In this document: positions 1 through 64,000 of the stretch, piece after piece
How positions within the stretch are numbered: the stretch's first letter is position 1
How the letters are laid out: every line of letters begins with the position of its first letter
Source of the DNA: Candidatus Omnitrophota bacterium
Lineage (GTDB): Bacteria; Omnitrophota; Gorgyraeia; Gygaellales; Profunditerraquicolaceae
Length of the DNA stretch: 64,000 bases
Reading direction: 5' to 3'
NCBI GenBank assembly: GCA_022710715.1
Contig: JAKLGJ010000002.1
Coordinates: forward strand, 309,453-373,452
Program-made: the position numbers and the translations under genes
Notes under the pieces: generated by a model
Told to the model about the DNA's origin: nothing
Database searches by the model: none
What the model saw: only the letters and a program-made list of their open reading frames with translations

Positions 1-1599
1 CTGCCGGTCCTGGCGGTCGTGCTCGGCGCAGTCAACCTTATTGCTTTGTTCCGGTATGGTCTGTTCGTGACCCACGCTTATACTATCCTGGTGGGTATCT
101 TCATCGCTTCCCGCGTGATCCCGGGTATGTTCTTCTACCGCATGCCGAAAGACAACGGGATCATGCCGACCATCTCGATGGTCATCCCTGCGTATAATGA
201 AGAAGAGTCCGCCGCCGAAACCATCGACCGGGCGCTGGCCACCGGGTATCCCATGGATAAAGTGGAAGTGATCGCGATCAACGACGGCTCCCAGGACAAA
301 ACCCTTGAGGCGATGCAGGAAGCCGCCGCGCGGCATCCTGCTAACGTCAGAGTGATCGATTTTAAGCAGAATCGCGGAAAAAGAGAAGGTTTGTATGCCG
401 GCGTCATGGCTGCCGGCGGAAATATTATTGTGGTGGTGGATTCCGATTCGTACCTGCAGCCGGGCAGTTTGTATCAGATCGTGCAGCCGTTCGCCGATCC
501 GGCGATACACGCGGTTTCCGGGCACACCGATGTGCATAACGCGGATACGAACCTGCTCACGCGCATGCAGCAGGTCTGGTACGACGTGATGTTCCGCGTC
601 TTCAAGGCGGGGGAGAGCGTGTTCGGCCTGGTTTCCTGCTGCCCGGGGTGTTTCTCCGCCTATCGCAGGGAAGCGTTGCTTAACGTGCTGGAGGATTTCC
701 GCAACCAGCAGTTTGCCGGCACGCGCTGCACCTACGGCGACGACCGCAGCTTGACCAATATGATCCTGCGCAATAACGGTAAAGTCATCTACCACAGCGG
801 CGCCCGGGCCACCACCATCGTCCCCGATAAATTCAACGTGTACCTGCGGCAGCAACTCCGCTGGAAACGTTCCTGGATCCGCGAATCGCTGACCGTGGCC
901 AGCCGGTTCATGTGGCGCAAGAACCCGGTGATCGGCTGGACGTTCTATATCGCCATCCTGGTGGCTTTTATCTCGCCGCTGGTGGTATTCTATCATGTAA
1001 TCTGGATGTCTATGATGTGCGGCGTTTCTATCTGGCTGTATGTGCTGGGCGTGACCATGGTGCCGGTAACCTGCTCGCTGTATTATCTTATCCGCCACCG
1101 GCACGATCCGCGGGGCAATAATTTCATTCACGGCTTGATGGCGATGTACCTGTACCTGGCGGTGCTGGGATCGCTTAATTACTACGCGTTCTCGACTCTG
1201 GTCAATACCACCTGGGGTACCCGCGCCGTGCAGGATGCCAAACCGTCGCTGCTGGGCTCGTTCAAAAAACGCCTGGCTGACCGGCGCGCGGCCCGGCTGT
1301 CCTCCGGCGCAGGCAGAACCGCGCATCCGGTACTCTCCAATGTAGTGATGTCCGGGTTTCTCATCGCTCCGGTGCTGGCTGCGGCGTTCTTTATTTTCCA
1401 GCATCCCGCAGCGATCCTGGGAGCGGACGTTTTGAACGCGGCGCAGTTCTTCGCTTTCACCAATACGTCCATTTCGGTTATCCTGCAAGTTTTCCTTCCG
1501 GCGATCGCGGCATTCATCGGCGCCTACTGGCTGGGTATTATCGGCGCCGTGATTTTTGTGGCCGGAATGTATTATATCTGGAAACGCGTTTCGCAGTAT
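1..1599 (+). other. Domain: GT2 processive beta-glycosyltransferase (hyaluronan synthase/NodC/chitin-synthase type) with flanking TM helices
   Basis: GT-A core begins at about 160 with IMPTISMVIPAYNEE. DGSQDKT, VVVDSDS, YGDDRSLTNM and the QQLRW motif (about 851-865) are the D,D,D,QxxRW signature of processive synthases. Hydrophobic helices lie before it (1-150) and after it (900-1600). Confidence 0.8.
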
Positions 1600-4500
1600 C
1601 AGGGTGCAGGTGAAACCGGCTTTATGAAGATGCTTGAGCAGCGAACCGAGGGATTGGACGGCGCTTTGAAAAAGCGAATTGCGGTGCTGGCTGCCGGGAA
1701 GCTGCGCTCGATCCTGACGCAGGATCAGGCTTTGACTTTGTCCCCGGGCAAGCTTGCCGCCCGTTTGCCGGTCATCGGCGCTCTGGTAGAGCGGTATGGC
1801 GAAACCCGGATCGGGACTGTAGCGGGCAAGCCGTTAGCCTGGGTATTCGATATCCTGACCATGATGATCGTCTACCGGTTCTTCCTGAAGCATTTCCTGC
1901 TTCCCATGGGCCTTGCCGCCGAGGCCGGCGCATCCGCGTTGCCGCAGGAATTGGCGTTGAGGATCATCGATGAGAGCATTGCCGAAGCGCAGTCCAGGCA
2001 GACCGGCAGGATCGTGAAGCGCGCCGCGTCCGCGGCAATCCGAACGATCACTTTACGCGGTATCGCCGATAAGCTCGATTACAAAGTGCTCGCAGCGGGT
2101 GCCGACCACGCCCGGCGACAGAGCTTCCTGATGAATGGGATAGATGCTGCGCGCCTGGGTTTTTGGGTGACGATCAGCGGGACTTTGTCGCTTTTGACCC
2201 AGAGGGTGATCATCGCGGTAATCGCTTTGCGCATTGCCCCGTTTATCCTGGGCATGGCTTTGCCGGCCGCGATCCTTCAGATCGCGCTTTTCTCCATTCC
2301 TCTGCCCGGGACGGCTGCGTATCTTGTTACCGCCGGGTCGGTACTCAACAGTATGCTGGTTGTCCTGGCCCTTGACATGTCGCGCCTGTATCAGCACGCC
2401 CGGGACGCGTGGCAGCGTAAGATACGGCTTACCCGGGCCCTGGGATTGGCAGCGGTCATGCTTGCCGCAGACACCATTTCCATGGAACTGGTCGGGCCGG
2501 AGATCGCGATTGCGCTCTGGCTGACTGCCGGCATTCCGGTGCTCGGAGACCTGATGCGGCTCATCGAAGAGGTGATTTACGGGGCTAACGGGAAGAGAGG
2601 CATCGGCGCGGCGATCGTGGAAACCGCAGAAGTTGTCATTGGCAGAGCGCCGGCGGCATTCGTTGTCGGCAATTCGGAAGCCTGGGGATGGAATGTGCCC
2701 GCGCAAGGGTGGACTGTCGACTCCAACGGGAAAGGCGTGTATCCTTCTGCGGAAAATTCCTTGAAAGTCGCTGCGGCCGGCATCGGCAATTCCGATTTCG
2801 CGACCGTGGAGCCGGGCAAGCAGTATGTGCTGGAATTTCTCGCCGATGTCCAATCCCTGCCGGACGGCCGGGTGAATGTCGCCATCCAGGAATATAATAT
2901 CGATAATCGCGGCGCCGCATTGATCAATACTGTCGATTACGGCGCCTATACCGCAACAGGTATCGACTACGTCACCAGTCGGTATGCGCCTACCAGCGAA
3001 AATGTCAACGCCGTCTCGATCCAGATCCGCGCGGACACGATCCAACCCGGGGTGCTGGCTTACTTCGACGGCATCCGGCTCTCGGAAATCAAGGAAAGCG
3101 AAGCATTGCGGCAGCTGCAGCAGCCGCACGTGGTGCTGCGTTTCGACGACGGGTGGAGAAATGACGCCATCTGGCAGGACGATTCGCTGCACTATCCTTT
3201 TGTCACCAACGTCATTCCCGAAGCAATAGGTTTTTCGGATAACGAAGACAGCGCCGTCTCGAAGATGTATGTTTCCCAGCCCAACATCCTGCGGTTGAAA
3301 ACGGAATTCGGCGCGCAGATCGGCGCGCATTCCGCGGCGGACGATATCGTGAACCTCTCGCTGCAGGACAAGTTCGTAGAGACCGCAGGGAGCAAGAATC
3401 GGCTGAATGCTCTGGGGTTGAGAACGGATACCTACGCCTCTCCGAGATTCCTGTACAACAACGAAACATTGAGGTTCATCTACCGCAATTACAACTCGCA
3501 TCAGCTCGGCGAGACCAACAAACTGGCAAGCAGCACCTTCCCCTTTAACCGCTATAAATTCTATGTTGCCGTTGAGCCGAAGGAGCTGGGCAGCACGTCG
3601 GAAGCGGCTACGCGCTCCACCGCTGCCGTGCTCGACCAGGCGATTGCCGCCAACGCCACGGCTACCGTGCTTTTCCATAAAGTGAATGCGGATAACGACG
3701 CGTACATCTCATCCGCGACGGAAATATCCCGGGAAACGTACGAAGGGATACTGATCCATATCAAGGATAACGAGAAAAGGATTACGCCGGTGACCTACGA
3801 TCAGCTTCTGGCCTGGCAGGAAGAAGCGCTGGAGCCGGTGGGATTGAACGCGGATTTCAATGCTCAATCCTGGGGAGCGACCAGCCGGTTGATCCCGTTC
3901 TCGCAGCGTGACCATATGCCCGGCCAGGCCGCGGTCAATCTGGGTCAGGAATCCCTGGCGGCTATACGCGCGATCGAGCCGAACAATGCCCAAACGTTAT
4001 TCGGGCTGCCGGCGCCGTTGATCAAATCCCCCGTACGTCTGCCTGTCGCCGGCGGCGCGTTGAAACAGGAAATATATGTTTCCTATCCGCACGCGGACCT
4101 GGGGCTGGGCACGATCCCCGGCGGCCTGGGCGGCACCAGAGCGTACGTTATCGACGAAACCGGGAATTTCTATCGCACCAGCGATATGGGAACGGATTCC
4201 AGCACTCCTCTGGTCTATTCCGGCGAAGATACGTTTGCCGATGAGACCGTCTATAAACTCGACTTGGCGATTACCCGGCCCGGGACGTATTACGTGGTGC
4301 TGCAGACACCGTCAGGTCTTTTGTTGAAGTCGCACGCCTTCGGCGTAGCGGAGGATCCGTTCAGCGATATCGGCGCAGCGATGGTTCAATCCTATCAAAA
4401 CACGAATACCGCAAATCATCCGGAGGTCTCGCGCACTGTGCGCGTGGTCGATGTCAATGATACCCTGATCCGGGTCATACCCGGGATGCCGGATACGATG

Positions 4501-7500
4501 ATGCCGGAAGGAAACGTATTCGCTACCACCGGCTATCTGGCGACTATGTACAATACCTGGGATGTGTTTCTGGAGAAGGATTCGCCTCTTGCCATCAATG
4601 AAAGAGAGCCGATGGAGCAGCTCCTGATGAATCAGGCGCCCTGGATGCTGGCCATGCAGGTGCCGGACGGGAATTTCACCGGTTCCGTTTACCAGGATGA
4701 GGGGGATATCAAGCGATTTATGGGTATTAAATATGACTTTTCCAAGAATCAGCGGGTGGTGCGCGATTTGCGCGACGATCATTACTCTACGGCAGTGACC
4801 GGTCAATATGCCGCGGCGATGAGCAGCGCGGCAGATATCTACGCGCAGCATGGCAACAGCCAGATGGCGGTCGAGTGCACCAAAGCGTCTTTACGCGCCT
4901 GGCAATTCCTGCAGACCCATCCTAACTTCTCCCGGTTCAAGGTCGGCGGGCCGTGGGACGGCGTGGATGTGGATGAACGCGTGCTTACTGCCACCCGACT
5001 GCTGGAAATTTCCTATAATTACCCGGATATTTACGCGCAGGCTCAAGCCGAAACCGGAATTTCTACCGCAACGCCCCGGGACCTGGCCTGGTACATCACC
5101 GTGTATACGCCGCAGTTACGGCCGTGGCTGACCTTTGAAGGCGACCGCCATGACGCCATGGCGTACTGCCATATCGCGTTGTTGCCCGATGGGCTGGTGG
5201 AAAGAACCGGGTTGACTGCCACCCGCGACCTGGCGCAAAAGAAACTGGTGTATTCGTTGGGCGACGAAATTCTCAACCTGGCGGAAAGCCATCCCATGCA
5301 TCAAGGCGTAATGAATGACGAGCACGACGCCTGGGCCTGGGGTTCGACCAGGAACAAGATGGATAAGGCCCGCTGGCTGCTGGTGGTTGACGAGATCTCG
5401 GCGCGTCGGGATAAGGAAGAATACGATGGCCGGTATTTGCGCGCGGCTTATGACATCTGGAGTTCGGTGGTCGAGGCGAGGAATATCTACAGTCGGTCTT
5501 TTATGATCGGTTATTCCGACCGTTCGCCCAGGCAGCCGCACGATGTATTCCATTACAGCGGGTACGTTTCGCTGGATGCGCTTAATGGCAGGATCGTCAA
5601 CGGGCCTTCCAAGTTGCGCGATGATCCGACGATACCCGGTTTATACGAAGTGTACCAGGATATGCCCGATGACGTAAAGATATGGTATGTCAACGAGCCG
5701 ACTTTCCAGGAAAGTTACAGCGCCACCATTTTTGCCAACGCGATCATGCCGGCTCTGGCAACGCGCCAGTTGCTTCCTCCGGGCGTGCAGCTCAATGTTT
5801 CTTCACCTGCGGCCGACACCGCTGTCTTCACGGCCACGCCGGACTCGATCCCTGCCAATGAAGTGGTCACGCTTAGAGCCGCGGACGCGTATAAGGTTTT
5901 ACAATCGATAGTCGGCCCGTACAATCAGAAGTTCGAGTTTCAGGACGATATGCGGCCTGTCGACCCCGGGGGAAATCCTGTGGATCAGCAATTCCAGGTT
6001 GGTTTGGAAAATCTCGATCCTTTCCTGGGATGGGTCCCGGGAGACGTATTGCCGAGCAGACGCATCGTGGAAAGAGCGATACGCAACGCAGACGGCACCT
6101 GGACGGTGCGGGTTCAAGGCAACGATGTTTACAGTCAATTACCCGCGCCTGCGGATTCTCCGGAAGAACGCGCCGCCCGGCGCATTCACGGTAATTTTAT
6201 CGCAGCCGTGCTGTCCCCGAAAGGATACCGGCAGTCCGGAGCCGGTTCCGCCACGCAGATCTGGTATCCGCCGTCCAATCGCCCCGATCTGAAAACGATC
6301 GAGATCATCTATAAAGATGATCTCGACGGAGGCAAGGACAAAGAAATTCGCGGCCCGCCGCAGGCGCCGATGGTTTTGAGCGCCGGACTGACGGCAGTAA
6401 CCGCCGCGTTACTTTCCCCAGGCGAAATCCTGTCGCAATGGGTTGCCCGCCAGCGGGCGCGTAACCGCAAGATCGTCGTAGTCCAGGGGCTTGGTTTTGT
6501 CGGCCAGGCCATGGCTTCAGTGATCGCCACTGCCGACCGCGGACAGGAGTACGCGGTGATCGGAGTGGACCTGCCTTTCAACCAGTCCAAGATCGACTTG
6601 ATCAACCAGGGAATTTCTCCGATCAAAGCCGCAGATCCCAAAGTGGAAAGTTATTTGCGCAGGGCCGTAGTGGAAAGAGATTCGTTGATCGCAACTACAT
6701 CCGCCGAAGCCTACAAGTTCGCCGATATCATCGTGGTGGATGTGCCTTTCGAAGCGAGCAAGCCGGCGATGAGCGCAGTGCTGGATATCGTAATGCGCGA
6801 GAACGATCCTGACAAATGGCTGGAAACGTCCACTATGGATCAGGTGGTCGATCTGTACAGTAAAGAAGGCACGATGTCCCTGAAGGTGTTTACCAGCGCC
6901 ATAGAAGATGTGGCGGCTCATATGAAGGAAGACGCGCTGGTGATCATCGAGACTACCGTCCCGCCCGGCGCCACGGATCTGATCGCCATGCCCATATTCA
7001 ACCGGGTCCGCGCCCAGCGGGGATTCCGCGAACCGGTGGTGGTGGCGCATTCCTATGAGCGGGTCATGCCCGGTCCGGATTATCTGGATTCCATCGCCAA
7101 CTACCCGCGTCAGGTTTCCGGCGTGAACATAGAAAGTCTTCTTAAGGCAACAGCATTTTTCAAGACCATCATCGACACCGAAAAATATCCGCTCAACGCC
7201 CTGGCCAGCCCTACCGAGACCGAGTACGCCAAGATCATCGAAAATACCTACCGCAGTATTCTTATCGCCATGACCCATGATTTCGACCTGCTGGCCGAGC
7301 ATATGGAAGTCAATTACTGGGATGTGCGCGACGGCATCCGGGTGCGGCCGACGCACAATAACATGCTTGCGCCTACATTAGGCGTGGGTGGTTACTGTCT
7401 GCCCAAGGACGCATTGCTGGCTTTGTACGCGGCTAACGAATTCTTCAATATGAGCCCGGATAAAACCGTTTTGATCCTGCGTTCGATCGTGATCAACGAT

Positions 7501-10500
7501 CTGCGCGCTTTACGCTCGGTGCAAATGGCTTTGCAGGGACTCGCCCGGCAGCAGAAGAGGATCGAGGAGGCGCACGTTGCAATTATGGGCGTTTCCTATA
7601 AATCCGGGGTGGATGATACCCGCTATTCTCCGACGGAGACAGCGGCCCGGGCTTTCTTGAAGCTGGGGGCTCAAGTTACGGTGCATGATCCTTATGTTGA
7701 AAGATGGCAGGAGATGGAGCGGGATAGAACGCTGGCCGTGAATTTCCTTAACCATAACGATATGTATTCCGCGTCGCAGGATGCGGATGTGGTTATCTTT
7801 GCCGTGGACCACCCGGAATACAAAAACTTCAATTTTGATTCCTTTACCGACGCCAGGAATAACCGCAAAGCAGTGTTGATCGACGCTTATAACGTGATCA
7901 ACGATGACACTATCCTCAATTTGCTTAGAATGGGCCATGCGGTTTATGGTTACGGCAAAGGGCATATCAAGCGGCTTGAACGTCAGGTTCAGGAGATGCA
8001 GGAGTTGACGGCTGCTCAAAACGGAGAAAGCGCGGATAAGGATCTGGACGGCGGACAAAGCGTTGCGCTTGCGCGCGATGCGGGACCGGTAATCGCCCGG
8101 ATACTGGCGCAGGAAGGAACGGTAGACCTGGCGTGCGCGTCGGGTGAAGTATTTACGCTCGATTACGCCGCGCAGGGAACAACGTATGTCAAGCACCGGC
8201 TGGTCATCTCGCAGGGGGATAGAGTCCGGGGGTATTCTGACGTCGAAGCGGATGTCCAGGTCGGTTGCTACGCAGTTATGGGATGCGGATTCGATCCCAA
8301 GCCTTTTTATGCCGGGAACTGGAAAGAGCTGGCCTGGAAGGAGAGCCGTCATTACGCTTTGCAGTCCCATAGAACAACTTCTCTAGGCTGCTATTCAGGT
8401 ATTGGCCGGACCCTGATGAGCGCGATGCTCTCTCTCATGCGGGATGCGGGAGTGAAAACATTCTTTATCCGGGAGGTTGACCGCAAGGCCGTAGGTTTCT
8501 ACGACGCTCTGGGCTTCGCGGAGTATAAAGATACGATCTATGCCGGCAACGGCGCATCGCTGGGTTACGAGCTCGATCTGGAACGCATCGTGTATCCTTC
8601 TCCGGGCATCGATTTCGTCCCCCTGAAACAGCCGGTTGCGTATCGCATCTCTCCGGCAGCAACCGCGTCGGACGGCGGCGCGGTTACCGAAACTGAAGTG
8701 CTGGAGCAATTGACCGTTCCGCAGACCGGCTGGGAATTGGCGCAAAGCCTGAAGATAAACTCGATCCCGGACGCAGCCCGGTTGTTCAGGATTTGTGCCG
8801 GCAGCCAGGGAATAACCAGCAGGTTCGCCGGGAAGCTCTATGTGCGTATCGCGCAAAAGGAAAACCGGCAGCATACCTTGTCGCCGGCGCTGCTGCGCAG
8901 TTTCCTGGATTACACGGTTATCGCGCGCAGGCAGGATGCGCGCCTTAGGGAAGCGGCTGGCGCCTTGCGCGCTGCCCAGGCTCAAGCCAGCGCCGCTAAG
9001 CTGGGTCTGGCCAGATTTGAGATGACCGATGCCTGGAAGGATATGAATATGTGTCCGGGGATCGCTTTCCTGATCAACGGGGATACCTCCATGGGCATGA
9101 CCAATACGCATAAACGCGAAGAGCTTTTTTCCGGTGAGCTGTTCAACGGATCGGATCTCGACGTGCTCGTGCTTGTCAATGAGCGGCAGAATCCGTTCGT
9201 TGTCGATACGCTGATGCAGAATTTGGAAAACCGTAAGCAGAATCTATTCACCTTCTGGCACGAATCCCTGGATTATACCCTGTATACCCGCAGAGCCTTT
9301 CTTGCCGCAATGGAATCGTTCGATCGCCAGACTGCGGTGAGTATGAGCCAGTTTGCTAAAGCCAGGTTCCTGTGCGGTGACCAGGCGCTGGCTACGGAAG
9401 CGTTCCATGCGCTGGCCCACAGCCGCTGGCAGCGTTATTTCAAAGAGGCTTCTGACGCAGCAAAGCATTCGCGCGCTGCGCTCGTCGCCGCGATGCTGCA
9501 GATACCGGTCGAGGAGTGGAGCAAAGAAATGGTCCGGCAGTTCATGGGGCCGGGCGAGCAATACTGGGAGCTGGAAAGTGCTCACTTCTTCCCGGACGCG
9601 TTCGATGCGGACGGAGGCAGGAATATCGCCGCCGCTTTCTTCGATCTGCGCAAGACCATGCATTCGTATATGTACTTCCCGGGCAAGGAAAAAGATATGC
9701 GGCCGCTGGACCGGAACTGGATCGTCGCATCGCTCGCGGGTGTGGGGGTATTCTATCTGATCGCCGCCTGGTCCAAAGGGCCGCTGGTCATCCTGGGTTC
9801 CTGGGCTGCCTGGCATATCGCGATATTCCTCCGTTCGTATCTGGTCGACCAGTTGCATTATAACCGCAGGCACTGGCGCAAGTGGAGCATGGCGGATTTC
9901 CGCTATCCAAAATTTGCCGGAGCGTTGAGCATGTCCCTGAACAAGATGCTGATCCTGAACGTGTTTGACCTGCTGGTGCTCGGCGCGCTGCTGTTGTTTT
10001 TTCCCGGGGTTTATTTCGGGATTCCCGGTAAATATGTGGCTCTGGCAATCCGCACTGCGATCACGCTGGTATTAAGTTCGTACGTTACCTGGGCGCAGAA
10101 AGGGTTTAATTTCACGCGCAGCGCGGCGCAGGAAGAGGTGATCAAGAATATCGGGTTAAGCCTGTTCTCCACCGCAGTCGGCGCGCTGTACCTTAACGCC
10201 AGCCCCATGGCGTTCGTGGCCCTCTATTCAATCGTGTACAAAGTATTCAGCGAAGCCATCGGAGCCTGGATCGATTACCGCCGTCCCAAACCGCCGCATT
10301 TGTTCCTGCGGCCGGGTGATTATGCCGATATGCCCGCTGAAATCACCGTTCAAGGGCAGCAGCTTTATCCGATGAAGATCATTCGTCAGGTGGAGCGGAT
10401 GGTTAACCGCGATACGCAGCGGATGGAACTGCGCTATGGAATAAACGTCACCGAACCGGCTACTGCGGATAAGCTGATCGTTCCCATGTCCCGGTCCCTG

Positions 10501-13500
10501 GATTTTCTCATCGAAGAAGGCGGGCGGTTCAGCACCAATAACCCGGAGCATCTCAAGAAGCTGGTAGCGTTCGTCCGCGCCGAATTGGAGCGCCAGAAGA
10601 TCGACGCCAATGCCTGGTCCCTGGATGAGCAGCGGCTGGAGAGCGACATACTCGGGAAACTTCCGCTGGAAATGCAGGATTTTGCCGACCAGCTACCCAA
10701 GTTGAACCGGCACATTATCAAACATGGCACGTTGCGCACCCTGGTTACCTACGCCAGCCTGCTGGAAGGCCGGCCGTCGGAAGCTGTTCTCGATGAGGAA
10801 GAGACGATCTTCAGCCGTATTCTGGGCGGGCAGCCGTTCAAAGATCCGGGATTCTGGCACGCTTTACGGCCGGAACATTTCCTCCGCCAACCCATAGAAT
10901 TCGTCATTGCGCAGAAGGATTATTTTGCGGAAGCGGGGAAAGAACGATTGCTCGATCAGATGGAGAGGAAAGTCGAACGCAACCGACTCACCGGGCAGAT
11001 CGTGATCATTCCGTATAAAGGCGGCAATCCGTTTGAGTTGCTGCTGGAGATCATGGAGAATTTTTACTGGCTGCGTTTCAATTCCGCAGTGATCAATCAT
11101 TTGAGGCAGAACGTTGCCGGGGAGTCGTTCGGCAAAGAATTGATCGACCGCTACATTATCAGAAGCTGCTGGCAGCATGCGGATATCTGGAGCTGCAAAA
11201 AAGTCCAGGGAGGCCTGATCGCCGAAAAAGTGCTGCAGTCGGTATCGCGGATGCAATTCAGGCTCTCGATGGATAAACGCGTAATACAATCCCTGTATAC
11301 CCAGCATGACCGGTCCTGGCGGCAATTCTTCTATCCGGTTGCTCACCCCAAACAGACCCAGCTGGTGTTTAAAGACGAGTTCGAGCGGTTGATGGAAGAT
11401 CCTAACCGGCAGGTGCAGGTCAAGCATGTGCGGTTGCTGGAGATCTGGCAGGTCCAGCAGGAAGTCCGCTTGTTCATGAAACAATTGAATAACTACTCGT
11501 TGATTCCGGTTCTGGACGAACGCATCGGGCTTCCTTTGAAAAGCATGGTGAGTTATCTTCTGGCGGAGAGATCGCTGCAGGATATTCTGGAGAAAATGGG
11601 GATAGTGGTTTCTTCAGATGACATCGATGCGCTGATCAAATCCATTATCGTAAAAAAGGCGGCAACCGGCAAGCTGCCGGATGATTTCTTCAAAGCGCTG
11701 GAAGATGTGGATTTGCGAAAGACGATACTGGAACTTCACGACGGCGGCAGCCGCCCGGCAAAGATCAACAGGGAATTGAGGAAGAAAGAGGCAGTCGCAT
11801 CTACCGTGGCAGGTGGCGCTGCCTCTTCCTCAATACCTGCGGTGCATTACGAAAAGACCGGGCGGGTGATCAAAGTATTCGCGCCCAGCGGGTCGCTGCT
11901 TGCCGTGCTGCGCGCTTTTGCCCTGACCGCGGGGCCGGAGGTGAACCTGCCGTTCACCCGGGGTATTTCCATGCGGGTGGCGCCGGTAGGATTACATCAC
12001 CGCGCTTCGGTACTGGAGAAGCTGATGCTGGTGTACAAAGATCACTATTGCCCGGGTGATAAATCCTTCGGCATACGCGAAAACGATATTGTTGCGGTCT
12101 TGTGGGAGAACGAATCGTTCGGCAGAGGACAAGCCTTGAATATGCGGGCGGTTCCGGTCTGGGAATTTGTGCGCACCGGTAAGGGCACAGAGGTCTGGTC
12201 CGAAGCGCTGCCCATGCTGTCCTCAAGAAAAGCGGATATGCGCACAATCATGGTGTTGCTGCTGTTGATACGCAAAGAGCAGGCCAAACTGTTCGATTCC
12301 TACCGGTTCAACGAGCAATTCCTGCAGAAGATCAAAGATGGCACGCGTTGGTCGGACTGGGGAGCGTTGAAGGTACGTAATGCGCAGGAGACAGCGTTAT
12401 TGTTGCATAAGCCGTTGTGGGAGGAATTCCACCGGTCATACTGGAGCATGAGCCGTGAATTGTCCGTCGGGCAGTGGCATGCCGATTCCCTGTTGCCCGA
12501 CGTGTTGTCCAGGCAGGCAGTGTTCGCGGATCTGGGGATGGAAGAGAAGCTGAAACAGGCGCTGGTTGAGCCGCGGCAAAGAGACTTGCTCGAAGCTGTT
12601 CCCGGCAAGAATGCGATCGGCCGCCGCGTGCGCCGGCATATCCGCAGCGCCGGTTTCGACCAGGTCCGCCTCGACGCGTTCAATCTGGACGGCGGCAAAC
12701 TGGTGATCGGCACAATGGACCAGATCAAACAGCAATTCGATCTGTCCGCAAACAAGGCGGTGGTTTACGACGCCGCCGGCGTGCTCTTCGATTGCGATAA
12801 GGAAAAAGTGGTCGATCATTTCCTGGCCATCATTGAGCAACGGATGAAAAAATACGTCGCCCGGCAGGCAGTGGACGAACTGTTCTTCAGCGGAGAAGAA
12901 GCGGGCCGTTTGAGATTAACCCTGCCCATGGAAGCATTTGTGCTTTGCCTCAATGAGGCTCTGCGGGCGAAGGGCTGGCCGGTATCTTTTACCCGGGAAG
13001 AAGTCGAGTATGGATTGACTCTGGGGCATACTCCGATTCCGCAGACCCAGGAGTTCAGCCGCCAGGCGCAGGAGCGGGGCATGGAGCAGTTTGTCCTTTC
13101 CAATCATTTCAAAAGCAAAGACGACCGTCTGCGCAAACAGTTCTACGTCATGGTCAAGCTGCATTATCCGCATATCCCCTCCGATCATATTATTGTTTCC
13201 GAAGAAATCGGTCTGGCCAAGCCGAGCGAAGCGATCTTTCGTCTATTGTTGAACCGTTTCGGGCTGTCTGCCGGCAGTACCCTGTTCATCGACGATCAAC
13301 AGCGCAACGCATTTGCGGCGTACCTGCTGGGCATGAACAGCTGCTGGTTCACTAAACAAACAGACAGTAAGCAGGTGGGCAAACATGGCCTGATCATGAA
13401 GCGCAAGGGCATGGATCTGTATGCTCCCCGGGAGCATCCGGAAGGGGAGGACGTCCTGGTGGATACCGTGCGTATCGCTGACGGTAAGACCGTGCCATTG

Positions 13501-16500
13501 CGAGCCGAATATCCGGCATCCGGGCAGATCGATGAAGCCAGCCAGATCTGGGATATCGAAACCAAACGCCTGCTCGATGTATTTATGCTCGATCTGTCTG
13601 CCCGCAAGCTCGCTCGTTACGCCCAGGGCAGGGAGATCCTTATGCGCAAGGTTTTTCTTGATAAAAATGGGCAGCTTATTCTGGGCGGCCGGCCGTGGGC
13701 TACTTTCTCCGGCGTTCCCGAGGCCGAAGTTGAAGTATACATGAAGAACGGGATCATCCGTAACGTGCTTTTTGTCGGATCCGGCACGCGGGTTGATTTT
13801 ATCCTGCTGCGGGACGCTGCCAGCAACAGGATCGTGGATTCCTACATCAACAAGCTTTTCGCGAAAAGAGCCCGCCGGTACAGACATTTTTACATCGAAT
13901 ATATTGAAACTGATTCCAAGGGCGGATTTTGCGCTTGCGGCCGGGAATACCAGTGGGTGTTCCCGGAACATCCCCGTTCCCGGCTGTCGGTAGAGGTGAA
14001 GCTGGGATTCAGGTATATTCCGGTTCCTGTTGCCGCACGTATTATCGGAGATAACAAACAGATCATTGCCACCCGCGAGCTCAATCTGCTCTGGGATATG
14101 CGGGACAGGTTGATCGGGTCGTTCTTCAAACGACTGGACCCGGCTGCGGTCGCGGCGCGGGAATTCATTATCGAGATGAAAAACGATATTCCGGAATGGG
14201 AACGGTTCAAGGTGAGCGCGTCCAGTTTCAAAGGCCGCAGATTCAAGGATTTGAAAGGGCAGCAATCGCGCGTGTTTGTCAAGGATCTGATCCCGCTGTT
14301 GATCCGGTTCGAGAAGGGAGTGACGTTCGCCTATGATCCGGAGAAGAATTTCCTGTCGCGGGCAAAAAATCAGGATCAGGCCGACCGTTTCCTCTATGCG
14401 CTGGCCTGGGAAGGTTTAACCCCGAACGAGCGGTTGATCTTAGCCCTTGCCGCATATCAAAAGAAAAAAGAATTCAACCTGAAAAGCCTCAAAGAGACCA
14501 ATCTCGGGTACGCATTGTTGAAGCAGGAAGGCAAGAATTCGCTCACCGAGCTCAAACGCATACTGGAAAGATATGAATGGGGTCTGTTGCTGCGGATTAA
14601 CAGTCATTATGTCCTCAAGGGGGGATTCAGGGATTTTATCCGAGAAAAGGAGTCAGTTGATCCGGCTGCCGAGGAGTTTTATTCCGCGCGCGATCTGCAG
14701 AAAGCCCTGCAGGAAGCAGTCAAGCAATCCGACCTTATTCAGCCTTCCCGCGAAGCAATCCGGGAAAAATTCCCCAATCTGGTCCGGGATTACGACGTGC
14801 TCAAGGCGGTCGGCAAGATCTCCTCCGGCTGGAATCAGTTCGTTATTCCCAGGAGCAAACGCGGCCAGGCCCGGGAAGAAGCGGGTAACGGTCAGGCGCA
14901 GGACGGCGGTAAGTCATTACTCGCAACCTGGGATACCATGCTTGATTCCGGGCTGGTCGGCCGGATCTTCGCTTTGCGTCTGCCTTTGCCCGGCCTCGAC
15001 AGGGCGCTGGCGGTGCGCGCTTTATTGCCGGCCGGGGCGGCAAAAGGACTGCAGGACATATTCTTCGAGGATGATCTGATCATCCTGGTTTACAAGATAC
15101 GCGGCCGGCTGCAGTTGTTCCGTATCGCCCCCTGCGATTTTACCGATTATCTGACCGATACCGCGAAAGTTCGCGTTTTTTACAAAGACGATTATAAAGT
15201 TGAAGTCATCGCGGATAATCAGGAGATCGAAGATATTCTTGCCGACCTGCGCTTATACCGGGCGTTCCCGGGATTGTATAATCTGGTATATGGTCTCAAC
15301 TCCGAAGATGTTCACGAGCAGTTGCGCGCCCTGCAAGCCATCAAGGGGCTCATGCGTAACAGCGCGGCTGCTCCGGAAGCGCAGCGGTTGCTTACCGCAT
15401 TGCTGGGCCATGAGAACCGTTATCTGCAGCTGCGGGCGCAGGAGATCCTTAACGCGGTGCACAGCGGACGTCCTGCTGCGTTCCCTGATTTCGAGCGCAT
15501 ACAGTTTGCGGCTCCCGGAGAAGCGATTTCGTTGCCGGAGACAGTCTTGAACGTGGGATTCAATCCTAACGCGCAAACAGTCGCTTTGCGCGGTTTCAAG
15601 GCCCGCCTGGCGATCAAAGACGCAGCATCGGAAAGGTTGCGCTATCGCAATTTAACCGCGACAGCGTATACCGAGAACAGCGTTACGCTCAAGGTCAAGC
15701 CTCACGCGCGCCATCTAAAAGTGTCTGCCGGGATGGCGCATATCGCGTTACAGATTAAACAGCCGGGCAGCCGGTCCTGGGAATTTGTCGATCATCCGAC
15801 AGCCAATCAGCTGGTCATTGTTCAGCCTGATCTGCGCGGCGCGATGATCTATCAGCTCTGGCCGGCGTACCTGGGGGTCTATGATGAGGACGGGCAGGTT
15901 CGCTATGACCATACCGGCAGGGCTATTCCCGGCACATTCAAGGACGCGCAAGACCTGCTGCCGGCGCTTAACGCGCAGGGGTACCGCTACATATATCTCA
16001 TGGGTATTTACCAGTTGGATAAACCCGAGAACATCATCGGACAGGTCGGGCCGGATGCTTCGTTATTCTCTCCGCTGTCATTCGCGGTCAGCCGGGAGTT
16101 GGGCGGCGAAGACGGCTTAAAAGCCCTGATCGATAAAGCCAGGGATGAATTCGGTATCGGGATTATCGTGGACTTGATCCCCCATGTGAACCAGAATTTC
16201 AACGATCTGCCGGAATGGGCCATAGTCAAAGCCAGAGGGTCCGCCGGCAGGGTTATTCGCAGGCTGGCCACCGACGGTTCGATCAACTTCGAGAATGGAT
16301 TACCGGTGGAATGGCATGATTCGGTGATGCTCAATTACCGGGATAACCGGGTGATTCAAGCGCAAGAACAATTACTGCGGCGCCTGGCGGCAATGGGAGT
16401 GCAGGGCGTGCGTATCGACGTAGCCCACAACTTCGGTTCCCTGCTGCCGGTCGACCCTTCTTTAAAGAGCAAGCAAAAGCTGTTCGGGCAGGTCACTTCC

Positions 16501-19500
16501 TGGCAGCGCAATGAACAGGGAGGTTTCAAGATCGTGAACAGCTGGGATGACGGGAAAGCCAATCCTTTCCTGGTCTATCTGGTCGCTGCCATAAGCGCTG
16601 ATTACCCGCACTTCGTCTTTATCGGAGAGAATTATGGAAAATATCTCCAGATCGTCAATTCCGGAGCCATCCCCATGGATTCCGGCACCCACGACGATAT
16701 GGAGAAAGTGATCTTAAAGGGCGGCTCTGCGGCGGATATACTCGGCGGGCATTTCCGCTGGCTGCTCGGCCGGCTTCCTGAAGGCGCGCAGGTCGCTTCG
16801 GCTCTGGAAACGCATGATTATTTCCGCCTGATGGACAGATGGCAAAGTTACGGTCCCGCGCGCATCAAAGCGCCGGTAATGACCTGGCTGGCAACTACCC
16901 GCGGGCCGCTCATGGTCTATAATCGCCAGGAGATCGGGGAGGTTCACCGCATCCGTATCGACAATTACACCAAACATAATTACCAGGAGGCCGACCGGCA
17001 GCGGTATTATGCCCAGCTTGAATTCGAGCGCATACACGGGGAGACCGTGCAGCAATTCTATCGGCGACTGTTTGATTTCTTCAGGTCCAATCCGCTTCTC
17101 TCCCGGGGAGAGAATTATATCCTTACGGTTTCTCCGGAGCAGGTATTCGCCATCGCCAGGTTTGATCAGGAGCAGGCCTTGATCGTGGTGGCGAATATGA
17201 GCTGGCAGACCGCGCTTGCCGAAATAGATCTTATGCCGCTATGGGAGAGAATGGGTCTGAAGGCATCACGGAATACATTCTACCAAATAAGCGATAGCGA
17301 AAGCGAAACACGGGAGATTTTCAGCGGCGAAGAACTTTTCGCGGACACAATCAAGGTCAGGCTGGAAGGATACCGGGCGACCGTGATCGGCTTGAGCGCG
17401 TATGCGCCGGATGGCGGCATCGAGCGCATTGCTTTCCGCGATGCTTTTGCGCGCTATACCCGGCAAGACCGTCCGGTGCGGATCAATGCCAATTTCGCTT
17501 TTGTTTCTCTGGAAGGAACCGTTCTTCGCAATGACCGCAGGTTATTCCATACGCTGTTCGTTCAACTGGCGCATGTAGTGGACGGCAACGATACATTGCC
17601 CGGACTGGTCGCGGGAGATCTTACCCTGCTGATGCATGAACTGCAGGCGAAGTATCCGCAGTTCAGCTGGAGGATCGAGTCGTACCTGGAAGCGCTGCGG
17701 GATGAGGGCGATGATGAAACTGTCCGGCGCGTCGCGGGAAAAGTTCTGCGCTGGGTGAAAGTGGGATCGGTAGTATTCGTTTCTCCGGAAGCTGCTCCGG
17801 TTTCCAAAGCCGGCGGCATGGCCAATGTGGTCGGCGAGCTGGCCGCGGAATTGGCTCAATCCGGCCTGAAGGTCTATGTGGTCAGTCCGTTGTACACCTA
17901 TGGCATAAGACCGCCGGGCTTGTATGAGAATATCAAAGAGGAGACGCGCAGGAAGTTCGATATTTCGTATACCGGCAAGACCATGCAGGTATATGCCGGA
18001 AGAAAAGGCATGGTTCCCGCAGGGTTGGCGCATGCGCAGATCAGCGGGGTCGAGTATTTATTGCTGGATCATCCGGAATTCGCGGATGCGTTGTACGGTT
18101 CTACCGACTCAAAAGAACATGAGCTTCTGCGTTCGATATTCCTCTCCTTCGGCAGCCTGGAAGCTTTGAAGGCCATGCACGTGTATCCGTCTTTGGTTAT
18201 CGGCAATGACTGGACCTGCGCGCCGCTGATGGCGCATCTGAATTCGGACAGGTCACTGTTCAAGCATGACCCGCATTTCAGCGCGGCCAGGACTATCGGC
18301 TGGGTGCATAATAACGGCCAGGATTACCAGTTCAAGGTCCCGCGTTTCGAGAACGGGCAGGACCTGCTCGGTAATCTCGGATTACCGGCTGAAGATTTCG
18401 GCTGGTTCACCGATCCGCATAACGGGAATCTGATCAATTTTACCGCGGCGTTCATCCGGCACGCGCAGTATGTGGTCGCGGTCAGCCCCGGGCAGATGCA
18501 GGATTATCTGCGTTCCGACGAAAAAGGCGGAGGAGAAGGGTTGAGTTTCATCTACCGGGAATTAATGGCTCAAGGCAGGTTATTCGCGGTCACTAACGGC
18601 GTGGCCCTGCGGGAGATCCAGCGCAGATGGTTCGGCCGGTCGATGTTCGATGTTTCCAACGAGCGTCAGCGGCGGGCATTTCTGGATCAGGCCAGGACGG
18701 TAAAAGAAGAATCGCGCGCGATCATCGCGGATACGGCGTTGTTCTGGCCGGCATCCAACGGGAAATCACCCTATTTCGGCCGGGAGCATATGGTGGTGAA
18801 CATGGTCTCGCGCATCACCGAGCAGAAAGGGATCAATTTTGTCGTTCCGTTTGTCCGTCGCGTGATCGAAAGCGGAATCTATCCTGACGTTGCTTTTGTA
18901 TTCGGCGGCAGCGGCGACCGTTTCTGGATGGATACATTGAACGAATTGGTATATGCCTTCCCGGGCAGAGTCGGGTATTCCAACGGTTTCCTCCCGGATC
19001 CGCATCCGCTTTCCATCTATCAGCGCACTTTTCTCGCCGGTGATCTGTTCATCGCTTTCTCGATATGGGAACCGGGAGGGATCTCTCCGATGGAGGCGTT
19101 GGCCTATGGCGTACCCTGCCTGGTCTCGGATAAACAAGGGCACAAATCAACCATAAAGACCATATCCATCCCGGGATTGAATCATCTTCTGGGCATTGAT
19201 GAGTCCGATCCGGGTTTTAACGGCGCGCGTACGCCGGTATATGAATGGGACGTTGATTACACCGTGGATATGATCATGCAGGCTTTTGACCGGATGTACC
19301 AACTGTGGAAAAATCGCGAGACAGACCCCGTATGGGGCCGGCTCGCGGAGAACGCGCTTTTCTCGGATAACAGCTGGGAGCGGTCGGTGAACGACGTGGA
19401 AATTCTCTTCAAGAATGCGCTGGATGGGGGAAAAGACCAGGAGTTGGCGCGGGCATTGGTCGGGTATAGTGCGCAGGAGCAGCCTGTCCGGACACAGCGC

Positions 19501-22500
19501 AATCCGGCATTCGCCTTTCTGGAAGAGCCAATCCTGAATCGCGATGCGTCCCGTTTTGCTTTGTCTTTTGAAGAACTGGTCGCGGCCATGCAAAGCGATC
19601 CGTCTTTATCCGCCGGAGACCTGACTTTGCTGACCCACGAGTTGTCTGTGAAACATCCCGAATCCGATACGGATATAGATCGTTTCCTGCAGATTGCGGC
19701 GCGCGATGCGCGCACTTCAGCGGGGCGCCTTGTTGCGGAGAAAACGCGACGCTGGTACCGTGTCGGTTCAGCCGCATTTGTTTCGCCGGAAGCCTACCCG
19801 ATCTCGTATGTGGGAGGCATGGCTCCCGCGGTGGGAGGGTTGAGCGCGGCTTTAGCCGACGACGGCCTGAAAATGTTCATCGTGACACCGACATATGATT
19901 ATCAGGTGAACGCCGCAGAGCGGATGATGCTCGATGTTCCGATTAATACGTTGGGCACGGTGCCCATGCAACTTCTCAAGCAGCGGTTCAACAGCGTGGA
20001 TTATCTGCTCCTGCATTACCCGATCTGGGACGGTATCCGTCAGAATGTGTTCGGCGGCTACCGCATTGACCAGACACCCGCGATCGGCGCTTTGAACGCG
20101 GTCGCTCTTTCTCTGGGCAGCCTGGAAGCGTTAAAGGCTGTTGGCGCGTATCCCTCGATCATGGCCGGCCACGACTGGATGGCCGCGCCGTTACTGGTGC
20201 ATCTGCGCTCTCCGTCGTCACCGTATAGCGCGGAAGATCATTTTGCCCGGGCCAGGACGATCGCCTGGGTACATAATACCGGAGCCGGGTATCAGTTTAA
20301 CGTGCCGCGGTCTTATGACGGAACAGATGTTTTGTCCTTCCTGGGGTTGCCCGAAACCGAACTTGCACCGTTCTATTCTCTTTGGGTCAAGCAGGAAGCA
20401 GCGATGCGCTACAGCAATTTTTTACTCGCCGCGATCCGCACCGCCGATTATGCGGTAGCAGTCAGCGATACCCAGATGCAGGATTACCTGAAATCCGATC
20501 TATTGGGAGAAGGCGACGGTTTTTCCTCTATCTTCCAGGAGCGAATGGCGCAGCGCCGGTTGTTTGCGGTGACCAACGGCATCGACCAGGCGCCGCTGCA
20601 GCGGCGCTGGTTCGGTAATTCTGCGCCGGGTCTATCTGCGATCGAGAAACAAGGATTCATGCGCGCGGCCACAGCCGCCAAACAGGCGGCTCGGCAGACA
20701 GTGGAGCAGGATAACTGGTTCTGGGCGCCGGATAATCTCGCGTTCTTCAGGGAGCTGGTTCCCTTACGGCATATCGACCGGGATTCTTTCGTCGTAGCCT
20801 CCATTTCGCGCATGACCGAACAGAAAGGTATACGGGAATTGGTCTCTTTCGCCGAAAGCGTGCTCGGGAATAGCGCTTATAAGAAAACGGTTTTCCTTTT
20901 TCTCGGGCATGGCGATAAGCAGTTGGAGTCTGAATTGCTTCGCCTTAGGGGGCGCTACCCGCGGCGCGTAGGGTATTACCGGGGATATTTCCCCGCTCCG
21001 GAAAGAGTGCGGGACAGCGTGTATCTTGCCGCTGATCTTTTTGTTTCTTTTGCGCTCTGGGAGCCCTGCGGTATCGCGGTAAAAGAAGCGCAGGCGGCCG
21101 GAGATGTGGCTTTAGTTTCCAATACCGGAGGACATAAAATGTCCGTCACCCCTGACGTGAATGGGGCCAGGTTCGATCTTTCCTACGGGTATCCGCCCAG
21201 GACTGTCGATAACGCTTTACGCCAGTTCGACCGTTTATATGTTCTGTGGAGAAAACGCGCCACTTCCGGAGAATGGAACAGCCTGGTAGAAAATGCTTTG
21301 TTCTCCGATAATAGCTGGAATGCGGCGGTGAAAGCTGCGCGCGCTTTGTTCAATTACGCGGTCACGGCTGATGAGGCGTATTACCGGAATTTCTATCCCC
21401 GCGGTCCCACTGCCGGCGACAGCCTTGACGGCGGTCAGCGTTTATCTTTCCAAATTCCTTTCCCCTTCCCCAATCTTTTCGATAACCAGCGCGGCTGGAA
21501 TGATCCTGAATGGCTCGAGGCGTATATTCTTACCTCCGCACTTCTCTCCCTGACTGATTCCATCGAAACACCTCTTACTGTTGCGGCGATCATCGATCAG
21601 GCTTCCCGGGTGTATGGCGATTACGGCCTGAATCTCGACCCGGCCAGGATCATTGTCCGGTTGGAGGGGTTGCGCCGAAGAGGGCTGGTGCGCAACAGCG
21701 ATAACAACTACAGCATCAAAGCGTCGGATAACGTGTATCTCAACGTCGATCCCCGGATGGCCGCTGTCTGGGCGGATGATTTCTATTATATCCAGCAGGA
21801 TATTGAACGCGCCGTGGCAGGCGGCCGTCAGGCGGTTTTTGCGGTCATTGACGCTTATGCCGCTGCGGTGGATCAATGGCCGAAGTATCCGGTGGAGGCG
21901 AAGTATCCGGTGCTGCGCGCGGTAGTCCAGCTGGATGCGCCGGCGCAGAAAAAACTTCTGGAATGGCTGCTAAGCCGCGGTCAGGCCGGCAGAACTGCCC
22001 TTGTAGATGCGATCGTACTGTTGATGGATTTTGAGCGGGGCAAACAGGGATGGCTTTCATTCCACGCGCCGCAGCTGGAAGGCCGCAGCATGTACCTGGT
22101 TGCCGCAGAGATATCCCTGCTTGCCGGCGGCTTGGGCCGGGTGATGCAATATCACGGAACCGCGATGTACCAACTGGGCGCGGATGTGGTGTATGTCGAA
22201 CCGTTCTATCCGATTACCAGGAATAAACAGGCTGACGTAGTGCCTCTGGATTACGCTGCGATCCCGCAGCCGCTTAAGGACATTAAGAGGCTGTCGCAGA
22301 AGTTCAATACTTTTGTGGGCGGAAATCCGGTCGCGTTCGACGTGTATACCGCGATCAATCCGCGCGGCATCCGGGTATACCTGATCAGGGATACTGCCGG
22401 CAGGTATGTAAATATACTCTACGAATACTCCACCGCGGATTCGCCCGCTTCCAATTTCGAGTTTACCGAATTTTTCACCAAAGCCACCCTGGAATTGATC

Positions 22501-25500
22501 CGGTATCTCGAGCTTCAGAAGAAAGAAGAAGCCCGGCGCAGCGGACAGGTGTATAAAGCGCCGCTGGTCGACGCCAACGACGGCCAGGTGTTGCCGATCA
22601 CCGCCTGGCGCAGGATCTTTTACGGAGAGCGTTCGGGGATAATGCGCGCCGGCAATACCGAGCAGCAGATCAACGATTCCTATGAAATATTCCGGGATGC
22701 GGTTTTTTGCGGCACCACCCATACCTATCGCAACCGGGTGATGATGGAGGATCTCAAGACATTCGGACTGCCTTTCCTGAAAGCGGCCGGCGTGCCTGAT
22801 CAGTGGTTGTGGTTATTCCTGCGGCAAGAGCTTAACGGCAGCAAACTCTGGGATTTTACCAGCGCAGGATTGCGCAGCGCCGATGTAGCTAAAGCGGTGA
22901 GCGCTATCCATGGCGCGGAAATGAATGCCCGCGATCCGGGAGTGGATTTGATCGGCATCACTAACGGCGATGACCGGCTCTATTCTGCGGAGTTCTTCCT
23001 GGAGGCTTTGCGTAAAGTGGGGTGCCGGGATTGCGCGCAGCCTTCTCCTGAAGAGGTGTCTGCGGCCAAGCAGGAAGCCAAGCGGTCGATCGGATTAAAT
23101 CCCAACCAGCTGGTCATTTCCTATTCGGGAAGGCTGGTGAGTGAAAAGGCGGGCAGGGATCGCGCGTTTACCGACGCCACCATCGAAACGCTGGTCGCCA
23201 ACGGTATGCAGGTAGTTATCTACGGCAATGTTCAGCCCTATGAGGCCAGTCAGCGTATCGGGATGCAACTCTCGATGCTCGAGCGCCGCCTTGCCCAGTC
23301 CGGATACAGCGGCACATTTATCTTCCGGCCTAAATTCGATATCAATGACCAGCGGCGGTTACTGGCGGCATCCGACATTCAGATCCAGGATTCCGACCGC
23401 TATACCGGCGCTTCCGAATATACCGAGGCGGATGTTTCGGCCAATGCCGGCTTGCAGATGGGGCCGCCGTTCTGGGAAGGTATTATCCAGCATCAGGGAG
23501 CAGTAGTGAATCGCAGGTTGCTCAAAGGCAACACTCTGGTTCCGGCCGGAGCGTCCCCGGGCGATTACCGCGACGTTCTGGTCTGGGTCAATGAACAGTT
23601 CAAGAACGGCACGCTTGGCATCTATCAGGCCCAATCCATCCGGTTCAGCGAAATACTCACCGCGTATCTGACCGCAGCCGAGTATCTGCGCTTCTGGAAC
23701 AATGCTTTTTATGGCCGGCAAGTTCCTGCGGCGCATCCCCGGATCCCCGGCGAGGTCTTTCAGGTCGAATCCATGACCATGACCTCTTACCTGGAAGAGG
23801 GAGAGTTGAGTCTGGAGCGGCAGGGAAATGATTTCTATCTGCGGGGTAAAGTCGACGAACTGCGCGAGAATCTCGAGTTCTCGGCGGTGATCAATCTGGA
23901 AACCCTGGATTCGGTTTATTATGAAACCGGCAAGCGCGGGGTGGTACCGTTCGAGATGATCAAGGCGCGGCTGGTAAATGAATATGGGGTGGCCGTGCCG
24001 CTGGCTATTAAGCGTTTGATCCAGAACCGGGCGGAATATTTCACCATCATTCCTCAAGATGTACCTTTCCCGTTCGAAGGGGTGTTAGAGATCACTTCCG
24101 GATTATGGACGGTTACCCAGCCGGTGCGCATTGTCGCTCAAGAAACCCATACCATGTGTCTTCTGCCGCAGCAGCCGGTTTCCGCTCAACACGAAGTGCG
24201 TTATTCCGAACTGATCGAGATGCTGCAGTCAGCGGCCAGCAGATTCTTCTATTTTGATCCGCAGCTGCGCGGTTGGACTTTGATCACGGGTTGTCCGCAT
24301 TTTGACCAGCGGCAGAACGCGTTCCTCTATAACTGGGGAAGAGATACCATGGTCGCTTTACCCATGACCGTACTCTGCGGCAGACCGGAGATGTTCAAAG
24401 CGGTGCTGGCCAATTACCTGCGTTTTGTACGAAACGGCCTGTTGCCGAATCTGATCGGCAATGGCAGCAATCCCCGCTATAACAGCGTTGATTCCACCCT
24501 GTGGATGTTCTGGGCGCTGCACAAATACCTGGACATTACCCGGGATTTTTCTATCCTGGATATTCCTGTCGTCAGAAGTCAGGGAGAGAGCGCAACCGTG
24601 CTGGAGATACTCGAAGAAGTGGTTCAGGCGTATATCGCCGGTATTCGCGGCGTGGATAGCTGGGAAGAGGATGGCAATAACAGGCAACAGCATATCGATA
24701 TTTTTATGGATCAAGATGGATTGATATTCGCCGGGAATAAAGATACCCAGTTGACCTGGATGGATGCCCAGCCTAAAGGCGGCTCTCCCGTGACCAGCCG
24801 GTACGGAAAAGCGGTTGAGATCAATGCCCTCTGGTTCAATGCTCTGCGTTTGATGGAACAGGCGTACACCCATAAAGAGCGGGAAGCCGAACGGGCCGCG
24901 ATGCAGGAGCTTAAAGAGCAGGTGCGGGCGAATTTTACTAAATTCTGGAACGAGGAGAATAGCTGTCTTTTCGATACCATTGAAGGCGACCCGGCTGCCG
25001 GAAAGAAGATCCGTCCCAACCAGGTCTTTGCCATTTCTCTGGGGTTGCTGGATGAAGTCAAAGCCGGGCAGGCGCTGGATGTGGTGAGAAAAGAGTTACT
25101 CACGCCGTACGGCTTGCGCACCCTCAATATCACCGATCCGGATTATCATCCGGTGCACGCAAATGAATTATCCTACCACCAGGGCACCGTCTGGCCGTGG
25201 TTGATGGGCGCATTTATCGAAGCGGGTATACGGGTGTATGGCCGGGAAGAGACCGCGCATCTTCTGGCGGAATACCGGTATTTCAGCACTGTACATGATC
25301 TGCTTACCCATGGCCAGGATCATTCCATTCCGGAGATTTACGACAGTAATTGCGAAGCGGCTTTGGGCTGGAATGCCAAAGGTTGTTACGCTCAAGCCTG
25401 GAGCGTGGCGGAAACCCTGCGCGGCCTGGCGCTTTTGTTCCCGGGAGTATTCATTACGGGCTATGCCGGCGAAGAGAGCAAGAGCGGCTTGATCTATGAA

Positions 25501-28500
25501 ATGGTTATCCGGGATTATTACGCGCGAGACAGCGCAGTTGCCGGGCTGCAGGCGGCATTGGCGGAGCTGCCGTATCTTTCCCGAATCGGCGTGGAGCATA
25601 TCGTGCTTATCGGTTTGATGCAGCATACCGGCAGTCCGTATGAAGTGCTTGATCCTCGCCGGATCGACGAGCGCGCCGGCACTCCGGCTGATCTGGAACG
25701 GTTTGTCCGATCCGCGCATCAACTCGGGATCAAGGTGTTGATCGATTGGCTGGCTAATCAGCATGTCGCCAAGACCAGCCCGCTGGTCCAGGAATTTCCG
25801 GAGCGCTTCCTGTATACCACTGCCAGCGACGGCAATTATTTCAGCGAAGAGCGTCTTGCGCTGGTCAGGGGCAGCGATCTGCCCCGCGATGAGCTGATCA
25901 GTTTGATACAGACAGGCAAAGCCTTAAACGCTCACATCCAGGCCGCGGGCATGCCCCTTGATGGAATCGTCGATCTTGGCGGCCGCCGGATAAAAGTTAT
26001 GCCGGCGCGTCGCGATCTGCGGGAAGTCATCGGTTACCGTAATGCCGATAAGGAATTCATCGCTCCCGAAGCAGCTCTTTTTCCCGTATCGGCGACCGAT
26101 GAAGTGCCTTTACGCTGTTTCCCCAGAAGATGGGGCTCGTTAGCTCAACCCGATCTTTCTTATCTTGAGACGAGAGCCGCGGCTATAGCTATCGGCGCCT
26201 TCTGGCTGGATAAGGGTATCGATGGATTCCGTATTGACGCCGCGCTTTCCACTTTTCCGGATAAAATACAGGAGAATTGGGGGCTGGAGGTAGCGGAGAA
26301 CCTGTCCCGCGATTTCATACTGGCAATGCGCGAGATCGTTCCGGAGGCGTTCATCCTCTTTGAGGGTTTTGAGCGGCATTCCGAATTGCTGGAGATCGCC
26401 GACCGCAGATATACCGGTGTTTACAACTGGAAGCCGCGCAATCTGGTTACGGAAGCATTGACGGATCGCACCAGGCTGGCAGCGCTGGGCGGGTATATCC
26501 TGGAGCTCGAGGGTATGCCGCAGCATATCCAGACGCATGAAGTCAGCCTCGGTCCGGAACATGACGCGTATGATTTCGGCGACGCCTGGGCCCGGCTGGA
26601 CGCTGCTTCCAAGCAACTGATGTATTTTCTCTATCAGGTGCTGCCCGGTTACCTGCTTGTTTTCAACGGCCAGGTTTTCGGCAGGGATCACCTCTATAAG
26701 GGAGTGTACGAGCTGTCCGCGGAAGTCCCCCGGTTCGAGACTATTCCCGCGCAGGAGCTGGCTTCCTGGGAACAGCTCTTCTCGCTGCGCAAGCGGTATC
26801 CGGCGCTGGTCAGAGGAGAGTATCTGGCGCTTTCCGATAAGAACGCGGATGTTTTTGTCGTGGCCAGATTCGATGAAAAAGAGATCGTTCTGGGGTTGCT
26901 TAATCTTACCGCGGAAAACAGATCCGCGGAAATTTCTCTTGAATCGGTGATCGCGCTGCAGGCTACCGGACCGGCCGGAGAGATGTCTTACCGCGTGTCC
27001 ATGGAAACCATGGGGAGGGAGAACAGCGAGAGCATGATCTTCTCATCGAAGTTCAGCCTTACCGTGCCGGCCAGGTCCGCCATGATCATTCGTTTCGAAC
27101 CTGTCCCGCAACCGGAGGGAGTTCCCGACGGCGGCGCGGAATTCCGTCCGGTTAAAGTGGGCGTGATCGGCGCCGGATATATGGGATTGATTACCGCGGT
27201 GTGCCTGGCCGACATGGGGCATACTGTTGTATGCATGGATATCGACAAGGAAAAAATCGGTCAACTGAATAAAAAGACCGCGTATTTCTATGAGCCCGGC
27301 CTGGATGATCTGCTCGGGAAGAACATGGAAACGGGCGCCATCAGATTTACCACTGACATGGCGGATACGGTTCGGTCCAGCGAGATGCTTTTGTTATGTA
27401 TCAATACTCCGGTCAAGGATGACGACAGGATGGATTATGCATATATTGAATCGGCAGCCCGGGATGCTGCGCGGTTTATCCGGGAGCCGAAGACCATTGT
27501 TGTCCGCTCTACCTGCACGGGCGGAGCAACCAGACGCCTGCAGGAGCTCATGAATACATTGACGGATGCGAAGCTCACCATGGTTTTTAACCCCGAGTTC
27601 TTAAGCGAAGGGACCGCGATAAGGAATTTGATGGAGCCGGACCGTATCGTCGTAGGCGTGGAGGATGAACCAGGTCGCCGGGCAATGGAAGAATTGTACG
27701 CGCCGCTTATCGATCGGCGAATCCCGTTCATCGTTACCAGCATTCCCAGCGCGGAAGTGATAAAATTGACGTCCAACCTGTATCTTACCGCCAAAATCTC
27801 TACCATCAATGCGATTGCCAGGCTGTGCGAAGAGACGGGAGCGGATATTACCGAGGTTTCCCGGGCCGTAGGGCTCGACAGGCGCATAGGCGTGGCATTC
27901 TTGAATGCGGGCCTTCCCGCGGGAGGGTCGTGTCTGCCTAAAGATCTGCGCGCCATGGTGCAGATGGCGCAAGATTCAGGATGTGAGTTCAAGATCGGCG
28001 CAGCTATACGCGACTCGAGGGCACAGGAAATCGAGCGATTCATCGAACGAATCGTCAAATTTAACGGAGGCTTGTCCGGGAAAACCGTAGGTGTGCTGGG
28101 CGCGGCGTTCAAACCGCATACCGACGATATCAGGGGATCCGTGGGCGTGGATATTCTGAAAGTCCTGTCCGCCATGGATGTAACCGTCAAAGTGTATGAT
28201 CCTCAAGCGATGCCGAATCTTAAACAGCTGAATCTTCCGTTGAATTACGGTGCCAACGTGTATGATGTGGCCAGGGATAGCGACGCGCTTATTATCATTA
28301 CCAACTGGCCTGAATTCGGGAAGCTCGATCTGCAATTGCTGCGGAGCAAGATGACCAGGCCGGTGATCATAGACGGGTGGAATATGTATGATCTGCCGAC
28401 GATGGAACAGGCAGGCTTCACCTATATTTCCATCGGGAGGCCTGCGGTCATTCAGCCGCAGGCGGACGCTCGAAGAACGGAAGACCTGTTTTCGGACATC

Positions 28501-31500
28501 GTATGCATGCGTGGCGGGAATCTGGATGTCAATGGCACGCTTGCGTCGGCGAAGGGGAAAATCGACCTTGGAACATGGGTAGATATCGCAGGCTTCAGCC
28601 TGATGCGCGGCGTCCCGATGACGGATTCGTTATCCGCTTTGATGCGGTCGGGCATAGTGCTTCTGGATGCGTTTGACCAGCTTCCTCTTGCAAAGCGTCT
28701 TACTTTCTTAAAAGGTCTTACAGCGCTTGCCCGGCAATATCCGCAGGAACTCGAAGAGCTTCTGGCGCGGCTGAACGTACGATTGATCGATATCATTGAG
28801 AAAACGATGACATATCCACGGTCATATCCCCAGGCATTGCCTGAATTATACGAGGCATTGTATCAGGCGGGGTTGGATAACCCGAGGGGGTATCTACCCC
28901 GGGGCATTCCTGCCGGGATAAAAGTGCGCGCCGGACAGGTTTTGGTTGTCGGTGCAGGCAAAATGGGCACAATGAGCGGCGCTTTGATCGGCCGGATCAT
29001 TGCGGCATTGGGAGATGATTTCACTTTTCTGGGGGTAGTAGAGCCTCGGGAAGAGAATATCAGATCATTCACAACGCATTATCTGAAGAAGAACCCGGGC
29101 GCATCCTTGCCGTCATTTTTTGGCTCGATAGCCGAGTTCAAGGCCGCCTCTTCGTTCGATCCCGCGAAAACCGCAGTATATATCGCAACGCCCGACAACA
29201 CCCATTGTGCCGTTCTCAAGGAATTGGCCGCACTGGGAATTACCAGATTCATCCTGGAGAAACCCATAGCCGGTTCACAGGAAGATATCGATGCGATCAT
29301 CCGGCTGCGCGACGAAAAAGGCCTGCATATCGTTATCGATGAACAATTCTTGTATGCCCTGCCCATGCTGCAGGTTAAGGAATATTTGAAAAGGACAGCC
29401 CGCATACCGCTGATGGTCACTCAACTCGGCATAAAAGACCGGACAGCGGATTCGGCCAGCGGAAGAAATATCGAGACCGCCAACATTTTTTATTATGATC
29501 CTTTCCACGCCATATCTATGGCTAATGATCTTCTGGGCTCCGGAGCGGCCGAGGCGGTATTCATGACCGATATGGTCCTGGATGACCGCATCATCGCTTC
29601 CCACGGCTCGGGAGTGGCCATCATGACGCATGAGAAAGGAACGCAGAAAGCCACGGGTGTCATTGCGATGGAACACGAACGGCCGGGAAAGAATACGTTC
29701 GACAGGATACTGAACATTTACAGCAGGGATAGCGATTCGGCTGATTTGAATCTGGTTACCGTCAGCTTCGGTTTTGCGCGGTACTTATTCACCCATCTTG
29801 AGATTGTTGATCAGCACGGAAACGTATTGCAGACCAAAATCGACCAGGATGAAACGCTGACCCTTTCGCTGTATCATTGCCTCATCGGTTTATGGAGCGG
29901 CGCAAAGGTCGTTTCGGAAATAGATGCCATCCTTCTTACCCACGATGTTTTAAGCCAGACGGATTATTTGGCGAATACAGCCAGGCCTTCGGCAGGCTCC
30001 GTGCAGATGGCGGCTATTCATAACCGTGACGCCATGGACTATTTCGAAGATACCGTTTCAGGCATGGCGAAAGGGTATCGGTTCAGGACCGGCCAGGTAA
30101 ACGGCAATATGGAATTAGGCCAGCTGCAGGCCGTCGAGTTCCTCTGGGTAGTGCGCGGCGCGGCGAAAGCCGCTTGTAACGGGCGAGAAGCCATTCTGAC
30201 TGCCGGGGACCAGTTGACAGTGCGGCCCGGCGATCGCGTAGAATTGAGAGGAAGTTTTGATTACGCGCTGGTCGTTTTGTCGGAAACGGGCGCCCGGGCA
30301 TGGGAGACAGCCGTCACTTTCCTGAAAGACGTCCCCGATATCTCCGGCGGATGCAACATAGACCGGAAAAAGCCTTTTCGCAGGACACTCCTGGATGCCG
30401 TAGGAATCAACGGTAGCGACGGTATAAGAGCGCATGTGGTAAAGATTAACAAAGCTACGTCACATCCGCACGCGCATCCCTATTATGGAGCAGGCATATC
30501 TCAAATGGAGTTGTACGTTGTCCTTGATCCTGTCGAATTAGGCATGGCGCCGGAGTATAACCACGGCACTATCGATCTGCTGATCCCATCGTATGCCGGC
30601 GACGACGCAACATACAGATTGTTTAAAGTCGAGACTCAACCCGGAACAGCTATCGTGTTTCCCCCGGGCATCGGCCATCAGGCGGACGGGGTATACGCAT
30701 TGGTGCTCGCGCTCTTGCCCGGGAGCGTTGCGGAAGAGGCGATCGATCTTACTTCCGAGTTTGACGGCGGCGCGGCTCTCGGAGCGCCGCAGCCGGAATC
30801 ACCGTTTCATGTTGTGCACGTTTCTTATCAGGACCCCGAGCATATCGCTGGCGGCCAGGGTGAAGCGGTTCTCAATATCATCCGGGCCCAGGCAGACCTT
30901 GGATACTCGACGACCTGGATATCGCCGTGTGTTAATGACGAAATACCGGGGGAATATCTTTACAGCAATTATAATCTGCAATTGGTGAAGATCAGGATCC
31001 GGGATGACCCGGTAGCGACATTCTTCGATAGCACTGAAGAAACACAGGGTTGCCGCGAAAAATTCGGCAGTTTGTTCGTCGATTACATACAAGAACGATA
31101 CGACCCTTCCCAGGCCTATATTCATCTTCACGGATTTATTGAAGAACCCCGCCGCGCCGCGGCATTACGCAGTCTCGGTTTTAACGTTACTTCTACATTC
31201 CATATGTTTTTGTCGCCGCGCATGGATACGACCAGTGACCATAACGCGTTTTATCCGGAGCTCAAGCGTATCGAATATGAAGCGATAACCGCGAATTCCA
31301 AAGTTATTGTGAATAGCAACGCGATGCGGGAGGAATTGCTGGCGCTGGCAGGCGATTATGCGGGGGATGTGCATATGGTTCCCAACGGTGTCGGGGAAGA
31401 ATATTTCGTTTTATCCGACACTGAAAAGGATGCAGTTCCGCTGGTGACCACCTACGGCAGGATTTCACCCGAAAAGGGGTTCGATACATTTATCGAAGCA

Positions 31501-34500
31501 GCACGCATTATTACCGACAGGCGCCGGGCCCAAAGCAAAAGTCCGGTCAACTTCCTTGTTTTCGGAAAGAGCAATGATGCTATCTCTGCGCGTAAAGAGT
31601 ACCGGCTGAAGCTGGAGCGGCTGGCACGGGATTACGGCAATATTACTTTGAAGATGAGCGGTCCCGGGGTCAGCGATGCCGAGAAGCTGGAGTTGATGCA
31701 GAGAAGCTGGGTGGGGGTGGTTCCGTCGTTATATGAGCCGTTCGGCCTGGTGCTGGTGGAATATATGGCCCGGGGAGTGCCGCTGATTTCTTCCCTGACT
31801 CACGGGTCCAGGGATATCCTGGAGACGGCGCATCCGGGCAGGACGCCCTACGGCATTGTCGTGGATGTCGAGGCTCAGCAACTGGCCGACGCCATCGAAG
31901 AGCTGATTGACAAACGGTCATTAGCAGAAGAGTTGGCCGCGAATGCCCGTACCAAGGCTCTCCAGCAGTATCGCTGGATGCCTATTGCACGGAAAATTCT
32001 TGATATTTACGCGACCGAGAGCTTCTCGGATTTTGAACTCGCGCCGTTCACCCGGGAAGAAAAGCTGGATGCGGTGGCAGTGATGCATGCTATTGAACAG
32101 GCGGACGCGCAGGGCTACGTAGAATTCCTGAGGCCGCTGTTCAGGTCATCCCGCGGGCATAATCGCGCCCGTGATATAGAGCGCATGTTTGAGAACGGCC
32201 GGTTGTACCAAATCTTTCCCCATTTGAAGCTTCTCGCCAGCAAGGAGATGTCCGGCCATCCTGCGCCGCACGAGATGTTCCATGCCCTGGACAGCCTGGT
32301 CAGGCTTGATACTGCGGGGTATTCCGGCATGCGCAGGTTTACGTTCGAGCGCGCAGGCAAAAATGCAGGCGCGCTTCCAGAGGTCGATTTTACCGCGATC
32401 CCCGGGTTTACCGGACTAATCAAGAGAATTTTCTCCCGGACCGACGAAGAAATGCGGGAGATCCTGTTTCTGCTGCCGTTTATCGTGGATATCGGCAGAT
32501 GCGTCAAGCCCCAGGCGCATCCTGAAAGCGGAGCGTTCTATTTTGTAAGCCCGCTTTTAAGCAGGCTCGGCTTCAGCCGGCAGGCTATTGAGACGGCAGT
32601 TGCACTTGTCGGCAAGCATGTGGATATCGGCACGATCGTGACCACCGAAAGCACTCCTGACCGGCTGTTTGCCGGATGCCAGCTTTCCCGGGACGCCATG
32701 GATATTTTAACCCTGGTTGCTATCGCTGACAGAAGCTATGGGATCCGAGCCGATGATCTGACTGTTTTCGAATTCCGCGCCTACCTGGCTTGGGGCGATC
32801 AGGATTCGCCGGAGAGAAGCCAGTGGCAGAATACCGCTGACTGGCATCTGCGCAGGCTGGGCAGGTATTTGAAAATGACTCCCGGAGAAGCGCAGTTGAT
32901 GCTTGATGCCATGGTTGCCGCCGGCCAGCTGGACGCCCGGGATCTGGAGGCCATCAGGCATTTCTTCGGAATACAGATCGAATTTATCGATTACGGCGAC
33001 GGAGTATTTAAATATATGACCGGCAGGCCGGACGGGAAGGAGCTTTTTGTCAAGACGTTGGCTATCTACGCCAGATACCTGTCCGCGATCAGCGCGCCGA
33101 TTAACCGGGTCAACCTGGTTAAGGATAGGTTGTATGTCATGGCTTTGACCAATGCTATGCGCTCTCTGTCGTACTCTTCCTCTCCCGAGGAGATTGTAGA
33201 CCATCTGGCTGCTTACGGTATCGCCTTGGTTCTTGTCGGGAATACCACTCTGGTGACCAGGATTACCGATCCCATTGGCCATCTGCGCAGGTTATGCGAA
33301 GAGCGCTGGGATGCGCTGGTGAATACAGCCTTAGCCCGCCAGGTGCAGGAGCGCGGCATTGAGGAAGTCGAGCAGGCGGTTGATCTCGGGCAGGAACCCG
33401 GGATTATCTGGTTTGCCGAACAGATCAAGTATAAAGTGCTGGACGATCCCGAAGGTATAACGCAAGTGAAGGATATTCTTCCTTCGGCAGAAAGCAACTA
33501 TCAGGTTCAGTACAATGTCAGCCGGGGAGTTCAACGCGGTGTGGGAAGAGATACGGTTCCGGCAGCCAATCAATGCGATTTCTGTCGGATGGCTGTAGGA
33601 AAAGATACCGAAGGCCAGTTGCAGGATCTTGAGGAGGCGCTGGGCTTGCCCTATGTGCTGGTTGCCGACAGCCGTCCCTTCTTCGATCGGCACATGCTGG
33701 CGCTGGAAAAGGACCATACCGGAAAGATCACACAGGAAGGCATGCGGGATCTGTTGACCATCTTCAATACCCTCTTCCCGGGGAAAAGAGGCAATATCGG
33801 AACCGGGAATGCCGCCAGCCACCTGCATATCCATATTTACAATACGAGATTTCCCGTTGAGCGGCAGCCGCGCACCTGGTTGCGCGATTCCGGCGATGTG
33901 CGTGTGGGTGTATTTGAAAACGATGTGCATACCGCCGGATTTGTGGTGGAAAGCGCGGATATGGAAGCTTTATCGGCCCAATCTTACCGGATCGTCCAGG
34001 AAATCGAGTCAAAGGGCTGGCTGGTGATCCTGATCACCGCTCCCCATCAGGTGTACATTATCCCACAGCGGACCAAGGAGATAGGAAGCGATTATCCGGA
34101 TATATTCGACGGGTTCAAGAGAACGCGGCGCCCTGAAACCAGGCCGCGCTACGTGGGGCCGGTGGAGGCGGCAGGCATCTGGCTGTGCTACAGCCGGGGC
34201 AATATCCCCGCCATGTACGAGATGTATGACGCGATGAACCTGGAGATATTCCGCAACATCATCAGGGATACCGGCGTTAACCGCAATGATCCCCGGCTGG
34301 AAGAGATGCTTGCGGGATTGACTGTTGACGGAGGCACTGCGGATCCGGAGGCTCTCGCGGTTTTTAAAGAACAGATGGACGCCAAATGGGAGGCATTGCT
34401 GAACAGGGATCTGGAAGCCAGGGTTGCGCGGGAAGGCATGGCGCGGGTGGAAGCGGAATCCGATCTCGGCCATGAATCGGGGATCGTCTGGTTCCCGGAC

Positions 34501-37500
34501 GAGATAAAATACAAAGTTCTCGACAATCCGGAGGGTGTGCGGGAAATCGGCGGCGTGCGGCCTCCTGCCGACAGCAACTATATGGTACAGCATAACGTCA
34601 GCCGCGGCGTGGCCAAATATCATGACGGCGAAGGCTGCGGCTTCTGTGGAGTGGTCAGCGGCCGGAAAGATACGGATACTATCCTGGCCGATCTCGAGGA
34701 TGTTGTTGGCCTGCCGTACATGCTGGTTGCCGATACCCGTCCGTTTTTCAACAAGCATATGCTCGCCCTGGAAAAAGGCCATACCGGAAGGATTACTGCC
34801 AGCGGCATGCGTGAGCTGCTGACGATCTTCAATACCTTATTTCCGGGCAGAAGGGGTAATATCGGCACAGGCAATGCCGCGGAACACCTGCATATACATA
34901 TTTACGATACCGAATTCCCGATCGAACGCCAGGAACGCAGTTGGCTGGTTGACACTGGAAAAGTCAGGATCGGGTTGCTGGAGAGCGACGTGCATACCGC
35001 CGGCTTCGTAGTGGAAAGCGCGGATATGGATAAACTTTCAGACTATGCCTACCGCATCGTCTCCCGCGTCGAGTCCAACGGCTGGCTGGTGATCCTGATC
35101 ACCGCCCCCAACCAGGTCTATGTCATTCCCCAGCGCACCAAGGAGATCGGGGATAATTATCCTGCGATCTTCGACGCTTTCAAGAAGAGCCGGCCTGCGG
35201 GCTTGAGGCCGCGCTACGTGGGGCCGGTGGAGGCGGCAGGCATCTGGCTGTGCTACAGCCGGGGCAATATCCCCGCCATGTACGAGATGTATGACGCGAT
35301 GAATCTGGAGATATTTCGCAACATCATCAGGGATACCGGCGTTCCCACGGATGACGAAGCCCTGGGTGCAATGCTTGATGCCGTGCGATCCTACGGTCGG
35401 GAATTAAAATCGGATCAGCAGAAGCTGGCCTTTATCGATAACTCCCGGGTGGCGTACGTTGAATTACACCTGACCAATACCTGCCAGCTGAAATGCGGCT
35501 GGTGCGCATATAAGGGGGTGGATAAGAAACAGCATCTGCAGTTTGGCGACCTCGACAAGCTGCAGGAGTTGAATCCGGAAGAAATCCTTTTTGTAGGCGG
35601 AGGGGAACCCACGCTTTACCGCGATGCCCGGGCAGGTAAAGATTTCAACGATGCCGTTCTGCGTGTGCGCCAGCTGTGCCCGCAAGCCAAGCTGCGGCTG
35701 ATCACTAACGGCGTGGTCGTCCCTCCAGGCGAATGGGTCCGCGAGATTTCGGAGTTGAGCATATCCTTCGACGAGCCGACCCGTGAAGGATACCGGGAAC
35801 ATAAAGGTGCGGATAAGTTTGCAGATGTATGGGATAACATGGTCTATTATATTCGCGACAGCCCGATTCAGTCCAACCGTGTTACACTGATCTACAATAA
35901 AGAAAAACTCGAAGCTGCACTGATGTTCGCCGGAAAACTCTGGCGCATGTGGCAGGAAATGACGGATAAAGGGGCACTGTCGCAGGAAAAGGCAGACAGC
36001 TTCCGCTATATGATCTTTCCTATGGCCGATGACAGTAGCCCGGATGCGCCGTATGCGGAAACGAAGCTGACTGATCAAGAACAGCAGGAATGGCAATTGC
36101 GTATGGAGCGTATTCGCGGGGAGAATCCCCGCTGGTACCGGTTCCTGGCGGACCATACCAACCTCATTGTCCAGCCCTTAAGTGTTCTTGACGTGCCGTC
36201 GGTAACCCGCTGCCCTACGGTGACCAATTATCTGGTTATGGCTGCGGATAGACAGTATTATCCGTGTTTTGCCATGTGCGAAACCTGCAGCAAAGTCACC
36301 CTGGGGTCCGTTGAGCAGTCGATGCAGGAATTGGCAACGCGAAGGGCGGCGCTTTACCTGCATCCCGACGAGCGCTGTAAAGAAGGGTGTCGGCCCGGAG
36401 CGACTTTTTACGGGGTGCGCGCGCAGGGTCTTTTTGCCGAACAGTTCAGGAATCGGGTTTTTGCTACATGGCAGGGGCTGGTAGAAACCAAGCTGGCTGC
36501 GGATGTGGATCGGGCCGGCATAGAAACCGTTGAGAAAGAAACCGACATTGGCAGGACTCGAGGCATTGTCTGGTTTCCCAGCCGGATCAAATATAAAGCG
36601 CTGGGAGATGCGTTTACCAAAGAAATCCGGGCCGGGCCGCAGGCTCCGCCTGCCGGCTCATATCTAGTCCAATACAACGAGAGCCGGGGTACCAGCCGCA
36701 GCGAACCCAAAGGCTGCGTTTTCTGCCAGCCCAGAGAGAATCTGATCCTCGCCGACTTGGAAGATTATTTCGACCTGCCGTATATCCTCTACGCCGATTC
36801 CCGCCCCTTCTTTGATAAACACATGCTGGTTATTGCCAAAAGGCACACCGGTGTGATCACGTTGAACGTCCTGCGCGATTATCTCTGGATATTGAATACT
36901 CTTTTTCCCGGATTGCGTGGCAATATCGCAACCGGCAACAAGATGGCGCATTTTCACCATCATATCTATGACGTCGAATTCCCGGTGGAGAGAAGGCCCA
37001 AACGCTGGTTGATCGAATCAAAGCTGTTTAAGTTCGGCACCGTCGATAATGACGAGGATACCGCAAGCTTTGTGCTGGAAAGCGAAAACAGCGATATCCT
37101 GGCGCGCAAGGCTTTTATCGTGATCAAGGAACTTGAAGCCCGCGGTTTGCTTACCTGCGTCGTCGTCGCGCCTCATCAGGTGTATATCACTCCCCAACGC
37201 ACCAAGAGCATCGGTGACGATTATCCGGATGCCCTGGTGCCGTTTACCGCGCATGTTCCTGCCGGCGTGCGTCGCAGGTTTATCGGGCCGGTGGAGACCG
37301 CGGGAATATTCCTCTGTTACAGCCGCCCGGATATACAGGCGATGAAACAGATGTATGAAGGCATGGATTATAGTCTGTACCAGCGCATCCTGCGGGATGT
37401 CGGTGTTTCTCGTGGGGACCCGGCGATGGCTGACCTGGAAGCCCTGTTTGCTCTGGTGCTGGACGAGGAAAGATTTTTCATGAGCCTCTTCGACATGCAG

Positions 37501-40500
37501 GCGCAGAACAATGCGTTCTCCGGCGGCAAGGGCGCGAATTTAAGCCATCTGGCCGCATTGAGCGGTTTGCTGCGCGAGCCTTCGGCTGCGGATATCGATC
37601 TAACCGTTCCGATAAGTTACATTGTTTCTGCCGGTGTTTTTCAATCCGTGGTCTTGAGCCGTCCGGAAACAGCGGCTAAGATCGAGAAGTTGGAAGCGGC
37701 TTCGGCCGCATTGGAAACGGCTGATGTCATTGAGGCCGTACGCCTGGAGGAAGAGATTGTTTCTCTCGCCAGAGCGATTCGTAATGACATCCTCTCGGTA
37801 GAGCTGCCTGCTGAAGTCAAAGAGGGATTGGCTGTTATATTCGCTGCCGCGGGGTACCGGGCTGCGATGCGCAGTTCGGCGACCGTCGAGGATTCCGACC
37901 AGAATTCCTGCGCCGGTCAGGCGAAGAGCGCCTTGAATGTGATTACTGCGGAACAGGCGGAATCAGAGCTGAAGCAGGTGTGGGCAAGTCTGTATGACCC
38001 AAGTTTCGTCCAATACCGCAATGACCGGAATGTGGGGCATGCCGGTTCTTTCATGGCAGTGGTGGTGCAGGAAATGGTCGATGCGAAAGTCGCCGGGGTC
38101 ATCCTGACACTGGAAGAGCAGTCGAAACGGTCCGCTTTCCGCGTGACCGCTAACTGGGGGCTGGGAGAATCCGTGGTGCAGGGAGATACCCAGACGGATT
38201 CCTGGCTAGTCAGCCCGGATGCCCGGTACCTGCTGGAATCACGCATCGGGGTCAAACACCTGAAGACCGAATATGACCCGGAGCGCGGCGGGGTGCGATC
38301 GGTTGCAACCAATACTGATGCTGCGGTCAGCTCGTTGTCCGATCAGCACGTCCTGGCCATATGCCGGGTGGCTAGGATGATACGTGATCATTACCGCGCG
38401 CACCGGCAGGTAGCTCACGTGGACATTGAATTCGCGGTCAGCAAAGGCGATAATAAGCTTTTTATCCTTCAGACCCGGCCGGTGACTTCCGGCGATATCA
38501 AAGAAACAATAACGATAAATACGGTGATCCGGGACCGTCAGACGGAGCCTGTTGCGGAAATAACCTTCAAGCAAGGTCTGATATCCAATAAAGGAGCTGT
38601 AACCGGACGATTGCAGGTTGTCGAACGGGCAGACGGCTTCGATGAAGTGCAGGAGGGGGTTATCCTGGTAGCATCCGCAACGAATAACAACTGGAACGCC
38701 GCGTTCAAGAAGATCAAGGCAGTGATCACGGATTTTGGCGACAGTAACTGTCATGCGGCGATCGCTTCCCGGGATGCCAAGCTGGGGCTGGATATACCTT
38801 CGCTAGTCGGGGCTAAAGACGCTACCGCCAGGCTTAAGCCCTATGAAGGGCAGATCGTGACCATTGATTCCCGTCTGCGCACAGTATTCATCGGGGAAAT
38901 GCCCATCGAACCCCTGGAAGTTGAAACGGCTCTCTGGCTGGAGGAGGCTCTTGCGATACGCAGTCAGTTCGAAGGTACGATGTGGCAGCGGTTGAAGGGG
39001 TATGCTAATGCCATGAGCGATTTTGAAGGACACTGGTTTGGCCGCCCGCGTATTCCCTATAGCTTTTTCCAGCTTGATTATTATGACCGTGCGCATGAAC
39101 GGACCGATCGGATACATACCGTGTTCGACTGGCCGGAAAACTCCTTTGAGGGCCCTGTCCCCGCGGTGGAAGCCTGGGGCAGGAAAATAAAGGACGATAT
39201 TATGTATCTGGAGGTCCGGGATGAACCGTACGATGCCCTGGGCGATTTCTTGAGCAGGTTAACCATCGACGGTTTTGAGTATCTTTTTGACCGGCGCTGG
39301 GAAGAGATACAGCGGATCGAACAGTTCACGGTCGGCCTGGAAAAGATCACCGCTTCCAACGCCGCAGATGTGTCCGCCCTGCTGGTAGAAAGCCTCTTCT
39401 GGTCATCCCTGGCTTTTGCGATCAAGGACGCTTTGCTTGAACGCTATGTGAATCCGCAATTGCGCTATATTTCCGACGAGCGCGACGAATCGGGGTATTC
39501 CTACCAGGAGATCATGAAGGACCTTGCGCTGGAGCGCAGGTATCCCGATCGCACGCGCAGCATCGAATCCGCCTACGCCCGGGAACGGGAAAGTATCCTT
39601 CAGGAGATTTTCGGAAATCCCTCTGCCCGGGCGCTGCTGATAGCCGGAGACTACCAACGGTTTGCTGCCGGCTATCCGGGTTTCATGTCCCGGCTTGAGG
39701 CATTGTCCGCATCGTACAAATTCGGCACCGAGGACGTCAGGGTTCTTTCCGATACCCGCCGCTATCTTGAGAGTTTCAGGAATACCCTCGCCAACTACTC
39801 TCCGGATCGCAGGGCGTTGCAACCGGTCAGCCCGTTGAGAATGAACACCGCGGAAGATGCTCTGAAGACCTATCCCAGTCTGGAGAGGATCCTGGCTTTA
39901 GCCAAGCATAACGAGGATGTCAGGAACGATATGCACCACATTATTCTCAGGCTGCAGAGGAAGATCGCTCCCCTGATGACAGGGATAGCCGGGAGCTTTC
40001 CGGATATCTTCGATTCCGCGGAAGATATATTCAGGATCTCTACGGTTGAGCTCGAGGCTCTTCTGCACGATGATCATCCGTACTACCTGCGCCTGACTCC
40101 GTATCGATACAGCCTGACGACAGAAGCGGAACAGGCATTGGAATCAGCATGGTTCGAAAACAGGGCAGCGGCTTTAGAAGAGTACCGCACCTCGGTCGAA
40201 CGGATTGCGGTTATCCTGGAACAGCAGATCGGTCAGGCGGCATATCTGCCGGTCAAGGAGTATTATGCGCAGGAACGCGACCGATTGTATCGCCGCGTGC
40301 TGAGGCTGGAACAGCTTGATGGCGGAGCGGCATCCGGACGGCCGAACAACCGCATCCGGGTGCTGTGTCTGGGCGATTCCATCACCAAAGGTTCGCACGG
40401 CCGGCATCGGCCGGACGTCTTCGGTTACAGAAAAACGCTTCAGCGTTTGCTGGGGATGCAGGACTACGAGTTAGTCGGGCCGTACCGTAATCCGCCCCTC

Positions 40501-43500
40501 GAACCTGGCTATTTGGTCCGGCACGCCGGCAGGAGCGGAGACACCACCGCGGACATCCTGGACCGGCTCGAGCAAACTCTTGCGGATTATCTGCCGCCCC
40601 GGGCCGGCAGTCCGTCGATGATCCTGCTGCATGCCGGCACCAATGATTGCGGTCTGATGACTATGGGAGAGCCCGTTAGCGCCGGTCAGATAGCCGAAAA
40701 TCTCCGAACAATTCTGTCGACCATTGACCGTTTCGATCCGTCTATCGCCGTTTATACCGCTTCGATCGTGCCGAGTTCTTATCTGCCCATGGACCTGAAC
40801 ATCCGTGATTTTAACCGTGAGTTGGACGCTGTCATCAGCGGCATGCAGGTGCGTAAGAATAACCTTTATTCTGTTGACATGTACAGTGTTTTCGTAAATA
40901 ATGAAAGCTGGAAAACAGCTTATCTGGCGGATGCGATCCATCCGTCCGACGTCGGCTATGCGGTCATGGCCGGCGTATGGTATAAAGCAATTTGTCCCGG
41001 CGCTACCCTCGACTTCTACCTTACCGTGGCTGGTGGGGAAGTAGATGGTGTTCACAGCGCCGGGGCATTTTTATTCCCCGGCGATCCGGCTCCCGACGGC
41101 GGGAAGAACAGCGAAATTCCCCTGCTCTGGGAAGGCGAAGTGTTCTGGGTCGAACCGTTCTCTACGCGTGAAGTCCATTGCGCTCTCTGCGGCAAATATT
41201 CATTCTCTCCTCTCGGCTGTGTTGTGCTCAACCGCATCCAGATGTATATCGTAAAATGCGACAACGACGGTTTTATGTGGCTTAATCCCCAGCCCAACGG
41301 CCGCTTCTACGAACAGCTTCACGGCAAGGAATATTTTATTTCCTCCAACAAAAGCCCGGCGTTGATGGAGCAGGTCGGCATCGTCGAGATAGGCAATGAT
41401 GAAATGGCGGCGCAGCGCGCGCGCGTGGCCAGGATACGGGCGGATGAACTGGAAGCGGCCTGGGGAAGAGAGGGGAGCGCGCTTGAGATCGGCTGCGCCA
41501 GCGGCTTTGTGCTTACGGAACTGAAAGCCCGCGGCTGGAAAGTGCAGGGCGTCGATATTTCCGACTACATCATAAAAGTGGCCGGGCGCAGAGGGCTGAA
41601 AGGACTGGTGCATGCCGTCGAATTGAAGAATATGCATTATCCGCCGGATGCTTTCGATGCGGTGCTGATGTACGACGTGCTGGAGCATGCGCCGAATCCG
41701 TTTCAGCTGTTGAGGATCGTCCGGCGGATCCTGCGTTCATCCGGGGTATTGATCGCTCGTCTGCCCGAAACGCCGGAAAGCGGGCCGCAACTTCATTTGA
41801 TCGACCATATCAGCCATTTTACCCGCGGAAATATCGTCGAATTGCTGGAGAAAGCCGGTTTCCGCATCGAGTCGATAGAGAATTCCGGGCTTTTCCAGGG
41901 CAGCGCAGGAAGGACGATTCAGAATATCACGGTCATTGCCCGGCCGGGTCAGGATGGGGGTAAGAGCAGTGTCAGCAGGAAGAACCCCATACGTTTATTC
42001 GTCTATGGAACGCTTAAAAAAGGACATCACAACCATTCCCGTCTGGGTCCGGCCAGGCTGGTGGCGAACAATGCCCGCATGGAAGGGTTCATTCTTTACG
42101 AGCATATCCAGGGTTGGTATCCTTTCGCGGTCGTAGAAGAAGGATCGTATATCACCGGAGAGATCTATGAAGTGGGGCAACGGGAATATATGAATACCCT
42201 GGTCATCGAGAAAAGCGGCGGTTACGAGGTGTGGGAATCCGACGGTGTCAGGATGTTCTATCTGCCGCGGACTTTGCTGGAGTACTTTATCCGGGAAGGC
42301 CGGATCGCCGCCAAGCCGGTAGGGCATACCTGGACGGACCGTTACGATCCGGTGGGCTATCCGAATTGGTGGCGCGACGGCGGGGCGGATCCGGTAACGG
42401 TAACGGACATCCAGGATGTGTTGGCCATGCTCCGGCCGCGTATCACGGAGAAACGCCGGTATGCGAAAACCCCGTTTTTGATCTTTGTTGCCGGCAAGTC
42501 CTGCTCCGGAAAAACCTCGGTCGTTTCGAATGTGTTGAAGAAAGAGTTCCAGGCTAAGGTGCTCAATATGGATAGTTATTATCTGGGCAGAAGCTATATG
42601 AAGAAGAACGGCCTGGATAATTACGATGTTCCGGAAGTGTTTGACTGGAAGCTTTTCCGCAAGCAGCTGGAGCAGTTGAGCCGGGGCAAAACCGTGCAAG
42701 TCCCGGAATATTCATTCGCCAGAGGCGAGAGGGAAGGATATGTAAACTTTTCGCCTGCTCCGGTGATCATCGTGGAGGGGCTGTTCACCCTGGATAATTC
42801 CATCAGTCATCTGGGCGATTTCGGCATTTTCGTCGATGTGGGCAAGCTCGGCCAGTTGCTGCGCCGCGTCAATCGCGATGCGGCTGCGCAGGGGATCAGG
42901 TATGTTCTCAAGCAGATGTTTACCCAGGTAATTCCCGCCCAGGACGCGTATCTGGAACCGACCAAAAAGAATGCCGACGTTATTCTGCTCAACGATTACA
43001 ATGCGGATGAGGAAGCGGAAAAGATCGGTGTTTACGAATTGCAGGCCAAGGCTCGGATCGGATCCTCGATCGCCATCGAACAGGCTATTCGCGTTTTGGG
43101 CGCCAAACCGACGGCGCAGGCGCTCCAGGTGGATTCATATTATGCGCCCCGGGACAAAAAGCTGCGAGAAGCGCACGAGACGTTGCGTATACGCATCCAG
43201 GATCATCAGGTAAGCGCGACCTACAAAGGACCGCTCTTGCCGGCGGCGATGAGTTATCGGCCGAAACTGCTTTTCGCTTTTGAAAAAGAATGGATCCCTT
43301 ATGTGGAGAAGGATTTTTCTTTACAGGCCAGAGTGGTCAAGACCAGAAAGATCTTTACCTGCGGGGAGCTGTTCATTCACCTGGACCAGGTCGAAAATCT
43401 GGGCGCGTTTATCGAGATCGTCAGCACGCACCTCGGGTCCCAGCAAGCGATACAGGCGCTTCTGGCGAAACTCGGCATTGCGCAAGGCGCCCTGATCAGA

Positions 43501-46500
43501 GAAAGCTATTTCGAGCTTAGTCAGCGGCAGCGCAGTCAGGAGCAGGACGGCGGCAACGACGAATCGCACGCCCGGCTGGTTGAGACGCTGCGGATCATGG
43601 AACAGGCATACGGCATCGTGGGCAGGTCGGGTAAAAAACCTGACCGCGTCGCGCGCGTTTTCGCCGCAGCCGAAGAAGCGTTCTTTGCCGCGCAGAAAAA
43701 ACTTCCCGCTGCGCGCCGGCTGGCCTATCACGATCTGCGCCACGCGGCGGAAACGGCTTTGTTCGTGGCTCGCGCGCTTGAGCAGGAACGGTCTTTCCGG
43801 CAGGCGGGATTCGGATATCAGGTCATGGAGCTGGCGGTGATCGCGGCTCTGGTCCACGACAGCGGGTACTGGCGTCCGGAATGGTGGAAATGCGCGGCTG
43901 TCCACGAAGAAGAATCCAAAAAGTTCCTGGAGCGGCCGGATATGCGGCGCTTCTTTTCGGAAAAAGACCGCGCGATCGTGGCGGAGATGATCGAATTCAC
44001 CAAATTTTTCGGAGAGGAAAATGCTCCCGGCAGGATTTATTCCCGGGTGAATCTTTCGCCGACGTACAAAATCGCCGGGACGCTTCTGGGCATAGGCGAC
44101 CTGCTTACGGTGTACGGCGAGGACGCGATTATCGAGAAAGGAAAAGAGTTAAACCGTGAGATGGAAGCGTCCGGGCAGGGGATAGCGTCGGAGCGGTTGT
44201 ATGTGGAATGGAATGCATTCTTCGAGCAACAGGTCATTCTGCGGCTGGGGGCTTTCGGGAAGATCTACCGGAGAGAATACCTGCGTCCGTACCGGAACAG
44301 ATTGTGGATCAATCACCGCATGATCTCCGCGCTGGCCCGGATGCAGATTTTTCGCGGTAGAAACCCTTCGGATACGATCGCATTGTATCCGGGGTATTTC
44401 AACGGTCCGTCCGATTCGACGCGGGATGTGGTCAGGATCGCCCGGAGCATATTCGGCAAAGTCATCGTGGTGGTTTTGCCGGAAGGTCTGCAGGATGCGG
44501 AATCGCTTGAAGACAAAAGGCGCGCAATGGTCAAACTGCTGCAGCCGGATGACTGGAATTTCCGCTCGGTTCGGGTTATCGCTTTGCCGCGACCGGAACT
44601 GATCGAAGAGCTGGCCGCAGCGGTGAACGCGCGCATCCTCATCCGCCGGCTACGCTCCCGCGTGCCGCAAGAAAAGCTGGCTGCGGAGGCGGCGAATGCC
44701 AGGATCAATTATCAGCGGTTCGGGCTGGAGACCTATTTTGTGATCCCGGCGAACAGGTTCCTGATCATCGAGGATAACCTGCTGGCTAAATATCAGGCGG
44801 CATTCGAAAAAATGCTCGGGTTAGCCCCGGGCAGCCGCGATATCCGTTCGGATGAGTTCGCATCGCTTATCCGGGAATACAACCTGAACCGTTTCGCTCC
44901 CCGGGGATTGCCGGTCAGCGACAAAAAAGCATTCTATGTGGGAAGTTTCGATCCGGTCACTCTGGGGCATCTGGAAGTGATCAGGCGTCTGAAAAGGGAT
45001 TTTCACCGGGTTGCGGTGGGGATCGGGGTCAATCCGGATAAAAAAGAAAACGGAATGTTCGCGTCCGAAGAGCGGAAAGTCCTGATCGAGCGCGCCCTGG
45101 CCGATGCAGGGATAACCGGAGTGGAGGTGGTGATCTACGAGGGCAATACCGTTGACCAGGCGCGTAAGCTGGGCGCAGGAGTTCTGGTCAGGGGAGTGCG
45201 TTCGGTCAAGGACCTGAAAGAAGAGCTGGCCTGGAAATTCGCGAATGCGCTGCTTGACGACGGGATCAAATCCCTGATCGTGGTTCCCTATACCTATACC
45301 AGGGTCAGCTCGAGCGCAGTGAAGCGCAGTCTGGCCGCGGGGATGGATGTGGAGGATGTCGTTCCGGCTGCAGTGGCCAGAGCATTGCAGGTCAAACAGC
45401 GGTTTTTGTTAGATGATGACCAGCGTGATGGGGGAGAGTTTCTTCAGCAACAGATGGAAGAACTCAAGGCGCAGGCGCAATCGGATCCCGCGCATGCGGT
45501 AGCTATCCTGGAAGCACGGCTGACCGATAATAAAGCCCATCCGGATCTGCGCAATCTGGCCGCGGATATGCTCCTGGAATTCGGCGATCCGGCTGCTGTG
45601 GGAAGCCTTTTGATCGTTTTGCTCGGCGATACCGGCACGCAGCATCGCGTGCGCTCGCACGCTGCCGAGTTGCTCGGCCGGATGAAGGAGCAGGCAGCCC
45701 TGAATGCGCTGATCCGCTCGCTCGGGGACGGGAATAATTACGTGCGTTCCCGGTCGGCTTGGGCGCTGGGAGAACTGGGGATTGCCGGCGCAGGCCGCCC
45801 GCTGCACAGAGCTTTGCTTGCGGAAGATAATACCTACGCTATCCAGCAGATCATTTATGCTCTGGGCAAATTGCGTTACGCGAGCGCCTGCAATGATATC
45901 GTGCATATTCTGAAAACCGGACTGGCGCCGGTTCGTATCGCCGCGGCACAGGCGCTGGGAGAGATTCGCTGCGCGCAGGCGGTAAAATCATTGATCGGCG
46001 TATTGAGCGATCCGCATGAAGCATTCCGAACGAGGGCCAACGCCGCTTTCTCGCTCGGGCAACTCGAAGATTTGCGGGCGGTCGAACCGCTGATCGACGC
46101 TATCTGGTCCGAGCACGATACTACTATACGCAAACAGGCGGCCAGAGCGCTGGGTATGCTCAAGGATAAAAGAGCGGTCAGCGCTTTGATCACTGCGCTG
46201 GAAGACGAAAACCAATTTGTCCGGGAGAACGCTGCCTGGGCGCTGGGAGAATTAACGGACAGGCGGGCGCTGGACCCTCTGCGCGTCGCTTTGCGCGATA
46301 TGAATGATTTTGTCAGCGAAGAGGCTGCGCGCTCCCTGGGCCGGATGGCCAGGGGCGGCCATCCGCGGGCAGTGGACATCCTGATCCATGGATTAGCCGC
46401 GGATAAGACAGTCCACATTGCGTACGCGGCGCTGGGGCTGGGTTTAACCCGCAACAAGAGGGCGGTATTTCCTTTGATCGGCATGCTCAATCATCCCGAT

Positions 46501-49500
46501 CCCGATGTGCTTTTTTACGTTATCTCGTCATTGGGATCTTTGCGGGACCGCCGCGCGCTTGAGCCGCTGCTGGAGCTTCGAAGCAGGATATCCGACGAGA
46601 GGGTATTGTTCGCCCTGAAACGGTCGCTGGCGCGGCTTGATGCGCGCGCTCCGATCATGTCCGGCGAAGGGAACGACGGCGGAGCGGTTACCGTAGAGCG
46701 GTATTTCCAGGATAAGGGCAATTTCATCACTTTTACCACGCAGGAGCTCAAGGAGGGACGGCCGGTGCAGGTCGCGCCCGGCCAGATCGTTCTGATCAAA
46801 GCGTTCCCCCGGGCGTTCGACGAATACCCGCAGTTGGCGCTGCAGACCGAGCTGGCCGTAGACCAGGTCGCTTTTGCGACCCGGGCATTCACCCGGGAAG
46901 GGCAGGTCATTTTGATCCTGCGGCATCTTGATACGTTCACTCGCCAGCAAGACCTGTATGAAGCGCTGGAAGATATGTACGCCATCATGCGGGGTAAATC
47001 CGAGATCTCCGAAGACGAGCTGGAGACTTCGGAGGGGATGTTCTTCCCGAATATGTACGATCAGTCGCCGCAGGCACGCTGGCTGCGGGATCAGGCAGGC
47101 GCAGCGGTAAAAGTCAATTTTACGCCCCGCCAGAATATCAGCGTGAAAGTGGGGCTGGATGGCGCGCACATACGCGTTCGCGCCGCTATGGATTCGCAGG
47201 AAATGGCTATGGGCATTCATCAGTCGACCTATGAGTCCTGGTCCGGGCGAAAAGGGCTGTTGGTGCTGGACAACGGGCACGCTTATATTGCCGGCGGCCT
47301 GCCGGAATTCTACAAAGAGAAGATGCTGTACTTTTTCAATCAGAGGCTCCAGGCGATCAAAGGATTCCAGAATCAGGCGCCGCCGGCTTTGCGCGACCTT
47401 CCTCTGCCTGCCCGCGCCGCCATTCTTCTGACCACCAACGATAAATTCGTCTCCTCTTTCGGGATCGCCGACGTGAATATCCAGCAGCACATCACCGACA
47501 GCTATCCCAGCGACACCATCGTCATCCACATAAGCGCTTTTGACCTGGCCGAACCCTTGCTCGAAGATCTGCTGTTGCGCAAGCTTATCGCCGCCGGCAC
47601 GCAGGACAACCGCGCGTCTTACGAAGCGATGATGGCGTATCTGGACCTTGACCGGCCCGCGTTGGCCAGGCTCATCCAGGCGATACAGCAGGAGAAACGT
47701 TCGGTCGCGCCGTCTTATCAGCAGGCGCTGATCAAGCGCTTTTTGACGGGTAACGGACTGGTGCAGGCATTTGCCAGGGCGTATGCTTTCAAGTCCGGCG
47801 CCGGGCAAGACGCGGAGGCGGTTTCAGCGATGCTCGAAGCGGTGGTGGAATCATTCGTCCAGGAGCCCGATCCATACAGTCTTTCCGGCGCAGCGCTGGT
47901 GAGCGTGCGCGATGTTTCGGTTACCGCCGGCCGGTTGAGTTTCTCTTTACAGAAATTGCTCAAGCTGATCTCTCTGTCCGGCCTGGTCCATGACGCTGAT
48001 ACGGCCGGCGCTCCGGTCGATTCCATCAGGTTGTTTATCCCGGGCGCGCAGGCGGGCGCGTTCACGCTGATCAGGATCAGGAAAACGGAGAACGGGTTCT
48101 GGCAGGCCGAATCCCGCAGCTTCCTGAACGCCGAGATCATCAGCGAGGGCAAAGCGGTCCCGCTGGCCCGGATCGCAGAAAAGATTTTCAGCGCGGATAG
48201 AGTCCTGGATGGCGGCGTGCGGATCATCGACACGCAGGCGGTCGCGCAGGCGCTGGAGGAGAGCGCTTCGTGTTATTCCGATCATACCTGGGAGTTCGAA
48301 TTCGGGACACACCGGCCGGACGCCGAAGAAATCGGACAGTTCGTCCGGGGATGCGCGTGCGTTAATCGGCATCTGTATTGGGGCGACAGCGTTGATTTCG
48401 AAACGCTTCTTTTCAACCTGGCGTACATATTCCGGCTTGACCAGCGCCAGTCCGGCGCGGTCAGGCGGCAGAATCCTTACCGTCTGGTCCAGCGAAAAAA
48501 TCTGGGGGAATTTCAACGGTTAGTGCATGCGTACGGGATATTGTCCCGCGCAGATCCGCACTATCGCGCAGGGTATGTGTACGCCGGCATTTATATCCCG
48601 CAGATGTTCGAATCCGGGAATCATCGTATCGGTCTCCTTGCCGCGGACTATGTATTGTTGCGCGGGGCTCTGGAGCCGTATTCCCTCACCGGAGATTCGG
48701 CGGGAGCATTCTTCGATATCTCGGCAAGGATATATATGGATAACGATGTCGAGCTGGGGGCGCGGCGCTTCGCGGGATTCCTGCAGCAATACGGCTCGGC
48801 GCGTTTTATCTGCGACGGAGGCAGCGAGCCGGAGCCGCCGGTCCGCTCCATCATCCGCGGCAGAGTGGTAAATAATGAAGTGATCGTTGATCTATGCGAA
48901 ATCCCTGGGGTCGACCCGGACGAAATCTCCGAAAAAATGTCCGCCGTCCTGATGGTTTTGAAGAAACACAAGGTCTGGGGTTTTGTTTACAGCCGGACCC
49001 ATCCGGCGGATTTCGCCTTCATTTTCGACGGCAGCGAGAAGGGCGTTTTTACCACCTGCTCCAGCCCGGAGGGTATCTCACTGCCCGCAGCGGTGTTAAA
49101 GAATCAGGCCCTGCTGATGTTCGTCCTGCGTCATAAACTGCATTGCGACCGTTGCCTGATCACTGACGGCTGCGGGGCGGAAGTCCTGCACGGCGATATG
49201 TGTTTTTTCCTGCGCTTGCCTGCTACCGAGCGTCAGACGATTATTGACGGTCTGCAGCAGTATGCTTATCCCGCCCAGAAGAATCTTGAGCAGATACATG
49301 AATCCCTGAAGAGCCTGGTCACCGGACAGGCAGATGCGGTGATAGCTGTGGGCCGGATATTCCAGTTATTATACGGCAGTCCTTTGCGGGAGTTCTATCC
49401 GAATATGGAATATCTCAATCAGGCTGTTCCGGCAGTCTTCAAGGCTTTCGAAAAGAAACACGTAGAGATTCCCGAAGGAAGGATCGTCGGTCTGATCGTT

Positions 49501-52500
49501 AATCTCATCTATACCAACTATCTGGCTTCTTTCGAGTCCAAACAGCGCTATCGCCTCAAAGATCTCTTTAAAGGAATGGAGATGATCCCCGACTGGCAGG
49601 GCGAGATCTATAAAGCGAATATGGCGGTTTTTGCGGCTAAACTGGACGAGTTATTGACCGAAGGGATCATCGGCCTGGAATTCGACCAGAAAAAACCGCG
49701 GCGGATGCTGGTGGATGCGGTTAAACTCACGTTGCAGCGTTTCGGACAGGCCAGGCCCCAGAAGAAAAAAGGTAAAGAAGAGGCTAAGCCGTTCGCGAGG
49801 ATCAAGGGTATGCTGGGCGAAATATCCGGCCTGCATAAATTCACCTTTATCTTCGAGGATACCATAGAGTTTCTGCATTCGCTGGCCAATCTGGAAGAAT
49901 ATCAGCGCGTGTTCACCTCGGTACGCGGCTGCAAGGAAGTGGACGCGACCAGCCGCCGGACCATACTCGAATTCAAATATATGACGCATATGCGCGATCT
50001 CTATGAGCAGATCGCCGGGTACGGAAAAGATATCTCGGTATTCAGCATGCTTATTTCGGCGCACAAGCGCCGGGATGGGTTCTCGCGCGCCGATGATAAA
50101 GCGCTGGAAGGCGTGCACAATATCGTCTACTTCGCCGAAAACGACTGCCAGATGGTCGCGGCGGTCAACCGTTTTGTCCGGCGTTACTCAAAACGCCACG
50201 GAGATGAAGTCGATGCCCAGATGCATAAAACGCTCCTGGAGCGCACGATGAGCAACGGGGAAGGTTTTACCGTGCGCATGACCATAGATGAATTCCGGGC
50301 CTTGCTGCTTGACGATCGCGTCATGCAGTTATTTTTACGCGAGATTGAAGCCGGGGATTGGCAGTGGAAACGAAACGATGTTATCGCCGATATCAAGTTC
50401 ATATTCAGCCAGTTCAAGAAATACGTCCCGCACGATGATTTCGATATTTATTTGAGCGTGAGCAACCCCGCCGTGCCGGATGAGCAGCGGATACCTGCGG
50501 TCGCGGATACGGAACAGCCCGACGGCGGGTACAAAAAAGCGGTTGATAGCTTCTTCGAAAATAAGCTTCCTTTTGAGGATAACCGGTTCCGTCCTTTGAC
50601 CGCGGTCAAATTTATCCTGGGCAGCATTGCCACCGCGATTGGCATGGCGCTGGGCGGCATAAGCGCGTATATACTGTTGCAGGCGGCTGCCTGGATAGGA
50701 ATGGTCATCGGCAGGAACATCCTGGTGGATATGAAAGCCTGCCGGGAAGCCGAGAATAAAACAAGCTGCATGCGCGACCAGCTCTCGGCACTGGCTTCTT
50801 TCCGCAGGAAAAAACTCGCCAATGACATGTTTGTCAGCGGTTTTTCGAGTATTCCCATCATCGCAGTCAAGATGTTCGGTTCCAACTATCTGGCCGCCGA
50901 ATTTTTCCCCGGGCATGTCGCCGCGCAGATACTCCTGGATATCGCTATAGTCAGTCTGGTCGGAGGATTGATCAATTACTGGCAGCGCCTGGCGAGGGAT
51001 TATTCCGCGGCGGTATCACTGAAAGATTTCCGCCGAAGCTTGCTAATGAGCGCCGGCGCATACGGGATATTCATTATTCTGTTTGCCATCGGCATGACTC
51101 AAACACTGGTCTTCTCCGCGGTTATATTCGCCCTCACGCGCAAGTTCATCGGCGAAGCCTATGCCGCGTACGCGGAGTATCCCGAAGTCAAAGAAAATTA
51201 TGCGCGTAATTTCAACGGCAATAACGGCGGGAAAGAACAAGACGGCGGATTGCTGCAGTCCCGGATGGAGCGTCGGGCGTGGGGAGGGAAGATCCTGCCC
51301 TACGGTCAAGCGGCTGGTTTATTTAAAACTCAAGAATTTCACCGGTTGCGGCGCTATATTGCTCGCGCAGTTCGCAGTGGAGTAAGGTTCATTATTATCG
51401 GGGAGTCCCACGATATGGAGGAAATCAACCCGGTGGTTACCGGGATCCTGAACGCCGTCCGGGAGCAGGGCAAGCGGCCGGCTTTGTATCTGGAAGCCCT
51501 GACCAGCGGAAGGTATGATGAAAAGGGCGAGGTTCTGAAAGATCCCCGCCGGGTCTACGGCCACAATCCCTCCAAGTACGACCGGCTTATAGAGAGCGTG
51601 ACAAAGAAAGGGATCGACGTTTTCGGTATAGACGCCGCCTGGACCAGTACTTTTGATGCGGAACGGGTCCCTTACTGGGCAGAGTACATACTGGCTAATT
51701 CAGGCGAGGTGGCGGTTATCCTGGTCGGAGCGGGGCATGTCAATTATTGGCAGCAGTCTTTCTCCAAAAACCCGTTCTTCTTCCTGCCGGTTATGCTCGT
51801 GCAGCGGGGAGTGTCTGCTTCGGAGATACTCACGCTCACGTACGCCAAAGTGTATAATGCCGATGCCGCGGGAAATCTGGGGGCGGCATATCATCGCATT
51901 GCCCAGACACGGCAGCTCAACAGCTTCAAGGAGTCCCGCGAACATCCGGTTCTGCGTTATTTCCAGGAGCACGGCATTGCGGACGTCCTGGTGCTGGGGG
52001 TGAATATTTCCCATCACGCGCAGCCGGCGGAAAGCGACGGCGGAATAATTTTCAGCCATGACATCATTGAGAAATGGCAGTATACGGAGCAATCCGGCGG
52101 CGTAGAGATGCAAGGGGACTTTTCGGCGCTACCGGGTAACCGCGAAGTTTTCCTCGGCACGGTGAAGATGAAAATTACCGGCGACGCCGTGATCGCGGAC
52201 ATGTGCAGCGATATTCAGACACATATAGCCGGACAATACCTGGGTGAAGAGATGTTCACCCGGGCATATGTGCACGCCTATGGCGTAAGCCACCGGTGGG
52301 GGTTGTATCCGTCGAGCGCGCACGCGGGCTTTATCCTGGATATGCCGGAGATCGGAGAGCCTGATGTGGCGCTCAAGGTTTTGTTGAGGATGGACCGGTT
52401 CTTCAACCGTCTGCAAACCCATTATCTGGAAAAAGACGAGATTTCCTATGACGTGTTCCGGCATCACCCTTCCTGGGAGTATTATTTCTGGGAAGCGCCG

Positions 52501-55500
52501 CTGGAGGGTTTTGTAAAAGGGAGCTTGAGGAAATGGCAGAGGCTGTTCTACCGCGACCGGGTAATGACCTATTCCGCTCACCGGGGCCGGAATCCGGGGC
52601 AGCAATGGCGGCAAGTGAAAAAAGAAATCGATTGGCCGCAGGCTTCCGCGGTGTTATCGCGGCAGTTCGACAGCGCTTTGCTGCAATCTGGCTTATGGGA
52701 CTGGCAATTGCAGAAATCGGGCATGCCAGATGGCGGCATTCTCGATCAGCCGGTTTCTTTTCAAGAGTATCTCACCCCGGCATTAATCGTAACGCCTAAA
52801 TCCATTCCGGAACCGCGGCAGCGTTGCAGCGAAATTAACGCCGCCGCCAAAGCATTCTTTGCTGCAACCGGCAGGGGCGTTGCAGGAAAGTACGCGCGCC
52901 GGGAAAAGGTGAATATCGGCTGGTGCGAGGACGGAGCGACCAGGCTTGTTTTCGCCGAAGACGTTTCCGGCAGGGTGGTCGGCGCCGTGGTGATGATGCT
53001 CGGAGAGATGTACACTCTGTCGGTTGATCCGGCGTGGCGCGACAACGGGCTGGGTGAAGTCCTGTTGCGCGAGACCCTTATTCGCAATAAAGCGGCCGGA
53101 TACGACTATCTTAAGCTTGAAAGCACTTTTCTTGCGCTCAATTTCTATGCGAAATGCAATCAACGGATCCGGAGCATAACGGGCATACCCATTGAAGCCG
53201 GGTTGGCCGCAGACGGAAACATTGCGTATCGTTATGACCTGCAATCCGTCCCTGCCTCCGCATTGCTCGCGTTGCGGAATTATTCCCCGCGTATATCGCG
53301 CAGAGACAAGCTCGCTTACGCGCGCGCGTATCTGGACAGCCGGTCATGGCATGACGGAGGCATGGCGAGAAAAGAGGTGCGGCTTACTCTGGAGAGCGAT
53401 GAAGACTTTGAGAATATTCCCCATATCAATGCGTATGTGGCGACCATTAATATCGTTCGGGGATTGAAGACCACGGATGAACCGTTTATCGCCGGCAGGC
53501 TCTTTTTCGGGGAGTCCATCGCGGATTTCCTGCGCAGGATAAACAGGTTAGAAGGCGGCAACGCCTTGATTATCGGCGCAGGCGCAGGCATTATCGTAAA
53601 AGATATCAGAGACGCTTTCCCGCGCGTACGACTGTCTTTCATCAACAAAGAGCTTATCGCGCTGCCGATCGGTACGCTCTGGCACAAGCTGAATCTCAAG
53701 GGCGCTGCCTACGAGCAGCGGCTGCAGGAAGCGCGCGAGTTCGTACGATACTTTCACCGCACTGTCATCTATCACGATGTTGAGCACGGATTGCCGTTCT
53801 CTGACCGGACGTTCGATTGCGTCATCGTGCCCGATGCGGTTGACGAGTATATTGTGCATAAAGCAGAGCTTATCCGGGATGTTAAACGGGTATTGAAACC
53901 CGCCGGCGCGGCGTTCTTCAGCGATCTGGCCAAGTTCAACGTTTTCGGTTTTTATGCCGACGGGTTCTTTGAGCAGTTGAACAGAGCCGGACCCGTAGAA
54001 TACCGTTATCTTGCTTCCAGATCCTCTCCAGATCGCGGAACGCTCAAGATCAACAATATCCTGGCGCACAAGCCATTTCCCGGACTGTTCCTTATTCGAT
54101 CCGAAGAAATAAAACACCCTGAATTGCCATCCTCTTACGCGTCGTATTACCGATGGAATTCCAACGCCGAAAACGATAAATACTCTGACGGTGGTAAGAA
54201 TCCGCTGGTTGCTATTCTCATTAAGCTTCTGTCATTTAACCGCGGCAATCAGGAGCTCTCCGCTTGGGTGCGCGGGGCCGCGGCGATAATCCTGGGCAAG
54301 ATCGGAGATCCCCGGGGCATTGAGGCGCTGCTCGTGGTCTTCAGAGACGATTCGCGGCAGGAGCATGAACGGCTTATCGCTGCCCGGGGCTTGAATGAAT
54401 ATTTGAAGCGCGTATTCGGGGAAGCAGACGGCGGTAAGACAGTATTGTTGCGCAAAGGCATTATCGATACCAAAGCAGATCCGGAAGTCTTTACTCCGCT
54501 CGAGGGTTGGGAAGAAAAGAATTACGATCGCTTGGCCGAATACGTCAAGGCGATGTGGAGCCTCCCGGAATTGCGCCTGTACGATCATCGAGGGCAAAGG
54601 ATCTTTTATAATTATATTGACCGGTTGCTCTATGCGGGACACGAGATGTATAAGCCCGAACGGGAAGATCTCAAGCCCGGCGTATTCAAGGAAGTCGAGC
54701 TCAACGATAACGCCATAGCCATATTCGGCGATTTTGTCACAGCTCATCTGCTCACCCAGTGGCTGGAAGAAAGAGACGACGGTCCTCAACCGGACAGAGA
54801 GGAATTCATCACCTGGGTTTGCCGCAGGTTCAATCTGCAGGCGATCGGCGACCAGGCGGATATCCCGCAGGGATACTTCCTGCTGACGCGACAGCCCGTG
54901 GACTGGCCAGAGCCGTCGGACAAAGAAGTCCAAACCGCTGTTGACCCGCTGGATCAGGCCAGGCAGCTTTTGCTCGAATTCTCTTATCCGCTGCCGGAGA
55001 TTTCATTGTGGGGCAATCTGCCGAAATGGCGGGATTTTGTTTTCCCGGATGAGGAAGGACGGCTCTGGAAAGTGCGTTCCTGGAATACCCTGCCCAGGTT
55101 CTGGGTGCGGGGAGAAGTGCCGCAGTTCTTGCGTTTTGCCATCGAGGAATCCGGCCGGGAGAGAGTGCTTTTCGACCAGGAACAGGCAGCAGCCTATGAA
55201 CAAATACGCGAGGCCAGCCTGTCGAGGAACGGCTTGATCCTGGCGGAGATCAAAAATACCGGATTCGAGGCGTTGCGCCTGGATCCCCTGGAGACCATCG
55301 TCAGCATCCCGCGCAACCGCTTGCTTGCCGGCGCATGGGTGGTGGCCGGAGATGACCGGGAAGGCGCTCGCGCCTTCTATAAAGACGGGGATCTGCTCAT
55401 CTATGCCCGCGCCGGCAGCGAGCAGTTTATCACGCGGGCGGAGGATCTCAACAGGGTTCCGGAGATCTATGCGCAGCAGAAAGAGAACGAGCGCGCGTCT

Positions 55501-58500
55501 TTTGCGGCGCAAGGAGGCGGGTTTTTCCGTTATTTCCTGATGCAGCTGCCTGAAGAGCCGCGCAGGGCTCTGGCGATTAATGAAGAAGTGTTCGAGCTGC
55601 CCGGCGCGCAGGAAGCGTTGTATGCTCTGCTGGAGTTGAAAAATATCGCGTCGGTGTATCTCTTCGGTTCTGCCGCCCGGCACTGGAAAGAACATTTCGG
55701 AGACCATCGCCTGAAGATCGCGGATTCTCTGGATGATATCCGGCAGGAAAACGCTCAAGAGCCCGCGACGATTGCCATGCCGGCAGAGCGTGCAGAGCTG
55801 TTGTCTGCATTTGCCGACGCCCTGGCGCAGGTATATGGTGATGGCGAACGCCAGCAGGCGGTTCTGGACTATTTCAAAAACGCGCTGGCCTGCGCCGGCC
55901 GTTCGGCAGGCCGGTCTGACGGCGGAAGGCTTTATTTCTTCGACAACCGCATCGCGATAGAACCCGCAGCCGCCGATTTCCTGGAACGCACCCGGGGCCA
56001 CTACCGGATTTTCACTGCCTGCAGCGGCGCTGCCTGCGGGGAGACGGGGATCGGTAAGATTCGCCGTTATGGCTCGCGTAGCCCCAAGCGCAGCGATCAG
56101 CTTATCGAAATCGGCGGCGGCAAGATCTACGTGAGCGCGCATCAGCTCGATTTCGTGCTGCGCTACTTCGGGTCCATCGAGGTCTATTATGACCCGGATC
56201 AGGATGATCTGTCCATCCGTCCAGACGGAGGGCAAACAACCACCATCCGTTTCGATAAAAAGCTGGCCTACGTCGTCGTCCCGGATTACGAAGCATTGAG
56301 CGAAACGGTAACCGGGATAGTCCGCAATCTTATCCGCGAGAAACCCGATGCTGTACTCCTGGTGCCGGGATGCAATACGCCTATGGGATTCTATCGGAAA
56401 CTGGCGGTTTGTGTGCGTACGGGAGAAGTGGATATTTCGAATGTGCGGTTCGTGACCCTTGACGCGCCTATCGGCCTGGAGCTGATCGATTCCCGAAACT
56501 TCCGGATGTACATGTATAATTACTTTTACCGATTCATCTTCGGGGATATTCCGCAGGGGGCGGACAAAGAACAATTCCTGAAAAGTTTCTACAAGGAGCA
56601 TCCCAATCTCGTCGTAGCCTACGTCCCGCCCGACGCTTCCGATGCAGAGTCGGGGCGGATTGCCGGAGAATTCGGCGATACGCTTGCGCGTATGGGATAT
56701 GCCGATATGGCTTTCCTTGGATTGGGGCTGGCCAGGGAAAGAGCCGACGGTAGATTGATCGGAGGGCATATCGCTTTTAACGAGCCCGGCACTCCGCTTG
56801 AATCTCAAGCCAGGATCGTCGATCTGACCGAGCACAGCATAAGCACTAAATTCGTCAGTTGCAACGTATCTTTGTGGGACAAAGAAGATATGAATCGCGG
56901 CCCGCCGCAGCGGGCGATCACCGTGGGTGTTCAGGACATTCTGCGTTCCAGGATCATTCTCATCGCTGCTTCAGGCAAGAATAAAGCCCGGGAGGTGCAA
57001 TACCTCCTGGAAGGAGAGATAACCGACGATTTTCCCGCCACGTATCTTCATACCGTAAAAGATAAAACACTGTTAATTGTGGATAAAGAAGCTGCCGCTT
57101 TGCTTGATGATCGTGCCGAGCCGGTTGACGGAGGCAAGGATGAAGTTCTGGGCTGGGGGTGCTGCCTCGAGCCGGGCAGCCTTACCGCGCTGGTGAGGGA
57201 AGAGTATCCGCATAGTTTTATCAGCGGTTTATGCGCGCAGGGCGCGTGTATTTCCTGGAAAAGTCTGCGGGGTGCGACCAAAGAAATTCTTGAAAAGAAC
57301 CAGGGGCTCTATGACCGGATACGCACGGGCAGCATCAAACCGGTTATCGTCCATAATGAGGCTACGGGAAGAGACGGCGTTCCGATCATCTCGATAGATA
57401 AGAATACCGGGCATTTCATCATTGCCGCGCGGCATCGGGGAAGATTGTACGTATCCCTGGCGCTGCTGAAGCTTTTGATCGAAAAGGACCGTAGAGACGA
57501 AATAGAGCTGTTGTTGAATTGGGCCGACATGCCGATGGCGCAGCAGGATGCGCAGGGGGAGAAATCCTGGGAACGCTTCTGCGCCCTGGCGCTGCGCGAA
57601 TGGGCCATGGAGACCGTAAAGAAATGGTATATTCCTACCGAAGAACGGTTATTCGCGGTCAAATGCATACAATTGCTCCAGTCGGCGGATTACCTTACCC
57701 GCAGCACGGAAATGTCCGGCCGGGTCGATATGCACATTCATTCGGTCTATTCGGACGGATTCTTCACTCCTGCCCATCTGGTGGTGGAATACTGGCTGAA
57801 AGGCTGGTCAGTGATGTCCATCACCGACCACGACACGTTTGAAAGTCAGCCCGAAGCTATCGCGGCAGCCGAGATCCTGGGAGGGATACAATATGTTCCC
57901 GGCATCGAAATGACCATCTATACTCCCGAACATCTGGTGGAGAGCGTACATCTGCTCGGCTACTGGAGAAAGAATAACCGGGCATTCCTGCAATGGCTGG
58001 AGCGGGCCAGAGAACACGGATGGCTGGAGGGCATCGAGACCAATCGCCGTGAATCGAAAAGAATCACCGCCGCCATACTTGCTGATTTCAACCGGCGGCA
58101 GCCGAAATTGGCGGTTACCGATGACGACATTCGCAGGGTATTCCCCCGCGGAGAATTGTTCAATAAGAACGATATAGCCACGGTGCTTTATGTAACGCAC
58201 GGCCCGCCGGGAAGAGGAGCGGTCAAGGAAAAGGATATCAACGGTTTCAAGATCGGCTGTCTGACCAACCTCCCGGCATACTGCGACAAGACAAAATGCG
58301 CTTTCACTTTCGATGAAGCCATGGCTTTTTGTCTCGACCACGGATTCCTTCCCGTTTTCGCTCATCCTTTAAGGAGAGAAGGGTGGAATATGATCAAGGT
58401 TAAGAATGCGCTGGCCCAATACAGCCGCATCGACCGTAAGGGTAAACTGTGGCCGGGTTTCCGCGCGGTGGAATGCGTGCACAGCGGAGAGAGCGAAGCG

Positions 58501-61500
58501 AACATGCGCAAGCTTTTTGCCACGGTCGACCACTTCAACCGCAACTATTACTGGGCTTGTCCGCTGGCCGTGACCGTGGGCACGGATACGCACCGGGATT
58601 GGGACAAATGCTTCGGGATACATTGTCCTTCCTATACGCGCGAGGGGTTGTTCGCGATGAGGAAAGGCCTGCTTGCCGGTATATTATTGCCGATGCAAAA
58701 AAGGGTAAATTTCTTCGCCGACGTCCTGTTCTACTGGATACGGCTTACGGTTTTCGAGAAGCTGATGAGTCCCGTCAGCCTTGTCTGGAGTCCGGATAAT
58801 GCCCTGCTGGGCACGGAAAATGAATATCAGCGGATGGTTACGGTAGCCCCTCTGGTGATCAAGGAATTGGGCAGACGCATGCGCAGCGACCGGCGCAACG
58901 ATTTTCTGTACGGTTTTCTGGCCCAGGCGCTGATCACTCACAACGACATTCCGGAAACGTACAAAGCCGGAATCAAGGCGTTTGTCTCGGACATGTTCGA
59001 CCTGTCCCGCATCCAGGCGCAGGAGCGTTTCGTCACCGCCTGTCTTCTGGACAGGCATCTGTCGTCACCTTCCGGCTTCACTGAAACTCTTCTGCTCCAG
59101 GCGAAAGCGGCATATTTGGGGGCATGGGGAATTACGGCTGAAGAGCTGCCCGGCGTCCTGGAAAGCGCGGTAGAGAGCCGGTACCTGGAAAGGGACCGGC
59201 TGTTGCGGCCGGGATACCTGCGCAACGACCGTCAGGCAGAAGAGACGGTGTATTTGCTGGATAAGAGCTTTTGTGTGCTTTCGAACGAGAATACGCTTCT
59301 GGAGAGAGTCCGTGATGTCAATCCGGAAACGCGCATTGCGGTGCTCAAAACGTTGATCGATCAATTCTCGCTGCCCGGAGAGCGGACCCTGGCATTGCTG
59401 GCCGAGTTGCTGGTTAAGGATCCCGATGCCTATGTCCGTCGTCTCGCCGCCCAGACCCTGGGCAAGATCGGCGACCGCAGGCATCTGGCCGCGTTGAATC
59501 AGGCGGCGGTCATCGACACGGATAAGACCGTGCGCAGCGATGCGGCAACCGCGGCGGCAGCCGTCCAGAACGGCCAGAAAGGCCTGGACAAGATAAACGG
59601 CAGAATCAAGAGGGCCAGGAACAGCTCATCGAGCGCGCCGGACGGCGGCAGATTGTCCGATAGCGAAGCCCGGCAAACGATCGAACGACTTATAAAAGAA
59701 TTCCAGGAATTCGTCAACATCGTCAATGCCGATCTTGCTAAAATCGCCCCGGCGCTTAAAAATCGGACTCTTACGCTGCCGGAGGAAGCAGCATTCACTA
59801 TCGATGAAACAACCACGATGCAGGGATTAACCGAAGATTTCTGGCGGGTATACGCAGATAGCTATAACCGGCAGCTCATCGATTGGCACAGGGCGTTGAG
59901 CGAAAGCTCGGTACCGATAACCATCAACAGCGCGTACGAAGAATTCCTTAAAAATGAGTTTTTGCCGGACAACGCGGGGATAGCGGTTACGGCGCTGGAC
60001 GTCGGGACCGGGCCGGGAACCGTTGCTGCGTTGTTACTCAAAGCAGGCGTCCGCAATGTTATAGGGGTAGATATTTCGCCGGAAATGCTCCAAACGGCAG
60101 CCGCAAACACCGGATTTGCCGGGTCAAGAACCGATTTTATCGCTGCCAATGCGGTAAACCTGCCTTTGATGGATCATGCGGTTGATGCGGTATATTCGGC
60201 CTGGACGTTAAAATATCTACCGGATGTTTTACGTGTTCAGGCGCTTGAAGAGTTTTACCGTGTCCTGAAGGTTGGCGGCAGCATGCATCTCTTGAGCTTG
60301 CAGGAAATGGTGAATGAAACGTCCGCGCTCGGCACTCGGTGGAAGCCGACAACCGAGTGGCCGATGGACAAATATCGATCTATCCTTGAAAGGATCGGCT
60401 TCTCCGGGATCGCAATGGAAGATGTTGCCAATTGCCGCGTCGTGCTTGCGGCAAAAACAGCCGTGAGCGCCGACGGCGGAGCGCGCAGGTATTATAAAGA
60501 GTTTTTCGGGAAATATCCGCAGTTGAAGATGCTCAAAGCGATTGTCGCGGATGCAGACGATTCGATAATGCTCAAAGGTAAGCCGCTGGATGCGCCGATG
60601 AGCGCAGTCATCCATCAACTGCGCGTGGACAAGGGAATGCAATTCGCCCTGGTCACCGGCGATAGTTACGATCATATGCTCGACCGGTACGTCGCCGCGC
60701 TTTCCGCCCCGGCCAAAGCGGATCAGCTTTTGATCGTGGAGAACGGCGGCAGGATATTCAGATTCGATACTGCGGGAGCGCTCGATCCGGCGCCCGCGCA
60801 GGCATTCCCGGTTTTTGACCGGGAAGAGGACGTGCTGGCTCTTGTCGGCGCCATAGAATCGGCGGTAAGGAGCGTGTTCGAGGCTAACGGCGTAGATCCC
60901 GATCAGACCAATGTCTGGCCTATCCGGCGCAGGCCAGCCGACCGTCCCGACGAACTGAACATATCGATGCGGGATGCGTTGCCTCTACGGGAGCAGGTAG
61001 CCGGCGAGGTGCGCGCGCGCCTGGCGCTGGACCCGATCAGGTTCAAAGGGGTCAAAGTCTTCGTGTCTTCCGCTGCCGTGGAAGTGTCCCGCCAGGATAA
61101 GGGCGATGCGATGAATCATATTGTAGAGACGCTGGGTATCAAGCCTTCAGCCATACTTCTGTTGGTGGACAGCGAAATAGATGATCCGATGATGCTCGCT
61201 TTTAAGGATAGCGTGAAGCTCTGGCTCGGGCCGGAACCGTATGCCGGAAAAGCCGAAAATGTGATCAACGCGCGCATTCCCGGCCCCGCCGGCGCGCAGG
61301 AATTCCTGGACCTGCTGCTCGACGAGGAATTCCTCGCGCAGTCGTCTCTTCTGTGGGAAGGCAGGATTCCGTGGGTGGGCGATTTTGCGGTTGCGCCGGT
61401 CGGCTGCCCGTGCTGCGGCAGGCGCGACTATGATGTTTTGAGCAGGATCCGGGTCAACGGTCAGGAGCTGGAGATAGTCAAGTGCCGGGATGACGGATGC

Positions 61501-64000: not shown

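Follow-up and report, generated by a model that had tools for sequence, protein, structure and literature searches.

The 64-kb window, by which we mean the whole stretch of DNA analysed here, lies within one giant gene, and its product is best read as a fragment of a membrane-anchored polyprotein with marked sites between its modules, most likely for proteolysis. From the sequence alone we infer cleavage at these sites and give this reading a probability of about one half. From aa 2109 onwards, a strict Asp-Gly-Gly (DGG) tripeptide separates the modules, and it occurs between domains only. This punctuation is the most informative feature of the open reading frame (ORF) and was not part of the initial annotation.

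The initial annotation had proposed that the window is part of one gene of more than 21,000 codons that extends past either end, and this is what was found. Translation of frame +1 (nt 1-63999, 21,333 codons) gave no TAA, TAG or TGA stop, as had been predicted, against approximately 859 expected under a base-composition model (ln P(0 stops) = -876), while the remaining five frames contain 208-993 stops. Because the frame has neither a start nor a stop within the window, the protein has at least 21,333 aa, which ranks it by size with the giant proteins of metagenomes, as had been suggested. The anticipated uniformity of codon usage was also borne out: GC3 lies between 0.60 and 0.75 per 4-kb block and between 0.58 and 0.75 per module, whereas GC2 is about 0.40, and this uniform excess indicates a continuous coding signature. 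Pfam and NCBIfam domains span aa 10 to aa 20,690. Start codons preceded by a Shine-Dalgarno-like sequence occurred in frame 1 at no higher rate than in control frames (1.3%), and no buried gene starts, Rfam families, tRNAs or tandem repeats were found within the 64-kb window. The ORFs in other frames and on the opposite strand (up to 610 aa) gave no family match and are shadow ORFs.

The first 2,108 residues constitute a membrane-embedded NodC/PgaC-like polysaccharide synthase with deacetylase-like and GH9-like regions, and this block is free of DGG (Table 1). The family-2 glycosyltransferase (GT2) domain scores 7e-50 with the NodC model TIGR04242 and 3e-36 with PgaC, both under the equivalog cut-offs. 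The first 500 aa found only ordinary GT2 homologues among genome contigs (one Thermoleophilaceae and one Moraniibacteriota genome). In JGI metagenomes, no exact match to a 42-mer from the window was found. The deacetylase-like region aligns with P0002, a related protein fragment, at 34% identity (blastp, 7e-55) and carries a weak DUF2334 hint (E 0.033). Transmembrane (TM) segments were called by a hydropathy scan (Kyte-Doolittle 19-mer means of at least 1.6) rather than a trained predictor; with Rossmann and beta-strand false positives excluded, it gave 17 strong hydrophobic helices in four clusters. Beyond aa 2108, three small TM-hairpin segments sit among the modules.

The window holds approximately 36 enzyme and membrane modules, about 35 of them after the synthase block. 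They comprise nucleotide-sugar, glycogen, sugar-phosphate and nucleotide enzymes, methyl- and acetyltransferases and HEAT scaffolds, from about 30 distinct families with no more than 4-5 copies each. The two GlgA-like units are internal paralogues (~40% identical). The PEP-synthase-like module lacks the C-terminal PEP/pyruvate domain, model NF005057 being matched only over positions 6-472 of 798. No significant peptidase domain was found in aa 1-21,333; the one sub-threshold hint, of Tiki/ChaN type, gained no support from PDB sequences.

Table 1. Features of the 64-kb window (window coordinates; aa positions refer to the frame +1 translation).
Feature	Position (nt)	Strand	Remarks
Single stop-free frame	1..63999	+	21,333 codons, open at both ends; internal fragment of giant gene
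TM cluster 1, aa 3-848	1..2544	+	~9 hydrophobic helices (Kyte-Doolittle); embeds GT2 catalytic domain
NodC/PgaC-like processive GT2, aa 10-411	28..1233	+	PF13641 3e-33, PF03142 4e-20
Deacetylase-like region, aa 889-1308	2665..3924	+	homologous to PF01522-bearing part of P0002
GH9-like glycoside hydrolase, aa 1321-1913	3961..5739	+	PF00759 1e-18; 40% identity to P0001
DGG aa 2109 (first of 35)	6325..6333	+	46 aa before NDP-sugar dehydrogenase 1
Nucleotide-sugar dehydrogenase 1, aa 2157-2635	6469..7905	+	TIGR03026 234 bits (cut-off 189.8)
DGG aa 2683	8047..8055	+	
GNAT acetyltransferase, weak	8398..8538	+	PF13673 E 0.003
DGG aa 2891	8671..8679	+	
DGG aa 3204	9610..9618	+	
TM cluster 2, aa 3240-3421	9718..10263	+	2 strong helices (hydropathy)
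DGG aa 3914	11740..11748	+	
DGG aa 4230	12688..12696	+	20 aa before HAD
HAD phosphatase, aa 4252-4458	12754..13374	+	PF00702 2e-8
DGG aa 4968	14902..14910	+	aligned with P0026 DGG
Alpha-amylase-like domain, aa 5443-5655	16327..16965	+	PF00128 1e-6
DGG aa 5804	17410..17418	+	start of GlgA repeat unit 1
GlgA-like glycogen/starch synthase 1, aa 5923-6474	17767..19422	+	TIGR02095 4e-76
DGG aa 6475	19423..19431	+	exact GlgA unit 1/unit 2 junction
GlgA-like glycogen/starch synthase 2, aa 6592-7124	19774..21372	+	NF001899 5e-60
DGG aa 7143	21427..21435	+	19 aa after GlgA-2
Partial GT5 domain	22099..22512	+	PF08323 1e-7
Amylo-alpha-1,6-glucosidase (GDE_C), aa 8086-8474	24256..25422	+	PF06202 2e-89
Alpha-amylase N-terminal part	25480..25818	+	PF00128 6e-13
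DGG aa 9043	27127..27135	+	7 aa before UGDH module
UDP-glucose 6-dehydrogenase-like (UGDH) module, aa 9052-9486	27154..28458	+	TIGR03026 398 bits (cut-off 189.8)
GFO/IDH/MocA oxidoreductase	28939..29391	+	PF01408 1e-10
DGG aa 10255	30763..30771	+	P0009 N-terminus maps 6 aa downstream; P0008 synteny breakpoint
GT4 glycosyltransferase, aa 10271-10679	30811..32037	+	PF00534 7e-27; P0005-P0009 homology begins here
HIT/Apa2-like unit 1	33283..34326	+	H-x-H-x-H motif
DGG aa 11443	34327..34335	+	P0014 N-terminus maps 11 aa downstream
HIT/Apa2-like unit 2	34348..35412	+	copy used for AF2 model
Radical SAM (rSAM) module	35449..36429	+	PF04055 4e-10
HIT/Apa2-like unit 3	36430..37494	+	
PEP-synthase-like ATP-grasp and swivel domains	37474..38928	+	PF01326 5e-59, PF00391 2e-14
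DGG aa 13440	40318..40326	+	P0010 homology ends aa 13439; 7 aa before GDSL
GDSL/SGNH hydrolase	40345..40974	+	PF13472 2e-19
DGG aa 13699	41095..41103	+	
Class I SAM methyltransferase	41443..41886	+	PF13489 2e-17
DGG aa 13985	41953..41961	+	
GGACT (gamma-glutamyl cyclotransferase-like)	41995..42186	+	PF06094 7e-12
DGG aa 14126	42376..42384	+	
Uridine kinase	42466..42999	+	NF004018 2e-36
CYTH domain	43033..43521	+	PF01928 3e-14
DGG aa 14516	43546..43554	+	
CoaD/PPAT-like nucleotidyltransferase	44929..45396	+	TIGR01510 142.6 bits (cut-off 103.3)
DGG aa 15143	45427..45435	+	
HEAT-repeat array	45493..46440	+	PF13646 2e-51
DGG aa 15559	46675..46683	+	
DGG aa 16070	48208..48216	+	aligned with P0026 DGG-4534
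DGG aa 16272	48814..48822	+	
DGG aa 16841	50521..50529	+	before TM cluster 3
TM cluster 3, aa 16866-17041	50596..51123	+	4 strong helices (hydropathy)
DGG aa 17081	51241..51249	+	after TM cluster 3
Weak Tiki/TraB/ChaN-superfamily hint, putative metalloprotease fold	51376..51795	+	PF04187 E 3.6e-4, PF01963 E 0.057, both below cut-off
DGG aa 17346	52036..52044	+	
DGG aa 17577	52729..52737	+	
GNAT acetyltransferase	52921..53157	+	PF13508 3e-6
DGG aa 17785	53353..53361	+	
Methyltransferase	53518..53940	+	PF08241 5e-6
DGG aa 18063	54187..54195	+	aligned with P0026 DGG-1532
DGG aa 18143	54427..54435	+	aligned with P0026 DGG-893
DGG aa 18640	55918..55926	+	
DGG aa 18742	56224..56232	+	14 aa before NagB
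NagB-like glucosamine-6-phosphate deaminase	56272..57105	+	NF001684 2e-33
DGG aa 19043	57127..57135	+	8 aa after NagB
PHP phosphoesterase	57721..58014	+	PF02811 1e-6
HEAT repeats	59293..59553	+	PF13646 1e-12
DGG aa 19881	59641..59649	+	
Methyltransferase, UbiE-like	59986..60327	+	PF08241 3e-26
DGG aa 20158	60472..60480	+	
Methyltransferase	61666..62070	+	PF13489 6e-23; paralogue of aa 13815 module, 37% internal identity
DGG aa 20719 (last of 35)	62155..62163	+	
TM cluster 4	62869..63012	+	2 helices (hydropathy)

Among the repeated modules is a unit of 355 aa (tandem unit of 1,065 nt). Units 1 and 2 carry HLHIHIY, which matches the histidine triad H-phi-H-phi-H-phi-phi; across 14 sequences H180 and H182 never vary and H184 hardly does. 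An AlphaFold2 (AF2) model of unit 2 built on the 14-sequence alignment (pLDDT 91.3, pTM 0.91) replaces an unusable three-sequence model (pLDDT 52). Its six top Foldseek matches are all yeast Ap4A phosphorylase Apa2 (E 3e-8 to 9e-7, probability 1.00, TM 0.45-0.63), followed by HIT proteins. As modelled, the unit is a two-lobed HIT fold belonging to the Apa2/GalT branch of the HIT superfamily, for which nucleotidyl transfer or phosphorolysis would be the expected activity. A profile of the unit found one 5.3-kb relative in metagenomes.

DGG occurs 35 times in the 21,333-aa frame, whereas 6.4 occurrences are expected and the maximum among shuffles was 14, making it the most enriched tripeptide of the ORF. 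Gly-Gly overall is not enriched. The excess is exclusive to D-G-G, with none for EGG, NGG or DGS and a depletion of DGA. While 32 of the 65 other Gly-Gly dipeptides lie inside annotated domains, none of the 35 DGG sites does (P = 3e-8). The DGG-bounded segments have natural protein sizes, such as 138 aa for GGACT, 205 for GNAT, 256 for GDSL, 298 for NagB, and 668 and 665 for the GlgA units. Module boundaries without DGG also exist, for example HIT-2/rSAM and UGDH/GFO.

The signal lies in the protein, not in the DNA, and is selected at the protein level. The 35 sites are encoded by 11 different 9-mers, and GAYGGNGG is enriched in the coding frame only (35 against 0 and 4). The commonest coding form is GAC-GGC-GGN, but its GAC/GGC preference matches that of D-G and x-G-G contexts in general. 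A DNA or RNA signal, or a Shine-Dalgarno remnant, was rejected on these grounds: the codons vary, their biases are those of the background, and the other frames and strand lack the motif.

The sequence flanking DGG is hydrophilic and rich in Q, K, P, E and R. The Asp is directly preceded by L, P, Q or S, without a consistent hydrophobic character, and positions -1 to -10 show no conserved pattern over 57 sites in the window and P0026. A classical double-glycine leader (LSxxELxxIxGG) was rejected because its upstream consensus is absent. Neither the window nor P0026 contains a C39 domain. If the cut followed Gly-Gly, Lys or Arg would head 17 of the 57 new N-termini; these residues are destabilising in bacteria with the Leu/Phe-transferase branch of the N-end rule, which counts against a cut at that point.

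The same punctuation is found in P0026, an independent relative from an ENA assembly (4,815 aa, 51% GC) with its modules in a different order. It contains 22 DGG sites against 1.85 expected (12-fold enrichment), encoded by 10 different 9-mers; none of the 22 lies inside a Pfam domain, and two bracket a CDF transporter. In all four segments homologous between P0026 and the window, the DGG tripeptides of the two proteins align column for column at the edge of the segment, and the motif is kept where the flanks have diverged (25-43% identity). The other relatives, including the MAG-derived NCBI fragments P0001 and P0002 (the latter labelled Omnitrophota), show no excess (8 observed versus 11.4 expected in 41,938 aa), so the punctuation is not universal, and no comparably enriched tripeptide was found in them as an alternative delimiter. 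The kinship to Omnitrophota giants suggested in the initial annotation is supported by the closest named homologue, MDD5130916.1 (Candidatus Omnitrophota). A possible origin from an Omnitrophota genome is indicated by this single taxon-labelled close homologue and by the architecture; the window contains no marker genes. A scan of viral contigs gave no match.

Further relatives place DGG at natural protein termini. Window residues 10,271-13,439 are colinear with P0005-P0012 (1.6-4.6 kaa, 33-54% identity), the 4,005-aa P0005 being colinear over 3,100 aa at 40-48% identity. In those organisms this GT4/HIT (Apa2-like)/radical-SAM/PEP-synthase-like block is a gene of its own and lacks DGG, and P0005 opens with a start codon served by its own Shine-Dalgarno sequence; here, by contrast, the block is embedded in frame and bracketed by DGG. 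The N-termini of the free-standing P0009 and P0014 fall 6 and 11 aa past DGG-10255 and DGG-11443, respectively, homology to P0010 stops one residue ahead of DGG-13440, and the P0008 synteny breakpoint coincides with DGG-10255. Three termini within 15 aa of a DGG site would arise by chance with a probability of about 1e-4. The C-termini of free-standing P0012 and L004 lie 30-76 aa upstream of DGG-13440, not at the site.

Taken as a polyprotein, the gene would be equivalent to an operon translated as a single membrane-anchored chain, with DGG as the recognition site of a site-specific endopeptidase. The cut may follow Gly-Gly, in the manner of the clan-CA/C39-type peptidase domains that giants have been reported to carry at their N-termini, or may follow the Asp. 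Enzymes of ordinary size (77-2,000 aa) would thereby be freed or unhinged on the cytoplasmic side, and the DGG-free N-terminal synthase block would remain whole in the membrane. The cofactors of the modules (NAD+, ATP, UTP/CTP, SAM, ADP-glucose and sugar phosphates) point to a cytoplasmic location for most of them and suggest that most supply precursors for glycogen and exopolysaccharide metabolism.

Other readings have to be weighed against this one. That the stop-free frame is an artefact, either of a chimeric or mis-joined assembly or of genes concatenated with their stops removed, is very improbable. Two tandem copies share a 138-nt stretch at 99% identity, and an assembler could gain or lose a copy there; the tandem unit is a multiple of three nucleotides, so such an error would leave the frame unchanged. 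Codon statistics are uniform over all modules, residual start and Shine-Dalgarno signals are absent, and the module junctions are backed by colinearity in four independent assemblies (P0001, P0002, P0005 and L004). Moreover, the same punctuation recurs in the unrelated assembly of P0026, and complete long-read genomes have confirmed the existence of such giant ORFs. It is also improbable, if less so, that DGG is a neutral scar of module fusion or shuffling, for instance through recombination between short stretches of shared sequence, and now serves no purpose in the protein. The prevalence of GAC-GGC-GGN in both the window ORF and P0026 fits this reading, as does the coincidence of DGG sites with synteny breakpoints and the edges of shuffled modules. 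Against it stand the varied synonymous positions in both proteins, the background codon preferences and the lack of the DNA motif in the other frames and strand; a neutral three-residue scar would, besides, have drifted between proteins so diverged around the site.

A more serious rival, although still unlikely, is an uncleaved, membrane-tethered multi-enzyme chain (compare AROM, CAD and PKS/NRPS-type fusions) in which DGG is a hinge or turn motif aiding folding or flexibility. The linker-like flanks, the lack of a significant peptidase in the window and of a classical double-glycine leader around DGG agree with it, and published topology surveys take the giants as single membrane-anchored chains. 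Generic linkers, however, need no exact tripeptide, and the near variants EGG, NGG, DGA and DGS show no excess; DGG is conserved where its flanks diverge, and its sites match natural protein termini. Furthermore, P0005 joins the same modules without DGG, so a hinge is unnecessary for their folding. Returning to the polyprotein reading, a tentative extension is that a subset of Omnitrophota-type giants may be true cellular polyproteins, in which pathway enzymes together with small membrane proteins and transporters are made as one chain and cut at D-G-G as a substitute for an operon; the DGG-bounded modules would then be evolution's shuffling units.

In Omnitrophota, giant ORFs of 20-440 kb have proved to be common, and DGG gives concrete candidate positions that could help to settle whether such giants are cut into ordinary-sized proteins. 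Its sites are also principled split points for the structure prediction and annotation of giant proteins. If cleavage occurs, this would be the first large-scale polyprotein strategy of a cellular organism, and it would resolve the paradox that enzymes dependent on NAD, ATP, SAM and NDP-sugars have been predicted to lie outside the cell. If the chain is uncleaved, DGG still defines a modular grammar of such genes.

The giant Omnitrophota-type multi-enzyme gene itself is of an already described kind. The type Archaeovorin is a 39,678-aa protein of Ca. Velamenicoccus archaeovorus LiM, and membership requires an Omnitrophota genome, at least 30,000 aa and numerous transmembrane regions (West-Roberts et al. 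2023, bioRxiv 10.1101/2023.11.21.568195). Archaeovorins contain HEAT, GT5, GT1, methyltransferase, glycosyl hydrolase, PPDK, peptidase and NUDIX domains, a divergent SecA_DEAD and a C39 or S8 peptidase near the N-terminus, and have been read as agents of extracellular prey-wall degradation (bioRxiv 10.1101/2023.11.21.568195). Like them, the window consists of one giant ORF whose TM helices are clustered, and it shares HEAT, GT5 (three copies), GT1/GT4, at least four methyltransferases, GH9, GDE, amylase and PPDK_N, as well as GNAT domains. No SecA_DEAD, C39/S8 peptidase or NUDIX domain was found in aa 1-21,333; SecA_DEAD and the peptidase would be expected near the ends of the gene, beyond the window, and NUDIX may lie there too. 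The open-ended ORF of at least 21,333 aa compares with the Archaeovorin threshold of 30,000 aa. Whereas Archaeovorins are read as extracellular, the cofactor needs here point to cytoplasmic enzymes. The DGG punctuation seems to be a new feature; West-Roberts et al. 2023 (bioRxiv 10.1101/2023.11.21.568195) do not mention it.

The class 1 "multi-enzyme metabolic cluster" long proteins reach 147,155 aa and are defined by at least 10 kAA, many tiling Pfam families with none dominant, and TM anchoring (Nielsen & Lui 2026, bioRxiv 10.64898/2026.06.07.730766). With 21,333 aa, about 30 families and its TM clusters, the window agrees with each of these points, the likeness being one of domains and topology; PF08323, PF00534, PF04055, PF08241, GNAT, HAD and HEAT are common to both. 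The Nielsen & Lui 2026 catalogue, which covers domains and topology only, contains no inter-module motif, cleavage or polyprotein concept. Because the domain repertoire is the published Archaeovorin and class 1 set, the dominance of enzymes, which the initial annotation took to distinguish this protein from Omnitrophota giants, does not do so.

Polyproteins processed at Gly-Gly include the substrates of coronavirus PLpro (LxGG), polyubiquitin precursors (RGG) and the substrates of C39 double-glycine leader peptidases. As in the window, many units of ordinary size share one frame, with a short motif ending in Gly-Gly between them. Here the motif is D-G-G, and cleavage at it is proposed. C39 substrates have Gly-Gly at P2-P1, as do the 35 DGG sites between modules, but also an amphipathic leader with conserved hydrophobic positions, which the DGG sites lack; their cognate C39 domain belongs to the same protein or locus. 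We know of no bacterial precedent for at least 35 such sites in one cellular gene. In MARTX toxins, effector modules are cut at inter-domain linkers by a protease of the same chain, the InsP6-activated CPD, which cuts after Leu inside host cells. These are likewise large bacterial proteins of independent modules; MARTX carries CPD and toxin modules, whereas the window lacks a CPD, its modules are housekeeping-type metabolic enzymes, and its protein is more than four times longer.

Translation of frame +1 (nt 1-63,999) yields no stop in 21,333 codons, which bears out the initial annotation that a stop-free frame spans the whole window and belongs to a giant gene fragment open at both ends. From base composition, about 859 stops would be expected (ln P = -876 for none), and each of the other five frames contains 208-993. 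Since the ORF extends beyond the window on both sides, its product comprises at least 21,333 aa. The amino-acid composition is ordinary, and domain matches span aa 10 to aa 20,690. GC3, the uniformity of which had been proposed as a check, is about 0.60-0.75 in every 4-kb block and every module, versus about 0.40 for GC2. The share of start codons with a Shine-Dalgarno-like sequence ahead of them is not higher in frame 1 than in control frames (1.3% each). The 64-kb window yielded no match to Rfam, no tRNA and no tandem nucleotide repeat. One antisense frame has only 208 stops across 64 kb; because the ORFs in the other frames and on the opposite strand (up to 610 aa) match no protein family, they are shadows of the high-GC3 sense frame and not genes. 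GC skew is above zero in all 2-kb bins and the cumulative skew climbs monotonically to 2.24, consistent with a leading-strand gene, as reported for Omnitrophota with almost fully co-oriented replichores.

Recognised domains make up about 39% of the chain. Its first part (aa 1-2108) runs from TM helices through a NodC/PgaC-like processive GT2, about seven TM helices and a deacetylase-like region to a GH9-like hydrolase, and resembles an exopolysaccharide synthase fused to modifying enzymes (cf. PgaC/PgaB). As position 5 of the NodC model aligns at aa 10, a module boundary falls right at the window start. The deacetylase-like region is homologous to the PF01522-bearing part of P0002 (MDD5130916.1), a 3,156-aa protein of Candidatus Omnitrophota with 43% identity to the window. 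There follow a nucleotide-sugar dehydrogenase (above the TIGR03026 cut-off), GNAT, a TM hairpin, HAD and an amylase-like module; two full GlgA-like glycogen synthases (paralogues, 40% identical), a partial GT5, GDE_C and an amylase N-domain; and a UDP-glucose-dehydrogenase-like module (398 bits), a GFO/IDH/MocA oxidoreductase and a cupin. The block that comes next is conserved and has the order GT4, HIT-like, HIT-like, radical SAM, HIT-like and PEP-synthase-like, succeeded by GDSL, methyltransferase, GGACT, uridine kinase with CYTH, a CoaD-like nucleotidyltransferase (above cut-off) and a HEAT array. After about 1,300 aa without matches, the chain continues with a four-helix TM segment, GNAT, methyltransferase and HEAT, and ends with NagB, PHP, HEAT, two methyltransferases and a final TM hairpin.

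Coordinates of the principal features of the window and of two related loci
Feature	Nucleotides	Strand	Remarks
Synthase, deacetylase-like and GH9-like region (aa 1-2108)	1-6324	+	DGG-free; about nine TM helices in total
HIT-like unit, copy 1	33283-34326	+	355-aa unit
HIT-like unit, copy 2	34348-35412	+	355-aa unit
HIT-like unit, copy 3	36430-37494	+	355-aa unit
138-nt core, copy 1	34141-34278	+	99% identical to copy 2
138-nt core, copy 2	35206-35343	+	99% identical to copy 1
PEP-synthase-like module	37474-38928	+	model positions 6-472 of 798 only
Tiki/TraB/ChaN-like match (aa 17,126-17,265)	51376-51795	+	sub-threshold (PF04187 E 3.6e-4; PF01963 E 0.057)
Antisense ORF, 610 aa	55003-56835	-	no Pfam match
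Antisense ORF, 541 aa	2053-3678	-	no Pfam match
Antisense ORF, 426 aa	46528-47808	-	no Pfam match
PPDK_N gene and P0005, contig L003	956-17599		separate genes sharing a reading frame
P0026, contig L005	10001-24448		complete gene

Nearly every enzyme identified uses NAD+, ATP, UTP/CTP, SAM, ADP-/UDP-sugars or sugar phosphates, compounds that exist in the cytoplasm only. A crude scan with a strict hydropathy threshold counts 2, 4 and 2 helices in the second, third and fourth of the hydrophobic-helix clusters along the ORF; because these numbers are even, the soluble modules flanking each cluster would be kept on the same side of the membrane. The PEP-synthase-like module retains the ATP-grasp and swivel phosphohistidine domains without the PEP/pyruvate-binding C-terminal domain. 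Rifampicin phosphotransferase and PigC-type enzymes lack this domain too, and its absence suggests ATP-dependent phosphotransfer or ligation rather than PEP synthesis.

The gene is a giant in-frame concatenation of protein-sized modules, set apart by a conserved, boundary-specific tripeptide at the protein level, Asp-Gly-Gly (DGG). With 35 occurrences versus 6.4 expected, DGG is the most enriched tripeptide of the frame +1 protein (shuffled sequences: mean 6.3, sd 2.6, maximum 14), while GG overall is not enriched (100 observed, 107 expected). The motif is strict: in the same protein, neither EGG nor NGG is in excess, and DGA is under-represented (3 observed versus 9 expected). None of the 35 sites lies inside an annotated domain at a domain coverage of 39% (binomial P = 3e-8); among the non-DGG GG dipeptides, 32 of 65 do. 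The signal resides in the protein and not in the nucleic acid: the sites are encoded by 11 distinct 9-mers, their preference for GAC and GGC equals the background of any D-before-G and any x-G-G context, and of the GAYGGNGG matches 35 are in frame 1, compared with 0 and 4 in the two alternative forward frames and 1, 4 and 1 on the opposite strand.

The sites lie beyond the ends of full-length domain matches, at distances of 1-30 aa. One precedes the second NDP-sugar dehydrogenase module by 7 aa and another precedes GDSL by the same distance, NagB is flanked at 14 aa before and 8 aa after, and one site coincides exactly with the point where the two GlgA paralogues meet. The segments delimited in this way have the sizes of natural proteins (GGACT 138, GNAT 205, GDSL 256, methyltransferase 283, NagB 298, GlgA 668 and 665 aa). 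Twelve further DGG-bounded segments, 99-707 aa long, carry no annotation.

An independent relative displays the same architecture. P0026, a complete 4,815-aa gene on a 42-kb ENA contig (51% GC), matches four window segments at 25-43% identity and contains 22 DGG versus 1.85 expected (12-fold), again as the top-enriched tripeptide, with 22 GAYGGNGG in frame and 0 elsewhere. None of its 22 sites falls inside a Pfam domain. In all four shared segments, DGG occupies one alignment column at the segment edge with differing residues around it, and the two proteins differ in the order of the segments. This conservation despite rearrangement suggests that DGG-bounded modules are shuffled units whose delimiter has been kept by selection. 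P0026 also embeds a complete CDF cation-efflux transporter (aa 3405-3589), with one DGG 13 aa beyond one edge and another 19 aa beyond the other, and, likewise as a DGG-bounded module, a CheR methyltransferase, so the architecture extends beyond sugar metabolism and beyond proteins larger than 10 kaa.

The nearest database proteins are either ORFs cut by contig ends or large genes of several modules that are complete. Free-standing genes elsewhere correspond to the block at aa 10,271-13,439, among them P0005, a complete 4,005-aa gene with its own AGGAGG-N7-ATG start on the Logan contig L003, colinear with aa 10,271-13,438 at 40-48% identity; a 5.3-kb contig (L004) is colinear with aa 12,215-13,358. 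The ends of such homologues fall close to DGG sites. For P0009 (2,040 aa) the N-terminal Met aligns 6 residues downstream of the site at aa 10255, for P0014 (348 aa, a free-standing single HIT-like protein) the N-terminus aligns 11 residues downstream of that at 11443, and homology to P0010 (1,708 aa) stops one residue before that at 13440, 11 residues short of its C-terminus. Three termini within 15 aa of a site have a chance probability of about 1e-4. Synteny with P0008 breaks exactly at the site at 10255, its GT4 module being relocated. DGG thus marks natural protein ends, with variable C-terminal tails, as P0012 and L004 stop 30-76 aa short of the site at 13440. In these relatives DGG shows no excess (8 observed versus 11.4 expected in 41,938 aa). 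Nor is the feature universal, since two of the nearest database proteins, the NCBI MAG-derived fragments P0002 and P0001 (2,764 aa, labelled only 'bacterium'), are without the motif. On L003, P0005 and a 1,533-aa PPDK_N gene are separated by only a stop codon and the AGGAGG-N7-ATG start, and the pair is the unfused counterpart of the module joints in the window.

The 355-aa HIT-like unit, present in three copies, has no Pfam match, and a set of 1.84 billion proteins contains just 20 cluster representatives of this rare family. Its motifs are CxFC, PFFxxHML and HLHIHIY, and in free-standing relatives of 1.6-4.6 kaa it is invariably part of a GT4/HIT/radical SAM/HIT/PEP-synthase-like cassette. 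An AlphaFold2 model from a 14-sequence alignment (pLDDT 91.3, pTM 0.91) retrieved yeast Ap4A phosphorylase Apa2 with Foldseek (E 3e-8, probability 1.00), followed by classic HIT proteins, and the unit is predicted to be a divergent HIT nucleotidyl-transferase/phosphorylase of the Apa2/GalT branch. The near-identical 138-nt core of copies 1 and 2, the remainder of which is 72-78% identical at the DNA level, suggests gene conversion or local assembly collapse. Neither would affect the frame, because the repeat period is 1,065 nt, or 355 codons.

The tripeptide may be the recognition site of a site-specific endopeptidase, making the gene product a polyprotein, a reading with a probability of about 0.5. 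The peptidase would cut the chain at DGG and process it into modules; a cut after Asp, leaving Gly-Gly N-termini, is as compatible with the data as a cut after Gly-Gly. The DGG-free synthase, deacetylase-like and GH9 region would stay together as one membrane machine, which would make sense if some of its parts are extracytoplasmic and the protease cytoplasmic. Gly-Gly at P2-P1 is a hallmark of clan-CA peptidases, such as C39 bacteriocin-processing enzymes, deubiquitinases and coronavirus PLpro, and this favours cleavage. Against it count the absence of a significant peptidase in the window and of a classical double-glycine leader at the DGG sites, the lack of the motif in P0001 and P0002, and the Lys or Arg that the new ends would begin with in 17 of 57 cases. 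The Tiki/TraB/ChaN-like match is a possible candidate for a metalloprotease within the chain; it sits in a DGG-bounded 262-aa segment (nt 51250-52035) with 'IIIGESH...E...ILVGAGH' motifs and finds no support among PDB sequences. The N-termini of the proteins P0008 and P0023 look similar to this segment by eye.

An uncleaved, tethered multi-enzyme chain in which DGG serves as a hinge is the less probable account, as flexibility alone would not call for one exact tripeptide and P0005 connects the same modules without DGG. That DGG is a neutral recombination scar is improbable given the synonymous variation among site codons, the frame-specificity of the motif and its conservation in a relative as distant as P0026. 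For the stop-free ORF itself, an assembly or concatenation artefact is very improbable; independent assemblies cross several of the module junctions, which argues against a chimeric join.

As far as checked, a DGG-delimited, polyprotein-like organisation is undescribed. DGG, polyproteins, double-glycine sites and linkers are unmentioned in both Omnitrophota preprints (West-Roberts et al. 2023; Nielsen & Lui 2026). A full-text search for polyproteins in Omnitrophota had no match and one for the DGG motif with cleavage returned a single unrelated C. elegans paper, the original V. archaeovorus paper being outside the scope of both. This organisation is of direct relevance to the central question that these giant proteins pose.

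The gene itself is of a kind already in the literature, as the published descriptions of Archaeovorins and multi-enzyme clusters cover such genes. In Velamenicoccia, ORFs longer than 20 kb occur in most genomes (Seymour et al. 2023, PMC10066038). Richness in enzymes, which the initial annotation had taken to distinguish this gene from other Omnitrophota giants, is in fact shared with them: "Archaeovorins" are defined by HEAT, GT5, GT1, methyltransferase, glycosyl-hydrolase and PPDK domains together with many TM helices (West-Roberts et al. 2023), and "multi-enzyme metabolic cluster" proteins of up to 147,155 aa combine PF08323, PF00534, PF04055, PF08241, GNAT, HAD and HEAT families (Nielsen & Lui 2026).

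Follow-up and report, generated by a model that had tools for sequence, protein, structure and literature searches.

The first 8,600 bases of this locus encode a synthase, a deacetylase and a sugar-nucleotide dehydrogenase in one frame, which raises the question of whether a polysaccharide operon has become a single protein. A sequence-only reading had proposed an operon collapsed into one polypeptide of 2,870 residues, with the logic of hasA-hasB, nodC-nodB and pgaC-pgaB. The window, meaning the whole stretch of 64,000 bases that was analysed, contained no stop codon in frame +1, compared to 208 to 993 stops in each of the other five frames. The start and stop codons of the ORF both lie outside the window, so bases 1-8600 do not mark the limits of the object. 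They make up ~13%, about the first eighth, of an ORF that runs to 21,333 codons or more. The enzyme fusion is real and lies on a single chain; one chain was therefore the correct description, but 2,870 residues was not its extent. Approximately 30 Pfam enzyme or repeat domains were found along frame +1 of the window, the repertoire including GT5, GT1, HAD, radical SAM, PPDK, methyltransferase, GNAT and HEAT domains. Most of the domains beyond this stretch were cytoplasmic-type enzymes. The favored reading, given a probability of about 0.6, is that bases 1-8600 are the opening stretch of one giant multi-enzyme gene of the Omnitrophota type, built of protein-sized units and DGG junctions, and that the first unit would be an outward-facing polymer machine.

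Related public contigs are broken into many ORFs, as in an artefact in which misassembly, chimerism or a frame not translated as one product would make the fusion biologically meaningless. This was considered scarcely credible. Among the split ORFs of these relatives nearly all differences are indels (25 gaps compared to 6 mismatches), which is a read-error signature. The probability that 21,333 codons lack a stop by chance is ~1e-381, and GC1, GC2 and GC3 were even along the whole 64 kb with a uniform codon signature. Residues 1-7935 were collinear, over >20 kb, with an orthologue that had been sequenced independently (JGI and Logan contigs L004-L009; 45% GC, 55-68% amino acid identity). Complete genomes also contain documented giant ORFs of this type.

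The tripeptide DGG occurred 35 times compared to 6.4 expected. It was never inside a Pfam domain and was found between most neighboring domains. DGG is a recurring separator of enzyme-sized units, and it may mark processing sites. It splits the stretch into unit A (residues 1-2108), unit B (2112-2682) and unit C (2686-2890). The features are listed in Table 1. The GNAT domain previously read in unit C was retained as a weak match: Acetyltransf_10 gave an E value of 4.5e-4, below the Pfam cut-off, and Naa30 in the PDB gave 0.025. The segment bearing it, from residue 2690, has no counterpart in the orthologue.

Table 1. Features of the giant ORF discussed in the text.
Feature	Residues	Bases	Strand	Basis
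Uninterrupted ORF, 21,333 codons, open at both ends		1..63999	+	0 stops in frame +1
Two N-terminal hydrophobic helices before GT2	3-46	7..138	+	Kyte-Doolittle scan
GT2 (GT-A) catalytic domain, HAS/NodC/chitin-synthase type	56-300	166..900	+	Pfam, NCBIfam, PDB, motifs
Post-catalytic TM helices and WGTR gating-loop motif	317-400; 405-408	949..1224	+	Alignment to HAS
TM-rich linker, ~400 aa	446-850	1336..2550	+	Hydropathy
CBM-like beta jelly roll	890-1032	2668..3096	+	Modelled fold
CE4-fold deacetylase-like domain	1040-1290	3118..3870	+	Family profile and fold search
Ig-like module and GH9-like (alpha/alpha)6 domain	~1375-1500; 1526-1902	4123..5706	+	Pfam, CelD, family alignment
Conserved ~195-aa region, end of unit A	1915-2108	5743..6324	+	51% identity to orthologue
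DGG junction 1, synthase unit/dehydrogenase unit	2109-2111	6325..6333	+	RDGG in orthologue
Weakly hydrophobic stretch, then RQRARNRK	2117-2141	6349..6423	+	Hydropathy 1.47
NDP-sugar dehydrogenase, UDP-N-acetyl-hexosamine type	2157-2634	6469..7902	+	TIGR03026, PDB
DGG junction 2	2683-2685	8047..8055	+	KDGG in orthologue
206-aa unit with weak GNAT-like acetyl-CoA-binding core	2800-2846 (core)	8056..8670	+	Pfam, PDB
DGG junction 3, just beyond bases 1-8600	2891-2893	8671..8679	+	
Second dehydrogenase, TuaD/Ugd (HasB-like) UDP-glucose 6-dehydrogenase type	9052-9464	27154..28392	+	Pfam, NCBIfam

The processive-synthase signature claimed for the GT2 was borne out. GDDRSLT (residues 246-252, nt 736-756) and QQLRW (residues 284-288, nt 850-864) were both present in frame +1, together with GKRE (126-129), DSD (147-149) and GDDR (246-249), and the alignment took in every HAS catalytic motif as well as the TM region. 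With Pfam scores of 116.7 bits for Glyco_tranf_2_3 and 73.2 bits for Chitin_synth_2, the GT2 cleared curated HMM cut-offs. The HMM searches placed the domain in the HAS/NodC/chitin-synthase group of membrane-integrated processive enzymes and not in a non-processive subfamily, the top NCBIfam model being NodC (175.5 bits, model positions 4-394 of 395). The equivalog cut-offs for NodC (550), PgaC (129.8 bits compared to 422.3) and HAS were missed, so the product is not fixed by sequence. The best solved relatives were hyaluronan synthases (E 4.5e-31, including the post-catalytic TM helices and WGTR), a match which cannot separate HAS from NodC because no NodC structure is among the PDB matches. 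Residues 317-408 aligned with the TM region and WGTRG of the Chlorella-virus and Xenopus enzymes. Two N-terminal TM helices are present in HAS structures (PMC11750622); the N-terminal helices predicted here by hydropathy are candidate counterparts. Class I HAS, NodC and chitin synthases share DSD, GDDR, QxxRW and WGTR with the window GT2, as well as a pair of TM helices at the N terminus and several at the C terminus, and full-length alignments were obtained with the NodC model and HAS structures 8smm and 7sp7. The window GT2 differs from them in its 400-aa TM-rich extension, its tailoring domains and its giant-ORF setting. Hydropathy indicated some 6-9 hydrophobic helices in the extension, besides a soluble stretch of ~190 aa, and the crossing count is ambiguous. 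The structure model of residues 1-900 had a pLDDT of 41, too low for use.

The CBM and CE4 calls were both upheld by family profile and fold searches. For the CBM Pfam fails, with CBM_4_9 reaching an E value of 0.019 only, but the modelled jelly roll matched CBM16, CBM4 and CBM70. The CE4 deacetylase was missed by Pfam on the window sequence itself. LRFDDGW is present (residues 1046-1052, nt 3136-3156, frame +1), and the CE4 motifs are RFDDG (1047-1051), the HS of motif 2 (1110-1111), ASPRF (1146-1150) and LFH (1224-1226). The Asp-Asp pair, the first His and the LxH His are invariant. The second metal-binding His of motif 2 is lost throughout the close subfamily.

Residues 1-1284 match a membrane protein of ~1,400 aa with GT2 and TM helices, CBM and CE4. 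They are collinear with a single 1,473-aa ORF (L011), which sits in a Wzx/Glf/GT polysaccharide cluster, and with P0025 (1,391 aa) and P0027, the TM-rich linker included. Where the window has the linker, the GT2 of P0002, P0029 and L010 is joined to CBM-CE4 by a single TM helix; in P0001 one TM helix joins it to Ig-GH9. P0002, from Candidatus Omnitrophota, is the nearest named relative (42% identity), the basis on which an Omnitrophota origin is presumed. Since the block recurs as a single gene and, in other giant proteins, as a cassette, the link between synthase and deacetylase is conserved, and this part of the operon likeness, of the nodC-nodB and pgaC-pgaB kind, held. A collapsed operon is an imprecise description, since GT2-TM-CBM-CE4 is already one gene of normal size elsewhere. 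GT2-CBM-CE4 appears from these homologues to have entered giant genes as a ready-made cassette, from a protein that already existed. GT2-CBM-CE4 and GT2-Ig-GH9 each recur in independent relatives, so a coupling of synthesis and tailoring can reasonably be inferred. In some relatives (P0031, P0028) the order is reversed, with CE4 before GT2.

The Ig/GH9-like region was confirmed. GH9 scored 68.5-74.5 bits in Pfam compared to a curated cut-off of 27.7, and CelD (1clc/4cj0) matched with an E value of 4e-9, the N-terminal Ig-like part included. Clostridium thermocellum CelD (1clc), a GH9 "theme" enzyme, shares the Ig-like module, the (alpha/alpha)6 domain, PHD and NE(x)T. The window domain gave only 38.8 bits to CelD and has PEGN (1502-1505), invariant in the family alignment, in place of the catalytic DAGD. 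PHD (1846-1848) and NE (1898-1899) are retained and invariant. The region between GH9 and the first DGG junction matched no Pfam or NCBIfam family. With DAGD replaced and the second metal-binding His lost, the catalytic competence of the GH9 and CE4 domains is uncertain. These two losses favor an alternative in which both domains are binding pseudoenzymes, or degradative domains directed against a host or prey envelope, and the GT2 is an unrelated neighbor or an anchor or export channel. A predation model based on cell-wall attack is also favored in the literature for giant Omnitrophota proteins. This alternative is unlikely. The linkage to GT2 is kept in stand-alone genes within polysaccharide biosynthesis clusters and not in predation loci, the remaining catalytic residues of both domains are invariant, and the GT2 catalytic motifs are all intact.

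The side of the membrane on which the tailoring domains lie was predicted from the relatives. HAS structures place the WGT(S/R)G loop in the cytosol (PMC11750622), so one helix after WGTR puts the next domain outside. A single helix follows the loop in P0001, P0002, P0029 and L010. In P0002, strong TM helices lie on either side of CBM-CE4 (1798-1816 and 2266-2284), and the flanking domains are enzymes of cytoplasmic type, namely a phosphomannomutase-family (PMM) domain and an acetate kinase. A hydrophobic segment also follows CE4 in the stand-alone homologues. In the window, neither hydropathy nor the orthologue indicated a conserved TM helix between GH9 and the NAD-dependent dehydrogenase. 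The only candidate, the weakly hydrophobic stretch of Table 1, could be a membrane re-entry helix; it is deleted in the orthologue and not conserved. The tailoring domains would thus be cytoplasmic, or the chain would be processed. NodC is thought to release short chito-oligomers inward. In a corresponding factory here, every soluble domain from the CBM through to the dehydrogenase would be cytoplasmic. Short chito-oligomers freed inward by the GT2 would be deacetylated by CE4, in the manner of NodB, and sized by GH9, and would then supply the sugar-nucleotide and glycogen enzymes farther along the chain. Such a factory would fit with the full-length match to NodC, the top curated model, with the span of residues 850-3240, which lacks a conserved TM helix although it includes the dehydrogenase, and with the mostly cytoplasmic-type enzymes in the rest of the ORF. 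Lys/Arg-rich loops lie beside the hydrophobic helices up to residue 870, and the CE4 of L010 is followed by a SAM-dependent CheR-like domain without an intervening strong TM helix. The helices of P0002, the single helix after the cytosolic loop in four relatives and the segment after CE4 in stand-alone homologues all argue against such a factory, and it was held to be doubtful. The NodC equivalog cut-off is missed widely, and CBM and Ig-GH9 modules typically belong to enzymes whose substrates are extracellular polymers.

A UDP-sugar 6-dehydrogenase had correctly been read on the same chain. GGYCLPKD (residues 2463-2470, nt 7387-7410, frame +1) contains the catalytic Cys, the Rossmann motif is GLGFVG (2163-2168), and TIGR03026 scored 236.8 bits compared to a cut-off of 189.8. 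The nearest models and structures were UDP-ManNAc(A), NDP-GalNAcA and Cap5O dehydrogenases (4r16, 3g79) and not Ugd/HasB. UDP-ManNAc dehydrogenases (WecC, Cap5O, 4r16, 3g79) were the best NCBIfam and PDB matches, with the Cys and Rossmann motifs in common, but their equivalog cut-offs were missed (185.6 compared to 750) and the window enzyme has an insertion of ~37 aa in the N-terminal domain; its substrate class is a prediction. The hasA-hasB logic did not survive this assignment. It would make the GT2 a synthase of a hyaluronan-like or other uronic-acid heteropolymer supplied with UDP-uronic acid by the same-chain dehydrogenase, which is improbable. The dehydrogenase lies behind a DGG junction and is found beside the cassette only in one close orthologue, directly after GH9 as here; it is absent beside it in P0001, P0002, L010, L011 and P0025. 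The GT2 has a deacetylase as its conserved partner, which fits a GlcNAc homopolymer. Points in favor are the hyaluronan synthases as best solved GT2 relatives, the position kept in the orthologue, a hyaluronan-binding module among the matches of the CBM model, and a TuaD-type UDP-glucose dehydrogenase in the same ORF. The latter (Pfam 178.9, 96.8 and 85.8 bits; NCBIfam TuaD 406 bits) lies ~6,500 residues downstream and is 22% identical to the first. For the proposed membrane-anchored chain synthesizing, deacetylating and possibly trimming a GlcNAc/GlcA-type polymer, the coupling of synthesis to tailoring was therefore kept and the uronic-acid supply was not.

In the favored reading unit A, which begins upstream of the window, would act as a membrane machine. 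GT2 at the cytoplasmic face would polymerize a GlcNAc-based, probably beta-1,4, chain from UDP-GlcNAc and pass it across the membrane through its own TM channel. On the far side the chain would be held by the tethered CBM, CE4-like and Ig-GH9-like domains; there CE4 may partly de-N-acetylate it and GH9 would perhaps trim it. Unit B would be a separate UDP-N-acetyl-hexosamine-type dehydrogenase, linked to the synthase only presumptively, and unit C a weak GNAT.

Giant Omnitrophota proteins have been described as "Archaeovorins" (West-Roberts et al. 2023, bioRxiv 10.1101/2023.11.21.568195) and as "class 1 multi-enzyme metabolic clusters" (Nielsen & Lui 2026, bioRxiv 10.64898/2026.06.07.730766). 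Both share with the window an ORF of >10,000 aa, scattered TM helices and the GT5 starch-synthase-like, GT1, HAD, radical SAM, methyltransferase, GNAT, HEAT and PPDK repertoire. Neither mentions a chitin-synthase/HAS-like GT2, a deacetylase, a GH9 or a junction motif. The SecA-DEAD and C39/S8 peptidase domains of full-length giant proteins are absent from the window, outside which the ORF ends. NodC-NodB of rhizobia similarly pairs a chito-oligosaccharide-synthase-like GT2 with a CE4 deacetylase. NodB is, however, a separate soluble cytoplasmic protein, whereas relatives of the window CE4 point to an outside-facing domain, and no NodA-like acyltransferase was found here. The logic most resembles that of MatB or PgaC/PgaB, placed on a beta-1,4-type synthase. 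MatB of Streptomyces is a bifunctional PNAG synthase/deacetylase with an intracellular GT2 and a CE4 joined across the membrane on one polypeptide (PMC5972031), and PgaC/PgaB and IcaA/IcaB are split systems with the same synthesize-export-deacetylate logic. The window differs from these in that its GT2 belongs to the HAS/NodC/chitin-synthase group and not the PgaC/IcaA group, and in that its CE4, which lacks one metal-binding His, comes after a CBM and before a GH9-like domain.

Frame +1 of the window ran through 21,333 codons free of stops and was open at both window ends; stop counts in the other five frames ranged from 208 to 993. Base composition gives a probability of approximately 1e-381 for a stop-free stretch this long. 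GC content at codon positions 1, 2 and 3 was approximately 0.59, 0.41 and 0.66 and was steady across all 8-kb slices. The sequence-only reading had described one chain of about 2,870 residues over bases 1-8600. The single chain was upheld but its extent was understated, as the whole window is one reading frame. Criteria for a giant multi-enzyme Omnitrophota protein (10,000 amino acids or more with many enzyme Pfams and transmembrane (TM) helices) were taken from West-Roberts et al. (bioRxiv 10.1101/2023.11.21.568195) and Nielsen & Lui (bioRxiv 10.64898/2026.06.07.730766). The window ORF fits this description with at least 21,333 amino acids, approximately 30 domains and approximately 20 hydrophobic helices. 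Pfam domains along the window included GT5 starch-synthase-like, GT1, alpha-amylase, debranching, HAD, radical SAM, PPDK, several methyltransferases, GNAT, uridine-kinase-like, CYTH, cytidylyltransferase and HEAT repeats. This repertoire corresponds to that of the "Archaeovorin" proteins (West-Roberts et al.) and of the class termed "multi-enzyme metabolic cluster" by Nielsen & Lui. For full-length members of the kind, C39/S8 peptidase and SecA-DEAD domains are reported at the N-terminus; the ends of the window ORF fall beyond the window. Among the relatives P0002 (42% identity) alone gives a taxon, Candidatus Omnitrophota, and suggests an Omnitrophota origin. A chitin-synthase-like GT2, a deacetylase and a GH9 are absent from both giant-gene texts, and a wider literature search returned no paper tying such domains to giant genes. 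The object is a giant multi-enzyme gene of an already known kind, with a synthase-tailoring cassette that is undescribed in the available giant-gene papers.

Repeated units were visible within the ORF. Two GT5+GT1 glycogen-synthase-like units were approximately 40% identical, each lying between Asp-Gly-Gly (DGG) tripeptides. A unit of approximately 350 amino acids occurred in three copies (44-60% identity), two adjacent and the third about 350 amino acids further on, and a pair of methyltransferase units shared 37% identity. Two GNAT-like units were rejected as paralogues as they share no similarity. Antisense ORFs, the longest of 610 amino acids, had no homology support. The listed minus-strand ORFs belong largely to one antisense frame, the poorest in stops (208); such scarcity is expected where the opposite gene has GC-rich third positions and would favor long chance ORFs. 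They are most likely spurious. The coordinates of all features are collected in the table.

Coordinates of features in the window reading frame and on related contigs (nucleotide positions are those of the window unless a contig is named)
Feature	Nucleotides	Residues (frame +1)	Strand
Synthase unit (part within window)		1-2108	+
GT2 hydrophobic helices		3-46; 317-400	+
GT2 motif VDSDS		146-150	+
GT2 motif GDDRSLT		246-252	+
GT2 motif QQLRW		284-288	+
WGTR gating loop		405-408	+
First three DGG	6325-6333; 8047-8055; 8671-8679	2109; 2683; 2891	+
All 35 DGG sites	6325-62165	2109-20721	+
Dehydrogenase unit		2112-2682	+
Rossmann motif GLGFVG		2163-2168	+
GGYCLPKD with catalytic Cys		2463-2470	+
Weak GNAT unit		2686-2890	+
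First stretch missing from orthologue	8068-11694	2690-3898	+
Two strong TM helices		3240-3334	+
Second stretch missing from orthologue	13423-14877	4475-4959	+
Two GT5+GT1 units	17404-21363	5802-7121	+
Second dehydrogenase	27154-28392	9052-9464	+
Three copies of ~350-aa unit	33298-37470	11100-12490	+
Methyltransferase unit pair	41122-41979; 61348-62181		
Antisense ORFs (examples)	2053-3678; 55003-56835		-
Stand-alone GT2 gene	L001 8281-10224		
Stand-alone cassette ORF	L011 7187-11605		
Cassette with frame change	L006 7587-11992		

All four motifs quoted in the sequence-only reading (GDDRSLT, QQLRW, LRFDDGW and GGYCLPKD) were present where it had placed them. The VDSDS, GDDRSLT and QQLRW motifs of the GT2 domain align to those of hyaluronan synthase (HAS), and the domain has hydrophobic helices and a WGTR gating loop. 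Pfam scores were 116.7 bits for Glyco_tranf_2_3 and 73.2 bits for Chitin_synth_2. The nearest solved relatives were hyaluronan synthases (E 4.5e-31), with an alignment that takes in GKRE, DSD, GDDR and QxxRW as well as WGTR and the TM helices behind the catalytic domain; by HMMER it extends to aa 409 of the window. NodC was the top NCBIfam model and was matched over its full length, in agreement with the earlier call of a processive-type synthase. The score of 175.5 bits was well below the TIGR04242 cut-off of 550, and by this measure the GT2 is not a NodC orthologue. The PgaC/IcaA equivalog TIGR03937 was likewise scored below its cut-off (129.8 vs 422.3 bits). Judged by alignment, the GT2 retains every motif essential in HAS; the roles of these motifs and of the cytosolic WGT(R/S) gating loop have been described (PMC11750622). 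An AF2 model of aa 1-900, sought for the channel fold and TM count and built on a 5-sequence alignment, had a mean pLDDT of 41, too low for use. In GTDB representative genomes the closest GT2, 46% identical over aa 6-408, was on L001, a contig of a Thermoleophilaceae MAG (DASVVS010000010.1). In this high-GC actinobacterial MAG the GT2 stands alone as an ordinary gene, and it was the only match of the protein-pattern scan. An exact 47-mer of the window had no match in JGI metagenomes.

On the window sequence alone the CE4 domain scored 12.3 bits against PF01522 (E 0.17; gathering score 23.1) and CBM_4_9 failed with an E value of 0.019. PF01522 was matched by all four aligned family members (aa 886-1312 and three relatives; best E 4.5e-8), and P0002 scored 29.7 bits. 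A CE4 family profile run against 1.84 billion representative proteins identified 2,910 relatives. Every one of eight distant matches sampled was a canonical PF01522 protein over the gathering score (E 1e-12 to 1e-27). The domain has the distorted (beta/alpha) barrel fold of CE4. Based on the family alignment and profile search the CE4 and CBM folds are both genuine; both earlier calls stand on the family tests but not on Pfam scores of the window sequence alone. In the CE4 domain the Asp-Asp pair, the LxH His and the first His of motif 2 are invariant, and motif 2 lacks its second His. This second metal-binding His is missing from the window sequence and from relatives P0009, P0010, P0002 and P0025, and is present in the more distant P0031 and in canonical members. 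The GH9-like domain called earlier passed the curated threshold of PF00759 (68.5-74.5 bits vs gathering score 27.7) and matched CelD (E 4e-9). The catalytic DAGD aligns to PEG-, with PEGN invariant in three family members, and the NE Glu and PHD His are retained. Given the residue losses in both, activity of the CE4-like and GH9-like tailoring domains is plausible, not assured.

The adjacent dehydrogenase scored 236.8 bits against TIGR03026 (cut-off 189.8), in line with the earlier call of a UDP-sugar dehydrogenase. It contains a Rossmann GLGFVG motif and a catalytic Cys. It scored 76.2 and 81.6 bits against the UDP-glucose dehydrogenase models TuaD and AglM, compared to 185.6 bits against archaeal UDP-ManNAc dehydrogenase, and its top PDB matches were 4r16, 3g79 and Cap5O. 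Its closest curated models and solved structures are dehydrogenases of the UDP-ManNAc(A), NDP-GalNAcA and Cap5O types rather than of UDP-glucose, and the domain falls outside the HasB/Ugd/TuaD type. The proposed parallel to hasA-hasB was dropped as the adjacent enzyme is closest to the UDP-ManNAc type. A second dehydrogenase of TuaD/Ugd type (NCBIfam TuaD 406 bits) is encoded in the same ORF approximately 6,500 residues downstream. It is 22% identical to the first, and its Rossmann fold begins 8 residues past a DGG. The GNAT domain was below Pfam cut-offs (Acetyltransf_10 20.6 vs 23.6 bits; Acetyltransf_1 19.5 vs 20.7 bits) and matched Naa30 with an E value of 0.025. Its acetyl-CoA-binding core was the only recognisable part, leaving the earlier GNAT call as a weak one.

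An orthologue with 45% GC was found on contigs L004, L005 and L007-L009 (JGI samples 3300018425/489/490/772 and Logan SRR5196689). Its domain order is the same, and it aligns collinearly with aa 1-7935 of the window, with identities of 55-68%. Two stretches of the window are missing from it, the first of which holds two strong TM helices in addition to the weak GNAT. A search of 5.8 billion clusters with aa 2871-4500, which covers most of that first stretch, returned no homologue at E 1e-8. The orthologue contigs were called as many ORFs of 31 to 2,301 amino acids. Compared to one another they differ almost only by indels (6 mismatches vs 25 gaps), and similarity continues through stops and frame changes, indicating that the fragmentation is read error. 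On the same grounds L004-L009 were ruled out as an "unfused operon" version. As a consequence of such fragmentation protein databases list pieces of giant genes as ordinary proteins.

The cassette of GT2, TM helices, CBM and CE4 was also found as an ordinary gene. L011, a 369-kb contig with 28.5% GC, encodes it as one 1,473-aa ORF collinear with window aa 1-1284. This ORF is flanked by IMP dehydrogenase on one side and by a Wzx flippase, UDP-galactopyranose mutase and glycosyltransferases on the other. P0025 (1,391 aa) and P0027 resemble this stand-alone gene. On contig L006 two genes were called, the second frame opening exactly where the first closes. Their reading as separate genes is doubtful since P0025 and L011 hold the same region as a single ORF, and L006 probably carries the same stand-alone gene with a frame change. 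L011 and L006 derive from low-GC (28-32%) organisms and share genes of approximately 1,400 amino acids with common LutB and IMP-dehydrogenase synteny. A 4HFCP synthase (methanofuran pathway) on L006 hints at an archaeon. Other relatives place the GT2 beside different partners. The order in P0002 is phosphomannomutase-family (PMM), GT2, one TM helix, CBM-CE4, one TM helix and acetate kinase, and in P0001 it is radical SAM, GT2, one TM helix and Ig-GH9. Contig L010 (ORF of at least 5,691 aa) has GT2, one TM helix, CBM-CE4 and a CheR-like methyltransferase, and P0031 and P0028 have the reverse domain order. This recurrence with other neighbors identifies GT2 with CBM-CE4 and/or Ig-GH9 as the conserved unit, and by these comparisons the dehydrogenase and GNAT are its variable neighbors. 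The coupling of synthesis, deacetylation and trimming proposed earlier is borne out to the extent that the tie of GT2 to CBM-CE4 and Ig-GH9 recurs. The description as a collapsed operon is not, the cassette being a single ordinary gene elsewhere.

Sequence comparison shows a complete HAS/NodC-type synthase with TM helices and a conserved tether to CBM-CE4 and Ig-GH9. The synthase would polymerise a GlcNAc-based, probably beta-1,4, chain and export it via its own channel. The tethered domains would bind the chain, partly de-N-acetylate it and perhaps trim it. An outward-facing tailoring module is suggested by three features: the WGTR loop is cytosolic in HAS (PMC11750622), four relatives have a single helix between this loop and the tailoring domain, and P0002 has a strong second helix right after CE4, ahead of a cytoplasmic kinase. 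By analogy with P0002, where CE4 lies between TM helices 1798-1816 and 2266-2284, we infer that the CE4 domain is located outside. A NodC/NodB-like arrangement with the tailoring domains on the cytoplasmic face is unlikely but must be weighed, as the crossing count in the 400-aa linker of the window is ambiguous by hydropathy, the span from GH9 to the NAD-dependent dehydrogenase has no conserved helix, and L010 poses the same difficulty. A weak hydrophobic stretch at aa 2117-2141 was ruled out as a conserved re-entry helix as it is deleted in the orthologue.

The tripeptide DGG occurred 35 times in 21,333 amino acids compared to 6.4 ± 2.5 in shuffles, making it the most over-represented tripeptide (z = 11.3). 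The enrichment was absent in all other xGG or DxG tripeptides. None of the 35 lay inside a Pfam match, matches covering 27% of residues (P ~1.5e-5), and 22 of 29 gaps between neighboring domains held at least one. The seven DGG-free gaps include PPDK_N with PEP-utilizers, PRK with CYTH, and the GT2-to-GH9 stretch of the synthase unit. PPDK_N with PEP-utilizers and PRK with CYTH are family pairs that share one protein elsewhere. Many inter-DGG units are of natural protein size (GDSL 259 aa, methyltransferases 277-286 aa, GGACT 141 aa, GNAT 208 aa), and the duplicated glycogen-synthase-like units measure 671 and 668 aa. The first three DGGs split the region into synthase, dehydrogenase and GNAT units. 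DGG codons vary and their GAC bias is that of any Asp before Gly, which points to selection on the peptide. A DNA-level signal or internal Shine-Dalgarno was excluded by 11 different 9-mers, the ordinary GAC bias and the lack of a consistent downstream start codon. A classic C39 double-glycine leader was rejected as no hydrophobic pattern was seen at -4, -7 and -12.

In the orthologue (L009) 11 DGGs were found vs 2.4 expected, most preceded by Lys or Arg. Four window sites that can be aligned are kept in this approximately 60%-identical orthologue while flanking residues have diverged. The previous DGG of the orthologue is approximately 410 residues upstream of window position 1, with another GT2 domain between. 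No junction motif was found in the more distant giant fragments P0001, P0002, P0031 and L010, and a literature search returned no report of one in giant proteins. DGG may be a processing or junction signal, or a linker. A further reading, possible but somewhat doubtful, is that the giant ORF is a bacterial polyprotein in which a Gly-Gly-directed peptidase cuts at DGG and frees approximately 36 separate enzymes. Candidates for this peptidase would include the C39 or S8 domains that are reported from the termini of full-length giant Omnitrophota proteins. The fusion would then be transient: the synthase-CBM-CE4-GH9 unit would remain in the membrane as one protein of approximately 2,500 amino acids and the dehydrogenase and GNAT would be released to the cytoplasm. 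If true this would also solve the topology paradox. West-Roberts et al. put forward C39 or S8 domains as the cleaving enzymes and noted that no cleavage points were known; DGG would supply that information. If DGGs are processing sites, proteomics could address directly if giant proteins are cut and at which positions, and these proteins could be split sensibly for structure prediction. The motif deserves follow-up.

The functions of parts in giant genes of uncultured, host-dependent bacteria have so far been largely guesswork. With the tethered synthase and tailoring domains as the conserved unit, the window lends itself to a concrete hypothesis, in which one self-contained machine makes and tailors a chitin-/chitosan-like surface polymer. 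The ordinary-gene form of approximately 1,400 amino acids would be amenable to expression and assay. Entire genes of membrane proteins, with their TM helices, can enter giant genes in frame. The same architecture occurs in genes of polysaccharide clusters, and the domain pair of MatB, GT2 and CE4, is present on one chain. MatB, PgaCB and IcaAB follow the same logic of synthesis and deacetylation, whereas the window version is built on a different synthase clade.

Follow-up and report, generated by a model that had tools for sequence, protein, structure and literature searches.

A recurrent Asp-Gly-Gly tripeptide at unit boundaries of a giant Omnitrophota reading frame, a candidate processing site

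The record-size proteins of the Omnitrophota reach up to about 147,000 aa, and whether they act as a single molecule or are cut is a stated question, with no cleavage points known in the published work. Earlier work has described giant multi-enzyme open reading frames (ORFs) in Omnitrophota and raised the possibility that their products are cleaved (bioRxiv 10.1101/2023.11.21.568195; 10.64898/2026.06.07.730766); West-Roberts et al. named these giants 'Archaeovorins' (bioRxiv 10.1101/2023.11.21.568195), and Nielsen & Lui use the name 'multi-enzyme metabolic clusters' (bioRxiv 10.64898/2026.06.07.730766). The full-length giants now public number 46 from West-Roberts et al. and 916 from Nielsen & Lui. 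Archaeovorins are reported to carry C39 or S8 peptidase domains at their N-termini, which were proposed as the cutters, and the sites were stated to be unknown (bioRxiv 10.1101/2023.11.21.568195). Neither preprint mentions a cleavage site, a linker or any motif at the junctions (bioRxiv 10.1101/2023.11.21.568195; 10.64898/2026.06.07.730766); the tripeptides DGG and SS[A/P] described here would fill this gap if cleavage occurs. Relative to this literature, in which the giant ORFs and the cleavage idea are both published, the new part appears to be the junction motif, and the view of the initial annotation that the locus could represent a new kind of bacterial gene organisation has to be tempered.

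The window, the whole 64-kb stretch of DNA analysed here, holds the internal part of a giant ORF (1..63999, (+) strand) of 21,333 codons that is open at both ends; no stop codon occurs in frame +1 over 63,999 nt, compared with 208–993 in the other frames. The Pfam map disclosed a series of enzymes acting on carbohydrates and nucleotide sugars or transferring methyl groups, with HEAT repeats and a few transmembrane clusters, and a crude hydropathy scan, used in place of a dedicated TM predictor, located hydrophobic clusters at aa 1–850, 3240–3334, 16866–17032, and 20957–21004. These features agree with Archaeovorin-type giants in size (>10,000 aa in one ORF, here 21,333 codons), in the multiple transmembrane helices along the chain, as far as the crude scan indicates, and in a Pfam repertoire of many distinct families with none dominating, as judged from Pfam tiles against the published descriptions. 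Shared with the giants of both preprints are HEAT repeats, GT5 starch-synthase-like and GT1/GT4 domains, methyltransferases, glycoside hydrolases, PPDK, radical SAM, HIT, and scattered transmembrane helices; NUDIX, another Archaeovorin-type domain, was not seen in the window and is present in the relative L001 (contig JBAZTA010000002.1). The nearest retrievable relatives, at 33–59% identity, are annotated as Candidatus Omnitrophota (L001, L002, P0003, P0019), and P0001 is labelled as a Deltaproteobacteria bacterium MAG. Judged from its sequence, the window is best explained as an internal stretch of an Omnitrophota 'Archaeovorin' or 'multi-enzyme metabolic cluster' giant ORF.

A regex count revealed 35 DGG tripeptides in frame +1, against 6.4 expected from composition (Gly 7.1% and Asp 6.0% of the 21,333-codon translation). 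The initial annotation had listed 34, close to this total, overlooking the site at 42376; most of its coordinates were right and three were off by 1–2 nt (6325, 8047, and 8671, not 6327, 8046, and 8670). The enrichment is absent from the constituent dipeptides (DG, 94 observed and 91 expected; GG, 100 observed and 107 expected) and from near-variants, which occur at or below expectation (EGG 2, NGG 3, DGS 4, DGA 3, DAG 3, with GGG likewise not enriched). The residue following DGG is K in 9 cases, A in 8, Q, R, or I in 3 each, and S in 2, G never occurring there; the earlier list of following residues (A, K, Q, R, S, or G) was therefore correct except for G, and lacked I. Per-position enrichment pointed to subsite preferences for K (p=9e-6) or A after the motif and for P, L, or Q before it. 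Composition of the flanks is near background, neither low-complexity nor extended, which rules out a long disordered linker. A generic flexible linker varies in length and sequence and is rich in Pro, Thr, Ser, or Gly, whereas the tripeptide here is invariant between near-background flanks.

The overlay on Pfam placed none of the 35 DGG sites inside Pfam envelopes, although these cover 29% of the protein (P=6e-6), while 29 of the 65 other GG dipeptides (45%) fell within them (Fisher P=3e-7), in support of the proposed tie between the motif and domain boundaries. The 30 DGG sites of relatives also lay outside envelopes without exception. The 35 sites delimit 36 segments in the window, with a median of 403 aa between sites, fewer than the about 45 free enzymes first imagined, and in an exhaustive HMMER search each match spanned exactly one DGG-to-DGG segment. 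For the three modules tested (GDSL, methyltransferase, and PRK-CYTH), similarity to standalone proteins ended at the flanking DGGs: termini of standalone homologs projected at medians of +1 aa past DGG and -1 aa ahead of the following one for the methyltransferase unit, at -5 and +8 relative to the DGGs for the PRK-CYTH unit, and about 26 aa off on each side for the GDSL unit (4 proteins). In seven units the Pfam profile begins at position 1–2 only 6–32 aa past a DGG, and a tandem duplication of two GT5+GT1 units (39% identity) extends exactly from DGG to DGG. Because homology and standalone termini stop at or near the DGGs, each segment looks like one complete enzyme. Pfam, HMMER, and terminus mapping agree that one short motif comes back at the ends of complete proteins, as expected of a polyprotein. 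The statement that DGG marks nearly every junction was overstated, since the motif is absent at several Pfam-defined junctions, namely GT2>GH9, GT5c>GDE>GH13, UDPGDH>GFO, GT4>HD-like>HIT, HIT>rSAM>HIT>PPDK, and PRK>CYTH; these bare junctions count against a cleavage role.

Along the chain (aa number, then nucleotides, all on the (+) strand), the first DGG (aa 2109, 6325..6333) separates a GH9-containing segment from UDP-glucose dehydrogenase-like unit a, and the second (aa 2683, 8047..8055) lies 49 aa past the end of this dehydrogenase and precedes a 208-aa unit with a weak GNAT match. DGG aa 2891 (8671..8679) divides this GNAT-like unit from an unannotated 313-aa unit, which is followed by DGG aa 3204 (9610..9618) and a 710-aa unit starting with two hydrophobic helices (3240–3334). 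Unannotated sequence lies on both sides of DGG aa 3914 (11740..11748), a 316-aa unit being downstream, and DGG aa 4230 (12688..12696) is positioned 19 aa upstream of position 2 of a HAD hydrolase profile. The HAD-containing unit is parted by DGG aa 4968 (14902..14910) from GH13-like unit a, and the latter by DGG aa 5804 (17410..17418) from starch-synthase-like unit a (GT5+GT1). DGG aa 6475 (19423..19431) separates the paralogous GT5+GT1 units, which align end to end, and after unit b, DGG aa 7143 (21427..21435) opens a 1900-aa GT5c-GDE-GH13b unit. Only 6 aa separate DGG aa 9043 (27127..27135) from position 2 of the profile of UDP-glucose dehydrogenase b. A GFO/IDH/MocA-containing unit is followed by DGG aa 10255 (30763..30771) and GT4, a junction that reads SSA in L001. 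Between HIT-like units 1 and 2 stands DGG aa 11443 (34327..34335), for which a HIT unit of L005 has SSP at the corresponding end; DGG is present in just one of the three HIT paralogs, the one at a unit end, and units 2 and 3 have YGR and DEE instead in this column. DGG aa 13440 (40318..40326) lies between a PPDK-type unit and a GDSL hydrolase 11 aa downstream, and the homologous junction in L001 is SSP.

The GDSL unit and a methyltransferase meet at DGG aa 13699 (41095..41103), which is kept in P0002 and P0003; the methyltransferase and GGACT, 11 aa downstream, meet at DGG aa 13985 (41953..41961), kept in P0003 and P0153 and replaced by NGG in P0152. The overlooked DGG aa 14126 (42376..42384) joins GGACT to the uridine-kinase-CYTH unit and is kept in P0001 and P0019, DGG aa 14516 (43546..43554) forms the end of this PRK-CYTH unit and is kept in P0001, and DGG aa 15143 (45427..45435) links a cytidylyltransferase-like unit to a HEAT-repeat unit. 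After the HEAT unit come DGG aa 15559 (46675..46683) and an unannotated 511-aa unit, then DGG aa 16070 (48208..48216) with an unannotated 202-aa unit and DGG aa 16272 (48814..48822) with an unannotated 569-aa unit. This last is bounded by DGG aa 16841 (50521..50529), beyond which lies a 240-aa unit with about 3 hydrophobic helices; DGG aa 17081 (51241..51249) separates the membrane unit from a 265-aa unit with a weak ChaN-like match. DGG aa 17346 (52036..52044) is a unit boundary unannotated on both sides, DGG aa 17577 (52729..52737) leads from unannotated sequence into a GNAT unit, and DGG aa 17785 (53353..53361) from GNAT into methyltransferase 2. An 80-aa HEAT-like piece is enclosed by DGG aa 18063 (54187..54195), at the end of methyltransferase 2, and DGG aa 18143 (54427..54435), which precedes an unannotated 497-aa unit. 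A 102-aa unit similarly sits between this unannotated unit, ending at DGG aa 18640 (55918..55926), and a glucosamine-6-P isomerase/6PGL-like unit, beginning at DGG aa 18742 (56224..56232). DGG aa 19043 (57127..57135) is found 20 aa past the end of the isomerase-like domain and is followed by a PHP-HEAT unit; DGG aa 19881 (59641..59649) joins HEAT b to methyltransferase 3, and DGG aa 20158 (60472..60480) joins methyltransferase 3 to a 561-aa unit ending in methyltransferase 4. The last site, DGG aa 20719 (62155..62163), separates methyltransferase 4 from an unannotated unit with two hydrophobic helices. Methyltransferase 4 is a paralog of the 13702–13987 unit, and both end at DGG.

Comparison with relatives, a handful of retrievable sequences, confirmed that the motif is conserved at the same junctions: DGG is kept at homologous positions in four distant Omnitrophota-type relatives, P0001, P0002, P0003, and P0019, between flanks that are unalignable and next to modules only 33–55% identical. 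In non-giant multidomain relatives, DGG is absent at the equivalent boundaries. Another Omnitrophota giant gene has no DGG at all and carries SS[A/P] at homologous junctions (16 observed vs 2.8 expected); SS[A/P] at junctions homologous to those of the window was seen in L001 and L005. A generic flexible hinge does not easily account for a different tripeptide in another lineage. A word-indexed protein search with a 5-junction segment or the P0002 N-terminus gave no match, the giants apparently not being indexed, and nothing was found in the viral contigs searched or in scans of genomes and metagenomes with a single protein.

Of the two roles originally offered for DGG, linker or processing site, that of a boundary mark at the peptide level stands, and processing is plausible, fits the published C39/S8 hypothesis, and stays putative. 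We tentatively favor a polyprotein that, in this lineage, is recognized and cleaved at DGG, a reading to which we give close to an even chance. Complete standalone-type enzymes would be fused head to tail with essentially only Asp-Gly-Gly as connector, the tripeptide would be kept by peptide-level selection as a recognition signal, and a site-specific endopeptidase would cut the primary product at DGG into individual enzymes. The bond cleaved would lie after Gly-Gly for a C39/papain-like double-glycine peptidase or after Asp for a caspase-like one, and the cutter may be the C39-type peptidase domain that such giants are reported to carry at their N-termini. A broader claim, that the Omnitrophota giant ORFs are true cellular polyproteins whose enzymes a dedicated endopeptidase sets free at a junction code particular to each lineage (DGG; SS[A/P]), the code co-evolving with an N-terminal C39-like versus S8-like peptidase, we regard as possible and short of probable.

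The search for a GG-specific peptidase suggested earlier was negative within its reach: Pfam, run with relaxed thresholds on the unannotated segments (roughly 15 units) too, detected no C39 or other peptidase domain across the window's 21,333 aa, the gene N-terminus lying outside the window, and no peptidase family turned up in the complete 7,886-aa DGG-type relative P0002. The N-terminal domain of P0002 stays no more than a lead for a clan-CD-like peptidase, its only match being DUF4347 (E=0.015) with no PDB sequence match, and its single-sequence AlphaFold model had a pLDDT of 41, too low for use. Canonical C39 substrates, known from bacteriocin and quorum-peptide export by ABC transporters, have one N-terminal leader of 15–30 aa with conserved hydrophobic positions (LSxxELxxIxGG). 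The window resembles this processing in the Gly-Gly at the candidate scissile position, present in 35/35 sites, and in the C39 domains reported at the N-termini of Omnitrophota giants; it differs in having 35 internal sites with a conserved Asp at P3 and no hydrophobic periodicity. A canonical double-glycine leader was thus ruled out, since the hydrophobic residues at -4, -7, -12, and -15 and the acidic residue at -8/-9 do not emerge from the per-position enrichment test of the flanks, where only P before D and K after GG are enriched.

Viral polyproteins (coronavirus PLpro, alphavirus nsP2, picornavirus 3C Q|G) likewise encode many proteins per frame with a short motif at the ends of complete proteins, weak subsite preferences (here L/P/Q before DGG and K/A after), and a motif varying by lineage. 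The coronavirus PLpro site is LXGG|A/K, and its resemblance to DGG followed by K or A is a lead only. Unlike these systems, the present one is a cellular bacterial gene for metabolic enzymes, known from sequence alone, with no protease identified in the available sequence. Megasynthases and fusions (PKS/NRPS, AROM, eukaryotic FAS) also carry many catalytic units per polypeptide; they are uncut assembly lines with longer variable linkers or docking domains, whereas here a single invariant tripeptide connects whole enzymes that are unrelated to one another. The giants have long been suspected of being cut at sites that were never located, and DGG is the first concrete candidate for these. The junction tripeptide tells where to look for semi-specific peptides in proteomes already at hand and which residues to mutate, and it offers a principled way of splitting giant ORFs for structure prediction and annotation; from the lineage-specific replacement of DGG by SS[A/P] one would predict that motif and peptidase domain vary together. 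Were cleavage true, bacteria would have a first large cellular system in which metabolic enzymes are made as a polyprotein, and punctuation by proteolysis, until now a strategy of viruses, would operate on a massive scale in free-living or episymbiotic bacteria; were it refuted, the motif would still define a new connector grammar for megaproteins, and a highly constrained one.

A serious rival, possible in our estimate and somewhat doubtful, is that the product is never cut and functions as a single chain, like beads on a string, held in place by the transmembrane clusters. Selection would then have kept DGG as a minimal hinge or as a stop signal that breaks helices, leaving neighbouring enzymes free to fold and move on their own, or, in a variant included in the same estimate, DGG would be read by a non-protease such as a chaperone or modifying enzyme. 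Asp, Gly-Gly, Ser-Ser, and Pro are residues typical of linkers and helix caps, yet a hinge needs no exact tripeptide and EGG, NGG, DGS, DGA, and GGG are not enriched. The transmembrane clusters are spread along the chain like a scaffold, published treatments model the giants as single polypeptides, and the lack of a protease in the window and P0002 also fits an uncut chain. On the other side, the DGG flanks have none of the low complexity or extension of a linker, the motif survives their complete divergence, and its wholesale switch to SS[A/P] in another lineage is as expected for a co-evolving reader. Many of the fused enzyme types, UDP-glucose dehydrogenase and others, are normally homo-oligomers, and a 3-residue tether would hinder their assembly.

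The codons of the motif (GAC 80%, GGC 69%) resemble those of background pairs, with 47 GAC to 12 GAT in non-motif D-G and 68% GGC in G-G, and GAYGGNGG is nearly confined to frame 1. Because this bias equals the ordinary codon-pair context, selection acts on the peptide and not on the nucleotides, as had been claimed from the varied codon choice. A nucleotide-level signal was rejected on these grounds and on the mixture of AGY and TCN serine codons in the SS[A/P] of L001; internal Shine-Dalgarno re-initiation was rejected too, as GGAGG occurs in only 7/35 sites with no consistent start codon after it and SS[A/P] is unable to be a Shine-Dalgarno sequence. The same data make it improbable that DGG or SS[A/P] is an evolutionary scar of cassette insertion or shuffling, for example by short-core recombination, functionless in the protein. 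In L001 the modules do come in another order than in the window, GT4 and the HD-like unit having changed places, and the breaks in order fall at the motifs; one duplication unit runs exactly from DGG to DGG, and GACGGCGG is the most frequent spelling (20/35 sites). Against a scar, the motif codons hold zero extra nucleotide information, serines from both codon families leave no nucleotide core, the expected decay into near-variants is not seen, and the motif persists between relatives despite the low identity of adjacent modules.

That DGG is frequent through Gly/Asp richness or repeated sequence is practically out of the question, as 2000 shuffles of the residues gave a mean of 6.5 (sd 2.5) and a maximum of 16, none reaching 35, the first-order Markov expectation is 6.2, and the 35 flanks are mutually unrelated with few segments paralogous. 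The over-representation noticed by eye was thereby verified, and under both independent and first-order Markov models DGG is the strongest tripeptide outlier (z about 11.3–11.5).

Frame +1 of the window is free of stops over the entire 64,000 nt (21,333 codons), and the remaining five frames hold 208 to 993 stops. Because it is open throughout, the window lies inside a single giant gene that continues beyond it on both sides. Pfam scanning of 1,400-aa tiles, whose borders were set independently of the Asp-Gly-Gly tripeptide (DGG), disclosed a succession of ordinary enzymes: a chitin-synthase-like GT2 with a membrane domain, GH9, two UDP-glucose dehydrogenases, HAD, GH13, three GT5/GT1 starch-synthase-like units, an amylo-1,6-glucosidase, GFO/IDH/MocA, GT4, radical SAM, a PPDK-type PEP-utilising enzyme, a GDSL hydrolase, several class I methyltransferases, GGACT, a uridine-kinase-CYTH unit, a cytidylyltransferase, GNAT, and PHP, together with HEAT repeats. 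A crude hydropathy scan placed four clusters of transmembrane-like helices at aa 1–850, 3240–3334, 16866–17032, and 20957–21004. These clusters break up a chain of enzymes dependent on cytoplasmic cofactors (NAD, SAM, ATP, UDP-sugars), an arrangement that would pose a topological problem for an uncut chain. In the same scan, some DGG-delimited units, for example aa 16844–17083, consisted mainly of transmembrane-like helices.

A regex count revealed 35 DGG in frame +1 against 6.4 expected from composition, and 2000 shuffles gave a mean of 6.5 and a maximum of 16, which excludes a compositional artefact. The enrichment over shuffled sequence anticipated in the initial annotation was borne out; its count of 34 missed the site at 42376, and three of its mostly correct coordinates were wrong by 1–2 nt. 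Of all tripeptides present, DGG departed most from expectation (z ~11 under independent and Markov models), while the dipeptides DG and GG showed no enrichment in the window and the near-variants EGG, NGG, DGS, DGA, DAG, and GGG occurred there at or below expectation. The 35 sites have mutually unrelated flanks; therefore, DGG is not a repeat.

None of the 35 DGG falls inside a Pfam envelope (envelope coverage 29%, P = 6e-6), compared with 29 of the 65 other GG dipeptides (Fisher P = 3e-7), and in seven units the Pfam profile starts at position 1–2 just 6–32 residues downstream of DGG. The most telling boundary test is an exhaustive HMMER search of the five-junction stretch aa 13400–14560 against 1.84 billion representative proteins, in which every match was confined to exactly one DGG-to-DGG segment. 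When termini of standalone-sized homologs were projected onto the window query, those of the methyltransferase unit fell at a median of +1 after DGG and −1 before the next DGG (11 proteins), those of the kinase-CYTH unit at −5 and +8 relative to the DGGs (57 proteins), and those of the GDSL unit about 26 residues off the motifs on either side (4 proteins). The segments (median length 403 aa) therefore correspond to whole standalone-type enzymes, linked by essentially nothing but DGG. The internal paralogs fit DGG as a whole-enzyme border: two starch-synthase-like paralogs align end to end over exactly one DGG-to-DGG unit, and among three HIT-like paralogs only the unit-ending copy carries DGG, the other two having YGR and DEE in the same column. 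The initial annotation was right to place DGG at module junctions but overstated the case with "nearly every" junction, as several Pfam-defined transitions in the window lack the motif; such transitions could lie within native multidomain enzymes or be fusions without a mark.

The three HIT/GalT-like paralogs (33304–37470, aa 11102–12485) share 47–66% identity, an H-x-H-x-H-I-Y motif, and CxxC. Two of the three are fused, with no punctuation in between, to a radical SAM domain and a PPDK-type domain; this HIT-rSAM-PPDK arrangement is also found in L001, an Omnitrophota locus on contig JBAZTA010000002.1.

At DGG, the codons GAC (80%) and GGC (69%) are both over-used. Non-motif pairs display the same usage (Asp-Gly, 47:12; Gly-Gly, 68% GGC), so the spelling of DGG reflects background codon-pair bias. 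Background spelling combined with invariant residues is the hallmark of purifying selection acting at the peptide level. Subsite preferences are modest, with K (9/35, p = 9e-6) or A after DGG and P, L, or Q before it, and the flanks of the 35 sites present neither hydrophobic periodicity nor a low-complexity linker. The codon before Asp (e.g., 6322–6324 and 27124–27126) is C-first (L, P, Q, H, R) at 23 of 35 sites versus 23% of all codons (p = 1e-7), which may be a mere P/L/Q subsite preference.

The long HMMER matches P0001, P0002, P0003, and P0019 are either pieces of giant proteins or large proteins in full length, most of them annotated as Candidatus Omnitrophota. Long relatives are enriched in DGG (9 observed versus 0.67 expected, 5 versus 0.64, and 11 versus 1.6), and none of the relatives' 30 DGG lies inside a Pfam envelope. 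All four proteins carry DGG at junctions homologous to those of the window, with unalignable flanking residues. The motif is absent from the same boundaries in non-giant multidomain relatives with these modules. Where the methyltransferase unit ends on its C-terminal side, P0003 and P0153 read NNCDGGIS and P0152 reads NNGNGGIP (cluster members at least 90% identical); P0152 is thus a natural DGG-to-NGG variant, a possible test case for motif tolerance.

P0002 (complete, 7,886 aa) contains five DGG, four in the C-terminal enzyme region and one, at aa 228, immediately after an N-terminal domain of ~227 aa (1555–2238 of its locus, aa 1–230). This domain contains LIIISGHGN and GVIVLDSCSTG, in each of which His-Gly or Cys is preceded by a hydrophobic strand, a pattern shared with caspase/legumain-like peptidases of clan CD. 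A Pfam match to DUF4347 (E = 0.015) is the sole support for this candidate peptidase; searches with the domain found neither a PDB match nor homologs, and its single-sequence AlphaFold model (pLDDT 41) was unusable.

L001, found with an alignment of the HIT-like units, is an open frame of 6,997 aa in an Omnitrophota MAG and is collinear with aa 9540–13436 of the window. It contains zero DGG; Ser-Ser-Ala/Pro (SS[A/P]) occurs 16 times versus 2.8 expected (shuffle maximum 10), mostly precedes I, L, V, or M, uses both AGY and TCN serine codons, and tightly flanks the HAD, NusG, and YkuD units. SS[A/P] stands at the junctions homologous to DGG 10255 and DGG 13440 of the window, and in the metagenomic fragment L005 SSP ends the HIT unit at the counterpart of DGG 11443. 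Therefore, at least two lineage-specific punctuation dialects exist. Window aa 10267–11084 comprises GT4 then an HD-like unit, joined without DGG, whereas L001 aa 2488–3312 has the HD-like unit then GT4, with SSA ahead of each; this differing order points to module shuffling with breakpoints at junction marks.

Complete enzymes are thus bounded by an exact tripeptide under peptide-level selection, which homologous junctions retain and for which another lineage has substituted a different tripeptide. We infer that DGG has a co-evolving reader, for which a site-specific endopeptidase is the most economical candidate; the giant ORF would then be a polyprotein. A C39 or papain-like enzyme would cut after Gly-Gly or, alternatively, a caspase-like enzyme after Asp. 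On these patterns DGG may well be a processing site, a reading we put forward tentatively. Counted against it are the unmarked junctions, the lack of a detected peptidase domain in the window (Pfam) or in P0002, and the lack of resemblance to canonical double-glycine leaders. The interpretation given in the initial annotation is supported in part. An uncut but sequence-specific connector is a serious, though somewhat less likely, alternative to cleavage. A functionless recombination scar is improbable, because the sites have no nucleotide core and have not decayed into near-variants.

Giant Omnitrophota "Archaeovorins" have the same domain repertoire as the window, reported N-terminal C39 (double-glycine) or S8 peptidase domains, and a proposed cleavage into smaller products (West-Roberts et al., bioRxiv 10.1101/2023.11.21.568195). 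Nielsen & Lui (bioRxiv 10.64898/2026.06.07.730766) defined a "multi-enzyme metabolic cluster" class and a C39-bearing architecture cluster, with no discussion of processing, linkers, or motifs. A full-text literature search returned nothing linking DGG or another junction motif to giant Omnitrophota proteins. Both the giant gene class and the idea that its products are cleaved were known before; what appears to be new is the junction code, with its precision and lineage-specific dialects, and code and dialects make the open question of cleavage directly testable.

In L001, an SSA at aa 4163 (nt about 12488) lies within the PPDK_N domain (VRSSA..ED); this SSA probably matches the junction code by chance, as the stretch recurs in the L005 homolog (VRSSATMED), and it illustrates that buried motif copies are tolerated. 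The NusG N-terminal (NGN) domain, a transcription factor module, occupies aa 6129–6216 of the same giant ORF in a 104-aa SS[A/P]-bracketed unit, and the ORF further contains an L,D-transpeptidase (YkuD) unit. In the window, a mechanical ORF listing gave long antisense ORFs (340–610 aa) on the minus strand at 2053–3678, 13243–14265, 46528–47808, and 55003–56835; one antisense frame has just 208 stops in 64 kb, and these ORFs are most likely coding-strand shadows, not genes.

Follow-up and report, generated by a model that had tools for sequence, protein, structure and literature searches.

A probable glycogen-type alpha-glucan cassette conserved within a giant multi-enzyme gene of Omnitrophota

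Results

The giant reading frame and its setting

The window, that is the whole stretch of 64,000 nt analysed here, is occupied by one giant multi-enzyme ORF (1..63999, + strand), and every feature described below lies in it on this strand. Frame +1 is free of stop codons over nt 1-63999 (21,333 codons), where base composition predicts about 859 (log10 P about -381), and 208-993 stops are found in each of the other five frames; the GC contents at the three codon positions (GC1/GC2/GC3 about 0.60/0.41/0.66) are uniform along the window. The ORF is open at both window ends, so that the gene exceeds 64 kb, and enzyme or repeat domains of more than 25 kinds are recognised in it. The cassette under study (nt 15481-27102, aa 5161-9034) is an internal part of the ORF, about 18% of its at least 21,333 aa. 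The earlier note on this segment left out this giant-gene context.

A general unease at a gene of such a size is the sole ground for suspecting a misassembly, a chimeric contig or a pseudogenised operon taken for one ORF, and no evidence for any of these was found. Against it stand the stop count and the uniform codon-position GC, the modules lying in frame in fifteen independent loci from different samples with nine loci (6-23 kb) stop-free over their full length, and complete long-read genomes reported with giant ORFs, so that the probability of an artefact is negligible.

Outside the cassette, the same ORF carries GT2, GH9, UGDH, radical SAM, PPDK-like, methyltransferase and HEAT modules, the GT2 synthase-like one being membrane-embedded. 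Upstream lies a HAD-family phosphatase module (12754..13317, aa 4252-4439, PF00702), whose best NCBIfam match, NF006991 (glucose-1-phosphatase, E 9e-10), is far sub-threshold (38.5 bits; cut-off 295); it is co-conserved in several relatives, one of which (P0001) aligns continuously over aa 4230-6474. Directly 3' of the cassette follows a UDP-glucose/NDP-sugar dehydrogenase module (27151..28404; PF03721, PF00984, PF03720) scoring above the curated cut-off of TIGR03026 (402.9 bits against 189.8). This module is outside the conserved block, as conservation with relatives collapses after aa 9034.

Modules of the cassette

Six modules follow each other in a single reading frame in the order GH13, GT5, GT5, a GT-B module intermediate between GT5 and GT35, GDE_C and GH13. 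The co-linearity claimed in the earlier note is thus borne out by Pfam and the translation, in which its motifs AGGLGRV, WGRDTM and RYNSVDSTLW are all present. The Alpha-amylase family PF00128 has one match around aa 5443-5655 and another from aa 8520; PF08323 (Glyco_transf_5, 204.6 bits) and PF00534 each match in two stretches, one for either GlgA-like module; PF08323 has a further, weak match (E 3.9e-8, aa 7367-7504) on the AGGLGRV module, and PF06202 (GDE_C) is matched with 298 bits (E 9.5e-89) at aa 8086-8474. All NCBIfam scores of the cassette modules are far below the curated cut-offs, those of the GlgA and GlgB equivalogs included, and because of this substrate specificities are not assignable.

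The six modules are preceded by a conserved pre-domain (14908..15732, aa 4970-5244) with small beta, helical and beta-sandwich parts in the AF2 secondary structure, which has no NCBIfam match and is not assignable to a family. It always precedes the first GH13 module in relatives, and in every one of them conservation sets in at about aa 4943-5020 (window numbering). The first GH13 module itself (15733..17430, aa 5245-5810; PF00128 and motifs) is a divergent member of the alpha-amylase family, with predicted nucleophile D5473 (GVRIDVAHN), acid/base E5543 (FIGENYG) and H5605-D5606 (ETHDY); the Asp, Glu and His-Asp are invariant in 16/16 aligned homologues. Its region I is atypical (DLIPHVNQN) and its subfamily not assignable. 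The second one (25471..27102, aa 8491-9034; PF00128 and motifs) has region I DWLANQH, predicted nucleophile D8746 (GFRIDAALS), E8788 (LFEGFE) and H8854-D8855 (PEHDAY), and its sequence neighbours are of the oligo-1,6-glucosidase and TreS types.

Between them, a helical leader and a GlgA-like glycogen/starch synthase module (17431..19425, aa 5811-6475; PF08323, PF00534) retain K5936 (SKAGGM), NDW, H6103 (VHN), R6271/K6276 (SRITEQKG) and E6357...E6365 (WEPGGISPME), motifs conserved in relatives. The synthase module was aligned with GBSS, SSI and E. coli GS; its TIGR02095 score is 127 bits against a cut-off of 328. A second leader and GT5 module (19426..21393, aa 6476-7131) is its tandem paralogue by self-BLAST (40% identity) and keeps HDW, VHN, SRMTEQKG and WEPCGIAVKE, with Y6603 replacing the KxGG lysine. 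Two relatives, L001 and L013, also have a second GT5 copy, and that of L001 has Ser at this position.

The next module (21394..24135, aa 7132-8045), hereafter module 3, has a GT-B core flanked by a helical domain on the N-terminal and a beta-sandwich on the C-terminal side, and over aa 7149-8045 it matches residues 72-960 of a 981-aa protein (P0011). Its motifs are AGGLGRV, TTHTYRNR, GITNGD, SGRLVSEKAGR and DSDRYTGASEYTEADVSAN. It had been called GT35-like and phosphorylase-like; a GT-B module between GT5 and GT35 it is, but PF00343 is not matched and there is no PLP lysine, D7811 occupying that position of GT35 and G7803 that of the conserved Glu. The GDE_C module (24136..25470, aa 8046-8490; 298 bits to PF06202) is of the GH133-type amylo-alpha-1,6-glucosidase kind. 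It has no N-terminal domain of the archaeal-type enzymes, TIGR01561 being covered at positions 275-567 only, and its predicted catalytic residues D8115 (WGRD), D8255 (TWMD) and E8445 (IPEI) were mapped by alignment to human and C. glabrata GDE onto experimentally verified ones (CgGDE D1078, D1241, E1492; hsGDE D1261, E1502). The motifs are conserved in 5/5 relatives.

Full catalytic motifs are therefore present in four of the six modules, namely both GH13 modules, the first GT5 and GDE_C, and are kept across relatives at 41-63% identity; the second GT5 has lost the KxGG lysine, and the PLP lysine, one of the residues listed for checking in the earlier note, is missing from module 3. One may ask whether the modules are degenerate enzyme folds whose role in the giant protein is to bind glucan or to act as structural spacers. 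The substitutions at the KxGG lysine (Tyr here, Ser in L001), the Asp and Gly of module 3 and the missing of every curated family cut-off by the cassette modules would suit such scaffolds, and plant SS5 is an example of a non-catalytic starch-synthase-like protein. However, the four catalytic sets are invariant despite 40-60% overall divergence, and no 60-aa bin of the cassette is more conserved than one that is an active-site-type motif of module 3. Non-catalytic scaffolds are hence quite improbable as a general explanation, and the suggestion that the domains were repurposed for binding is unlikely for the four modules keeping their residues.

Conservation in relatives

The close relatives are all Omnitrophota giant ORFs, and every locus retrieved is stop-free end to end. 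In at least four of them (L003/P0001, L011, L013 and, in part, L001) the cassette is present and collinear at 49-63% identity, and the flanks differ. The enzyme cores show an identity of 0.6-0.9 and the junctions one of 0.25-0.45; just past aa 9034 the value drops to about 0.2. In relatives, a GH77 4-alpha-glucanotransferase is paired with GDE_C, which fits a transferase-plus-glucosidase logic of debranching.

The same order and motifs occur as two ordinary multidomain genes in other metagenomic bacteria with a non-giant context (L012, L016, L017), so that the co-linearity, described as unusual in the earlier note, is not peculiar to the giant gene. Gene A (1,859 aa; pre-domain, GH13, GT5) and gene B (1,541 aa; GT35-like GT-B, GDE_C, GH13) are separated by a 316-nt spacer. 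GDE_C and the second GH13 module are 48-52% identical between the two versions with near-identical catalytic motifs, whereas gene A is only about 24% identical to the cassette and has a single GT5 copy. In gene B, the GT-B domain retains YTNHTV and EACGTS as in GT35 and has Arg at the PLP-lysine position; module 3 has TTHTY, Gly and Asp at these sites. About 30 clusters cover gene B over its full length at 66-100% identity; in this family (P0091-P0117) the JGI annotation reads 'glycogen debranching enzyme/glucan phosphorylase/glycosidase', and one NCBI member is labelled 'Planctomycetes bacterium'.

These patterns also bear on whether the product is a polyprotein, cut at module junctions (for example by C39-like peptidase domains of other giants) into free, ordinary-sized glycogen enzymes, in which case the fusion would serve co-expression only. 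Every module matches a full-length stand-alone protein or a protein half (module 3 and P0011), the junctions are the least conserved parts, Archaeovorins are reported with peptidase domains, and multi-enzyme genes of 1,250-2,800 aa do occur in same-strand arrays. Nevertheless, no peptidase domain was detected by the domain search of the 64-kb window and no conserved motif was seen at the junctions, several of which are very short; that between GDE_C and the second GH13 module is essentially linker-free, and this pair is fused in gene B too. We consider processing unlikely, and its chemistry would be compatible with the explanation preferred below.

Location in the cell

By Kyte-Doolittle scan, the nearest convincing membrane anchor on the upstream side is a helix pair (9718..10002; aa 3240-3258 and 3316-3334), followed by borderline hydrophobic segments to about aa 3420, and the next one downstream is a cluster of about four helices (50596..51096, aa 16866-17032). 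No convincing transmembrane helix is found in the stretch of about 13,400 aa which they close (from about aa 3420 to 16866), and the cassette shares it with NAD-dependent UGDH, radical SAM, PPDK-like, SAM methyltransferase, uridine-kinase and cytidylyltransferase modules. The UGDH module marks the compartment as NAD+-containing. Because modules that depend on NAD, SAM, ATP and Fe-S lie in this stretch together with the cassette, the latter is most likely located in the cytoplasm and tethered to the membrane, absolute topology being not fixable with the N-terminus beyond the window and an ambiguous helix count around aa 3240-3420.

A surface location has been proposed for related proteins. By analogy with the published hypothesis for Archaeovorins and the giant protein of V. 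archaeovorus, which concerns cell-wall or surface-polysaccharide degradation, GH13 and GDE_C would digest prey polysaccharide or released glycogen at the cell surface, with the GT5-type modules binding or trimming glycans. Archaeovorin HEAT repeats and some sugar enzymes are predicted extracellular (West-Roberts et al. 2023, bioRxiv 10.1101/2023.11.21.568195), a 147-kAA 'multi-enzyme' giant is predicted with a signal peptide and TM helices, and GH9 and the membrane-embedded GT2 synthase-like module lie in our window. However, the enzymes sharing the TM-free stretch require NAD+, SAM, ATP/PEP or an Fe-S cluster, the donor-binding K5936, R6271/K6276 and E6357 of the first GT5 are sensible only where NDP-sugars exist, and in the two-gene relatives a debranching-enzyme annotation stands on ordinary ORFs. 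West-Roberts et al. themselves caution that extracellular calls for glycolytic domains may stem from overlooked TM helices. A prey-directed, extracellular cassette is thus doubtful.

Discussion

The explanation we favour, and consider probable, is a conserved alpha-glucan (glycogen-type) cassette within an Omnitrophota giant multi-enzyme gene of more than 64 kb, of the Archaeovorin or 'multi-enzyme metabolic' type. The cassette would be an in-frame fusion of two multidomain genes that are separate in other bacteria: a putatively anabolic half with the pre-domain, the first GH13 and the GlgA-like synthase, duplicated in this gene, and a putatively catabolic or remodelling half with the GT35-derived GT-B module, GDE_C and the second GH13. 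Distant helix clusters would anchor the polypeptide in the inner membrane with the cassette facing the cytoplasm. The first GT5 may elongate an alpha-1,4-glucan from NDP-glucose and the first GH13 may remodel or branch the product, while the second GH13 and GDE_C may debranch indirectly by transfer and subsequent hydrolysis of the alpha-1,6 stub. Because donor- or cofactor-binding residues are lost, the second GT5 and module 3 may be variant transferases or glucan-binding or regulatory modules. A self-contained alpha-glucan machine, as once suggested, seems reasonable from the conservation of a five-module block as a unit among shuffled flanks, its function being predicted from sequence.

Among known systems, the eukaryotic glycogen debranching enzyme (AGL) likewise joins a GH13 4-alpha-glucanotransferase and a GH133 amylo-alpha-1,6-glucosidase in one chain, and equivalents of its catalytic residues listed above are present in the cassette GDE_C; the two halves might act here in a similar way. 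The order is reversed in the cassette (GDE_C, then GH13), overall identity is low, and the second GH13, given its neighbours, is only a candidate 4-alpha-glucanotransferase.

The bacterial glg operon comprises glgB, glgX, glgC, glgA and glgP, with debranching by the GH13 enzyme GlgX, and it already places synthesis and degradation genes side by side. The cassette resembles it in the co-expression of both functions and in a GlgA-type GT5 synthase, but is one polypeptide rather than separate genes and has GDE_C in place of GlgX; the fusion would impose 1:1 stoichiometry and co-localisation, which the operon reaches by co-transcription only. To call it a complete toolkit was overstated: no GlgC or other NDP-glucose pyrophosphorylase was detected in the 64-kb window, no proven branching enzyme (no assignable GlgB) or PLP-competent phosphorylase (GlgP) was found in the cassette, and the GlgA and GlgB equivalog cut-offs are missed.

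The closest likeness is with giant genes already described from tiny, possibly predatory Omnitrophota bacteria, namely Archaeovorins, whose type is a protein of 39,678 aa from Ca. Velamenicoccus archaeovorus (West-Roberts et al. 2023), and 'multi-enzyme metabolic' giants of the same kind (bioRxiv 10.64898/2026.06.07.730766). They share one huge ORF, scattered TM helix clusters, closest relatives in Omnitrophota and GT5, GT1, glycoside hydrolase, methyltransferase, PPDK-like, HEAT, radical SAM, HAD and GNAT domains. Three domain types given for Archaeovorins (SecA-like helicase, NUDIX, peptidase) are not seen in our window, which is incomplete at both ends, and we favour a cytoplasmic rather than an extracellular site for the cassette region. 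In-frame fusion of GT5 with other sugar enzymes, taken as unusual in the earlier note, is already published as a hallmark of these proteins, abundant GT5 glycogen-synthase-like domains are explicitly reported there, and GT5 is the second most common domain of Archaeovorins (West-Roberts et al. 2023). GH13, GDE_C and debranching are mentioned in neither preprint, nor is a conserved order of modules or the conservation of catalytic residues; GT5-rich Omnitrophota giant proteins are thus known already, and what is new is the detail at the level of the cassette.

Results

A single open frame and its domain order

Frame +1 of the window is free of stop codons from nt 1 to 63999, that is, over 21,333 codons, where about 859 stops are predicted from the base composition (log10 P about -381), and each of the remaining five frames carries 208-993 stops. 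The GC contents at the three codon positions (GC1/GC2/GC3) are about 0.60/0.41/0.66 and stay even across the whole window. An ORF listing has no entry for frame +1, because this frame runs off both ends of the window. We give practically no weight to the explanation that the fusion is an artefact. With as few as 208 stops in frame -2, minus-strand ORFs of up to 610 aa (e.g. 55003-56835, 2053-3678 and 46528-47808), which were considered as genes, are judged to be mere shadows of the GC3-rich coding strand. Only 21 of the 21,333 codons are an in-frame ATG or GTG that follows a Shine-Dalgarno-like motif, and none is placed at a module boundary. The gene exceeds 64 kb, and the cassette, at nt 15481-27102 (aa 5161-9034), makes up about 18% of the part that lies in the window. 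The fusion of six modules in one ORF at this place, as described in the earlier note, is confirmed.

Pfam scans of the entire window translation give the following order, all on the forward strand: a GT2 / chitin-synthase-like region with about ten hydrophobic helices (aa 1-831), GH9 (aa 1526-1902), a first UDP-glucose dehydrogenase (aa 2157-2634), HAD (aa 4252-4439), the six-module cassette (aa 5161-9034), a second UDP-glucose dehydrogenase (aa 9052-9464), GFO/IDH/MocA and GT4 (aa ~9650-10650), radical SAM and PPDK_N with a PEP-utilizer domain (aa ~11800-13000), GDSL, methyltransferase, GGACT and uridine-kinase-like domains (aa ~13450-14330), cytidylyltransferase, HEAT repeats and GNAT (aa ~14980-17700), and methyltransferase, PHP, HEAT repeats and two more methyltransferases (aa ~17900-20900). 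At window 1-2493 the GT2 / chitin- or cellulose-synthase-like catalytic domain lies amid its helices and ahead of the GH9 domain, an arrangement suggesting that the fusions in this giant ORF include a processive polysaccharide synthase of the membrane. The PPDK_N ATP-grasp and the PEP-utilizer mobile domain are at window 37522-38871 (aa 12508-12957), where Pfam detects no PEP/pyruvate-binding TIM-barrel; judged by its domains, this is a putative truncated PPDK/PEP-synthase-like or phosphotransferase module. A domain of about 335 aa that has no annotation is present in three copies, at window 33298-34311, 34378-35376 and 36469-37464 (aa 11100-11437, 11460-11792 and 12157-12488), which are 46-66% identical to each other, flank the radical-SAM module on both sides and have no Pfam match in any copy.

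Catalytic residues of the GH13, GT5 and GDE_C modules

The first GH13 module (GH13#1, aa 5245-5810) matches PF00128 barely over the threshold and has the (beta/alpha)8 catalytic fold; GH13 structures are the only PDB entries that its family profile matches. The residues of regions II-IV, namely D5473 (RIDVAH) at the nucleophile position, E5543 (GENY) at the acid/base position and H5605-D5606 (THD), for the Asp that stabilises the transition state, are kept in 16 of 16 aligned homologues. Region I is atypical and reads DLIPHVNQN against the canonical D-x-x-x-N-H, with the His one position early, and is kept in the 15 homologues covering this region. No subfamily can be assigned to GH13#1, and its family is rare, with 63 representatives at E <= 1e-3 among 1.84 billion proteins, most of them long (above 1,000 aa) and the others short fragments. 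The second module (GH13#2, aa 8491-9034) is matched by PF00128 at E 6.5e-12 and matches 153 GH13 sequences in the PDB; its regions I-IV are canonical (DWLANQH, GFRIDAALS, LFEGFE, PEHDAY) and conserved in all relatives. The catalytic Asp, Glu and Asp are kept in both modules, in agreement with the two GH13 domains recognised earlier.

The two GT5 modules, GT5#1 (aa 5811-6475) and GT5#2 (aa 6476-7131), are tandem paralogues of 40% identity, each with a helical leader of about 110 aa. Two stretches each of PF08323 (N-half, 204.6 bits) and PF00534 (C-half, 77.3 bits) score above the Pfam gathering scores, and both modules align with GBSS, SSI and E. coli glycogen synthase. Both fall under the NCBIfam cut-offs for GlgA equivalogs (TIGR02095, 127-128 bits vs a cut-off of 328), and by these scores they are classed as GlgA-like proteins, not GlgA equivalogs. 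For the K-x-G-G-L donor-binding loop and the E-x7-E / EPxG motif we assume the roles of K15, R300, K305 and E377 in E. coli GlgA. The GlgA motifs are kept in GT5#1 (KAGGM, NDW, VHN, SRITEQKG and WEPGGISPME); GT5#2 keeps the other motifs intact and has Y6603 in place of the KxGG lysine, a position where the second GT5 copy of the relative locus L001 has Ser.

The GDE_C module (aa 8046-8490) scores 298 bits with PF06202 vs a cut-off of 21 and aligns with human and Candida glabrata GDE. Its residues D8115, D8255 and E8445, conserved in all five GDE_C homologues, align to D1078, D1241 and E1492 of CgGDE, the corresponding hsGDE residues being D1261 and E1502, and mutation of these residues abolishes the glucosidase activity (PMC4837477, PMC12219210). 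The PF06202 match and the aligned catalytic Asp and Glu, which in this family lie in an (alpha/alpha)6 barrel, place the module in GH133 (GDE_C amylo-alpha-1,6-glucosidase). We consider it highly improbable that the modules are non-catalytic scaffolds.

Module 3 between GT35 and GT5

Module 3 (aa 7132-8045), the module with the AGGLGRV motif and a GT-B protein which the earlier note called GT35-like, gives a very good structural model (pLDDT 90.7, pTM 0.91), in which a helical N-domain precedes the GT-B core and a beta-sandwich forms the C-terminal part. It has no match to PF00343 and is matched in Pfam by PF08323 (E 3.9e-8). Aligned by hhalign with the GT5 modules, it reaches 96.8% across the N-half. 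A single-sequence search against the PDB gives no match, and GT35 phosphorylases are the sole PDB matches of its family profile, at the PLP motif and weakly (E 0.025). Module 3 also aligns with the N-domain of gene B, a separate-gene counterpart of the second half of the cassette, at 97.9% probability and E 6e-13 over 430 columns; this N-domain carries textbook GT35 motifs (GGLGIYFGD, YTNHTVVPAG, EACGTS), and some relatives of the homologous gene-B domain have precomputed PF00343 matches. In both alignments the PLP-lysine position of the E-A-S-G-T-S-N-M-K motif is the invariant D7811 (YTEADVSAN) and the Glu position is G7803, where gene B has Arg and Glu, respectively. Module 3 is thus best described, on the predicted model and its alignments, as GT35-like by motifs and GT5-like by overall fold, and with D7811 and G7803 at these positions it cannot, as far as the alignments tell, be a canonical PLP-dependent phosphorylase; the PLP lysine, which the earlier note proposed to check, is absent.

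Stand-alone module-3 proteins of 981-1,563 aa exist in ordinary gene neighbourhoods. The neighbourhoods of two of them, P0011 and P0012, contain no glycogen genes and therefore give no functional clue, and the additional N- or C-terminal extensions of these two proteins have no Pfam domain. At L091 (1-20554) and L092 (1-12692), module-3-like genes that stand alone (about 1,500 aa) lie in same-strand arrays of very large multi-enzyme genes (1,250-2,800 aa). These arrays include a PGK-bearing gene of 1,872+ aa, two genes of 1,552 and 1,484 aa, and a gene of 2,805+ aa with radical SAM and methyltransferase, and they may represent giant ORFs that were split, or the precursors of such ORFs.

A conserved cassette and its two-gene counterpart

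All strong relatives in the databases are partial giant proteins, and apart from a few records labelled Planctomycetales or Deltaproteobacteria the close relatives carry the label Omnitrophota or Omnitrophica. The best match among GTDB genomes is only 63% identical, and an exact 60-mer does not occur in the JGI metagenome contigs. We analysed seven loci from GTDB genomes and eight from metagenomes, among which the giant-type loci (6-23 kb) have no stop from end to end. A block made of the pre-domain (the conserved segment ahead of GH13#1), GH13#1 and GT5 is shared, at 47-58% identity, by every locus that the GH13#1 query recovered. The full collinear order of GH13#1, GT5 (1-2 copies), module 3, GDE_C and GH13#2 recurs in L003/P0001 (212-kb contig), L011 (897-kb contig) and L013 (86-kb contig), and L001 shows the same order up to its contig end. 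In a five-sequence alignment the identity is 0.6-0.9 in the enzyme cores and 0.25-0.45 in the junctions, peaks at 0.90 over aa 7790-7849, the C-terminal motif of module 3, and drops to about 0.2 right after aa 9034, where the neighbours vary between genomes; the cassette is therefore the conserved unit. Cores set apart by variable junctions might also suit a polyprotein that is processed into its enzymes, a reading which is compatible with the chemistry proposed below and which we rate as rather unlikely.

The same order occurs as two complete separate genes with a 316-nt spacer in L012, L016 (618-11136) and L017. Gene A (1,859 aa) comprises the pre-domain, a GH13#1-like module and GT5, and gene B (1,541 aa) comprises GDE_C and GH13 preceded by the GT35-like domain, which has Arg where the PLP lysine would be, with catalytic motifs near-identical to those of the window. 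About 30 clusters match gene B over the full length at 66-100% identity, and the JGI label is 'glycogen debranching enzyme/glucan phosphorylase/glycosidase'; this is a well-populated, uncharacterised family of ~1,541-aa proteins. Judged by their gene structures, the relatives look like a series with separate genes at one end, giant ORFs at the other and multidomain genes in between. In P0010 (3,504 aa) and P0006 (2,198 aa; the same sequence as L002), a GH77 4-alpha-glucanotransferase lies immediately upstream of GDE_C, and P0010 has a genuine PF00343 phosphorylase match too, so other lineages assemble a different, more canonical glycogen-degrading module set.

Membrane topology and compartment

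A hydropathy scan shows clustered helices at aa 3-831, 3240-3334 (where borderline segments extend to ~3420), 16866-17032 and 20953-21004, and finds no convincing helix between them, the few peaks there being charged beta-strand or Rossmann cores of enzymes. The stretch holding the cassette also holds an NDP-sugar dehydrogenase module, above its curated cut-off, and radical SAM, PPDK-like, methyltransferase, kinase and cytidylyltransferase modules, which together require NAD+, SAM, ATP/PEP and a reduced Fe-S cluster. Because no convincing transmembrane helix intervenes, the cassette shares one compartment with these cofactor-dependent enzymes, and we infer that this compartment is the cytoplasm. 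Absolute topology by helix count from the GT2 synthase-like domain was abandoned, as several helices are borderline. Giant Omnitrophota genes rank among the longest known, and the functions published for them as ideas mainly concern adhesion to prey and digestion of cell walls; an extracellular, prey-directed role of the cassette would follow these ideas and is in our estimation improbable, the compartment having to provide NAD+, SAM, ATP and NDP-sugars.

Discussion

In the reading we favour, with moderate confidence, the cassette forms an alpha-glucan unit that is catalytically active and tethered to the cytoplasmic side of the membrane. GT5#1 would elongate the glucan, GH13#1 may remodel or branch it, and GH13#2 with GDE_C could debranch it indirectly, like the two halves of eukaryotic GDE; GT5#2 and module 3 might serve as variant or regulatory glucan-binding modules, and the fusion would fix stoichiometry and proximity. 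A bolder proposal, possible yet doubtful in our view, makes the cassette an autonomous membrane-tethered 'glycogen assembly line' with anabolic and catabolic halves on one polypeptide. Module 3, the most conserved element (90% identity at an active-site-type motif), and the Arg-variant gene-B domain would then form a new GT35-derived clade without the PLP lysine. Its members would either have a new chemistry, as glucan phosphorylases or transferases that work without PLP, or a new regulatory function in the sensing of glucan. The giant ORFs would be operons fused codon to codon, and the two-gene loci and the arrays of the 'split-giant' type would be the intermediates.

The interpretation in the earlier note is partly supported as a whole. 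Its 'complete toolkit' was too strong, since GlgC, an assignable branching enzyme and a PLP-competent phosphorylase were all not found; the new details are the conserved cassette, the two-gene counterpart and the family that lacks the PLP lysine and is intermediate between GT35 and GT5. In this window, much of a giant gene is ordinary-looking central sugar metabolism, with intact catalytic residues in GH13#1, GH13#2, GT5#1 and GDE_C, a conserved internal order and an unfused two-gene counterpart, which shifts the likely role of this giant-protein class toward a membrane-tethered cytoplasmic metabolon. The cassette provides defined modules that can be cloned for tests of synthase, debranching and phosphorylase-like activity, and draws attention to an uncharacterised family with relationships to both GT35 and GT5.

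Among published giants of Omnitrophota, West-Roberts et al. (bioRxiv 10.1101/2023.11.21.568195) named the enzyme-rich type Archaeovorins, in which the GT5 'glycogen synthase' is the second most common domain, and a 2026 preprint (bioRxiv 10.64898/2026.06.07.730766) defined 'multi-enzyme metabolic' giants with a PF08323/PF00534 sugar module. The fusion, called unusual in the earlier note, is so relative to model bacteria only, GT5-rich giant proteins being already published; neither work mentions amylase or debranching domains, PF06202/PF00128, the module order or the catalytic residues. The SecA-like DEAD helicase, NUDIX and peptidase domains of Archaeovorins, whose full length is above 30,000 aa, are not seen by Pfam in the window, whose ORF continues past both ends. 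Archaeovorin HEAT repeats were predicted to be exclusively extracellular (West-Roberts et al.), which conflicts with their placement here (window 46126-51096), where they start from about aa 15376 in the same TM-free stretch as NAD-, SAM-, ATP- and Fe-S-dependent enzymes, with a TM cluster at aa 16866-17032. What the window shares with the Archaeovorin type is a giant Omnitrophota ORF, here of at least 21,333 aa, with glycosyl transferases, methyltransferases, glycosyl hydrolases, HEAT repeats and TM helices.

Follow-up and report, generated by a model that had tools for sequence, protein, structure and literature searches.

A probable rare branch of the HIT superfamily with an Apa2-like fold in a giant Omnitrophota open reading frame, and a near-identical tract shared by two of its copies

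The analysed stretch of Candidatus Omnitrophota DNA (64,000 nucleotides, hereafter the window) carries three related modules, two of which share a nearly identical tract. This raises the question of which family the modules belong to, how the copies arose, and why two of them agree so closely over so short a distance. Frame +1 runs without any stop codon across all 64,000 bases, whereas the other forward frames contain 729–781 stops. Judged by the stop-codon count and Pfam annotation, positions 1–64000 of the forward strand belong to a single giant ORF that exceeds 21,333 codons, continues past the window at both ends and encodes dozens of fused enzyme domains. These include GT2, GH9, two UDP-glucose dehydrogenases, starch synthase, GDE_C, alpha-amylase and GT4, together with radical SAM, PPDK_N, GDSL, methyltransferases, PRK, CYTH, HEAT and PHP domains. 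The three units are domains in one giant polypeptide and not separate entities, and the window lies within a giant gene for many enzymes, such as has been reported from Candidatus Omnitrophota. Comparable multi-enzyme proteins have been reported as “Archaeovorins” (West-Roberts et al. 2023; bioRxiv 10.1101/2023.11.21.568195) and “multi-enzyme metabolic clusters” (Nielsen and Lui 2026; bioRxiv 10.64898/2026.06.07.730766). In the accessible parts of these two reports, the published giants match the GT5, GT1/GT4, PPDK_N, radical SAM, HAD, methyltransferase and HEAT domains that tile the window ORF; a description of the unit, of the four-part cassette detailed below, or of intragenic gene conversion was not found in those parts, nor by a term search of West-Roberts et al.

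The original prediction described three collinear units with shared motifs. Using a profile HMM built from the family, all three were located on the forward strand in frame +1, each of about 345 amino acids, and every quoted motif was placed at exact coordinates. Copy 1 (33292–34326; aa 11098–11442; HMM score 532.7, E 9e-164) contains a CxxC pair at 33574–33585 and the His triad HLHIHIY at 33820–33840. Copy 2 (34369–35397; aa 11457–11799; score 526.8) carries the corresponding motifs at 34636–34647 and 34885–34905, again with HLHIHIY. Both belong to a pre-radical-SAM type A, while copy 3 (36448–37455; aa 12150–12485; score 495.4) represents a post-radical-SAM type B, with CxxC at 36715–36726 and HFHHHIY at 36949–36969. 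The remaining motif forms are IIWF..IKYK or IVWF..IKYK, the Cys pairs CDFC, CGFC and CVFC, and AD[ST]RPFF[DN][KR]HML. The “leader” ascribed to each unit is really the N-terminal helical part of the fold. Protein identity is 64% between copies 1 and 2 and 44–45% between either of these and copy 3. Each copy retains all family-invariant residues, including the CxxC pair, His144 and H-x-H-x-H, and purifying selection acts on the unit domains (dN/dS about 0.17 for copy 1 versus copy 2).

The units were proposed to be HIT-superfamily domains, and profile hits, hhalign and Foldseek all support this assignment, on the nucleotidyl-transferase/phosphorylase side. When 1.84 billion cluster representatives were searched exhaustively with a profile, 26 matched at E <= 1e-3; with about 13 clear members among these representatives, the family is very rare. 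Among 185,579 GTDB species genomes, only two match the unit, both Candidatus Omnitrophota MAGs, in one of which (L002) the unit lies inside a 21-kb open frame; the relatives are only 55–58% identical. Pfam and NCBIfam have no model that covers the unit, and no HIT-clan model is significant on any copy, the best HIT-clan Pfam score being DUF4922 at E 0.16 on 1 of the 13 members. Among the distant profile matches, DUF4922 (up to 69 bits), Ap4A_phos_N, ATP_transf and GalT occur as Pfam domains. A profile of 13 sequences extends to DUF4922 (GDP-hexose phosphorylase-type), Ap4A-phosphorylase and GalT proteins. Sequence-profile matches in the PDB were all small HIT proteins (E about 0.02–0.04) with the same motifs aligned.

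The closest sequence family is DUF4922 (PF16269), which includes the GDP-L-galactose phosphorylase GGP/VTC2 and the GDP-D-glucose phosphorylase GDPGP1. Alignment of the 13 units to DUF4922 proteins by hhalign gave probabilities of 99.6–99.8% over 247–248 columns (99.6%, E 2e-24 and 248 columns in one alignment), with CxxC falling on GCxLC and HLHIH on HxHFQ. The aligned boxes comprise QYNxSR, CxxC, the His motif, PVE, VVES, YIxP(Q/R), the C-terminal E-x-(A/G)G and ILRD. Identity is nevertheless about 21%, the unit has HLHIH where DUF4922 proteins have HxHFQ, and the gene context is different. GDPGP1 forms glucose-1-P from GDP-glucose and phosphate and influences glycogen levels (PMC7041677), in keeping with the glycogen/starch enzyme domains found in other parts of the window ORF. 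GalT is much more distant, with a single profile match (P0021, a Pfam-confirmed GalT, E 2e-4).

In structural comparison, the AlphaFold model of copy 1 (pLDDT 88.5, pTM 0.88) placed the yeast Ap4A phosphorylase Apa2 at the top of the Foldseek ranking over its full length (4i5t, 4i5v and 4i5w, E 5.6e-9 to 1.5e-7), followed by the Ap4A phosphorylase of Mycobacterium tuberculosis and HIT proteins. The best match reached E 5.6e-9 and a probability of 1.00, with TM 0.51/0.58 over about 350–360 columns, although the superpositions have a high rmsd of 5.5–8 Å and a TM of only about 0.5–0.6. Judging from the model, Apa2 and the unit appear to share a monomeric two-lobed HIT architecture with the histidine motif in the first lobe, and the Pfam domains of Apa2 (Ap4A_phos_N, ATP_transf) are among those found on the distant profile matches. 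Sequence identity is only 12–14%, however, and the Pfam models of Apa2 miss the unit. Unlike Apa2, the unit has HxHxH for HxHxQ and possesses a CxxC pair as well as about 95 amino acids of N-terminal helical sequence, and it occurs only within a GT4/radical SAM/dikinase cassette, mostly fused into very large proteins. It is probable, in our assessment, that the units form a rare, so far unannotated HIT branch with an Apa2-like fold within a giant multi-enzyme ORF, a reading that includes the cassette and the gene conversion described below.

The substrate of the unit, its zinc site and the cassette pathway, including its order, are inferred. Each unit may act like Apa2, GalT or a GDP-hexose phosphorylase. 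Within the triad, the middle His (H181 of copy 1) would attack the alpha-phosphate of NDP-X, an NDP-sugar or dinucleoside polyphosphate, and the resulting covalent NMP-His intermediate would be handed to phosphate or a sugar phosphate. A ping-pong mechanism via nucleotidyl-His, as in class I and II GalTs of the same superfamily, is predicted. In HIT proteins the second His is the nucleophile and the first binds Zn, with HXHXQ in the GalT family (bioRxiv 10.64898/2026.09.13.751320); the CxxC pair, His144 and the first triad His may hold a putative structural zinc, and the Cys pair and His ligands resemble the structural zinc site of GalTs described there. Class I GalT dimerises obligately, with the active site between its subunits, and the GalT motif is HPHGQ. 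The window copies have the canonical H-x-H-x-H-phi-phi of hydrolase branches rather than the GalT/Apa2-defining H-x-H-x-Q, so Hint/Fhit-like hydrolase chemistry has to be weighed: the units might instead hydrolyse nucleoside phosphoramidates or dinucleoside polyphosphates, or be non-catalytic nucleotide-binding modules. The direct PDB sequence matches, which are Hint-like, point the same way, as do NUDIX domains, hydrolases of NDP-X, which P0002/L003 have beside the cassette and the L002 ORF has elsewhere. We regard this alternative as unlikely. The full-length fold and domain organisation are those of two-lobed Apa2 (about 350 columns) and not of the roughly 110-residue Hint dimer, and the nearest families (DUF4922, Ap4A_phos_N, ATP_transf, GalT) are all transferases or phosphorylases. 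HQHIQ does occur in one family member, P0010. Counting against the favoured mechanism, the residue presumed to be the nucleophile is Gln in P0009. The retention of all invariant residues in the three copies, with dN/dS well below 1, argues against dead domains.

A GT4 (GT-B) glycosyltransferase (30850–31995, forward strand as for all features here; Glycos_transf_1 E 7.6e-27, Glyco_transf_4 E 1.4e-10) is the first cassette component and is 36–54% identical to the unit-adjoining GT4 of L001, L002, L003 and L005. Directly 5' of copy 1 lies a conserved region of about 420 amino acids (32002–33285; 39.5% identity to L002 7481–8701) with no known domain and no PDB or Pfam match; P0003 and P0004 have visibly similar stretches upstream of the unit. 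The radical SAM domain between copies 2 and 3 was confirmed at 35431–36447 (PF04055 E 2.3e-9; its 38.1 bits exceed the cut-off of 29.5), with CX3CX2C at 35482–35505 and a Cys-rich, twitch/SPASM-like C-terminal part. Seven Cys are invariant in eight family members, three in CX3CX2C and four further, and the domain is 45% identical to the stand-alone radical-SAM gene of L001. The original prediction regarded it as inserted, but it is a conserved partner, on either side of the unit, in every related locus. Downstream, a PEP-synthase-like dikinase (37522–40350) combines an ATP-grasp part (PPDK_N, 37522–38496, E 4.9e-59) with a phospho-His swivel (PEP-utilizers, 38650–38871, E 2.5e-14) and has no PEP-binding TIM barrel. 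Its best solved relatives were deposited as PEP synthases (8a8e, E 3.5e-47; also 5fbs and 5hv2), and its C-terminal region, with no known domain or Pfam match, is conserved in L001, L002, L004 and L005. In L001, dikinase, GT4, unit and radical SAM are four separate adjacent genes, while P0002, P0004–P0008 and L002–L005 have fused versions. GT4, HIT-like unit, radical SAM and PEP-synthase-like dikinase make up a cassette present in every related locus. This cassette may act on the cytoplasmic side of the giant protein, where it would phosphorylate, nucleotidylate, radical-modify and transfer a sugar-like compound.

Regarding the origin of the copies, a single triplication does not agree with the neighbor-joining tree, in which copies 1 and 2 are sisters and copy 3 groups with P0009, each with 100% bootstrap. 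Copies 1 and 2 represent a lineage-specific tandem duplication, with dS about 2 and synonymous sites nearly saturated. Copy 3 appears to be an older paralogue, because it groups with P0009 and, weakly, with units 3' of radical SAM in other organisms; bootstrap for the type A/type B split is likewise weak (34% and 42%). Its slot between radical SAM and dikinase is that of the single unit in several other loci.

The near-identical tract of copies 1 and 2 is real and contains two mismatches as described, but it spans 138 nt (34141–34278 versus 35206–35343; 136/138 identical) and not 148, since positions 34279–34288 already hold six mismatches. On the copy-1 side the tract translates to RPRYVGPVEAAGIWLCYSRGNIPAMYEMYDAMNLEIFRNIIRDTGV, at the unit's C-terminal end. 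The reported offset of exactly 1,065 nt holds for the C-terminal two thirds, whereas indels make it 1,080 nt in the N-terminal part, and identity in the aligned sequence beyond the tract is 71% rather than about 75%. Nucleotide self-comparison found the copy 1/2 pair to be the sole nucleotide-level repeat in the window. Both mismatches (34239 and 34251) are synonymous transitions, and the exact run is 98 nt; when the mismatch pattern was permuted 20,000 times, the longest exact run was 49 and no permutation (0/20,000) equalled the tract. The inferred cause, gene conversion, is well supported by dS 0.07 and dN 0 inside the tract against dS 1.95 and dN 0.34 outside, and remains the best explanation of the identical tract. 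A later non-reciprocal exchange would have homogenised the final 138 nt of the two copies.

Selection on the nucleotide sequence itself, through RNA structure, an internal regulatory element or a recoding signal, could also keep the tract identical. The family's most conserved peptide (RxRYVGPxExAGIWLCYSR) falls in it, and the tract ends exactly at the domain-linker boundary. However, its RNA folding energy is ordinary (z = -0.50; 54/200 shuffles fold at least as well), and the same peptide segment is encoded in copy 3 and at five homologous loci with third positions that are only 37–54% identical to those of copy 1, so the family as a whole shows no nucleotide constraint. Within the pair, 44/46 third positions (96%) are identical in the tract against about 45% in the rest, which is beyond protein-level selection. 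Of the explanations weighed here, we give this one the least credence.

Scarcely more credible is an assembly artefact, in which mis-assembly or repeat-homogenising polishing produced the tandem pair or the tract, so that the true copy number differs or the tract is not shared. The DNA very probably comes from a metagenome assembly, and a 98-nt exact repeat can branch a de Bruijn graph; the assembly hazard noted previously is confined to this run. A false duplicate would be near-identical throughout, whereas 29% of the aligned nucleotides differ between copies 1 and 2 once the tract is set aside, and their reading frame, linker and family-invariant residues are intact. The tract with its 71%-identical flanks is shorter than typical reads, and mapping-based polishing would therefore not homogenise it, while the two synonymous transitions are as expected for real divergence after conversion. 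According to the accessible part of Nielsen and Lui (2026), domain repeats in such giants are generally old, with nucleotide similarity dissolved; the window differs in holding one recent tract of 138 nt.

Three units of a domain of about 345 residues were located with the family HMM on the plus strand, all in frame +1: copy 1 at 33292-34326, copy 2 at 34369-35397 and copy 3 at 36448-37455. Copies 1 and 2 share 64% identity at the protein level and 67% at the DNA level, and copy 3 is 44-45% identical to either of them. Every motif quoted in the original prediction was found in these units, including the triad, which is HLHIHIY in the first two copies and HFHHHIY in the third. Across the 13 family members described below, conservation is complete for the first triad histidine and at least 90% for the second and third. 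Each copy retains all 25 family-invariant residues, so none of the three looks degenerate from its sequence. Elsewhere in the family, the triad reads HPHMHLF in P0008 and HFQHHIY in P0009, the latter with a Gln at the presumed nucleophile position.

Apart from an EF-hand_14 hit (E 0.02), which was dismissed as chance, direct scans of copies 1-3 returned no Pfam or NCBIfam match at E <= 0.1, including HIT, DUF4922, Ap4A_phos_N and GalP_UDP_transf. Over the 13 family members, the best curated HIT-clan match was DUF4922 (E 0.16), in one sequence. Word-index searches of 5.8 billion proteins returned a single homologue, the stand-alone protein P0001 (348 aa). When 1.84 billion cluster representatives were searched exhaustively with the HMM, 26 proteins scored E <= 1e-3; half of them, with E 3e-166 to 2e-26, are the 13 clear members, most of which sit within proteins of 1,600-4,600 aa. 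Homology to HIT proteins was reached only transitively, from this family profile to proteins above the Pfam cut-offs: several of the distant matches scanned pass those for DUF4922, Ap4A_phos_N, ATP_transf or GalT, and P0014, P0016, P0019 and P0020 gave no hit to any Pfam family. The DUF4922 domain is known from GDP-L-galactose phosphorylase and GDP-D-glucose phosphorylase (PMC11047344, PMC7041677).

Profile-profile alignment with hhalign matched the 13 units to five DUF4922 proteins with a probability of 99.6% (E 2e-24, 248 columns), placing the CxxC of the unit opposite GCxLC and HLHIH opposite HxHFQ, column for column. Sequence-profile matches in the PDB were marginal (E 0.02-0.04) and consisted entirely of small HIT proteins with the same motifs aligned. 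An AlphaFold2 model built from the 13-sequence alignment reached a pLDDT of 88.5 and a pTM of 0.88; an earlier four-sequence model was poor (pLDDT 57) and was not used. The predicted structure displays the HIT alpha+beta fold. In a Foldseek search against the PDB, the top matches were six chains of yeast Apa2 (E 5.6e-9 to 1.5e-7, TM 0.5-0.6, about 350 columns), followed by the mycobacterial Ap4A phosphorylase Rv2613c, Zn-bound HIT proteins, Hint and aprataxin (probability 0.66-0.98). Based on the profile, hhalign and Foldseek matches, the unit is a divergent HIT-superfamily domain with a predicted Apa2-type two-lobed fold. The HIT assignment first proposed from the sequence is thus supported by profile, hhalign, predicted fold and triad motif alike. 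Protein P0003 additionally contains, at about aa 470-700 and beside one unit, a second, more canonical GDP-hexose-phosphorylase-like region (..AAASINHLHFHGVYYP..), and therefore carries domains of two different HIT branches in one polypeptide.

The HIT triad motif is defined in bioRxiv 10.64898/2026.09.13.751320, where the GalT family of HIT is given the modified motif H-X-H-X-Q-phi-phi. In contrast to the HXHXQ of the GalT/Apa2 family, the window copies keep the third histidine, and a GalT-like HxHxQ was observed only in P0010 (HQHIQVY). It is possible that the units are Hint/Fhit-like hydrolases, a reading that the HxHxH motif of the window copies favors; the closest structural matches to the predicted model are the Apa2 chains. 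Following the Apa2-like reading, and by analogy with GalT, Apa2 and GDPGP1, the middle histidine would attack an NDP-X substrate to form an NMP-enzyme intermediate, from which the NMP would be handed to phosphate or a sugar phosphate. By the same analogy, a structural zinc may be held by the CxxC pair, His144 and the first triad histidine. The candidate ligands C97, C100, H144 and H179 vary little or not at all in the family alignment, and the closest, though marginal, PDB sequence match is the Zn-bound HIT protein 3o0m, whose CxxC aligns.

A neighbor-joining tree with DUF4922 proteins as the root was used to assess the history of the three copies. It joins copy 1 to copy 2 and copy 3 to P0009, in both cases as sisters with 100% bootstrap, which does not bear out the triplication originally proposed. 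Units located before a radical-SAM domain (type A: copies 1 and 2, P0002, P0003, P0004 and L002) separate in this tree from units located after it (type B: copy 3, P0005-P0009, L004 and L005), but the deep nodes are weak (34% and 42% bootstrap). The fused locus P0002/L003 shows the arrangement A, radical SAM, B, and a tandem pair of type-A units was absent from all other loci found.

Copies 1 and 2 constitute the sole nucleotide-level repeat in the 64-kb window. As predicted, the repeat finder recovered a register of 1,065 nt between them and a nearly identical tract. Near-identity was seen over 138 nt (34141-34278 versus 35206-35343) in a base-by-base comparison, with mismatches only at 34239 and 34251; the length of 148 bp first suggested is too great, as the further ten bases hold six mismatches. 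The sequence outside the tract is less similar, as had been noted, at 71% identity over the gap-free part of the pair rather than about 75%. The longest exact run within the tract is 98 nt, compared with a maximum of 49 among 20,000 permutations of the mismatch pattern. Outside the tract, dS is 1.95 and dN 0.34 (Nei-Gojobori), which identifies an old duplication under purifying selection. Inside it, dS falls to 0.07 and dN to 0, and third-position identity reaches 96% versus about 45% elsewhere. Copy 3 and five other loci, compared over the same peptide segment, match copy 1 at just 37-54% of third positions. The simplest explanation is a recent non-reciprocal exchange spanning the final 46 codons of the unit, and the contrast in dS supports the gene conversion anticipated in the original prediction. 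RNA structure was rejected as a cause of the tract identity, given an ordinary folding energy (z = -0.5). Other families also recur on the ORF (two UDP-glucose dehydrogenases, three starch-synthase GT5 stretches, methyltransferases and HEAT, at 1-29400 and 37501-63999); unlike copies 1 and 2, none of the other recurring Pfam families has kept nucleotide-level similarity.

Intragenic tandem duplication followed by gene conversion appears here as a live mechanism for the growth and homogenisation of giant genes, and the recent conversion contrasts with the published view that the domain repeats of giants are old.

The unit recurs with the same partners in related loci. L001 (Logan SRR1027651) carries the parts as four neighboring genes, for a PPDK_N/PEP-utilizers protein, a GT4 glycosyltransferase, the unit (P0001) and a radical-SAM protein that is 45% identical to the radical-SAM domain of the window; a continuation of this radical-SAM gene into a second unit was considered and set aside, its signal (E 0.14) being cut short by the contig end. 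The same components occur fused in other loci, in the order GT4, unit, radical SAM and dikinase in L002; unit, radical SAM and dikinase in P0004; GT4, radical SAM, unit and dikinase in P0005; and radical SAM, unit and dikinase in P0006 and P0007. P0002/L003 combines NUDIX, GT4, unit, about 210 aa, radical SAM and the start of a second unit, and L005 has a separate GT4 gene followed by a single fusion gene for radical SAM, unit and dikinase. Since the same four parts recur in L001 and the fused loci, the radical-SAM domain is a constant partner of the unit and not, as had been thought, an insertion between copies. A JGI metagenome scan added just two further loci. The roughly 420 aa immediately preceding copy 1 (32002-33285) are 39.5% identical to their counterpart in L002 and gave no match in Pfam or PDB sequence searches; a visible likeness to them was seen ahead of the unit in P0003 and P0004. 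This stretch could be a fifth part of the cassette.

The radical-SAM domain contains a CX3CX2C motif (CQLKCGWC, 35482-35505) and scores 38.1 bits against PF04055 (cut-off 29.5), placing it in the superfamily. The Pfam scan found no match to the SPASM family PF13186 in it. Four further cysteines are invariant in eight members of this radical-SAM family, which judging by sequence would be enough for one auxiliary cluster of the twitch-like kind. More distant relatives carry PF13186, and radical-SAM/SPASM proteins among these are fused to a CTP_transf_3 cytidylyltransferase domain. Its best solved relatives, though weak ones, are MoaA and viperin-like enzymes, and the domain alone had no match among PDB sequences. 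The cassette was not found near three stand-alone radical-SAM relatives, two of which have PNP_UDP_1 (nucleoside phosphorylase family) neighbors (L006, 7844-8680, and the P0030 contig). Genes with FGE-sulfatase domains were observed near P0030 and in L005 (1949-3523).

The dikinase combines PEP-synthase-like ATP-grasp and phospho-His domains without the PEP-binding barrel. Among PDB entries, it best matches ones deposited as PEP synthases, including 5fbs and 5hv2, which we take to be rifampicin phosphotransferases. A region of about 450 aa after the phospho-His domain (39001-40350), in which Pfam found no known domain, is conserved in L001, L002, L004 and L005. Because it occupies the place of the PEP-binding barrel of PEP synthase, it probably binds the substrate of the dikinase.

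All partners handle nucleotide-linked or phosphorylated substrates, namely the NDP-sugar-using GT4, NUDIX, the dikinase and a radical-SAM domain with nucleotide-acting relatives, and on this ground a pathway is proposed. As a tentative hypothesis, the cassette might phosphorylate, nucleotidylate, radical-modify and transfer a sugar-like compound; the compound would be phosphorylated, activated as a nucleotide conjugate, modified by radical chemistry and finally transferred to an acceptor. With similarly low confidence, GT4, one or more Apa2-like units, a twitch-type radical SAM and a PEP-synthase-like dikinase, often with NUDIX, could form a self-contained, undescribed pathway acting on a sugar-like or nucleoside-like compound, present as an operon in some bacteria and welded into giants in Omnitrophota. 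The extra tandem HIT copy would then represent early subfunctionalisation, still partly erased by gene conversion.

The setting of the cassette is a single open reading frame. Frame +1 contains 0 stops in 64,000 bases, compared with 729-781 in the other two plus frames; the whole window thus falls inside a single ORF, more than 21,333 codons long, both of whose ends lie beyond it. Of the ORFs of 200 aa or more that the ORF tool reported, all but one lie on the minus strand, mostly in one low-stop antisense frame, and they were rejected as shadows of frame +1. The ORF well exceeds 10,000 codons and is tiled with many different enzyme domains: Pfam identified GT2, GH9, two UDP-glucose dehydrogenases, starch synthase, GDE_C and alpha-amylase; GT4, radical SAM and PPDK_N/PEP-utilizers in the cassette; and GDSL, several methyltransferases, PRK, CYTH, cytidylyltransferase, HEAT and PHP. 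No TM-like segment (Kyte-Doolittle 19-residue mean >= 1.8) was detected in a hydropathy scan between nt 10029 and 50914, so this region lies on one side of the membrane, which we infer to be the cytoplasmic side because of the radical-SAM and ATP- or NAD-dependent enzymes there. The TM-free stretch of about 41 kb (13,600 aa) holds all carbohydrate and nucleotide enzyme domains, and clusters of TM-like segments flank it at nt 1-2373, 9937-10029, 50914-51135 and 62869-62928.

This architecture matches the giant multi-enzyme proteins of Candidatus Omnitrophota, which are described in bioRxiv 10.1101/2023.11.21.568195 and bioRxiv 10.64898/2026.06.07.730766. Among 185,579 GTDB species genomes, the unit matched only two Omnitrophota MAGs (56-57% identity), in one case within a 21-kb stop-free stretch. 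Three known kinds meet in this finding, the HIT superfamily, Omnitrophota giant genes and intragenic gene conversion, and it adds to them a new, unannotated variant; the surprise is accordingly moderate. For a 1-kb block found repeatedly in Omnitrophota giants and unmatched by Pfam or NCBIfam, it supplies a name and a testable chemistry. Only about 13 of the 1.84 billion cluster representatives are clear members, and a family of such extreme rarity would make the cassette a compact target for enzyme discovery. The same four enzymes are separate genes in L001, which shows that pre-existing operons were building material for at least part of the giants. In L002 (Omnitrophota MAG JBAZTA010000002.1), the 21-kb open frame also encodes NusG, YkuD (L,D-transpeptidase), HD_4, HAD and NUDIX domains, and a NusG domain within a giant enzyme polyprotein is odd.
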